Shown here: positions 1 through 20,000 of the stretch, in pieces | How the letters are laid out: every line of letters starts with the position of its first letter | Position numbering within the stretch: the first letter of the stretch is position 1 | From: Psammoneis japonica | Taxonomy: Eukaryota | Assembly: GCA_008632985.1 (NCBI GenBank) | Contig: QPGO01000296.1 | Span: 51,731 to 71,730 of the forward strand | Length of the DNA: 20,000 nucleotides | Direction of reading: 5' to 3' | The notes under the pieces: generated by a model | Databases searched by the model: none | Seen by the model: only the letters and a program-made list of their open reading frames with translations | Told to the model about the DNA's origin: nothing | Position numbers and translations under genes: made by a program

Positions 1-120
1 TCCGATGTTGGTTGGAGGTTCAAGCAGCAACAAATTAATGCAAGACAACCAACCTCTGCCATGGCACCAAATTGAAGCAACGGAGACTCTCTCCCGGGCA
101 CTTGCCAGCATGTTCATGCC

Positions 121-2400
121 TTGCACAAACAGAAATGGTTCCCTGGGCTTGACAAGAATGGTGAAATGCACACTGCTCATGGGGTTGGTCGTGCGAGCAT
201 CAAGAGCCACAAGCCACTTCAAGGTGCAGAGTTGAAGAAACACACGGCAACGTGTTTTCCCCATGGACATGTTCACTGTGTGCCCAATGTTGTTGAGCGA
301 GCTCTGAAACACAAAAAAGAAACAGCTGGCCAGCTGGCATCAACCGGAATGCAACAAGGTCAAAAACAGACCAACAAAAAGATGCAAAAGGCGGCAAAGG
401 AATTCGAGGTCCCTGCCAGTGCAAAAATTTCACTTGTCTTTCCTGATTTCTTGGACAGAGATGACACCTGAAACACTCAGTGTTTCAGGTGTGAGACAAA
501 CAAACTGGTGCTGTTGTTGGGGTCAAGACAATGTGCCCATTCTGCAAATCAAATGCTCATGTGGAGCACAAAGACAGGGCGGGATGCAAGGACAATGTGA
601 GGGCAACTGCAGGCCACAAGGAGAAAATCCCGCCAGTGGGGCCAATTGGATTGTGCAGCAATCAGACTTGTGGTGGACCAGTTGACAATTTGGAGAACCA
701 TGATTGCTGCTCGACGCACTCATTCACAGTCTGCAGTGAAGCCTGTTGGCAACAATGTCCAGAAGAGGTCAGGGAATGGTGTGACACCATTCTAAGAAAA
801 GACGCATCATCCGGAGAAAATGGACAAACTTTGGTGGCAGAGCAATTGTGTTGTGAAGTGCTGCATGACTCAACAATTTTAAAAAATCTGGCAGACAAGA
901 TGGAGGAAGTGCACCAACAGGCTGAGCGCAGGGCGATTGCAGCATGTGTGGCTTTCACTGAATCCCAAGGTGACCCCAACAGCTTGCCTGATTTTGGCAG
1001 TGATGATTGTGACAAGTTGTTTTGACCACCAAGTCACGACACATTTGGCAGTGTGTTTGATGCAGTGTTTGAGATTGTCTTGCCCTTTCTACATCAAGAC
1101 CTCTTCATGAGAACCCCAGGCTGATTTGTTCAATGGGACTCTGCTTTTGACTTTGCAAAGAAAGCAATGAATGACACAGAGTCAGAAGAGGAGTTTAAGA
1201 CAGTTGCCATTGTCTTTGGCGAGCATGGACACATTCTTTCTTGGGCATTTGCTCAAGCCAAGGGAAGCGTCATGTGCCAGCAACTGATGTGCTTCATCAA
1301 GAAGCTGTGAGCATCAAGGACAGATGGAAAATGAAGGCAACCACTGCATGAATGAAGTTGAGCATGGACACAGTGATGTCTGCTGTGAAGGACTTGTTGA
1401 TGCATGGGAACATTGGTTCCTCAAGCTGTGGCCAAAAGCGAAGGTGCCACCAATGAAAGATTTGTGGCATGGGGAAAAAAGGTCACAGACGGCACTTGCG
1501 GAACTTCTCACAAGCTTCGTGTGTCATTCACAAAGGGGCTGGCCCAAGCCTGCCTTGCACATGATGAAGATTCAAAGTGCTCAGTTGTCAAAAAGTTCAA
1601 GGAGGATGAAAATTGAAAGAGTGCACCAGGGGAAACAAGTCCATGTCGACCAAAGTGGCAATGTCGGCTGTGATGGATCAAAAGACGTTTGGGACAAAAG
1701 TGAAGAATTCTGTGCTGGAGCCCTCTGCAATGGCTGCCAATGTTCAAGATGCTTGTGAGAAAATTAAGGTGGAAGACAAGAGACTGTGACAAGAGGCCAA
1801 GGAATGAAGAGACGGACACTTGTCTTGCCTTTTGAAACCGTCGCCAAACGTGAGCCAAGGAACCGAGCTTGAGGTTCAGAATTTCATGCAGCACATTGAA
1901 AAAGGTTGTTTTGCCGACCCTCTTGGTGTTGATGACATTGACACAGAACTCTTGGATGATCCCCATCTGCACTGTGAACAACTGTGAGGAACTTCCCCAG
2001 GCAAAAGTGTGAACAAGTGTGTCAACAGACTTGCGGCGGACACCGCCATTCACGGAGCACCTCGAGTGCACAAGAGACTTTGGCTTTGAGCCACTTGGTT
2101 TGACATTGACAAAGACACCAAGCTGCATCACATTCTTGGAATAGAGAAACCACAAACTGTTGAGTGGTTCCTTCATGAGATGTTGTTGGGAAGGAAACCG
2201 AACCTCTCTGAGTGTTCTGGCACGGCATTCCCCCCAAAGCTTGAGCCTGATTGTGATGAGCCCGTGGGGATTGAGTTCTTGCCACACAAGCAATGGGACC
2301 GCATTGCAAATGATCTCAATGAATTGCAAGCAATCAACCTGTCTGAACAGCAGAAGTCATTGAAGGCAATGTGTGCATCTCAGCCTGCTGCCAGTTCATC
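121..2400 (+). pseudogene. Decayed DDE transposase-like gene with N-terminal Cys-rich region (resembles DUF6729-associated transposases); stops and frameshifts
   Basis: Motifs in expected order across frames: CPFC (~534), WDSAFDFAKK (~1134-1163), FGE[H=Y]GHILSWAF (~1215), [H=Y]SDVCC (~1369), KDLWH (DxxH, ~1456), HIEKGCFADP (~1892), [TGA=R]GTS (~1985). Family assigned from recalled motifs only; ends undefined. Confidence 0.55.
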
Positions 2401-3269
2401 TCCACCTGAGTCGCATCCAAACAATGGTTTGATGATGAGCGTTTCCCACTTGTCACAAGCTGAGTTGCCACAAGGTGAGCTTGCCCTGAATGCTGCTCAA
2501 CAGGAGTCAGCTGCGGTGCTGCCACTGGCTGCATTGCAACAGCATGTGTCGCAATCTGGAGTGGTGTCCCAGAATGTGCTGGCGGTGACTGCTTTGCTGC
2601 AGGCACCATCACGTGTTTTGCAACAACAAGTTCACAGGCATTGTTGTCTCAAGATCAGCAGGTAGCTGGGGTTGCAAAATGTGCTGATCATGGTCAGCTG
2701 CAAAGCATTTGGTCTCGAAATCTTTGTGCAATCAAATGGGTCTCTTTGCTGGACATCTGTCTCAACCCAAGGGAGCCTCTGACATTTTGTCAAGATCAAA
2801 TGTTTTTGCAGACATTGGTTTCTGCATCCAAAGTCACTAGCCTTGGTGAGGAGAAACTAAAAGCTGCAATTGCAGCTGCTTGGAGGGAACAATGCTGTTG
2901 ATTCTTTTCTGGCAATGGCACTGGCTTGGGAGGGCAAAATGTGACTAGAACATGTCACTGTTTTGTTGAAAGAGAAAGGCAATCGACTGCTTCAGATGCA
3001 ACCAGGGCTTTCAAACAGTCAGCAACCCATGATTTCTCACATGGGCAGGCCGCAGAAGCAAATTTGACGAGAAGATGTTAACAAACCATCGCACGCTCAG
3101 TTGGGGGATCTGTTGAGACAATTGCCGGGAAGGAGCATCCGGAGCACCAAACAAGCCCGTGTGGAAGAGTTGCAAAAAAGAGTTTTAGGGAAAGCCATGA
3201 GACTTCAATTTGACACTGTAGATGACACTGCATCAACATCTCTCTCTTCCTCTCTTCTTTCCCTTTTTT

Positions 3270-5240
3270 AAACTTCAGGGGCGCCAGAAGGGCACCCCCC
3301 TTTTAAACTTTGCATCCACAAAAATCCCCAGACAGGGAGCTGCAGGAGTGGGAGGAAAGAAGGGGCACGTGAAACAGCACTCAGGGCATTTGAGAGATGG
3401 AAGTGGAGCAGAAGGAAAGGGGAGGGAGGAGAGAAAGCAAAGGGTGTGGGAAGAAGAGTGATGGACAATGTTGCAACTGACAGTTTAGATGGCCCATTGG
3501 GAGGGGGGGAAGAGCGGTGGGAGCTGCCAAAGCAACCAGAGGAAAGCTGATTCCATGCACAATTGGCAGATGGGAGAAGAGCAGATGGGGAGGCAAGAGC
3601 GCAGGAGAAGGCATTGAAGGAAGCAGAGGAGTGTCACAGGAAGGAGGGGTTGAGCCAAGGGGGTTTGGGCTGGGAGCATGGGGAGGGAGAGGAGGTGCCA
3701 AAGAGGAGCCAGTGGAAGAAGCAGCCAACAAGACCACCCAGGTGATCAATGGTTGAGGGAAGCAGATGTGTTCCACTGGCACTGAGGAATTGGATGGCAA
3801 GAGAGCCATCAGAGGAAGAGGTTGAGGGGCCTCAAAACTTGGACCTTGCACTTGCACAGCGTGCCTCAGTCAAAAGAGAAGATGAGGGGGAGGCAGACCA
3901 GGTGGAGGGCGAGGGGGGGCTTTGGGGACAGTGACGTTGATGGCAATGTGTTGATGCTGAGAAGGAATGGCAAGGGAAGCAGGGGGAGGGATGGCAATTC
4001 CTGCATCAGCTGGACAGAGAATGGGCCAATGCAGCAGAAGGTTTGCAGGTTTGAGGTGGACGTAGGTGGAGGAATGACAGAGCTTGGACAGGGGGGGCAA
4101 GAGTTTGTGCAAGGATGAAAACAGTGTCCCGTGTGCCATTGGAGAGCTTGGACTTGTCATTGCACTTGCACATGAAGGTGTGGTCACCGCAGGCATCAAG
4201 GGAGGTGTGGCCACAGGGACAAGGAGAGTCAATGAGGGAGGAGGGAAGTGCTGGAAGATGCAGCTTGCGTTGGATGGCTGTGGTGCACTCATCAGAGGAG
4301 AGGCGGGAAGAGGCAAATCAGGAGGAGAGGTGGTGAAGCGGCAGGCTGGCAAGGGGCAATGGGAGGGAATGGAGAGCAACTTGGATGGCAGGAGGAGCAT
4401 CAGCAAGAGTGGCATGATGGTGTGTTGTTGGTGGGCATGATGAAGGTGGCAAGCAAGTCCAGGGAGCCTCATTGACTTGACCAAGGTGGGAAGATTTGGA
4501 GCAGCCAATGAGGAATCAGAAGAGAGCACAGAGGCAAAGCAGCGAAAGAGAGTGTGAAGGCACAGGTTGGAGTGGGAGTTGTTCCAGGAAGAGAGAGAGA
4601 GAGAGAGAGAGATGGAAGCAGTGCAGGAGCTCAAGGCTGTCCCCAGAAGGGAGCTGTGCACCGTGACAAGTGAAGCGGAAGGAGAGCAGAAGAGAGATGA
4701 GGAAGGAGGGGCTGGCGGCAGCAGCAGGAACACACAGGCCCAAGCCACACCAACGGAGGCAGGGAGAAAGGCAATGGCCAGGGAGTGGGGAGGTGGAGAA
4801 TCAGAGTGGGCAGAGGCGCAGTGAAGGAAGTGATGGATGAGGTCCAGAGGAATGGGTCAGGCGGGTTGTCAGGGTCAAAGTTGCAGTGGAAGTCGGTCCA
4901 AAGGAGGTGGGCAGAAGAAGGCACAAAGCAGTGTTTGAAAAGTTGAGCTTGAGTTTGCTTGTCACGTGGGCAAGGCAGGAGACCGTCAACCTCAGCAGAG
5001 AGGGAGGAAGAGACATCAGAGAGGAAGAGGAGTTTTGGCAAAAGCACAGGAGCCAAGAGGCTGTCCGAGGAAGTGGACAACCAGAAGTGAGCTCGGGGTT
5101 GTAGGAGGGGTCAACAGAAGGGTTCAGGAAGGCAAGAGCATTGCACAGGGAGGAGGCATTAGATTGGGAGAGAGAAGAAAGTGGGCTGGTGCCGCTGATG
5201 GAAATGAGGATCTTGTTGTCAGGGTGTCTTCATGGGCATG
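3270..5240 (-). mobile_element. 5'-truncated, degenerate CRE-like non-LTR retrotransposon (end of RT, CCHC knuckle, restriction-like endonuclease)
   Basis: Minus-strand translation gives FLGQPLGS (~5050-5075), LFKHCFVPSSAHLL, AIQRKL[H]LP (~4255-4280), CPCGHTSLDA[C=Y]GDHTFMCK...SNG.RD (~4125-4222), L[C=R]PADAGI...IAINVTVP (~3925-4020), LLPSTIDHLGGL (~3730-3765), PSQWAI (~3490). Boundaries approximate. Confidence 0.75.
4590..4611 (+). repeat. (AG)n microsatellite inside the LINE remnant
   Basis: About 11 AG units seen directly. Confidence 0.9.
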
Positions 5241-5390
5241 AGCACCCGGAACCAAGATGGCCCAAAAAGCCAAGCCAATTTTTGAGTTGACATGTGGCTA
5301 ATCTTCACCATGAAATCTGGGACGGTTTGCCACTTTCAAACAGATGACAAAGATGTAGCATGGTGGCTTTTGCAACAATGCAAATGAACA

Positions 5391-5667
5391 ATGCTTTGCT
5401 GGAGGCTGGTTTTGACAGTCTGGATGGCATGGCTGATGCCCTGCTTGATCATTCCGGTGGCTTCAAAGATGCAACGACAGGCTCTGCGAGAACTGGGCCT
5501 TGAAAATGGCTCTTTCACACAGCAAGAGCTCAAGAAAGCCTGCCGTGCACGAAGCCTTGAAACACATCCAGACAAGGGCGGCTCACACGAAGCCTTCATT
5601 TGTGTTGCCCTAGCTTGCAAATTGCTCTCTGGTTCAGGCACTCACAAGTTCCAAAGCAACGAGCGTC
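5391..5667 (+). pseudogene. J-domain (DnaJ/Hsp40-type) gene, 5' half, interrupted by Copia insertion
   Basis: Hydrophobic N-terminus, then ALRELGL...ELKKA[C=Y]RARSLETHPDKGGSHEAFI.VALA[C=Y]KLL with the HPD motif; frame runs into the TSD/LTR at 5663-5668. Confidence 0.85.
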
Positions 5668-6891
5668 TGTGGGAAAGTGGCCTGAATTCTGGGATTCGTC
5701 TGCACTTTCAGTGATTAAAAGCTGCAATTGCAATGCAACAATCAATCAGCAACTTTGCACCAAAAGTTGAGAGGTGACAATCGACACGTTAGAAAGACCA
5801 TGAGCAGTTTTTATGAGCAGATTCAGCTGCCATCTAAAAGAAACGCGAAGTTGGGCTTGGTCTGCAGGTGAACCAAGCCGGATCGGATCGCCGGATCGAC
5901 TCCTTCACAACCCATTAAAATGTTAGTCCATCGAGTCAAAAAAGTCGATCCGGGGCCTTTGTGGGACTGATCCGCCATCTCGGATCGGATGTCGTGTCGA
6001 ATTTGGAAGATTCCGTGCCGTCATCATGACAATGGCGCAACATCACCCGATTGTGACACAGGGCGGCATGAGATTCAGCCATGAGGGCACAGAACTTCCT
6101 CAGCATTGCAGCCTGAGTCTTTCCATGCTTGAAATGGAGATGAAAAGGTCGCGTGGCTGTGAAACAGCTTGTCAAACCGATGATGCCATAAAGATTTGTT
6201 GGAGAAACATTGAACAAGCAAAACAACAAGTGTTCATTGTGCAACTCGAAATTTCAATGCAAAAACATGGTGTCAGTTTCTCAACTGCAAAAGTGATGGC
6301 TTTTTCTTCCTTGTTGTTGGTGCAAACACTGAGTGACAATGATGCTCAATGATGTGGTCAAGCAAGCATGTAAAGCAGCAACAAAAGTGCAGTTCTGTCA
6401 TCATGTTGTCTTGTCATGACAAGATGTGAAGCATCATGGCCACACTTGTTGTTGTTCGCTTTGTCAGTGCTTTGTTGTTCTTGGGAGTTTGGAATCTTGA
6501 AACTTGTGTCATTTTGCGACTCATCAAAATGTCGAATCCGATCTGTGATCCAATCCGATTCCACCTGTCGACTGACAGAACTCTGACGTGATCCGATCCA
6601 TTGATCCGACCCGGCACGGTTCACCTGTAGACTGAGCCTTAGACACGCGCGAATCTGAGAACAAACATCGCATTCGTGACTCGGGTTCCGCGGGATTCGA
6701 GACTGAGTGTCACACACGGATTTGAATCATGGATCTGAATCAACCAATCAGGTTGAGTTTTCTTGATTCTGACTGCTGTTGCTTGTGGGGAGGAATTGCC
6801 CTTCATGCTCATCAATTCATGACCAAAGGACATGACTCGTGGAGGTTCGATGTTGTTGCACAAAACATGCAAATGTGGATGTGTTGTCACA
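5668..6891 (-). repeat. 3' LTR (436 bp net, interrupted by a MITE at 5854-6638)
   Basis: 5668-5853 plus 6642-6891 align to 12842-13267 with ~24 substitutions and 4 indels (manual alignment); starts TGTGGGAAAG, ends GTTGTCACA. Confidence 0.93.
5854..6638. mobile_element. Non-autonomous PIF/Harbinger-like MITE (785 bp) nested in the 3' LTR
   Basis: 36-bp imperfect TIRs 5854-5889 / 6603-6638 (GGCTtgGTCTgCAGGTGAACC.. vs GGCTcaGTCTaCAGGTGAACC..), flanks TTG (5851-5853) and TTA (6639-6641), subterminal GATCC/GGATC repeats; absent from the other LTR (empty site ~13028). Confidence 0.85.
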
Positions 6892-6899
6892 CTCCCTTC
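6892..6899 (-). other. Polypurine tract of the Copia element
   Basis: Minus strand reads GAAGGGAG immediately before the LTR start TGTGACAAC. Confidence 0.8.
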
Positions 6900-6934
6900 A
6901 ACAACATTGGGTGGAATGATGACTCAAAAACGTC

Positions 6935-8968
6935 TCACCACTTAAGAAGTGACTTCCTGTGCTTGACGAAGAGGTTTTGTGGCAGAGGTTTGGCGAAAAT
7001 GTCTGCAATCTGACTCGCCGCATCAATTGGTGGGATTGACATGAGACCCTTGCGAACATGATCTTTAAAGTGGTGGAGCATGAGGTTGAAGTGCTTTGTC
7101 CGAGGATGCATCTCAGGCAACCTGGCAATCTCCAGTGCTCCAGAATTGTCTTCAAATGCCTTGCAGTGCATGACAGGTGTCTTGGAAGGGACATTGTGAC
7201 CATGACTCATGAGTTCTTGAACAAGGTTCATGATCGGAATGGCACTGCGAAGACTTTCCAAAAGAGTGACAAATTCAGCCTCGGCAGTGCTGAGAGTGAT
7301 CAGGGTCTGCAGCTTGAATGTCCAGACAATGGGACATCCGGCACAAGCAATGACAAACCCAGTTCTTGATTTGGAAGTGCCGATGTCATCAGGTGCAGTC
7401 AGTTTGTTCCAATTGCCCGCGAAGTCCGCGTCAGCATGAACTTCAAGGGACTTGTCTGTTGAGGGCTGTGGAATGACACCTTCATTTCTGGTTTCGCAAA
7501 GGTGCTTGCAGAGCCACAGTGCGGCCTCACCATGAGAAACCTTGGGATCAGATGAAAAACGTGCGATCTGATGCACTGCGCAAGCGATGTCTGGGCGAGT
7601 GCTCTTCTCCAGAAAATTGAGCTTGCCGACAATGGAGCGGTGGTGAAAGCTCCCTTTGAAGCTTGGCTCACTCATGTGCCTGTGGAGAATCTTGGAGGAT
7701 GGAGCCGGTGTTGACTTGTTGGGTGCTCTTTCAGGTGAGTTCGCCATCTCCAGCATCTGATTGACAAGATGCGGTTGCACAAGTTTCATTCTGCCATCAG
7801 GCAGTGTTTCAACGTTGATGCCGAGACAATCATCCAGAGCACCCTGATCATCAACATCAAAATTTGCATCTCTGACATCTTGTGTGGCTTTGACAACTGC
7901 AGTGTTGTCTGGCAATGCAAAGATGCCATCATCCACACAACACACAAAAATCACATTGTCACGGTGACAGAGGCACTCGTCGACTGCCGATTGCATGAAG
8001 CCAATCCGCAGCAAGCCATCATGTGAGTGTTCTTGCCATGCCCTGCCTGCTTGTTTCTGTCCATGTAAATTCTTCAGCAATTTCAGAACATGAGTCTTGC
8101 CATTGCCACATTTTCTTTCAACTCCTGCAGGCAAATCCACACACATGTCATGTTCGGCATCAGCCTGTGGATGTGCCAATGCGAAGTCAACTTGGCGTGT
8201 GTGCCACTTCTTGAGGATGGCTGTGATCAACACAAGTCGGATGGTGAACCAGAAGACGATGGAAGAGCAGGTCTGGAAGCAGTTGACTGCATGCTCTTGC
8301 TTTCCACCATGCACATTGAGTCGGGACTTCCATTTGTAAATGGCACAAGTTTTGATGTCTCTCTTGCACTTCATTGACCATGTGGAGGGAAGAATGTCAA
8401 CATCATCAGGTGCGTCTTCACGTGGCATGAGTGCCCAATGCTTCTTCTCAACATGATCATTGACCTCTTTGATGCAGGCCTTGACAAACTCGTCTCGGTC
8501 AGGTTCGCACATGGCTTGATCAAAGCACACGAATGAAGCAGGTGAGTCCATGTTGTCCTGTAACTTGCAATCATCTTCATGCATGGCATCACAACACTCC
8601 TCTGCCTCTGCTGCACAGGAGACAATGCCTTGAGCCCTCTGGATCTGGCTTTCGCGCATCCTTTCGGTCGGGCGTCGTTGTTGGCTGGACCCACTGACAC
8701 TGGGCTGACCCATGGCATGCTGTGGCTCAGGAGGCAATTCGTCATCATCTGGAGGTACACACAGCTCCTCTTCTTCAGGTTGTGATGTGTCAGCATCAAA
8801 AGAGTCATCCACAGTGGGATCAGAATGCTGCAGCTGAGGTGGGACATCCGGACCCGGCTCAGGCAGTTCTGGTGGAGCAACAGGTTGCTCCCTTGTTCCT
8901 TTTGATCTCCCAAAGATGTTGAGTGACTGTTTGGTTTTGCTTGCTTGAAGCCTGTGATGCCTTGCCAT
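6935..8968 (-). pseudogene. pol: Copia pol: reverse transcriptase + RNase H (open frame, catalytic motif mutated)
   Basis: WSMKCKR...KWKSRLNVHG, QVDFALA, LLKNL[H]GQKQAG, V[CC]VDD, D[C]LGI, RPDIA[C]AV, [H]ADADFAG, SRTG, LSTAEAE, EDNSGA, RTKH, ADIFAKPL. Confidence 0.95.
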
Positions 8969-9000
8969 TGTGCAAATGTTGATGGATTGCCAGCAGAAGG

Positions 9001-9960
9001 TCAGACCGTCTCAAAAAAGTTGTCAAACTGTGCGTGGAACTGCGGCGATGCGAGTCCGGTTTGTAAATTCAAAACCAAGGCAACTGATCCTGCGTGTCTT
9101 GTTGAAGGTCCCAGATTGATTCCCAACCTTGCTCTTGGATCCCATTTAGGTGCTCCACCTCCTCCTTGCAACCAGTTGTGCAAAGCGTAGACTGGGCATC
9201 CAAAAGCATGGTGCTGCTTGAGGTCAGGCTGAACCTTGACCGACGTGAAACGTTCCAAAGGAGAGGAACCATCCTCATGGTCAGGCAAGTGGTTCCTGAT
9301 CTTGTTCGAGTTTCTTAAAGCGCTTGGCCACAAATTTGTCTCTGTTGCAGATGGCCATCTAACCTTTGCATGTAAGAGCTGTTTTCTTGCTTGCTCTTGC
9401 AGGTCCCATGTTCGTTTTTCCGTGATGCCATTTTGAAAGTGAGCATTGACGCCACAGTGCGAGATTGTCTGTTGTTGTTTCTCCACGTCTTGGATGAATG
9501 CATTGTCAGCAAATCTCCCGTTGTTGGCATGATGGTGTTTGATGCAAACATGGACTCGTCGTGCAAAAGCCTTGAAGGAATGTTTGGCCTCAAGTGTCTC
9601 GTCCGAGGTGAGTCCCCTCTGTGAGTGTGTGCATCCCAATCCGCTACAGTGATCAACAAATGTTGTTGCTGCTCAATGCCTTTGCTTCGCAGGTCTCCCT
9701 TTGAGTTGAGGGATCAGTCCAGGAGTCAGACTTTCAAGCTGGTCAACCGATGCAGCCTCTCCAGGCAAGGTTGCCAAGTGGATGTGTCTGTTCCACTTGG
9801 ACTTGGAGCACCATGGTCGTTTTGTCATGGCACCATGCAGGCAGCCGGCGCACTTTGGGTTGTGCACCTTTGTAAGGCGTCTCGGCAGGATGCCTGGGGT
9901 GGCCATGAGCTTGATCATTTTGAATGACATGTGGCCTGGGCGGTGATGCCAACACAACAA
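9001..9960 (-). pseudogene. pol: Copia pol: GAG-pre-integrase HHCC finger and integrase core, frameshifted
   Basis: WHHRPGH...CAGC, SVDQL, HHANNGRF (from YHADNGRF), HFQNGITEKR, LWP, FGCPVYAL, KWDPRARLGINLG, SPQFHAQFD. Confidence 0.92.
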
Positions 9961-10379
9961 TTCACCTTGGTTGTCAGCAGCGGCTAAGGCATCATCATCT
10001 GGTGTGATGTTGATGGGTTCCGGTGGGTCCTCCTGAACCTCCGGTGTCACAAGATCCATCAGGTTCTCCTCGTCAGAGTCAGAGCAACTCGCTTCATCAG
10101 TTGGCTTGAATGACTGAGGTGCACTCACATCAGTGTGGTTGTGTGCGTCTTGCATCTCGGAAGGACGTGTCTTGGAAGGACTTCTGAAGATGTCTTGTTC
10201 AATTGCAGTCTCAGCATCGTTTGCAATGCTTTCGTTGTCAGGTGGCATGACATGAGCCTGACAGGCCATGTGCTCAACATTTTCGATGTGAGTCTGTTGT
10301 TCAACAGTGGCTGCAAAGGTCCGGCATTTGTTGGAACCAGGTGCGGAGTGCATCTTGGCGACATTGGAGTCATTGGACC

Positions 10380-10770
10380 ATGGAATCAAGCGATGGCACT
10401 TTCTCTGATCCCACACTGGCATGAGTCCATCGTCTCTAGTCCAGGACACGGTTCCGTGAGGCTCAGGTGTGTGGTTGCCGGCTTGTTGACTCCATTGTTG
10501 GGGGCAAAGGAGACAGTGAGGCAAGTCCAGTGCGAGCAGTGCATCTCGAATCTTGATGTTGTGCACTCATCCCATGTCATCCTCAATTGGCCACTGTGCT
10601 GTTCCTTCTCCCTTGGCAGGCAAACAACCTTTGACACCAAGCACCACCTCACTCATCTTTCAAACAGGACCAATGAAGTGTGTCTCGTTGTTCGACATGG
10701 TGCAGGAAGAGTGGGAGTCAACACCCATCATGAATGAGTCCGAGTTGCAAGTGGGTTGCATCTGCTGAGG
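10380..10770 (-). pseudogene. pol: Copia pol: aspartic protease region, frameshifted
   Basis: SDSFMMGVDSHSSCTMSN...FIG followed by CLLCPQQWSQQ, at the expected position between gag and integrase. Confidence 0.7.
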
Positions 10771-11168
10771 ACGGCATGGAGTGGTGGCACTGCAAGCGGA
10801 GACCATCTTGTAGCGCACAAGGACGTAGTGAGCCTTCTTGTTGGCCACACTCTGGAGCAGTGACCTGGCTGCGTTGACGTGTGATGCTGTGCGCAGCACC
10901 TCGTCGTTGGCCGTTGCTGGCAAGTCTGAACTGGTGGTGTGCTCATGTCAACTGGGATGTGTGAAAGAATCCACTCACCCAGTGTCATCACAGCATCACA
11001 CAGCAACTTACACTGGCTTGAAGGAAGGGACAGCATCACGAATGAGAGGATGACCCAAATCGGGGCCGCAAACTTCATGACGCCAGAGACTGATGTCAGG
11101 AGCAGTGACGCAACAGCGGCCATCTGTGGGGACAGGAGGAGCGTCATCAGAGCTGATTTGATGGCTGG

Positions 11169-12771
11169 TCACTCTTGATCCACTTCGTTTGGAATGGCAG
11201 AAATGGCACTAGCGAAGGCGACCTTCTTGTCGGATGTCTCGTTGGAGGATGAAAGTTGTTGCTTGCGGAGTCTGCACCCAAACTTTCCCGGATCATCAGG
11301 CAAATGAATGACCCAAGCCATGTGGCAAGTGCACCAGTGACAGTTGCAATTGTTGACATGCTTGTGAAAGTGCTGATGTCCATTGACTGTCTTCTTAGGT
11401 GCACCATCCTCAGGCGGAACTTTCTTCCAGGCTTCATCAGCCTTCCACTTCTGGCGTGGAGCAGTCTTGGTCTTCCTTGACTTTGTGCTTCTCTCCTTTC
11501 CTGAACCTGCCTTGGCCTTCAGAGCCTTGGACAGCTGAAGGTTCTGGTCCTTGATTGAGCCCACCTCAGCAGTGAGTGCAACGATCTGCTCTTCAGCTGG
11601 TGAGAGTGCTCCCCACTTCTCATCTTGCTTGAGGTTAGTGTGCTTGTTGAGCACCAGTGACATGATTTGTGTTGGCATGAAATTCTCACCATTGTTGCAC
11701 CTGTCCTTGTGTGGGGTGATGCATTTGACAAATGCTTCGTCAGCAGCAGCGGCGCATCCTTTAAAAAGATTCACAATGAGGTCGTCGCACTGCTCGCCCC
11801 TTGCTGGCAGCCCATCAACGTTGAGCTTGGCACACTTGTTGAACTCTTCCATGTCCAAGTTGACAGCTGCCATGTGTGCATCCAGGCTTGAAAGGTTCTC
11901 ACAGAAGTGGTTCGTGGTTGAACGGGTGTCGACGACAGCTTTCTGAGTGAGCAGCTTGAAGAACAGTGTGCCAATTTGGTTTCCATTGATCGTGCACAAA
12001 TCAATCTCATCAAGTGTCCTGTCCCTTGCTTCTTCTGTCAAGGACTGAGAGATGGCTTCAGCCATTTGCACATTGTTCTGTGCTTGCCATGTTGGAAGAT
12101 CGGCAAAAGTGGTGGCATGAGCTCTCACGTCCTGAAGAGCAAGCAATCCACACTCGGAAATAAGATCTCAAGGAGCTCCATTCATGTCGGGAATGGCAAG
12201 CATGTCTCCTGTCCCTGTTTTCCATCCTGCTTTGGCAGCTCGTTGACTGAGCATCTCACAAAAGCGTTTGAGCCCTTCAGAGTCTCCGTTAAACTCGTGT
12301 GGCAGTGGACAAGTGGCAGCGTTCTCCAGAGCTTTGGGCCTTGCGACATGCCGCAGTCAATGAAATCATTGGGGCGGCGTTGACCTGGGGTCAAAGCAAA
12401 GATTGGCAGTGGACAAACTGGCAGAGCACTGCCTGGTCCTCCTGGTGGTGGAGCACCACCTCCTCCACCTGGTGGAGGAGCGCCACCTCCTCCTCTCCAG
12501 GTGCAACTGCTGGGTTGACAGGAGGGTTCACCGGAGCAGCTGGAGGAATGATGGGAGGCACAGCAGCAGCTGGAGTGGCTGCAGATGGAGCAGCTGCTGC
12601 AGGAGCAGCAGCAGGAGGAGCTGCTGGAGCAGGAGCAGCAGCAACAGCAGAAGCTGCAGGAGCAGGTGCAGCAGCAGGGGCTGCAGCAGCGGCAGCTGCC
12701 GGAGCAGCAGCTGGAGCCGGAACTGGTGCGGCAGCAGCTTGGGTGGTCGCAGTTCGTGTCTGTACGACCAT
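11169..12771 (-). pseudogene. gag: Copia gag, frameshifted, with Ala/Pro/Gly-rich N-terminus
   Basis: ATG at 12771 (MVVQTRTATTQAAAAP), FALTPG...FID[C=Y], GTLFFKLL...VDTRST, NLFKG[C=Y], WKKVPP...HWC..H..W..H knuckle-like motif; 325-aa ORF 11169-12146. Confidence 0.85.
12430..12740 (-). repeat. Low-complexity GCA/GCT/CCT-rich coding tract with a duplicated ~26-bp unit
   Basis: Poly-Ala/Pro tract; CCTGGTGGwGGAGCrCCACCTCCTCC at ~12441 and ~12468. Confidence 0.8.
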
Positions 12772-12841
12772 TGCAGGGATTAAAGCACAATCGAACAGTG
12801 GAGTCGATTTCACTTGTCTTGCAGTTTTCGCAGAGGAAGCG

Positions 12842-13267
12842 TGTGGGAAAGTGGCCGGAATTCTGGGATTCGTCTGCACTTTCGGTGGTTAAAAGCTGCA
12901 GTTGCAATGCAACAATCAATCAGCAACTTTATTGCACCAAAAGTTGAGAGGTGATAATCGATACGTTAGAAAGATTATGAGCAGTTTTTATGAGCAGATG
13001 CAGCTGCCATCTCAAAGAAACGCGAAGATAGACACGCGCGAATCATCTGAGAATAAACATCGCATTCGTGACTCGGGTTCCGCGGGATTCGAGACTGAGC
13101 ATCGAACACACGGATTCGAATCATGGATCTGAATCAACCAATCAGATTGAGTTTTCTTGATTCTGACTGCTGTCACTTGTGGGGAGGAATTGCCCTTCAC
13201 ACTCATCAATTCATGACCAAAGGACGTAACTCGTGGAGGTTCGATGTTGTTGTATAAAACATGCACA
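12842..13267 (-). repeat. 5' LTR (426 bp)
   Basis: TGTGGGAAAG...ATGCACA followed by TSD GCGTC; lacks 18 bp present near the outer-equivalent end of the other LTR. Confidence 0.93.
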
Positions 13268-13680
13268 GCGTCATCACGATCGTACAAGTCGAGATCGTGA
13301 TAATCAAGAGCAACGTGGAGAACGACAAGAGAGGCAACAATGGCAACAACAAAAGCAGAATAATGAGGAATGTTCGAAGAAGCAGCAGGCATGCTCTTTG
13401 ATGACATGTTTGAAGACTTTTTTCCGGAAACTATGCTGACGTTTTCCTGGACAAGATCTTTCCACAAAAAAACTTGACGCGAAACCACGGGTTTGCCAAA
13501 TGCTGTCTTCGCTGGGCTGTTGATCGCCTTACAGACAAGGCTTTGTGTCTGTTGGAAGAAAGCGAAGTGTCCATTCACATTGATGGCCGCACCTGCTTTT
13601 CAGCATCTAGTTTTAGAGAGTGGCGAGACCGCGTTCGTCAGAGGAGACAGAAAAAGCAACAGCATCATTCTGAATTCTAG
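13268..13680 (+). pseudogene. J-domain gene, 3' half
   Basis: Removing the element and one TSD gives in-frame ..SNER|HHDRTSRDRDNQEQ..; after apparent frameshifts it reads MFEEAAGMLFDDMFEDFF..NYADVFLDKIFP..RQRRQKK, stop at 13680. Confidence 0.65.
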
Positions 13681-14622
13681 AATAATGCTACAACATTGTC
13701 AGCAAATGACGAAGAGTGCATGCATCCCACCATGATGGCCCGCATTGTTGTTTCTCCAATGTTTGTGCAGTTGAAAATGTAGCGTTTGTCGAGAGCACCT
13801 GGCGAACTTCCATTTGTCGACTAGTCCGGTTTGCGATGGACAGCCGGAAAGCCAGTAAAACAGGGTGAATGGGTTATCAGCAGCAAGACCAAACTAGTCA
13901 CCCATGTGTTTCGAAACGGGGAATGCTCACGCTTCAAAAACAAAGCGGTAGCCTGGTCCTGTGTTCAGGGACAACACGGATGCATCATCTTCCTTGACCT
14001 TGGTGTGGAGTAAGGATTGTCCAAAGCATATGTTGGCGGACCAATTTTGAAAGGAAAGCTGTCGACTGAACAACGTTAATCTCGCCGCATCATACACTGC
14101 AAATAATAGAGGTCTAACTTACTACGTGCAACCATTGCTGTCAATAGTGCTCCGAGTAGAGCTCACTTCCTTGACTGGCGAATGCATTTAGACCAGCAGG
14201 ATTGACGAAACGAACAAACGACACAACGACTCGAAGAATTATTGTCGGTTGACTGACGAAGCCGACCATACCGGAAGCCATACAAGGCCCAACGTCATTT
14301 TCTTACCAGAAGACCCGCGTGCAAAAACCTCTTTTGTGCCAGCCAAGAAACTCACGAAGCCCTCGCGGCTAGGCACAACTCGAGGTCTCCTAGGAACGGA
14401 GACGGAAGGAATTGCATGTGGTGGATGGATAGATTCGAGCAAATAAAGTAGCAAACGGAAAGACGATTCAAAACAAAGTTTTTGTGCGAAATGGTAAATT
14501 GTGGCAGCATGGCAAGCAGCATAATACATTCAGCACTAGCAGCAATGAACATCTAGAATAATTATGTTGAGTCATACAACCAAAGTTTACTGTTTTCGAA
14601 AAACGAAGCTACAGCGACTATT

Positions 14623-15637
14623 TCACATTCCTGGAACAAATCGATCAGGTCGCTTTCGTTTTCTTCCGGTGTTCCTGTAGCTAAACAGATCTGGCTTTTC
14701 ACAAAGCAAGGAGTAAACAATGCCCACTCTGGACATGTCTGTATTACGCCCCCCACTTTGGCCAAGACATGTGCCCAGAGAGCTGGATTAACAGTGTCCT
14801 GTTTCAAAAGTTGTCGCCCATGCGCTTCGATCACGGCTTCATGACCCTCATCGACAGCGGCGTCCAGCGGTGTTTCTCCATCCACATCTTTTGCGTCAAT
14901 GTCAGCTCCGCGTTCCAACAGGAGTCTCGCCATGCTTTCGCTACCTGACGTGCCTGCTGCATCATGCAAATTTGTAAGCCCCACCTTGTCAATCTCGATG
15001 ACTCGCGCCCCTCCATTCTCCAAGAGAACTCGCGCTGTGTTTTCCCTTCCGGCACTTGAAGCAAAATGAAGAGCTGTGCCACCCACTGTGATTGACTTCA
15101 AATCTACGTCGGCACCATTCTGCAGTAGTAAAAAACACACACAATCGTGCCCATAATACGAAGCTAAATGAAACGGCGTCAAACCACCGTTTCCAGCTTT
15201 GTCATTGACTGCCGCGCCGTGCGACAGAAGCACACGAGCTGTGGATGCACGCCCGCGAAGGCACGCCAAGTGCAAGAGTGTTACTCCAAGTGACCGATCC
15301 ATCACGCGTGCTCCAGCATCCAGCAGGAGTTGCACTTTGCATCGCGATTGCTTACAGCCGCAGAACCGACAACATCAAAAAGGATGGGGCTTGGACCACC
15401 ACCATTCATTCGGTTCACAAGCATGTTCGGATCGGCGCCGCGCAAAAGTGCACGTCGAACTGTGCTGCCGTCACCCAAAACGTTTGATTCTAGGATTTGA
15501 TCCAAATCCATGTCTAAAGTGACACGTTGTGATGAGAAGTGAATGGAATGGAGCCGCCGTCGACCCTGTGCTGCTTGTTGCTCTTTGCTCACGGCTGACG
15601 CCGCTGCCAGCGCTGCGACGCTGTTGTCACTTGTCAC
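14623..15637 (-). pseudogene. Ankyrin-repeat protein gene with two apparent frameshifts (pseudogene or indel errors)
   Basis: GVTLLHLAC..LLSHGAAVN, GLTPFHLAS..LLQNGADVD, GGTALHFAS, GLTNLHDAA..LLERGADIDAKDVDGETPL. N-terminal LLRGADPN lies in another frame (shift ~15335); tail VYSLLCEKPDL..RKRKR lies in another frame after a C6 run (~14750). Confidence 0.85.
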
Positions 15638-15669
15638 GCTAGCTCCGTGTGCGTTTTGGTTGTTCGAGG

Positions 15670-16513
15670 CACAGGCTCAGATACACTACTAGGCAGGACA
15701 GTAGAAAATCAACATTTACAATAATTAAGAAATTTTTATATTTAGCAAATGACGTGATTTTCAAGGATATACTTCCGGGTTTTTGGCGATTTCTGCCGGG
15801 TTCCTTTCTGTTTCGTGTACCGATTTTGGGTGTTTCACCACGGCGAAGCACGACGACAATGATGGTCGAAATACGCTGCAATGCAAGTGGGGCCGTCGAG
15901 CGCCGACCGTGGGAATCTCATTAAGTTGGTATTATAGCACACGTTTCAGGTGTCGGCGCTCGACGGCCCCACTTGCGTTATGATGAAATTATCGACGGCA
16001 TGTTGTCATGGTCGATTTTTTTTTATTCTGCCGCGCCGGGAAATCACAATCTCTCCGTAGGATTCTACGCTCTTTTTGTACGGAGCCTTCGACGACCGAC
16101 CTATCGTCATGTCGTTCGCAGACAGCGGCATAAAATAGAATGCATGCCTGGTCTGACAATTTATACATCCTCGTTGGGGCTGTCCACATTTCCCGATTGC
16201 AGCTCCACTGTGTTAAATTAGTGCAGAGCGATCGTATGGTTGCGACAACAAGAACCACAAGCAGCAACAGTAACACAAAAACGTTCTGATTTCTGAAACA
16301 AATTCGGTGGCGCTCATCATGTGCGCTCTGGTCGAAATTTCCAACGGAAGCTTCTCCGTAGATTTCTACCTGACTGGTGTCCGTTGGTTAAATTTAGTAT
16401 ATGAAACTGAAGGTCCTATTAGTTATGTTCATGTATAATAAGCATTTCAGATCCGTGCTTTCCAAGTAGTCGGAGTATACATTGTCCTGCCTAGTAGTAT
16501 ATCTGAGCCTGTG
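15670..16513. mobile_element. Non-autonomous TIR element (844 bp), 7-bp TSD, possibly P superfamily
   Basis: 31-bp TIRs 15670-15700 / 16483-16513 (CACAGGCTCAGATAyACTACTAGGCAGGACA, 30/31 identical); TTCGAGG at 15663-15669 and 16514-16520; no transposase ORF. Confidence 0.88.
15883..15976. repeat. Perfect 25-bp inverted repeat with 44-nt spacer
   Basis: GCAAGTGGGGCCGTCGAGCGCCGAC (15883-15907) is the exact reverse complement of 15952-15976. Confidence 0.95.
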
Positions 16514-19439
16514 TTCGAGGTTCGCGGCGTTCACTCCCGGCTTGGGAGGTCTGTAATTGCGCGGCGTTGTGCTGGGTGCGAAGTAGTCGAGTGAGTCGTC
16601 GCAACAAACCGACCAACAGAGCACAAGCGCCTCTGTCAAATTGTGCTTCAAACTGGAGCCCTTGCCGCACTCATCCCCACTTGCAGCACCCAGCACCCAG
16701 AGACATGACGCAGCATTGTTTTCTGTCATTCCAGAGCTGCAACAACATTTGTGAAAACCACCCACGGCTTCTTGGATTCAGCAGCTGCAGTGCTTTTGGC
16801 TGAACATTCTTCAGCAAGCGGGCCAGCGTGTGCTGCGCTCACATCTTCGCTGGAGTCAACATGTGCGCCCGCTTCTCCCGCCAACACAAGGGGAGCTTGT
16901 GCAATGCACTTTCCATCCAAATTTTTACCTTGCTCTTTAATGACACTGTTGAGTTGACTGAGTGATTTTGCATCTGAAATTTTGGGTGCTCGTTTGACTG
17001 CTGCTTCTTCTGCTGCTGTGCAGCTGTCGTCTGTCATTTGCGCCAGTGTCATGTTCTGACATGCACTTTGCAACCTTCACCAACAAAAGCTTGGCAAAAC
17101 TTTTGACATTGTGTGTTGTGCTGTTTTGGAGAGTGCAGCATGCAGGAAACAATGCCTTGCAATGGCTCATGATGTCTTTCTTGAGGCAAGTCTGACCTCA
17201 GTGCTGGGGGTGCAATTTGCAGCCATGAGAACAAACAACCACTTGTTGAGGGATGTGCTCATCAAGGGGTCAAAGGCAGAAATCAGTGTGGTTGCTCAGC
17301 CCAGATGTTGTTGCTGCCAAGATGCATCTGCAGCTTGAATCTTGCATCCTGGCAATTCGCGTCTCTGCAGATGCAGGCAAAATGATCAGTCATGGTTGAC
17401 ACAGTCGGCCGGACAAGAAGTGCATGTCTTTTCTCTTCTGTGGTGCACACTTTGTGTTGCAACCATGTCAGAGCATGTTGTTTGATTTTTTTGTTTTTCC
17501 TCTCAAACTTGGCCTGTCAAAGGGGTTGCCCGTGTTGATTGTCAACACTGGATTTTCATCTGTCTGCAAATGTTGGGTGAACCTTCCAATCATCTCGAAG
17601 GCACCAAGCTCCCTTCAGTTGCCACGTGCATGGGTGCATCACATCCTGTGCAAAGTCCCCCATGTCTGCGCGCTGGGTGCACCCTGCCTGACCACCCCAC
17701 AGCAGCTTGCAACTGCATGACAACATTGCTTCCGCCTTTCCATTGGTGTGGACCAAGGAACACCCAAAACATGTGTTGGCAGAAGAGTTCCCAGTGGAAA
17801 ACATTGACTGAGCAAGGACCATCTCACAATGGATGACTGTGACATGCTGAAATGGATCTCATGACCATGTCTGGTGCATGAAATTTGACCAATGGAGATT
17901 GGCATAACAAGCAAACTGCCAGCATTCCACTGCCCAATTGACTGGAGAACTTCTGACAAGAAACAGAAACAGACTGCCCCACACTGTGCTGCACTGCACT
18001 CACAGTGGGCCAACTCATCATGACAACCACCAAATGCCCACAAAAACTCTCAAAATCAAATCTGTTCTGATTGGCCTGATTTGAATGCTGATGCGATCTC
18101 CCTTCTTGATCTCTGGCACCTCGTGAAAGAAACACTTGAGTTGAGAACTTCTGCCTTTGACACATTCATTGGGGATCTCAGAAATGGGCCACTGGTTTTT
18201 GTTTAGAAACAGCAAACATCTGCAATCTCCGCTGGTTGCTGGGATGTTTCCAATCACAATGCACGGCATTGGATCATCAGCAAAAGAAGCTGTAGATGCC
18301 TCCAATGCAGAGCAGTCATTTGAATTTTCAAAAATGTGAAACAGCGGCTCCGATGCCTGGTCTCCCACTGCTCTGGCGAAAGACAAAGAATGGGATGTTT
18401 TGGCATCAAGACAATGTTGATCAATGTAGAGATCCAAAGAGAGCACAAGGAGGGGCAAGTTCTGAGTTGGAAGCTTGCAAAATGCCATGGGAAGGGCACC
18501 ATGTGACACCAGGTGGGACTCCTTGCTTCCATTGTTTCCCACTGAGATGCAGGAATTGTTTTTGAGGAACACAGCATCATTGGGTGAGCCACAGTCGACA
18601 GCATCTGAGTCATGTTCCCAGTCATTGAACAACAGTTTGCAGCAAATGCAACTGCTGACTTGCAATGGATGCACACCTTGCATTTCAACCTGCAAGTGCA
18701 CAGATTGTGCCTCTGACTTGACCCACCCTTTGTCTGGCTTAAAACTCGAGGCAATCCGGCCAAGCACAAGATGGTTTGCACCTTGGTCATTGCTGGATTC
18801 AATCATTGCCCCACCCTTTGCAAGCTTTGGGTCAAAGGTTGTGGGCAGAAAGTCAGTGTTGCTCTTGTGGCACAGTTCAAGGAATTTGGATGGATCCCCT
18901 CACAACTCTCCACAAGCACGGAAATTTGCGTGCCATGTTTGTTTGGCATTCTCACCTCCCCATGCTCTGTGCAAAGCATGTCACCCTTTCATGACGAGAC
19001 GACCTTGGCTGCGGAAGCAGTGCACTGCAGAAAATGACTTCCACCATGTTCATTTTCACTGATTTGGTGGTCTTCTTTGTTGCGTGGATCAAATGTGCCA
19101 CATCAGAGAATCGTGTGTGTCCAGTTGTTGTGTGGCTTGGCATTGTGATCATTCACTTTGAGTGCAAATCTGCACAACTTTGCAAGTTCGTCATGACACT
19201 TTTCTGCATGCCCAGAGCCAGGAGACAGAGTTTTGCCTGCAATGGCTGCTGGTCAAAAGAAGACAAGGTGAGTTCTGCTTTCTTGAACTTCCATTTCCCA
19301 TGGAATTGACTTTTCTTTAGATTTTGATTTCCACCATGATGTTCCCAGTTCCATCACTGTTGAGTGCCAGTGGCCGCAAATGAGGCACACTGATCAGACT
19401 GAAAGGTGACAAGCTCTTGACACAGCCCTGACTGCACGA

Positions 19440-19832
19440 GCCATGAGCAAACCTCTGGAACCAAGAAACAATCTGCTTCCACCTCCAATCAATGGGTTCT
19501 CACTTTGAATCTGCAATTTCTTGCAAAAACACCAAACCACATTGGAGATGAGAGAGCAAGTCACAAAAGGCCACGGGGTTGTGGCTCAGGCATGTGTGAT
19601 TTTCTTCATCCATGGGATTCAAGGGACTCCAAGCATCCTTGAGCATGCAGCAAATGGGTGAGCTCTCATCAAACTTTTCCAAGATGGATTTTGGGTTTGC
19701 GTGTTTGCCGCCAATGTTGAGATGCAAAATTGGAGCTTGGGGATGAGAATCTGCAGCAGCTTTTAGTTTCTTGTTCTTGGAGCTCAAAATGCTGCCAGCA
19801 GGCTCTCCTTCTCCTTTGCCCATCGGCACCAT
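19440..19832 (-). pseudogene. BTB/POZ (KCTD/T1-type) domain gene, hypermutated and frameshifted
   Basis: ILHLNIGGK..KSILEKF..MLKDAW..DEENHT[C]LSHNPVAF.DLLS[H]LQ[C]G, then in a shifted frame LEVEAD[C=Y]FLVP; probably continues below 19440. Confidence 0.7.
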
Positions 19833-20000
19833 GTCAGTGCAACATCAAATGTCAGCAGTGTCCTTCTGACTTCTGATTGCAGAGAAAGAACAGAGAAAGA
19901 GTGATGAGTGATGAGAGACCACTGCCAAAGCCACTCAGCATTGAACATTTGAAGGGAGTGGGGGGCGCATTTGCAGAAGTCAATTGTCAGCTGCTGCTGC

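Follow-up and report, generated by a model that had tools for sequence, protein, structure and literature searches.

To our knowledge, the mutational genome defences of eukaryotes were previously known only in cytosine-directed form, as RIP and as the action of APOBEC on retroelements. RIP, which is carried out by a cytosine methyltransferase-like protein in ascomycete fungi, introduces dinucleotide-specific transitions into mobile DNA in situ and to saturation, disables its coding capacity and leaves sharp compositional domains behind. Adenine is the target of ADAR hyper-editing and of ADAT/TadA enzymes, in which A is read as G and a 5' U/T is preferred; these enzymes act on RNA. ADAR favours a 3' G, and the ADAT context in tRNA is the 'UA' of U33-A34, with no U at position 35 of the substrates.

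TpA hypermutation was first described in 2026, in a preprint whose subject is a single marine alga (Mettrop et al., bioRxiv 10.64898/2026.01.13.699255). By mutation accumulation, the viral DNA integrated in Bigelowiella natans was shown to undergo A:T>G:C hypermutation at TpA only: two viral regions acquired 231 new mutations, of which 230 were A>G or T>C, each of these on TpA. The process arises de novo in culture at ∼1000 times the background rate, and the de novo changes were seen in Illumina data. Genome-wide, 124 TpA-poor, CpA+TpG-rich clusters were described; the low-TpA coding sequences are enriched in RT and DDE domains, and the content is mostly unannotatable. The preprint suggests adenine deamination, perhaps by an ADAT2/TadA-like enzyme, without proof. 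Within the library of literature searched, TA>TG/CA hypermutation was described only in this source, a precedent that the initial annotation of the present DNA did not take into account. Neither a flank hierarchy nor a link to CpG, a comparison of LTR pairs or a further organism was found in the preprint text as searched; the terms 'trinucleotide', 'diatom' and 'other species' are absent from it, and 'methylation' occurs there in general remarks only.

The locus described here, a 20,000-nt stretch of DNA (the window), resembles the B. natans regions as given in the preprint in several respects. TpA alone is affected and becomes TpG and CpA in delimited regions beside normal DNA, and the changes are almost only A:T>G:C (14 of 18 conserved tyrosines in the window changed to Cys or His, and 13 of 23 LTR differences derived from TA). 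In neither case does copy number appear to be the trigger, the giant-virus (NCLDV) region of B. natans being single copy and window positions 1-3335 being at single-copy depth. The direct evidence in B. natans concerns two inserts, one of a giant virus and one of a virophage, which still contain 3.3 and 9.2% TpA, respectively. In the window, TA loss has come close to saturation (0.27-0.45% residual TA) in the LTR retrotransposon, the TIR element and DNA without annotation. Given the matching signature, the process acting on the window may be that of B. natans.

Dinucleotide composition and features of the window

The TA counts estimated by eye in the initial annotation were identical upon recounting: 23 in 1-5660 (o/e 0.07), 27 in 6892-12841 (o/e 0.08) and 9 in 16620-20000 (o/e 0.04), versus 30 in 14000-14600 (o/e 0.68). 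The pooled TA-poor blocks (15,031 nt) contain 59 TA vs. 923 ± 23 in 200 mononucleotide shuffles. The abundance of TG and CA was also borne out, with o/e values of 1.57-1.80 in the TA-poor blocks, although roughly half of this excess is accounted for by CpG depletion. The latter had not been noticed before (CG o/e 0.27 in 1-5660 and 0.25 in 16620-20000). The right domain edge is abrupt, with 15 TA in 16401-16600 and none in 16601-16800, and the TA and CG levels both shift at ∼16600. The features of the window are as follows.

1..5660, no strand: TA-poor block 1, without recognisable protein family; purine-rich tract at ∼3300-5200
5663..5667, no strand: left copy of the Copia target-site duplication GCGTC; identical pentamer at 13268-13272
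5668..6873, minus strand: 3' LTR (LTR-A), TG...CA type, interrupted by the TIR element, heavily TA-depleted; aligns to 12842-13267
5854..6638, no strand: MITE-like TIR element of 785 bp inside LTR-A, non-coding; 45-nt arms, 80% complementary
6938..9010, minus strand: Copia pol, reverse transcriptase/RNase H open frame (RVT_2, E 1.3e-22)
9004..10566, minus strand: Copia integrase region, two open frames (gag-pre-integrase PF13976, E 1.2e-8; SH3-like PF25597, E 3.8e-5)
11172..12167, minus strand: putative gag frame of Copia, 332 aa, assigned by position upstream of the integrase region; no Pfam match
12842..13267, minus strand: 5' LTR (LTR-B), beside the TA-normal block and far less mutated (12 TA, 22 CG)
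13268..13272, no strand: right copy of the target-site duplication GCGTC, pairing with 5663-5667
13273..16599, no strand: block of normal TA and CpG composition with an ankyrin-repeat gene (Ank_2 match)
14565..15374, minus strand: ankyrin-repeat open frame (Ank_2, E 4.9e-30)
16600..20000, no strand: TA-poor block 3, left edge sharp and common to TA loss and CpG loss; without recognisable protein family

Strand-symmetrised rho values in the poor blocks, the normal block and 77 related metagenome Copia loci were 0.06, 0.54 and 0.62 for TA; 1.67, 1.25 and 1.22 for CA+TG; 0.34, 1.06 and 0.79 for CG; and 1.17, 1.20 and 1.07 for AA. Besides CG, only TA and CA/TG depart strongly in the poor blocks, and AA is unchanged. 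Inside discrete domains, which include Copia and the TIR element, saturation reaches ∼90%; the neighbouring ankyrin block is spared (TA o/e 0.43 in 13273-15559 and 0.78 in 15560-16617; CG o/e ∼1.0-1.3).

Outside the Copia body, 201 ORFs of at least 38 aa were compared with Pfam: neither the 81 of at least 70 aa nor the 120 of 38-69 aa gave a family at the curated cut-off. DUF2805 fell slightly below cut-off at 13414-13677, and a sub-threshold CxC1/KDZ hint was seen at 19787-19999 (E 0.025). A word-based homologue search with ORF 18021-18899 gave 0 matches, an exhaustive phmmer search with ORF 1511-2356 gave only one weak, repetitive match, and scans of viral contigs gave no relatives of either ORF. 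Rfam matches and tRNA genes numbered zero in the window. Since two of the three poor blocks carry no recognisable TE or viral protein, we infer, rather than observe, that both are mobile or foreign DNA. The initial annotation had named a transposase, a LINE, a Copia element and a MITE as victims; the Copia and the MITE-like TIR element stand, and the transposase and the LINE find no support among the 201 ORFs or in the homologue searches. It had also counted host-type genes among the TA-depleted sequences, but the sole recognisable one is the ankyrin frame in the TA-normal block, for which the homologue search returned generic matches only (31-47%).

Mutations in the Copia and TIR elements

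The Copia element spans 5668-13267 and retains an intact 5-bp target duplication. It has the characters of Ty1/Copia, i.e., an RVT_2 reverse transcriptase, an integrase upstream of it, TG..CA LTRs and the 5-bp duplication. The pol search found 314 relatives, the named ones being diatoms at 39-47% identity. In the reverse transcriptase of the window the catalytic motif YVDD has become CVDD. We defined conserved tyrosine columns as those with Tyr in at least 70% of nine unmutated relatives. One of the 18 such columns retains Tyr, and the replacements are nine Cys, five His, two Phe and one Leu. Other conserved residues were kept (Phe 13/13, His 16/16, Gln 14/14, Trp 8/9). An 8-sequence alignment gave a similar picture, with 16 of 21 Tyr columns changed to Cys or His. 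The polarised spectrum against relatives, a check proposed in the initial annotation, comprised 23 A>G vs. 20 T>C changes on the Copia coding strand. The counter-case of a family that is TA-free throughout was also tested: none of the 77 related metagenome Copia loci had a TA o/e below 0.3 (range 0.31-0.98). TA loss is not a trait of the Copia family. Tyr loss was also found in 3 of 120 related proteins (NCBI and JGI records).

LTR-A and LTR-B were compared over 415 aligned nt. Five TA remain in the aligned positions of LTR-A vs. 12 in LTR-B; seven sites are TA in LTR-B and TG/CA in LTR-A, and three are TG in LTR-A and CA in LTR-B. TA-derived transitions make up 13 of the 23 differing positions, the remainder being three CpG losses, four other transitions and three transversions. 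Since the two LTRs are identical at integration, their discordance at 10 ancestral TA sites indicates that hypermutation took place after integration.

The TIR element is flanked by a 3-bp duplication (TTG at 5851-5853, TTA at 6639-6641), one copy of which has undergone a TA>TG change, and its arms mismatch as TG/CA and TG/TA. The interval 5851-6639 contains 5 TA vs. 56 expected and 33 CG vs. 43 expected. The element is present at high copy number (summed contig depth 720-930), and its TA-poverty could predate its arrival.

The direction of change is thus TA to TG or CA, after integration and about equally on both strands. A given TA is changed a single time, since neither TG nor CA is itself a target, and no CG is therefore made. 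The LTR pair, the target-site duplication, the TIR element and the Tyr to Cys/His replacements support integrated chromosomal DNA, both strands of it, as the substrate, in agreement with what had been claimed initially, and argue against the reverse transcriptase of an element or RNA editing as the source.

A separate observation concerns the arrangement of the changes. The 43 polarised Copia sites form 16 strand-coordinated runs vs. 22.4 expected (P 0.03), and the changes in LTR-A likewise cluster in same-strand groups; both patterns are suggestive only and carry no conclusion here.

Flanking bases, CpG loss and copy number

The residual TA in the poor blocks (both strands counted) is followed by A in 54 cases, G in 37, C in 24 and T in 3, vs. 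∼60 for every 3' base in the normal block (p 1.6e-7 by chi-square). TA before T is almost eliminated and TA before A survives best, the order of loss being TAT > TAC > TAG > TAA. This 3'-neighbour order (T>C>G>A) is unlike the preferences of ADAR and of ADAT on tRNA. The flanks of the residual CG are even (A 162, C 167, G 164, T 151; both-strand totals summed by hand). CpG loss in the same domains but without flank bias thus points to a second process. Decay of 5-methylcytosine by deamination is active in these domains (CG rho 0.34) and also gives TG/CA; it is unable to remove TA, and in the TIR element TA was lost and CG little lost. The earlier argument that neither RIP nor 5mC decay can remove TA holds, with the amendment that 5mC-type CpG decay is nonetheless present and adds to the TG/CA excess.

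Fungal RIP predicts an excess of TpA; the composition found (TA rho 0.06, CA/TG rho 1.67) is in the reverse direction. By turning CpA into TpA, RIP generates new TA dinucleotides along with stop codons; in the window TA is destroyed and TAA/TAG disappear. RIP also requires duplicated sequence, and the window gives no sign of such a requirement, as far as contig depth, a weak measure, can indicate.

Contigs of one sequencing run (depth ∼31) were compared with the window; this run possibly derives from the very sample that was assembled and would then not be independent. With this reservation, the contigs differ from 1-3818 by one letter and five gaps and from 3802-5591, 7600-8099, 8702-11540 and 11812-12855 by none. 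The long contig pieces listed cover the first two TA-poor blocks in part and leave the third uncovered. For 13000-16600, the listing contained no RNA data set. By contig depth, a weak measure of copy number, 1-3335 is at single-copy level (summed depth ∼31.6) yet TA-poor, and some segments of the ankyrin block have 3-9 times the single-copy depth yet are unmutated, which argues against copy number as the sole trigger.

Proposed process and alternative explanations

In three blocks of the window nearly every TA has become TG or CA after residence in the chromosome, in a manner resembling genome defence. We hold it very probable that the DNA underwent in-situ TpA hypermutation, a judgement that concerns the process and leaves the enzyme aside. 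The TA-poor blocks would be silenced mobile or foreign DNA in which A:T pairs of 5'-TpA-3' are converted to G:C in situ, at the DNA level. The domains would be chromatin-marked, probably as 5mC-methylated heterochromatin. The agent would be an adenine deaminase acting on DNA, with A converted to hypoxanthine and read as G; this class is the most likely one, though we favour it with slightly less than even confidence. The deaminase may be ADAT2/TadA-like, following the proposal of the preprint (bioRxiv 10.64898/2026.01.13.699255). Inactivation would be the outcome, with catalytic Tyr changed to Cys/His and TATA, AATAAA and similar TA-containing signals destroyed, and the process would thereby work as a genome defence. 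An A to G mutator of repeat or heterochromatic domains had been proposed initially: delimited, TE-rich domains are indeed hit, and heterochromatin and enzyme are what we infer.

The thymine of TpA could instead be the base attacked, i.e., modified in silenced chromatin (to 5-hydroxymethyluracil or further) and mispaired or misrepaired to C. TA is self-reverse-complementary, so T>C and A>G at TpA yield identical data, and the residual contexts can equally be read as 'ATA best, TTA worst'. Thymine-modifying TET/JBP enzymes occur in protists; 5hmU, on the other hand, pairs with A, and we know of no case in which it causes near-quantitative T>C. The sole experimental study also proposes adenine deamination, albeit without proof (bioRxiv 10.64898/2026.01.13.699255). 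We consider the thymine-directed version improbable. Error-prone repair synthesis by a Pol-eta-like enzyme recruited to heterochromatin, another early proposal, would include TA>TG in its WA>WG spectrum. It is contradicted by AA/TT, which is undepleted (rho 1.17, compared with 1.20 for the normal block and 1.07 for the 77 related loci), and ∼90% saturation of a single dinucleotide is hard to reach by polymerase error; we regard it as very unlikely.

ADAR-like A-to-I editing of retrotransposon transcripts, made permanent when these are reverse transcribed, would suit the best-annotated victim, a retrotransposon. Against it, TAG, the preferred triplet of ADAR, is among the surviving triplets. 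A 5' U preference of ADAR, as stated in the preprint (bioRxiv 10.64898/2026.01.13.699255), would fit. The LTRs share one template, yet show 10 TA-derived discordances, three of them TG vs. CA; a duplication copy outside the DNA-type TIR element is mutated; and non-retroelement DNA is depleted equally. We give RNA editing very little credence. A sequencing or assembly artefact, such as systematic miscalls at a modified base, gains some footing from checking runs that may be the assembly's own sample and whose platform is unrecorded. However, contigs at ∼31x repeat the covered TA-poor stretches with 0-1 differences, per-strand miscalls at palindromic TA should also give CG, which is depleted, and the same Tyr to Cys/His changes occur in three other database proteins. 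The de novo occurrence in B. natans Illumina data points the same way (bioRxiv 10.64898/2026.01.13.699255), and an artefact appears equally implausible. A TA-avoiding origin or evolution of the elements could draw on a mild TA deficit that is general (rho 0.54 in the normal block, 0.62 in related loci); it is hardly credible in view of the replacement of conserved and catalytic Tyr by Cys/His, the related loci, none of which falls below 0.3, and the divergence of the two LTRs at TA sites, which followed insertion.

What the window shows is TA loss close to saturation in both an LTR retrotransposon and a TIR element, a sharp domain edge at which CpG loss coincides, and the flank hierarchy. Returning to in-situ hypermutation, we suggest tentatively that the window comes from a lineage other than B. 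natans. TpA erasure would then be a phylogenetically wider, RIP-like defence against retrotransposons and DNA transposons in CpG-methylated silent chromatin, and TAT > TAC > TAG > TAA would fingerprint a candidate DNA adenine deaminase. An attack on adenine or thymine that strips invading DNA of a single dinucleotide differs in its chemistry from the cytosine-directed defences. The window constrains the hunt for its enzyme: the substrate is integrated double-stranded DNA hit on both strands in single events with a flank preference, and the action is limited to domains, has a sharp edge coinciding with CpG decay and is not triggered by copy number alone. A natural DNA enzyme specific for the A of TA would be of interest to the base-editing field. 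In the retrotransposon the catalytic tyrosines and all TAA/TAG stops vanish, and the long open frames that result are spurious and can deceive gene-calling programs.

TA and CG depletion in three blocks

TA dinucleotides were recounted along the window, and the counts were identical to those of the initial annotation.

TA counts and observed/expected (o/e) ratios
1-5660, TA-poor block: 23 TA, o/e 0.07
6892-12841, TA-poor block: 27 TA, o/e 0.08
16620-20000, TA-poor block: 9 TA, o/e 0.04
14000-14600, comparison region: 30 TA, o/e 0.68

The pooled poor blocks (15,031 nt) hold 59 TA, compared to 923 ± 23 in 200 shuffled sequences, and TG and CA occur at 1.57-1.80 times expectation. Strand-symmetrised rho values were compared between the poor blocks, the normal block (13273-16599) and 77 related Copia loci from metagenome contigs.

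Dinucleotide rho values (poor blocks; normal block; 77 related Copia loci)
TA: 0.06; 0.54; 0.62
CA+TG: 1.67; 1.25; 1.22
CG: 0.34; 1.06; 0.79
AA/TT: 1.17; 1.20; 1.07

CpG, which the initial annotation did not mention, is also depleted in the TA-poor blocks. By a rough mass balance, about half of the TG/CA excess stems from TA loss and half from CG loss. The right edge is sharp for TA and CG alike: 16401-16600 contains 15 TA (CG o/e 1.15), and just past the edge 16601-16800 contains 0 TA (CG o/e 0.38).

Direction, timing and strands of the TA loss

The middle TA-poor block lies in a complete Ty1/Copia element with RVT_2, gag-pre-integrase and SH3-like domains, flanked by a perfect 5-bp target duplication (GCGTC).

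5668-13267, minus strand: complete Ty1/Copia element
5668-6873, minus strand: 3' LTR (LTR-A), TG...CA type
12842-13267, minus strand: 5' LTR (LTR-B), TG...CA type
5854-6638: TIR element of 785 bp splitting LTR-A, with 45-nt imperfect inverted ends

Protein relatives of the Copia element number 314; those that carry a name are diatom elements (39-47% identity), and the top match among the others reaches 61% identity. The TIR element is high-copy, because its summed contig depth is 720-930 vs. ∼31 in unique DNA, and it is the highest-copy sequence of the window. The 3-bp duplication flanking the TIR element is TTG at one end and TTA at the other; a TTA-type duplication is typical of PIF/Harbinger-derived MITEs. 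Tandem repeats of 27 nt, 33 nt and the AGC trinucleotide were found between the 5' LTR and the putative Copia gag (12437-12711), giving Ala/Ser/Cys-rich frames in several phases.

The direction of change was established by aligning the polymerase frame with nine relatives whose Tyr content is normal. Only 1 of 18 conserved tyrosines was kept; nine became Cys (TAY>TGY), five His (TAY>CAY), two Phe and one Leu. Other residues were retained (Phe 13/13, His 16/16, Gln 14/14, Trp 8/9). The catalytic YVDD reads CVDD, and Tyr content is 0.1% in the window's Copia protein vs. 3.4-4.8% in the nine relatives. Ile and Val are eroded too, as expected from ATA, GTA and codon junctions that join T to A, and 10 of 16 first-position A>G replacements are preceded by T. 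Polarised events on the coding strand are balanced (23 A>G, 20 T>C), and therefore both strands were hit. The number of strand runs among polarised sites (16 vs. 22.4 at random, P 0.03) is a lead only.

Both LTRs of a pair derive from a single template and start out identical when the element integrates. LTR-A and LTR-B were compared over 415 aligned positions, and 13 of the 23 differing positions are TA-derived.

Differences between LTR-A and LTR-B
TG/CA in LTR-A, TA still in LTR-B: 7 sites
TG in one, CA in the other (an ancestral TA hit twice independently): 3 sites
CpG lost in LTR-A: 3 sites
Other transitions: 4 sites
Transversions: 3 sites

The TIR element's own duplication has been hit (TTG vs. 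TTA), and its two ends differ by TG/CA and TG/TA. Together with the LTR discordances, this shows that the process acted after insertion, on DNA already in the chromosome. The core of the initial annotation, TA to TG/CA hypermutation of chromosomal DNA, is upheld in direction by the Tyr to Cys/His changes, in timing by the LTR pair and the TIR duplication, and on both strands by the balanced events. The LTR-pair differences and those at the TIR duplication and ends rule out that reverse transcriptase error or RNA editing was mainly responsible. The hypermutation is position-dependent: five TA remain in LTR-A, inside the domain, and 12 in LTR-B, abutting the normal block.

TA depletion is no family trait and no obvious artefact. 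None of the 77 related Copia loci has a TA o/e below 0.3 (range 0.31-0.98 vs. 0.08 for the window's element). Among 120 related proteins, Tyr falls below 1.5% in only three, the Copia polyproteins P0002 (NCBI, on a 47-kb contig), P0095 and P0098 (both JGI), which share 41-57% identity with that of the window. Of 21 conserved Tyr columns, 14, 10 and 11, respectively, read Cys or His in these proteins, so other deposited records also bear the signature. Contigs from sequencing run X1 (∼31x; perhaps the assembly's own sample) showed one other letter and five gaps against 1-3818 and no differences against 3802-5591, 7600-8099, 8702-11540 and 11812-12855; the long pieces listed leave the third TA-poor block uncovered. 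Per-strand miscalling at the palindromic TA should create CG too, and CG is depleted instead. The loci with the lowest TA o/e of the 77 (L059, L035 and L057; 0.31-0.40, TG/CA 1.32-1.40, CG near-normal) could be copies from environmental protists that have undergone partial hypermutation.

Candidate agents and the Bigelowiella natans preprint

The context of residual TA was read on both strands (118 readings in the poor blocks, 242 in the normal block).

3' neighbour of the A of TA (poor blocks; normal block)
A: 54; 60
G: 37; 63
C: 24; 60
T: 3; 59

The flanks differ between the blocks (chi-square p 1.6e-7); ATAN tetramers are almost gone from the poor blocks, and TTAA and CTAA persist. Residual CG has no flank bias (both-strand totals A 162, C 167, G 164, T 151), and in the TIR element TA is depleted (5 vs. 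56 expected) but CG only slightly (33 vs. 43 expected). TA and CpG were therefore lost by separate processes with domain boundaries in common. Since CpG decay is common to the same domains, 5mC methylation of these domains is suggested.

We tentatively favor a deaminase as the agent, at somewhat less than even confidence. Domains of silent chromatin that cover mobile or foreign DNA would be exposed to an enzyme that turns the A of 5'-TA-3' into a G-pairing base on either strand, and replication would then fix A:T>G:C. The product would no longer be a substrate, so that each site would take one hit and CG would not be formed. Chromatin targeting and a role in defence are what we infer from this pattern. 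Thymine-directed chemistry would give identical data, and we consider it improbable. The WA>WG polymerase proposed in the initial annotation is argued against by the untouched AA.

The process is both real and striking, and it is already in a preprint (bioRxiv 10.64898/2026.01.13.699255), the only report of TA>TG/CA hypermutation that a full-text search returned; 'reverse RIP', as the initial annotation termed it, is a very recently described kind of process. According to the searchable text of that preprint, 231 of 302 nuclear point mutations in B. natans mutation accumulation fell in two viral regions, integrated giant-virus (NCLDV) and virophage DNA; A>G or T>C changes made up 230 of these 231, every one on TpA. 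The rate was ∼1000 times background, with the effect in 11 of 15 lines. The same text describes 124 TpA-poor, CpA- and TpG-rich clusters with a high share of unannotated genes, and low-TpA CDS enriched in reverse transcriptase, endonuclease-RT and DDE domains; its authors suggest, without proving it, that an ADAT2-like DNA adenine deaminase is responsible. The words 'trinucleotide', 'diatom' and 'other species' were not found in the searchable text, and 'methylation' only in general remarks; accordingly, no flank hierarchy, CpG-loss link, LTR-pair test or second organism was found there. If the window is B. natans DNA, it is an instance of these clusters, now with element-level proof; if not, it is the first sign of TpA hypermutation in a second lineage.

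Borrowing the figures in the searchable preprint text, assumed valid for the window's organism, 211 mutations over 6,169 TpA and 3,132 line-generations give ∼1.1e-5 per TpA per generation, at which 90% TA loss would take ∼2e5 generations. Seven non-TA, non-CG LTR differences in 415 nt and a background of 3.5e-10 would date the insertion to ∼2.4e7 generations ago, so saturation of the element body is expected. LTR-B lost only ∼3 of at least 15 TA and must therefore, on these figures, have been shielded about thousand-fold; the domain edge would be stable, at or within LTR-B.

Unannotated and spared DNA

The TA-poor blocks at 1-5660 and 16600-20000 resisted annotation, and the 'transposase' and 'LINE' of the initial annotation could not be confirmed: no Pfam family was found at the curated cut-off among 201 ORFs of at least 38 aa outside the Copia body. 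A homologue search with ORF 18021-18899 (third block) gave no match, exhaustive phmmer with ORF 1511-2356 (block 1) gave a single weak and repetitive one, and viral-contig scans with both ORFs returned no relatives. The poor blocks contain 28 TAA and 25 TAG vs. 415 TGA. In TA-free DNA, which lacks TAA and TAG, TGA is the sole frame stop, and the long open frames in 1-5660 and 16600-20000 are therefore probably spurious. At 3300-5200, within block 1, the plus strand is strongly purine-rich (GC skew reaching +0.46, AT skew ∼+0.3) and minus-strand frames encode Pro/Ser/Leu-rich low-complexity protein.

Host-type genes were said to be affected throughout, and the sole recognizable one, an ankyrin-repeat open frame, is spared in 13273-16599, where TA and CG are ordinary. 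Copy number is probably not the trigger; by contig depth, a weak measure, 1-3335 is TA-poor with a summed depth of one copy, while stretches of the ankyrin block at 3-9x that depth are normal. The ankyrin frame (14675-15341; summed depth ∼279, ∼9x single-copy, TA normal) is a multi-copy gene family or element escaping hypermutation. In one sequencing-run contig, position 15559 is followed immediately by 16618, with 1058 bp skipped. The skipped segment (15560-16617), the TA- and CG-richest part of the window (TA o/e 0.78, CG 1.28), abuts the third TA-poor block and could represent a recent, still unmutated insertion or an indel by which copies differ. In the ∼700 bp outside LTR-B (13273-14000), TA o/e is 0.14-0.42, lower than elsewhere in the normal block, and CG is normal; this may reflect limited spread of the process past the element, or simply coding-sequence composition.

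Follow-up and report, generated by a model that had tools for sequence, protein, structure and literature searches.

TpA-specific A:T to G:C mutation in kilobase tracts of transposon DNA in the diatom Psammoneis japonica, and the flanking bases that govern it

Our analysis of a 20,000-nt stretch of the Psammoneis japonica genome (contig QPGO01000296.1, positions 51,731 to 71,730; here the window) and of young copies of its transposon families showed that mobile DNA in this diatom loses TpA by a transition-only, TpA-specific process that acts at the DNA level, after insertion, in kilobase tracts and on both strands equally. The transposons affected are of three classes, including a DNA transposon. 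Which adenines change depends on their neighbours, with the per-adenine preference (A>G>C>T)(A>others)-T-A-(C≈T>G>A)-(not A), and we are highly confident that a targeted DNA process with this flank rule is at work.

Positions 1-12841 of the window hold 60 TAs, with a rho(TA) of 0.077, as compared with 0.54 in the spared stretch 13261-16560 (Table 1). At the left end, none of three ORFs tested in 1-3200 had a Pfam match, and no second genomic copy of 300-2900 was found, this segment matching only itself. The LINE-like family includes a copy (L094) with a 1252-aa frame containing RVT_1. The Ty1/copia internal region matched RVT_2 (1e-22), gag_pre-integrs (1e-8) and SH3_retrovirus (4e-5) in Pfam and shares 78-81% identity with a young genomic family, and the element inserted in its LTR is, judging by its termini and 3-bp TNA flanks, presumably a PIF/Harbinger-type MITE.

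Table 1. Elements and control DNA along the window
Feature	Position	Strand	Characteristics
TA-/CG-depleted decayed DNA, element type unassigned	1-3200		0-6 TA per 500 nt, rho(CG) 0.2-0.4
Decayed RT-bearing (LINE-like) retroelement, TA-depleted	3300-5560 (ends approximate)	-	65-71% identity to multi-copy family
Copia LTR, left part, copy inside transposon cluster	5668-5850	-	94-96% direct repeat of 12842-13027
Non-autonomous DNA transposon interrupting the LTR, with terminal inverted repeats	5854-6638		6 TAs vs 33-42 in unconverted copies
Copia LTR, right part	6640-6872	-	92-94% repeat of 13045-13265
Ty1/copia internal region, TA-depleted and broken	6873-12780	-	gag-like, gag-pre-integrase, SH3, RVT_2
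Second copia LTR, tract edge, partly spared	12842-13265	-	12 TAs in 12842-13260, 9/12 TAT/ATA-containing
Spared host DNA, control	13266-16560		120 TAs, rho 0.54, without YTAR excess
Ankyrin-repeat frame within spared DNA	14562-15374	-	Ank_2 5e-30
Second TA-depleted block	16561-20000		5/10 surviving TAs YTAR, rule as in 1-12841

Mutation rates were obtained directly, from young copies of the window's transposon families compared with references. In the tracts (event counts, which are not independent because sites recur across copies), 676 of 1750 TA adenines had become TG (38.6%), as compared with 16/2443 for AA>AG (0.65%), 18/3028 for CA and 9/3055 for GA; the CA rate is thus about 65 times below that of TA, and in unfiltered copy comparisons CpG decay of the reference inflates the CA rows. 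An earlier reading of the window from its letters alone (the sequence-only reading) had staked its motif on AA>AG not being as frequent as TA>TG, and AA>AG proved about 59 times rarer. Transitions account for 688 of the 691 changed TA sites and transversions for three, about 77% of TA sites in the tracts are lost with other errors almost absent, and the strands share the events equally (393 observed vs 395 expected, n=685). The copia fits rest on five young copies, with three TA-rich copies as reference; L044, which shares a tract with L040 (35/37 in the same direction), was left out, the subfamily copies L035 and L036 were treated as a separate pair outside the main fit, and the lightly mutated L031, L034, L037 and L043 stayed outside the five-copy fits. 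The LINE-like set (9 of 18 copies used) is noisy, as its reference is itself TA-poor, and the DNA-transposon set comprises 23 loci of 76 matches.

That no special mutator is needed, the pattern coming from composition, stop-codon avoidance, GC-biased conversion or assembly error, is exceedingly improbable: TpA is scarce in most DNA (rho 0.54-0.70 in controls), but near-identical copies lie up to 182 TA changes apart, in sharp tracts with few other changes, and short-read contigs, possibly from the same sample, match about 10.4 kb of the window to within one letter. GC-biased conversion has no known dinucleotide specificity.

Relative to TAA (=1), the per-adenine rate was 4.6 (2.9-7.1) for TAC, 4.1 (2.7-6.5) for TAT and 2.0 (1.3-3.4) for TAG, the intervals being bootstraps over sites, while in the outer flanks T at -3 gave a relative rate of 0.40, any base other than A at -2 about 0.6, and any base other than A at +2 1.5-1.7. 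The enzyme-like rule TAY > TAR that had been read from the surviving sites held in all five copy comparisons. The ranking of TAT above TAC did not: TAC equalled or exceeded TAT in all five (per-adenine TAT/TAC 0.88, 95% bootstrap 0.67-1.09), and at sites combining a TAC with a TAT on the opposite strand, a contrast partly confounded by the -2 base, TAC was mutated 87:45 (25 sites vs 9, with 3 ties). The proposed gulf between TAY and TAR was right in direction and overstated in size, TAG being mutated at about half and TAA at about a quarter of the TAY rate. The second depleted block, compared with a partly TA-rich copy (L098), gave TAC 30/45, TAT 21/47, TAA 13/34 and TAG 4/21. TACG, the bacterial TadA motif, was rejected as the favoured motif (10.6, against 12.0 for TACC and 14.0 for TACT), and adenines in hairpin loops were not favoured (relative rate 0.77).

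These counts do not carry the further claim that the edited base is the A, since A>G in TAY and T>C in RTA are one event, which makes A and its partner T inseparable by sequence. A thymine-centred process, in which silenced DNA acquires a modification (e.g. oxidation) at the T of 5'-R-T-A that leads to pairing with G or to repair to C, fits all counts equally, and hydroxymethyluracil and base J are known from other protists (mentioned in PMC12695648). A Tet_JBP match was absent from the genome in a weak search run without a working positive control. No T modification is known to be this mutagenic or this TpA-specific, and we regard a thymine target as rather unlikely.

Because TpA is palindromic, the loss of one site is the sum over two adenines; YTAR therefore survives, both its adenines being poor targets, and TAT/ATA vanishes first, mainly because it is a good target on both strands (TAT itself is favourable, and the other adenine gains from A at -2). 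In 1-12841 the sequence-only reading had put the survivors at about 50, too low against the 60 counted, but rightly saw a YTAR majority (35/60) and a near absence of TAT/ATA (4/60, with T at 2142, 5812, 6189 and 12161); the remainder are 16 GTAR, 3 YTAC and 2 GTAC. YTAR is also, by logic, the sole class without TAY on either strand, as that reading had stated. When surviving TAs were scored against all TA+TG+CA sites sharing their flanks, survival was 35/674 for YTAR, 19/741 for GTAR/YTAC, 2/170 for GTAC and 4/1086 for TAT/ATA, so that NTAN survival is non-uniform after composition correction (chi2 48.3, df 9, p 2e-7), as that reading required. The same order was seen in 19 kb of TA-poor DNA upstream (43/1011, 29/1069, 1/265 and 7/1765, respectively), and YTAR makes up 28/120 TAs in the spared stretch and 41/252 in a copia-family copy rich in TA. 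Applied to old DNA (7503 sites, 149 still TA), the model fitted to the five young copies reached an AUC of 0.80, with a log-likelihood of -645 for the full model, -697 for the +1 base only and -731 for the null. It misfits in two classes, with 12 TAT/ATA survivors seen vs 21 predicted and 30 CTAC/GTAG seen vs 14 predicted; this residue favours the earlier TAT > TAC. TACA and TACG are likewise over-represented among the survivors of old DNA.

The minor changes outside TA prefer a 3' pyrimidine, and ApT in part only. In the copia tracts, spill-over at adenines not preceded by T amounted to VAY 39/3972 and VAR 4/4554, with VAT (19/1940) equal to VAC (20/2032); in the DNA transposon VAT reached 42/790 vs 13/437 for VAC, and the best non-TA context was AAT (27/254). 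The window's LTR pair differs by seven non-TA transitions, three of them CpG decay (5710, 6723, 6832), and the suggestion that all the A/G differences fall at ApT holds for the four non-CpG ones (5714, 5727, 5798, 6752) and fails for 5710, an A/G difference outside ApT. Across the family, 8/11 non-TA, non-CpG differences between sister LTRs lie at ApT (p 0.006 vs 29/92 sites). Tandem TAAY>TGGY events, considered as an origin of the ApT changes, showed no enrichment (copia 4/250, DNA transposon 4/100).

The ApT differences, in the window and across the family, and the VAT excess in the DNA transposon are the points in favour of symmetric 6mA at ApT marking adenines for deamination or mispairing, a link that the sequence-only reading had floated. 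The rest contradicts it and leaves it very improbable: TAT has no advantage over TAC, VAT equals VAC in the copia tracts, ApT is undepleted (rho 0.87 vs 0.91 in spared DNA), and GAT (3/722) and CAT (9/669) are seldom mutated while TAT is hot, unlike an AMT1-type pattern. In AMT1 species 6mA is lowest at TAT/WATW, highest at SATS and tied to permissive chromatin, and Phaeodactylum has 5mC only (PMC12695648). A search of the genome for MT-A70/AMT1 genes, weak and without a working positive control, gave no matches.

With regard to when and where the process acts, 61 of 87 differences between sister LTRs (15 copies) lie at TA, which places it after insertion, and among 23 DNA-transposon copies 15 are unconverted and 8 have undergone conversion that follows the same flank rule. 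CpG decay is 2.9 times higher in the tracts (CG>TG 67/2689 vs 31/3545 outside). Many-copy elements are partly untouched, and the apparently single-copy stretch 300-2900 is depleted though it has no found partner (partners may have been lost). Among metagenome loci of related copia RT, 0/7 were TA-depleted, which is uninformative on generality outside this genome as the peptide-pattern search favours unmutated copies.

The coincidence of tracts with CpG decay would suit a Y-family polymerase (Pol eta-like, inserting G opposite template T at WA) that repeatedly resynthesises silenced DNA, perhaps after methyl-CpG mismatch repair, as would AAT heading the secondary sites in the DNA transposon and the fact that WA hotspots with TA>TG are typical of Pol eta (PMC7884765). 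Yet AA is also a Pol eta hotspot (PMC7884765) and is mutated here at 0.65% vs 38.6% for TA, transversions are just 3/691, some 77% of tract TA sites are lost with other errors almost nil, and strand-coordinated mutation runs were not found (1/10 copies at p<0.05), all of which makes such a polymerase unlikely.

Editing of element RNA is excluded by the sister-LTR differences, the strand symmetry and the converted DNA transposon. An enzyme of the ADAR/ADAT1 fold might instead edit the DNA strand in R-loops or in RNA-guided hybrids: the genome has two PF02137 (A_deamin) loci, C40 and C79, of which the C79 paralogue is found conserved across diatoms, ADARs prefer 5' U (PMC3113232), and the lead of AAT among non-TA contexts in the DNA transposon resembles their 5' U>A. 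We nevertheless think this improbable, given that human ADAR has the 3' order G>C≈A>U and tolerates 5' A well (PMC3113232), and here 3' G is poor, 3' T is good and AA is 59 times worse than TA. The ADAR signature as a whole, with 3' G on top, 3' U last, 5' A accepted and RNA as substrate, was not seen.

The mechanism that we favour is a host mutator that would act on transposons already inserted, turning A:T into G:C at TpA over kilobase tracts whose DNA is silenced and probably CG-methylated; the raised CpG decay suggests that the tracts are methylated heterochromatin. On transiently opened DNA, a TadA/ADAT2-fold enzyme would deaminate dA to inosine, which replication would fix by leaving either one daughter with TG or the other with CA. 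That the agent is a TadA/ADAT-fold deoxyadenosine deaminase is our best guess and the least sure part, with a chance that we put at about even. Candidate genes with zinc motifs are present in the genome, one TadA-like (C38) and one ADAT2-like (C26), and the latter, as judged by eye, presumably carries N at the position matching amphioxus BjADAT2. The deaminase genes found resemble housekeeping enzymes; a deaminase fused to a chromatin-binding domain was sought in 12 frames and not found, and in one frame the deaminase is joined to a 2OG-Fe(II) dioxygenase.

The 3' pyrimidine preference and the avoidance of AAA are shared with a TadA/ADAT2-type signature: TadA-derived adenine base editors (ABE7.10, ABE3.1, ABE8e-YA) likewise turn A to G in DNA, with YAY > YAR and AAA disfavoured (PMC12528748, PMC10188366). 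They differ in being engineered, Cas9-guided and tolerant of 5' C (the 'YA' of ABE), which was not seen here (CA 18/3028 vs TA 676/1750). The near exclusion of 5' C in this diatom, a base that engineered TadA takes, is an observation against the TadA fold. Amphioxus BjADAT2/3 offers a natural ADAT2 deaminating dA, the sole one shown to edit DNA, but it favours GAA, TCG and hairpin loops, and the N in question is common in eukaryotic ADAT2 with DNA activity sporadic (PMC10354150). GAA was mutated at 1/728 here and loop adenines at a relative rate of 0.77, which speaks against a likeness to ADAT2.

RIP in ascomycetes introduces transitions into transposons, in a specific sequence context and in tracts, and is tied to cytosine methylation. 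The process described here resembles it in transposon targeting, context, tracts and transitions, and probably in the link to cytosine methylation. RIP, however, makes TpA from CpA, whereas here TpA is lost and CA/TG gained, and strand-coordinated runs were not found. Multi-copy elements can stay untouched, and an apparently single-copy stretch is depleted. A natural enzyme turning A to G in chromosomal DNA on this scale is not known.

A literature search for this phenomenon had a sole match, a preprint on Bigelowiella natans (Mettrop et al., bioRxiv 10.64898/2026.01.13.699255) in which integrated NCLDV and virophage DNA undergoes TpA hypermutation. As far as its main text goes, it proposes ADAT2, finds that TpA-poor genes are enriched in RT and DDE genes, names RIP as a parallel, and reports near-exclusive A:T>G:C change at TpA, affecting both strands, confined to regions, active only at times and directed at foreign silent DNA. 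The de novo rate in living lines is raised about 1000-fold there. A:T>G:C near-exclusivity, TpA restriction and regional, non-constitutive action on integrated DNA were all found here. Its evidence comes from mutation-accumulation lines and ours is inferred from copies; our case is a diatom, with transposons of three classes, near saturation, a flank rule and a minor VAY spill-over. That main text gives no flank rule, and the words 'context', 'flank', 'trinucleotide' and 'diatom' are absent from it.

The flank rule, which speaks against ADAR-like, Pol eta-like and 6mA models, offers a direct test for an enzyme: TAC≈TAT > TAG > TAA, scarce editing of CA and AA, and a boost from A at -2 and a purine at -3. 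Tentatively, diatoms and chlorarachniophytes may share an ancient defence, a natural, strictly TpA-specific deoxyadenosine deaminase (motif ~R-A-T-A-Y-B) recruited to CG-methylated chromatin domains, where one episode would erase most TpA of mobile DNA. Should the 231 de novo Bigelowiella mutations obey this flank rule too, a single pathway would cover both Stramenopiles and Rhizaria. In such genomes LTR dating and repeat annotation are distorted by TpA mutation. The shared pathway, if true, would mirror RIP in the A-to-G direction and amount to a naturally occurring adenine base editor.

Our counts showed that TA is depleted in two blocks of the window on either side of a spared stretch (see the table), in a genome assembly of 91 Mb and 597 contigs. 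The source is taken to be a diatom, as the named relatives of one of its host genes come from diatoms. Short-read contigs from a public run, possibly of the same sample, match eight pieces of the window (~10.4 kb in total) with 1 differing letter, so the depletion is not an assembly artefact. The sequence-only reading had proposed that YTAR survives preferentially while TAT/ATA is nearly gone (Y, C or T; R, A or G), and this bias stands when survival is measured against all TA+TG+CA sites sharing the same flanks: the 60 TAs of the first block represent 35/674 YTAR, 19/741 GTAR/YTAC, 2/170 GTAC and 4/1086 TAT/ATA sites (chi2 48.3, df 9, p 2e-7). The class order recurs further upstream on this contig, across 19 kb that is likewise TA-poor. 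At 300-2900, the depletion of a stretch for which no second genomic copy was found suggests that present-day repetition may not be required.

Features of the window and their TA content
Feature	Positions	Description
First depleted block	1-12841	Nested mobile DNA; 60 TA steps, rho 0.077
Decayed single-copy stretch	300-2900	Part of the nest; TA and CG strongly depleted; no second copy found in the genome
LINE-like element	within 1-12841	Part of the nest
Ty1/copia element		RVT_2, gag-pre-integrase; inner LTR interrupted by TIR DNA element
TIR DNA element	5854-6638	Within the inner copia LTR, splitting it in two
Outer copia LTR		Partly spared; adjoins host DNA with ankyrin gene
Cys-rich frame	495-1025	No Pfam match
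Spared stretch	13261-16560	120 TA steps, rho 0.54
TA-rich element	15670-16513	843 nt between 31-nt inverted repeats, inside the spared zone; short mobile element, to all appearances unaffected
Second depleted block	16561-20000	10 TA steps, rho 0.04

Because each surviving palindromic site mixes two adenines, we compared natural copies. Fifteen full-length copia relatives, diverging by 1-9%, hold between 94 and 286 TAs each; positions where three TA-rich copies agree served as reference columns, and changes were scored in five heavily mutated copies. These changes cluster in sharp-edged kilobase tracts, with TA loss of 72-83% inside and 0-6% outside, and 688 of the 691 changed TA sites in tracts are transitions. 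A>G affected 676/1750 tract adenines in TA, 16/2443 in AA, 18/3028 in CA and 9/3055 in GA. Relative to TAA (set to 1), a competing-risk fit gave rates of 4.6 (2.9-7.1) for TAC, 4.1 (2.7-6.5) for TAT and 2.0 (1.3-3.4) for TAG. Both TAY contexts outranked both TAR contexts in all five comparison sets, which came from copia, a pair within a copia subfamily, the DNA transposon, the LINE-like family and the right-hand block; this supports TAY as the preferred target. The proposed order of TAT before TAC did not survive this comparison: the TAT/TAC rate ratio was 0.88 (0.67-1.09), TAC equalled or exceeded TAT in 5/5 sets, and at ATAC/GTAT sites the TAC and TAT strands were changed 87:45. TAG exceeded TAA in 4/5 sets. 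Further flanks matter as well, with A best at -2 (other bases ~0.6), an order of A>G>C>T at -3 (T at 0.40), and non-A bases at +2 favoured 1.5-1.7-fold relative to A.

A TAT site reads ATA on the opposite strand, and the A at -2 favours this second adenine, which would explain why TAT/ATA disappears first. A young-copy model in which TAC≈TAT predicts TA retention at 7503 old sites with an AUC of 0.80 and a log-likelihood of -645, compared with -697 for the +1 base only and -731 for the null. The 19 GTAR-class survivors in the window form a slow subclass (TACA 15, TACG 3, TACC 1). At the same time, old DNA shows misfits, with 12 TAT/ATA survivors observed vs 21 predicted and 30 CTAC/GTAG observed vs 14 predicted. 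Across the old TA-poor DNA (window plus upstream), TACG was kept at 14/386 and TACA at 37/1573 sites, both above prediction, vs 6/896 for TACC and 2/996 for TACT, yet TACG is not slow in young copies. The earlier ranking therefore retains some descriptive truth in old DNA, perhaps due to TA regenerated by C>T.

Changes outside TA also belong to the tracts (V, non-T): A>G was 3x higher inside than outside for VAT and 5x for VAC, and not raised for VAR. They follow the 3' pyrimidine rule (VAY 39/3972 vs VAR 4/4554 in copia tracts) and are a weak secondary activity beside the main target, TA. The claim that non-TA differences between LTRs lie at ApT was right for 4/4 non-TA, non-CpG transitions; the 3 others are CpG decay, one of them (5710) off ApT. 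Non-TA A>G leans toward ApT in sister LTRs (8/11) and in the DNA transposon (VAT 42/790 vs VAC 13/437; AAT 27/254). A suggested link to 6mA at ApT does not hold, considering that ApT is not depleted, that VAT equals VAC in copia, and that 6mA in AMT1 species is lowest at TAT and WATW, according to PMC12695648, which gives Phaeodactylum 5mC as its only mark of the two. A genome search for MT-A70, run without a positive control, returned no match.

Among the 87 differences between sister LTRs, 61 lie at TA, so the process acts after insertion. RNA editing and reverse-transcriptase error are ruled out, because a DNA transposon was converted and both strands were changed as context predicts (393 observed vs 395 expected of 685). 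Conversion of this transposon is all-or-none, 15 copies having 33-42 TAs and 8 having 0-8. CpG decay is 2.9x higher in tracts and TA-poor flanks accompany 8/8 converted short elements vs 7/15 unconverted ones (p 0.019), which points to chromatin domains. Unconverted copies within TA-poor DNA (L051, L060) suggest that the process acts in episodes.

Several copies deserve separate mention. Copia copies L033, L041, L045 and L042 have partial tracts with edges inside the element, one end being more often spared, and most of the lightly mutated copies are changed toward the gag end. Two others, L044 and L040, have one mutated tract in common (35/37 in the same direction), which gene conversion, recombinant descent from a mutated copy or a chimera in the assembly could explain. 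A 2.5-kb TA-rich island with TA-poor flanks (L098:3000-5500) is homologous to the window's right block. The LINE-like family (L094:2760-6521 and relatives L079-L097) is TA-poor throughout, its richest copy reaching 17 TA per kb, and has a 1252-aa RT frame despite this, possibly as a lineage surviving or avoiding the mutator.

The chances seem to us about even that the mutator is a TadA/ADAT-fold deaminase, the pattern fitting attack on A or on its partner T alike. The strict 5' T resembles ADAT2/TadA substrates, where an invariant U33 precedes A34. TadA-derived editors prefer YAY over YAR and disfavour AAA (PMC12528748 and PMC10188366), the same 3' rule as here; the near absence of 5' C here sets the process apart from them. 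The pattern does not match that of human ADARs, whose 3' preference runs G>C≈A>U (PMC3113232), of Pol eta (WA; PMC7884765) or of amphioxus ADAT2 (GAA, hairpins; PMC10354150). The genome holds TadA-like, ADAT2-like and two A_deamin genes, none singled out as the mutator. A second ADAR/ADAT1-fold gene besides that on contig C40 (L114/L115, G000:C79:344558-345390) is conserved across diatoms, with only a deaminase domain on record. One open frame (L103:313-1785, minus strand) joins a deaminase domain to a 2OG-Fe(II) dioxygenase, and tandem dCMP-deaminase-like genes with equal scores on two contigs (G000:C41:505477-506590 and C317:55748-56795) are likely a haplotype duplication in the assembly.

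A literature search for a report of the process in diatoms found none. For Bigelowiella natans, a preprint (bioRxiv 10.64898/2026.01.13.699255) describes A:T>G:C hypermutation that is restricted to TpA and affects integrated DNA of viral origin; its text contains neither a flank rule nor a diatom, and its figures and supplements may bear on the flank claim. The phenomenon seen here is genuine and is a variant of this recently described TpA hypermutation, and the flank rule makes the enzyme behind it directly testable.

Follow-up and report, generated by a model that had tools for sequence, protein, structure and literature searches.

How can a retrotransposon lose nearly all of its tyrosine codons while its long reading frames stay open? 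The question is raised by an element in a 20,000-nucleotide stretch of Psammoneis japonica contig QPGO01000296.1 (hereafter the window), which a sequence-only reading had described as inactivated by recoding of Tyr to Cys or His. The answer reached here lies in the DNA, in a mutation process directed at the TpA step.

A dead Ty1/copia element

The element is a Ty1/copia LTR retrotransposon, with the integrase before an RVT_2-type reverse transcriptase (RT), two LTRs and a 5-bp target site duplication (TSD) (Table 1). Its domain order, gag_pre-integrs, SH3_retrovirus (below cut-off) and RVT_2, is colinear with intact relatives, while the Pfam rve profile matches neither the element nor the intact relative P0010. 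The RT part scores 81 bits against RVT_2 (cut-off 31.6), and an intact relative scores 146. The LTR twins, compared as direct repeats between the 3' LTR parts and 12842-13265, are 92-96% identical; the inner end of the 3' LTR was set from the sequence beside the purine tract, and the outer end of the 5' LTR is apparently about 18 bp shorter than this tract predicts. Read by eye, the sequence after the 5' LTR shows no TGG start of a primer-binding site. The ORF next to this LTR, with no Pfam match and no tblastn match to relatives, is probably gag, judging from its position. Among the 240 RT relatives listed, the six species-named matches are all diatoms, and the closest named relatives are in diatoms, whose CoDi elements have the copia domain order, TG...CA LTRs and 5-bp target duplication seen here (PMC2806351); unlike them, the present copy is a broken, hypermutated relic.

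The copy is dead and no active family member, with YxDD changed to CVDD, a frameshift, and an integrase side of pol that is interrupted in frame by four TGA stops (10662, 10569, 9675 and 9003). The stop at 9003 stands at a column that is Arg in the seven closest relatives and may have arisen from CGA by a CpG change; all four stops probably come from ordinary CpG decay, TA changes making none. It had been claimed that such dead elements look intact, which is true of the stop-free RT/RNase H part and does not hold for the rest of pol. Relatives match the frame of the 677-aa ORF only from about 8860 downwards, and its Met at 8968, upstream of the frameshift, is by this sequence comparison not a true gene start. 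The order of the Tyr changes relative to the nonsense changes and the frameshift is unreadable from one copy, so that "inactivated by" Tyr changes goes too far, though these changes were likely sufficient for inactivation.

Table 1. Features of the window (o/e, observed/expected dinucleotide ratio; TIR, terminal inverted repeat)
Feature	Position	Strand	Basis or remarks
Left TpA-erased block	1..5387	.	TA o/e 0.06-0.07, CG 0.18-0.32
DnaJ-like host-type gene, 5' part, split by element	5388..5667	+	TA o/e 0.06
TSD GCGTC (5 bp) in DnaJ target, left copy	5663..5667	.	Identical to 13268-13272
3' LTR, split by MITE	5668..6891	-	LTR DNA 5668-5850 and ~6642-6891; direct repeats with 12842-13265
Non-coding MITE inside LTR	5851..6641	.	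TIRs 5854-5898 and 6594-6638; TA o/e 0.09, CG o/e 0.77
Polypurine-tract-like stretch upstream of 3' LTR	6892..6899	-	Read by eye from sequence
RT and RNase H part of pol	6935..8851	-	Pfam RVT_2; no stops, 1 Tyr
RT catalytic motif, reads CVDD	7928..7939	-	Tyr there in 117/120 relatives
Frameshift between integrase and RT sides of pol	8860..8947	-	Intact relatives change frame there (tblastn)
N-terminal pol frame: gag_pre-integrase zinc finger, integrase, SH3-like	8947..10857	-	Four in-frame TGA stops
Gag-like ORF	11169..12167	-	0 Tyr; between TGA stops 12170 and 11171; lies between 5' LTR and pol
5' LTR, less mutated twin, adjoins gene island	12842..13267	-	12 TA, TA o/e 0.36, CG o/e 1.05
TSD GCGTC, right copy	13268..13272	.	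5-bp match to left copy
Island with ordinary TpA and CpG	13701..16513	.	Composition, ORF and element content
Ankyrin-repeat ORF in island	14562-15374		3 Tyr; TA o/e 0.43
Young TIR element in island, almost untouched	15670-16513		TA o/e 0.82
Right TpA-erased block	16701..20000	.	TA o/e 0.04
Broken BTB-family host-type gene in right block	~18075-19784	-

Tyrosine loss as the shadow of TpA erasure

The protein features that drew attention to the element are real: besides CVDD, the same minus-strand frame reads LHG, CLGI, ACAV, HRS and HADAD, and the three ORFs of 677, 212 and 325 aa, counted from their first start codons, contain 1, 1 and 0 Tyr. At the 20 pol columns with at least 70% Tyr in relatives, the element has Cys in 8, His in 7, Tyr in 1 and a different residue in 4, so the proposed direction TAY to TGY or CAY fits 15 of 20; a tabulation at the 17 RT Tyr columns gives 1 Tyr, 7 Cys, 6 His, 2 Phe and 1 Leu. 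The aligned RT region contains 0.18% Tyr, against a median of 3.9% in 120 RT relatives, a deficit far beyond chance. The corresponding A>G change is seen at 0 of 109 conserved His, Gln, Asn, Lys, Asp or Glu columns.

Since every Tyr codon contains TA, a change on the sense strand turns Tyr into Cys and a change on the other strand turns it into His, and the 8:7 ratio in pol thus indicates that both strands were affected. Accordingly, "recoding" is not the right word: the DNA was mutated at every TpA, coding or not, and the loss of Tyr is its protein-level shadow, not a separate system. Some Val, Leu, Ile, Thr, Met and Lys residues changed too. TpA o/e is 0.07 over 6935-12146, where CA and TG are in excess at 1.5-1.9, whereas 77 related metagenome loci have TpA o/e values of 0.35-0.94 and none of them contains a 1-kb stretch under 0.2. 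At 412 conserved pol columns there are 82 differences, of which 34 are explained by a single TA change, as opposed to 2 by another A>G change; the others are 15 single CpG changes, 17 transversions, 10 multi-step changes and 4 other C>T changes.

Enumeration of all TA to TG or CA changes confirms that no sense codon becomes a stop in this way; the claim that TAA and TAG are removed holds for TAG, which is always lost, but not for TAA, since TGA is again a stop. ORFs of at least 100 aa do overlap in all six frames of 6935-12146, as proposed, yet the excess over intact relatives is modest: among 67 loci (10 of the 77, each under 3 kb, were left out), ORFs of this length number 1.1 per kb here versus 0.75, a value reached by 11 of the 67, and antisense stops number 35 per 1000 codons versus a median of 45, as low in 3 of the 67. 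The annotation trap is real, however, as the degraded BTB gene has no Pfam match while five of its six relatives do, and six-frame Tyr is about 0.1%.

Could the residues belong to a reassigned code, or to a living family that uses Cys and His? The RT/RNase H frame, open for 638 codons (8851-6938), would fit this idea, which nevertheless has next to no probability left: TA loss spans non-coding DNA and all frames, the replacements split into the two codon families that one-base changes predict, pol is broken, the island ORF uses Tyr codons, and other copies in that DNA sample still have TAT codons for Tyr. These copies, seen as deeper contigs of DNA run X1, have Tyr at 8065 and 8109, Val at 8040 and Leu at 7470, and TA-bearing copies persist among them. 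An origin in sequencing or assembly might be suspected from so extreme a signature in a sequence present in one study only, but its chance is equally negligible, given that seven X1 contigs (depth 31-35) match the window with 0 differences, a match that checks the assembly rather than the sample because the window may itself come from this run. Moreover, the pattern is block-wise beside an untouched island, and the signature recurs in separate records, namely NCBI protein P0003, where 11 of the 17 Tyr columns hold Cys or His, and metagenome locus L069, where 7 of the 17 do.

Timing and position of the mutations

Twin LTRs are identical at insertion, and those of this element now differ at seven TAs, all retained in the island-side LTR (7:0, p 0.016), so the mutation took place after insertion; the aligned part of the 3' LTR retains five TA. 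The MITE within the 3' LTR tells the same story at a smaller scale, as its two arms differ at TA steps and so do the two copies of its 3-bp duplication (TTG on the left, TTA on the right); an empty site is present in a contig that joins 5850 to 6639 (summed depth 1698). Among differences from other copies, 18 of the 23 listed G>A or C>T changes restore TA, against 39-43% expected, 40 of 902 differences being listed and picked by support. The totals by kind are near-symmetric (G>A 179, C>T 173, A>G 152, T>C 151), and the other copies are therefore not simply ancestors of the present one.

These timing data bear on editing of element RNA from A to I, fixed by reverse transcription before insertion. 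The target is indeed a retroelement, and ADARs are described as favouring U before the edited A (10.64898/2026.01.13.699255), but editing of genomic RNA predicts Cys only, the LTR twins differ, and the mutations also reach two host-type genes as well as the MITE with its target duplication. RNA editing is thereby largely refuted and very improbable.

Host-type genes are hit as well. The DnaJ-like part matches Pfam DnaJ narrowly under the cut-off (E 1e-5), its frame stays open for 56 more codons past the right TSD, and alignment to solved J-domains shows two conserved Tyr changed to Cys. The BTB gene has Cys or His at 11 of the 17 positions opposite Tyr of its best relative, and Tyr at none. 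Long ORFs of the left block have no Pfam match. Taken together, we state with high confidence that the process acts on DNA, on both strands, after insertion, at TpA only and in the order TAT>TAC>TAG≥TAA, with a strength set by position and not by repeat status.

Whether this is a defence is a question independent of the chemistry, and its odds overlap with those of the other readings. The process may be a by-product, a housekeeping activity or unrepaired TA damage in closed chromatin that accumulates where selection is off: host-type pseudogenes are affected as hard as the element, the effect follows position, and the young TIR element of the island is almost untouched. We regard this as somewhat unlikely, since in Bigelowiella natans the comparable process is reported to run at about 1000 times background, on foreign DNA only and in just 11 of 15 lines, suggesting regulation (10.64898/2026.01.13.699255). 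The process may serve as a defence, although host-type genes are also affected and TA-bearing copies persist.

Candidate mutators and known systems

The 57 surviving TAs, fitted against elements of other organisms as baseline, give context rates of 3.65 (TAT), 1.59 (TAC), 0.77 (TAG) and 0.51 (TAA), which beat a single rate (p 1e-16); an island baseline gives similar rates. The order TAT>TAC>TAG was obtained in 150 of 150 resamples, and TAG>TAA in just 85%. A required 5' T and a preferred 3' pyrimidine are as in DNA adenine deamination of the TadA/ADAT type. The engineered TadA-8e makes the same A>G change in DNA, guide-independent ABE8e edits showing a strong -1 T, +1 T over C and a TAT motif (PMC11983105); this enzyme is laboratory-evolved. 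The natural amphioxus ADAT2 (BjADAT2) also deaminates DNA adenine, but its reported preference for GAA does not fit (PMC10354150), so the fit is to the engineered enzyme.

In the proposed course of events, a Ty1/copia element entered a DnaJ-like gene in a genome of diatom type and then stayed in a block of silent chromatin, where a host process turned A:T to G:C almost solely at TpA, on both strands, until some 90% of TAs were gone. The suggested mutator, an adenine deaminase of the TadA/ADAT fold that is recruited to silenced chromatin, would convert the A of TA to inosine, read as G at replication, an irreversible defence in which elements would be killed by missense load. We give such a deaminase a probability of about 0.55. 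Pfam scans of the window revealed no HxE-PCxxC enzyme.

As TpA is palindromic, A and T are not distinguishable from the sequence as the attacked base. The main rival to the deaminase is oxidation of the T by a TET/JBP-type enzyme to 5-hydroxymethyluracil (5hmU) and then 5-formyluracil, as a transposon mark; 5-formyluracil mispairs with G, yielding T>C, formally the same footprint as A>G at TA, with the preference reading ATA>GTA>CTA≥TTA. Dinoflagellate TET/JBP enzymes are reported to make 5hmU, which coincides with 5mC on repeats, and in earlier studies T was found to be preferentially replaced in TA and TC steps (PMC11572971). In the window, however, TC/GA is not depleted (71.6 per kb versus 70.8 in relatives), no report of TpA loss in dinoflagellate repeats was found among the papers listed, and none of 5hmU in diatom DNA among those consulted on other points. 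Thymine oxidation thus appears unlikely.

A quite improbable source is an error-prone polymerase of the pol eta type that fills the gaps left when mismatch repair removes deaminated 5mC, changing A>G at WA in methylated repeats. Diatom transposons are CpG-methylated (PMC2806351, PMC9998398), A>C/G changes linked to pol eta/theta at WA motifs are known (PMC8656811), and TA and CG loss run together across the window (Spearman 0.68 in 40 bins, 0.38 in the 31 depleted bins). WA covers AA, yet the second-position change is found in 0 of 31 conserved Asn/Lys columns and AA-context A>G accounts for 1 of the 82 pol differences. Furthermore, TA is nearly gone where CpG is largely kept, as in the MITE, the inner 3' LTR (0.0 versus 0.88) and locus L069 (0.35 versus 0.94). 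6mA at ApT (AMT1) was rejected as a candidate, with ApT within the range of relatives (z -1.2) and His, Asn and Asp columns retained; 6mA is described as marking genes, not transposons (PMC12695648).

The known precedent for directed A:T>G:C hypermutation in chromosomes is a single preprint on one alga, by Mettrop et al., for TpA in integrated NCLDV and virophage DNA of B. natans, where de novo TpA>TpG/CpA was directly observed, ADAT2 was proposed as the enzyme and TpA-depleted coding sequences were enriched for RT and DDE domains (10.64898/2026.01.13.699255). In both cases A:T>G:C transitions occur at TpA alone, producing TpG or CpA depending on the strand, in localised blocks of silent or foreign DNA, and the blocks here lie far beyond the thresholds of 0.43 and 1.52 used in the preprint. 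They differ in host (a diatom-type stramenopile versus a rhizarian), in the targets identified (an LTR element present in many copies, a MITE and genes of host type versus integrated viral DNA), in extent (near-saturated loss, o/e 0.04-0.09 versus 0.45), in the measurable +1 base preference and overlaid CpG decay found here, and in that mutation was seen happening in B. natans and is known here from its footprint. The main text of the preprint does not mention diatom, trinucleotide, context, tyrosine or stop codon, and no report of TpA hypermutation in diatoms was found in the literature.

RIP of ascomycetes is alike in being an irreversible, dinucleotide-specific transition hypermutation of transposon DNA that affects both strands and spills into neighbours. 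RIP mutates both copies of a duplication, unlike the 7:0 seen in the LTR twins. It changes C>T at CpA, creating TpA (PMC2621366) and hence stop codons, while the process here removes TpA without making stops, a contrast the sequence-only reading had drawn. RIP itself was rejected: TpA is lost, CpA gained and GC is about 0.50, with no AT enrichment. Diatoms encode DNMT4 relatives of RID (PMC9998398).

With these findings such hypermutation reaches a second lineage within SAR, and its targets come to include transposons. Tentatively, diatoms and chlorarachniophytes might share a natural chromatin-guided TadA/ADAT-fold DNA adenine editor, acting as TAY to TGY and patchy across SAR, by which transposons, captured genes and integrated viruses would die of missense load; if so, eukaryotes would have a genome defence whose chemistry is the opposite of that of RIP, and DNA adenine base editors could be drawn from nature. 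The patchy spread rests on the window, P0003 and, partly, L069. The trinucleotide fingerprint allows a candidate enzyme to be accepted or rejected, and a natural deaminase with this preference, if it exists, would be of interest to base editing. Ages estimated from LTR pairs are not reliable in such blocks, where the two members of a pair mutate at unequal rates. Predicted proteins that are Tyr-free and rich in Cys and His should be flagged as relics, some of which, like the BTB gene, are missed by profile searches.

Tyrosine replacement and loss of TpA

In the region aligned with 120 RT relatives, this minus-strand Ty1/copia copy contains almost no Tyr (0.18% against their median of 3.9%), and Cys or His occupies 13 of the 17 Tyr columns of the RT in the same comparison. 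Over the whole pol, aligned with 173 relatives, Tyr makes up at least 70% in 20 columns, and this copy has Cys in eight and His in seven of them. The Copia motifs with Cys or His for Tyr, as well as the ORF lengths, are exactly as the sequence-only reading had given them. The catalytic motif is CVDD, its first residue being Tyr in 117 of 120 relatives, and the RT of this copy would likely lack activity, because the motif Tyr of HIV-1 RT is an active-site residue lying against the end of the primer (PMC1851649).

The replacement had been described as a recoding, and it is instead a mutation of the DNA. The 5.2 kb of 6935-12146 contain 23 TAs, an observed/expected ratio (o/e) of 0.07 for TpA; the ratio is 0.06 for 1-3200 and 0.04 for 16650-20000, versus 0.52 for 12900-16600, and CA and TG are increased correspondingly where TpA is depleted. 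In 77 related metagenome loci the ratio ranges from 0.35 to 0.94, and 1-kb stretches below 0.2 occur in none of them. Among 82 differences at 412 conserved pol columns, 34 are explained by one TA>TG or TA>CA step and 15 by one CpG step, the others being transversions (17), multi-step changes (10), other C>T changes (4) and A>G changes outside a TA context (2); at none of the 109 columns with His, Gln, Asn, Lys, Asp or Glu was the product of a second-position A>G change seen. The Tyr loss is real and strongly supported as the effect of DNA mutation at TpA on the protein of a dead Copia element. Methylation (6mA) at ApT, RIP, RNA editing, codon reassignment and artefact were each considered for the window and dropped.

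Other copies were sought in sequencing runs. Run X1 (DNA), possibly the window's own source, contains seven contigs identical to the window at depths of 31-35, and its deeper contigs of other copies encode Tyr at 8065 and 8109, Val at 8040 and Leu at 7470. Among the 40 differences listed (862 more exist), G>A and C>T account for 23, of which 18 bring back a TA, versus an expected 39-43%; totals by kind of difference are nearly symmetric, which indicates that the other copies have also changed independently. Run X2, whose nature is a guess and from which no inference is drawn, contains related copies; at the positions listed these lack the alleles seen in the window. The runs listed as containing the window's sequence are three from one sample, none of them RNA, which says nothing on expression.

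Insertion history and the mutated domain

The mutation took place after insertion, in place and by position. The host site of the element is a DnaJ-like gene with two Tyr>Cys changes in its 5' part. The LTR twins show 27 aligned differences, with seven TAs present only in the LTR on the side of the island (the stretch of ordinary TpA and CpG to the right of the element) and none in the reverse direction (p 0.016), three CpGs kept in the island-side LTR alone, and three TG/CA swaps compatible with an ancestral TA or CG. A MITE split the 3' LTR after the element had inserted, its empty site being present in a run contig; the copies of its duplication read TTG versus TTA, and its two arms diverge at TA steps. 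In the right block, a broken BTB-family gene carries Cys or His at 11 of 17 Tyr positions and Tyr at none, and the island's young TIR element retains a TA o/e of 0.82. Across the window TA loss follows CpG loss (Spearman 0.68, 40 bins), and it can be complete despite near-intact CpG. Taken together, the LTR twins, the MITE, the DnaJ-like and BTB genes, the island and the CpG data show that a chromosomal domain is the target, and not a particular reading frame, an RNA molecule or paired repeats, and a position-guided hypermutation footprint is real and strongly supported.

The BTB-family relic matches 11 relatives with E values no higher than 0.001; one cluster includes a Proboscia alata protein. 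By eye, no ordinary primer-binding site is visible beside the 5' LTR, and the window contains no tRNA genes. Coordinates are collected below.

Features of the window and observations made on them
Feature	Position	Observation
Purine-skewed stretch	3250-5250	Strong purine skew; near 4200 a knuckle-like Cys/His motif on the minus strand; no Pfam match; resembles a non-LTR retroelement relic by eye
DnaJ-like gene, left half	5388-5667	TA o/e 0.06
Element	5668-13267	Flanked by GCGTC target duplications
MITE	5854	Begins GGCTCAG
3' LTR, toward purine tract	6874-6891	About 18 bp longer than the 5' LTR toward the target duplication
Ala/Pro-rich repeat ORF (-)	12391-12888	Immediately inside the 5' LTR; probably where gag begins
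5' LTR, toward target duplication	13256-13272	May be clipped
DnaJ-like gene, right half	13268-13440	TA o/e 0.31; frame open for 56 Gln/Arg-rich codons past the right target duplication
Young TIR element	15661-16522	840 bp; 31-bp arms, 97% complementary, with one TA>CA difference; 7-9 bp direct repeat on the flanks; arms start with the same GGCTCAG letters as the MITE
Inverted repeat within young TIR element	15880-15979	28 bp, 96% complementary, 44 bp apart
BTB-family relic	18075-19784	Broken member of an unnamed protein family (about 600-700 aa) that carries BTB_2 and whose conserved C-terminal part has no Pfam match

Base context, candidate chemistry and relatives

In the three depleted blocks 57 TAs survive, 33 of them as YTAR, versus a share of 18% in relatives. 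Under a two-strand survival model the relative rates are 3.65 for TAT, 1.59 for TAC, 0.77 for TAG and 0.51 for TAA (p 1e-16 versus one rate), the order TAT>TAC>TAG being recovered in 150 of 150 resamples and TAG>TAA in 85%, with a loose upper bound for TAT. On the plus strand of the depleted blocks, surviving RTAR outnumbers its reverse complement YTAY by 19 to 4 (island 37:30), an imbalance that may come from strand-biased composition.

Guide-independent DNA edits by ABE8e are described with T at -1 and T over C at +1 (PMC11983105). Natural amphioxus ADAT2 prefers GAA (PMC10354150), which makes a plain ADAT2 less likely. Thymine oxidation at TpA would produce the same order read from the T, namely ATA>GTA>CTA≥TTA, and it stays a live rival because in dinoflagellates transposons are marked by 5hmU, for which a preference for TA and TC has been reported (PMC11572971). 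A pol eta route is weaker, since AA is spared.

Mutation at TpA in DNA has a recent precedent in Bigelowiella natans, where TpA>TpG/CpA mutations arise de novo in integrated viral DNA at about 1000 times the background rate, and where RT and DDE domains are enriched among TpA-depleted coding sequences (Mettrop et al., 10.64898/2026.01.13.699255). The accessible text of that preprint contains no mention of diatoms, context, Tyr or stop codons and no discussion of thymine oxidation. The process in the window works alike, three of four testable features being shared; it is not RIP. Among the 15-30 top-ranked matches of each full-text search, over openly searchable literature, no diatom report of TpA loss or Tyr-depleted ORFs appeared, only this preprint on Bigelowiella, and a term search of a recent diatom transposon preprint (10.1101/2025.10.24.684338) returned none of TpA, hypermutation, dinucleotide or RIP.

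Some relatives carry the same signature. The NCBI protein P0003 (47-kb contig, 61% identical), from the same organism or not, has Cys or His at 11 of 17 Tyr columns. The metagenome Copia locus L069 (1-3592) shows partial TpA loss (o/e 0.35) with intact CpG (0.94), Cys or His at 7 of 17 conserved Tyr columns, and 11 TA-type differences (TA>TG or TA>CA) versus one of CpG type; seven control loci, which with L069 make up the 8 of 77 analysed at column level, have no Cys or His at Tyr columns. Over 135 further proteins Cys or His fills 18 of 1137 Tyr-column cells, P0246 alone having several (4/8), and such counts of bearers are not frequencies, because collections favour intact, high-copy elements. 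Four short RT relatives low in Tyr (P0171, P0253, P0232, P0155) are not hypermutated, since Tyr or Phe persists at their Tyr columns. All six species-named entries among the 240 RT relatives listed are diatoms, which makes a diatom the probable host. A scan of viral contigs gave two pattern matches and no relative.

Stops, open frames and annotation

The sequence-only reading held that the change makes no stop out of a sense codon and removes TAA and TAG. Enumeration shows that sense codons never yield a stop through a TA change and that TAG is always lost, but TAA becomes either CAA or TGA. TAA and TAG together amount to 2-3.5 per 1000 triplets in depleted DNA versus 18.5 in the island, and TGA to 23-29 versus 17; the rise of TGA partly offsets the fall of the others, so that total stops decrease only from 35 to 27-32 per 1000. 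ORFs of at least 100 aa exceed their number in base-shuffled DNA about 3- to 7-fold and are near the dinucleotide-shuffle level (observed, base-shuffled and dinucleotide-shuffled: left block 20, 6.1 and 18.6; element 14, 4.8 and 13.3; right block 12, 1.7 and 8.1). The antisense ORF excess is mild against intact relatives and is equalled in 11 of 67 loci.

The dead element was also said to look intact, and this copy is not intact: four TGA stops lie on the integrase side, pol has a frameshift, and the 677-aa ORF begins out of frame. At the stop at 9003 all seven closest relatives have Arg, as do 14 of 54 at 9675, and for this reason CGA>TGA by CpG decay is a likely origin of both and a plausible one for the other two pol stops.

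As for the proposed annotation trap, it exists for unassigned DNA and for the BTB gene; the RT, however, still gives a Pfam match, and its ESM Atlas clusters give RVT_2 only. Pfam misses the BTB relic of the window yet finds five of six relatives; the ESM Atlas gave BTB_2 a score of 0.91 for one right-block ORF, and later relative and Pfam comparisons agree. Another 35 window ORFs have no Pfam match at E 0.01 or better, and four weak matches (E 0.02-0.07) on two island ORFs are treated as chance. Other frames of the Ala/Pro-rich repeat give poly-Cys, poly-Gln and poly-Ala ORFs, whose source is the repeat and not TA loss.
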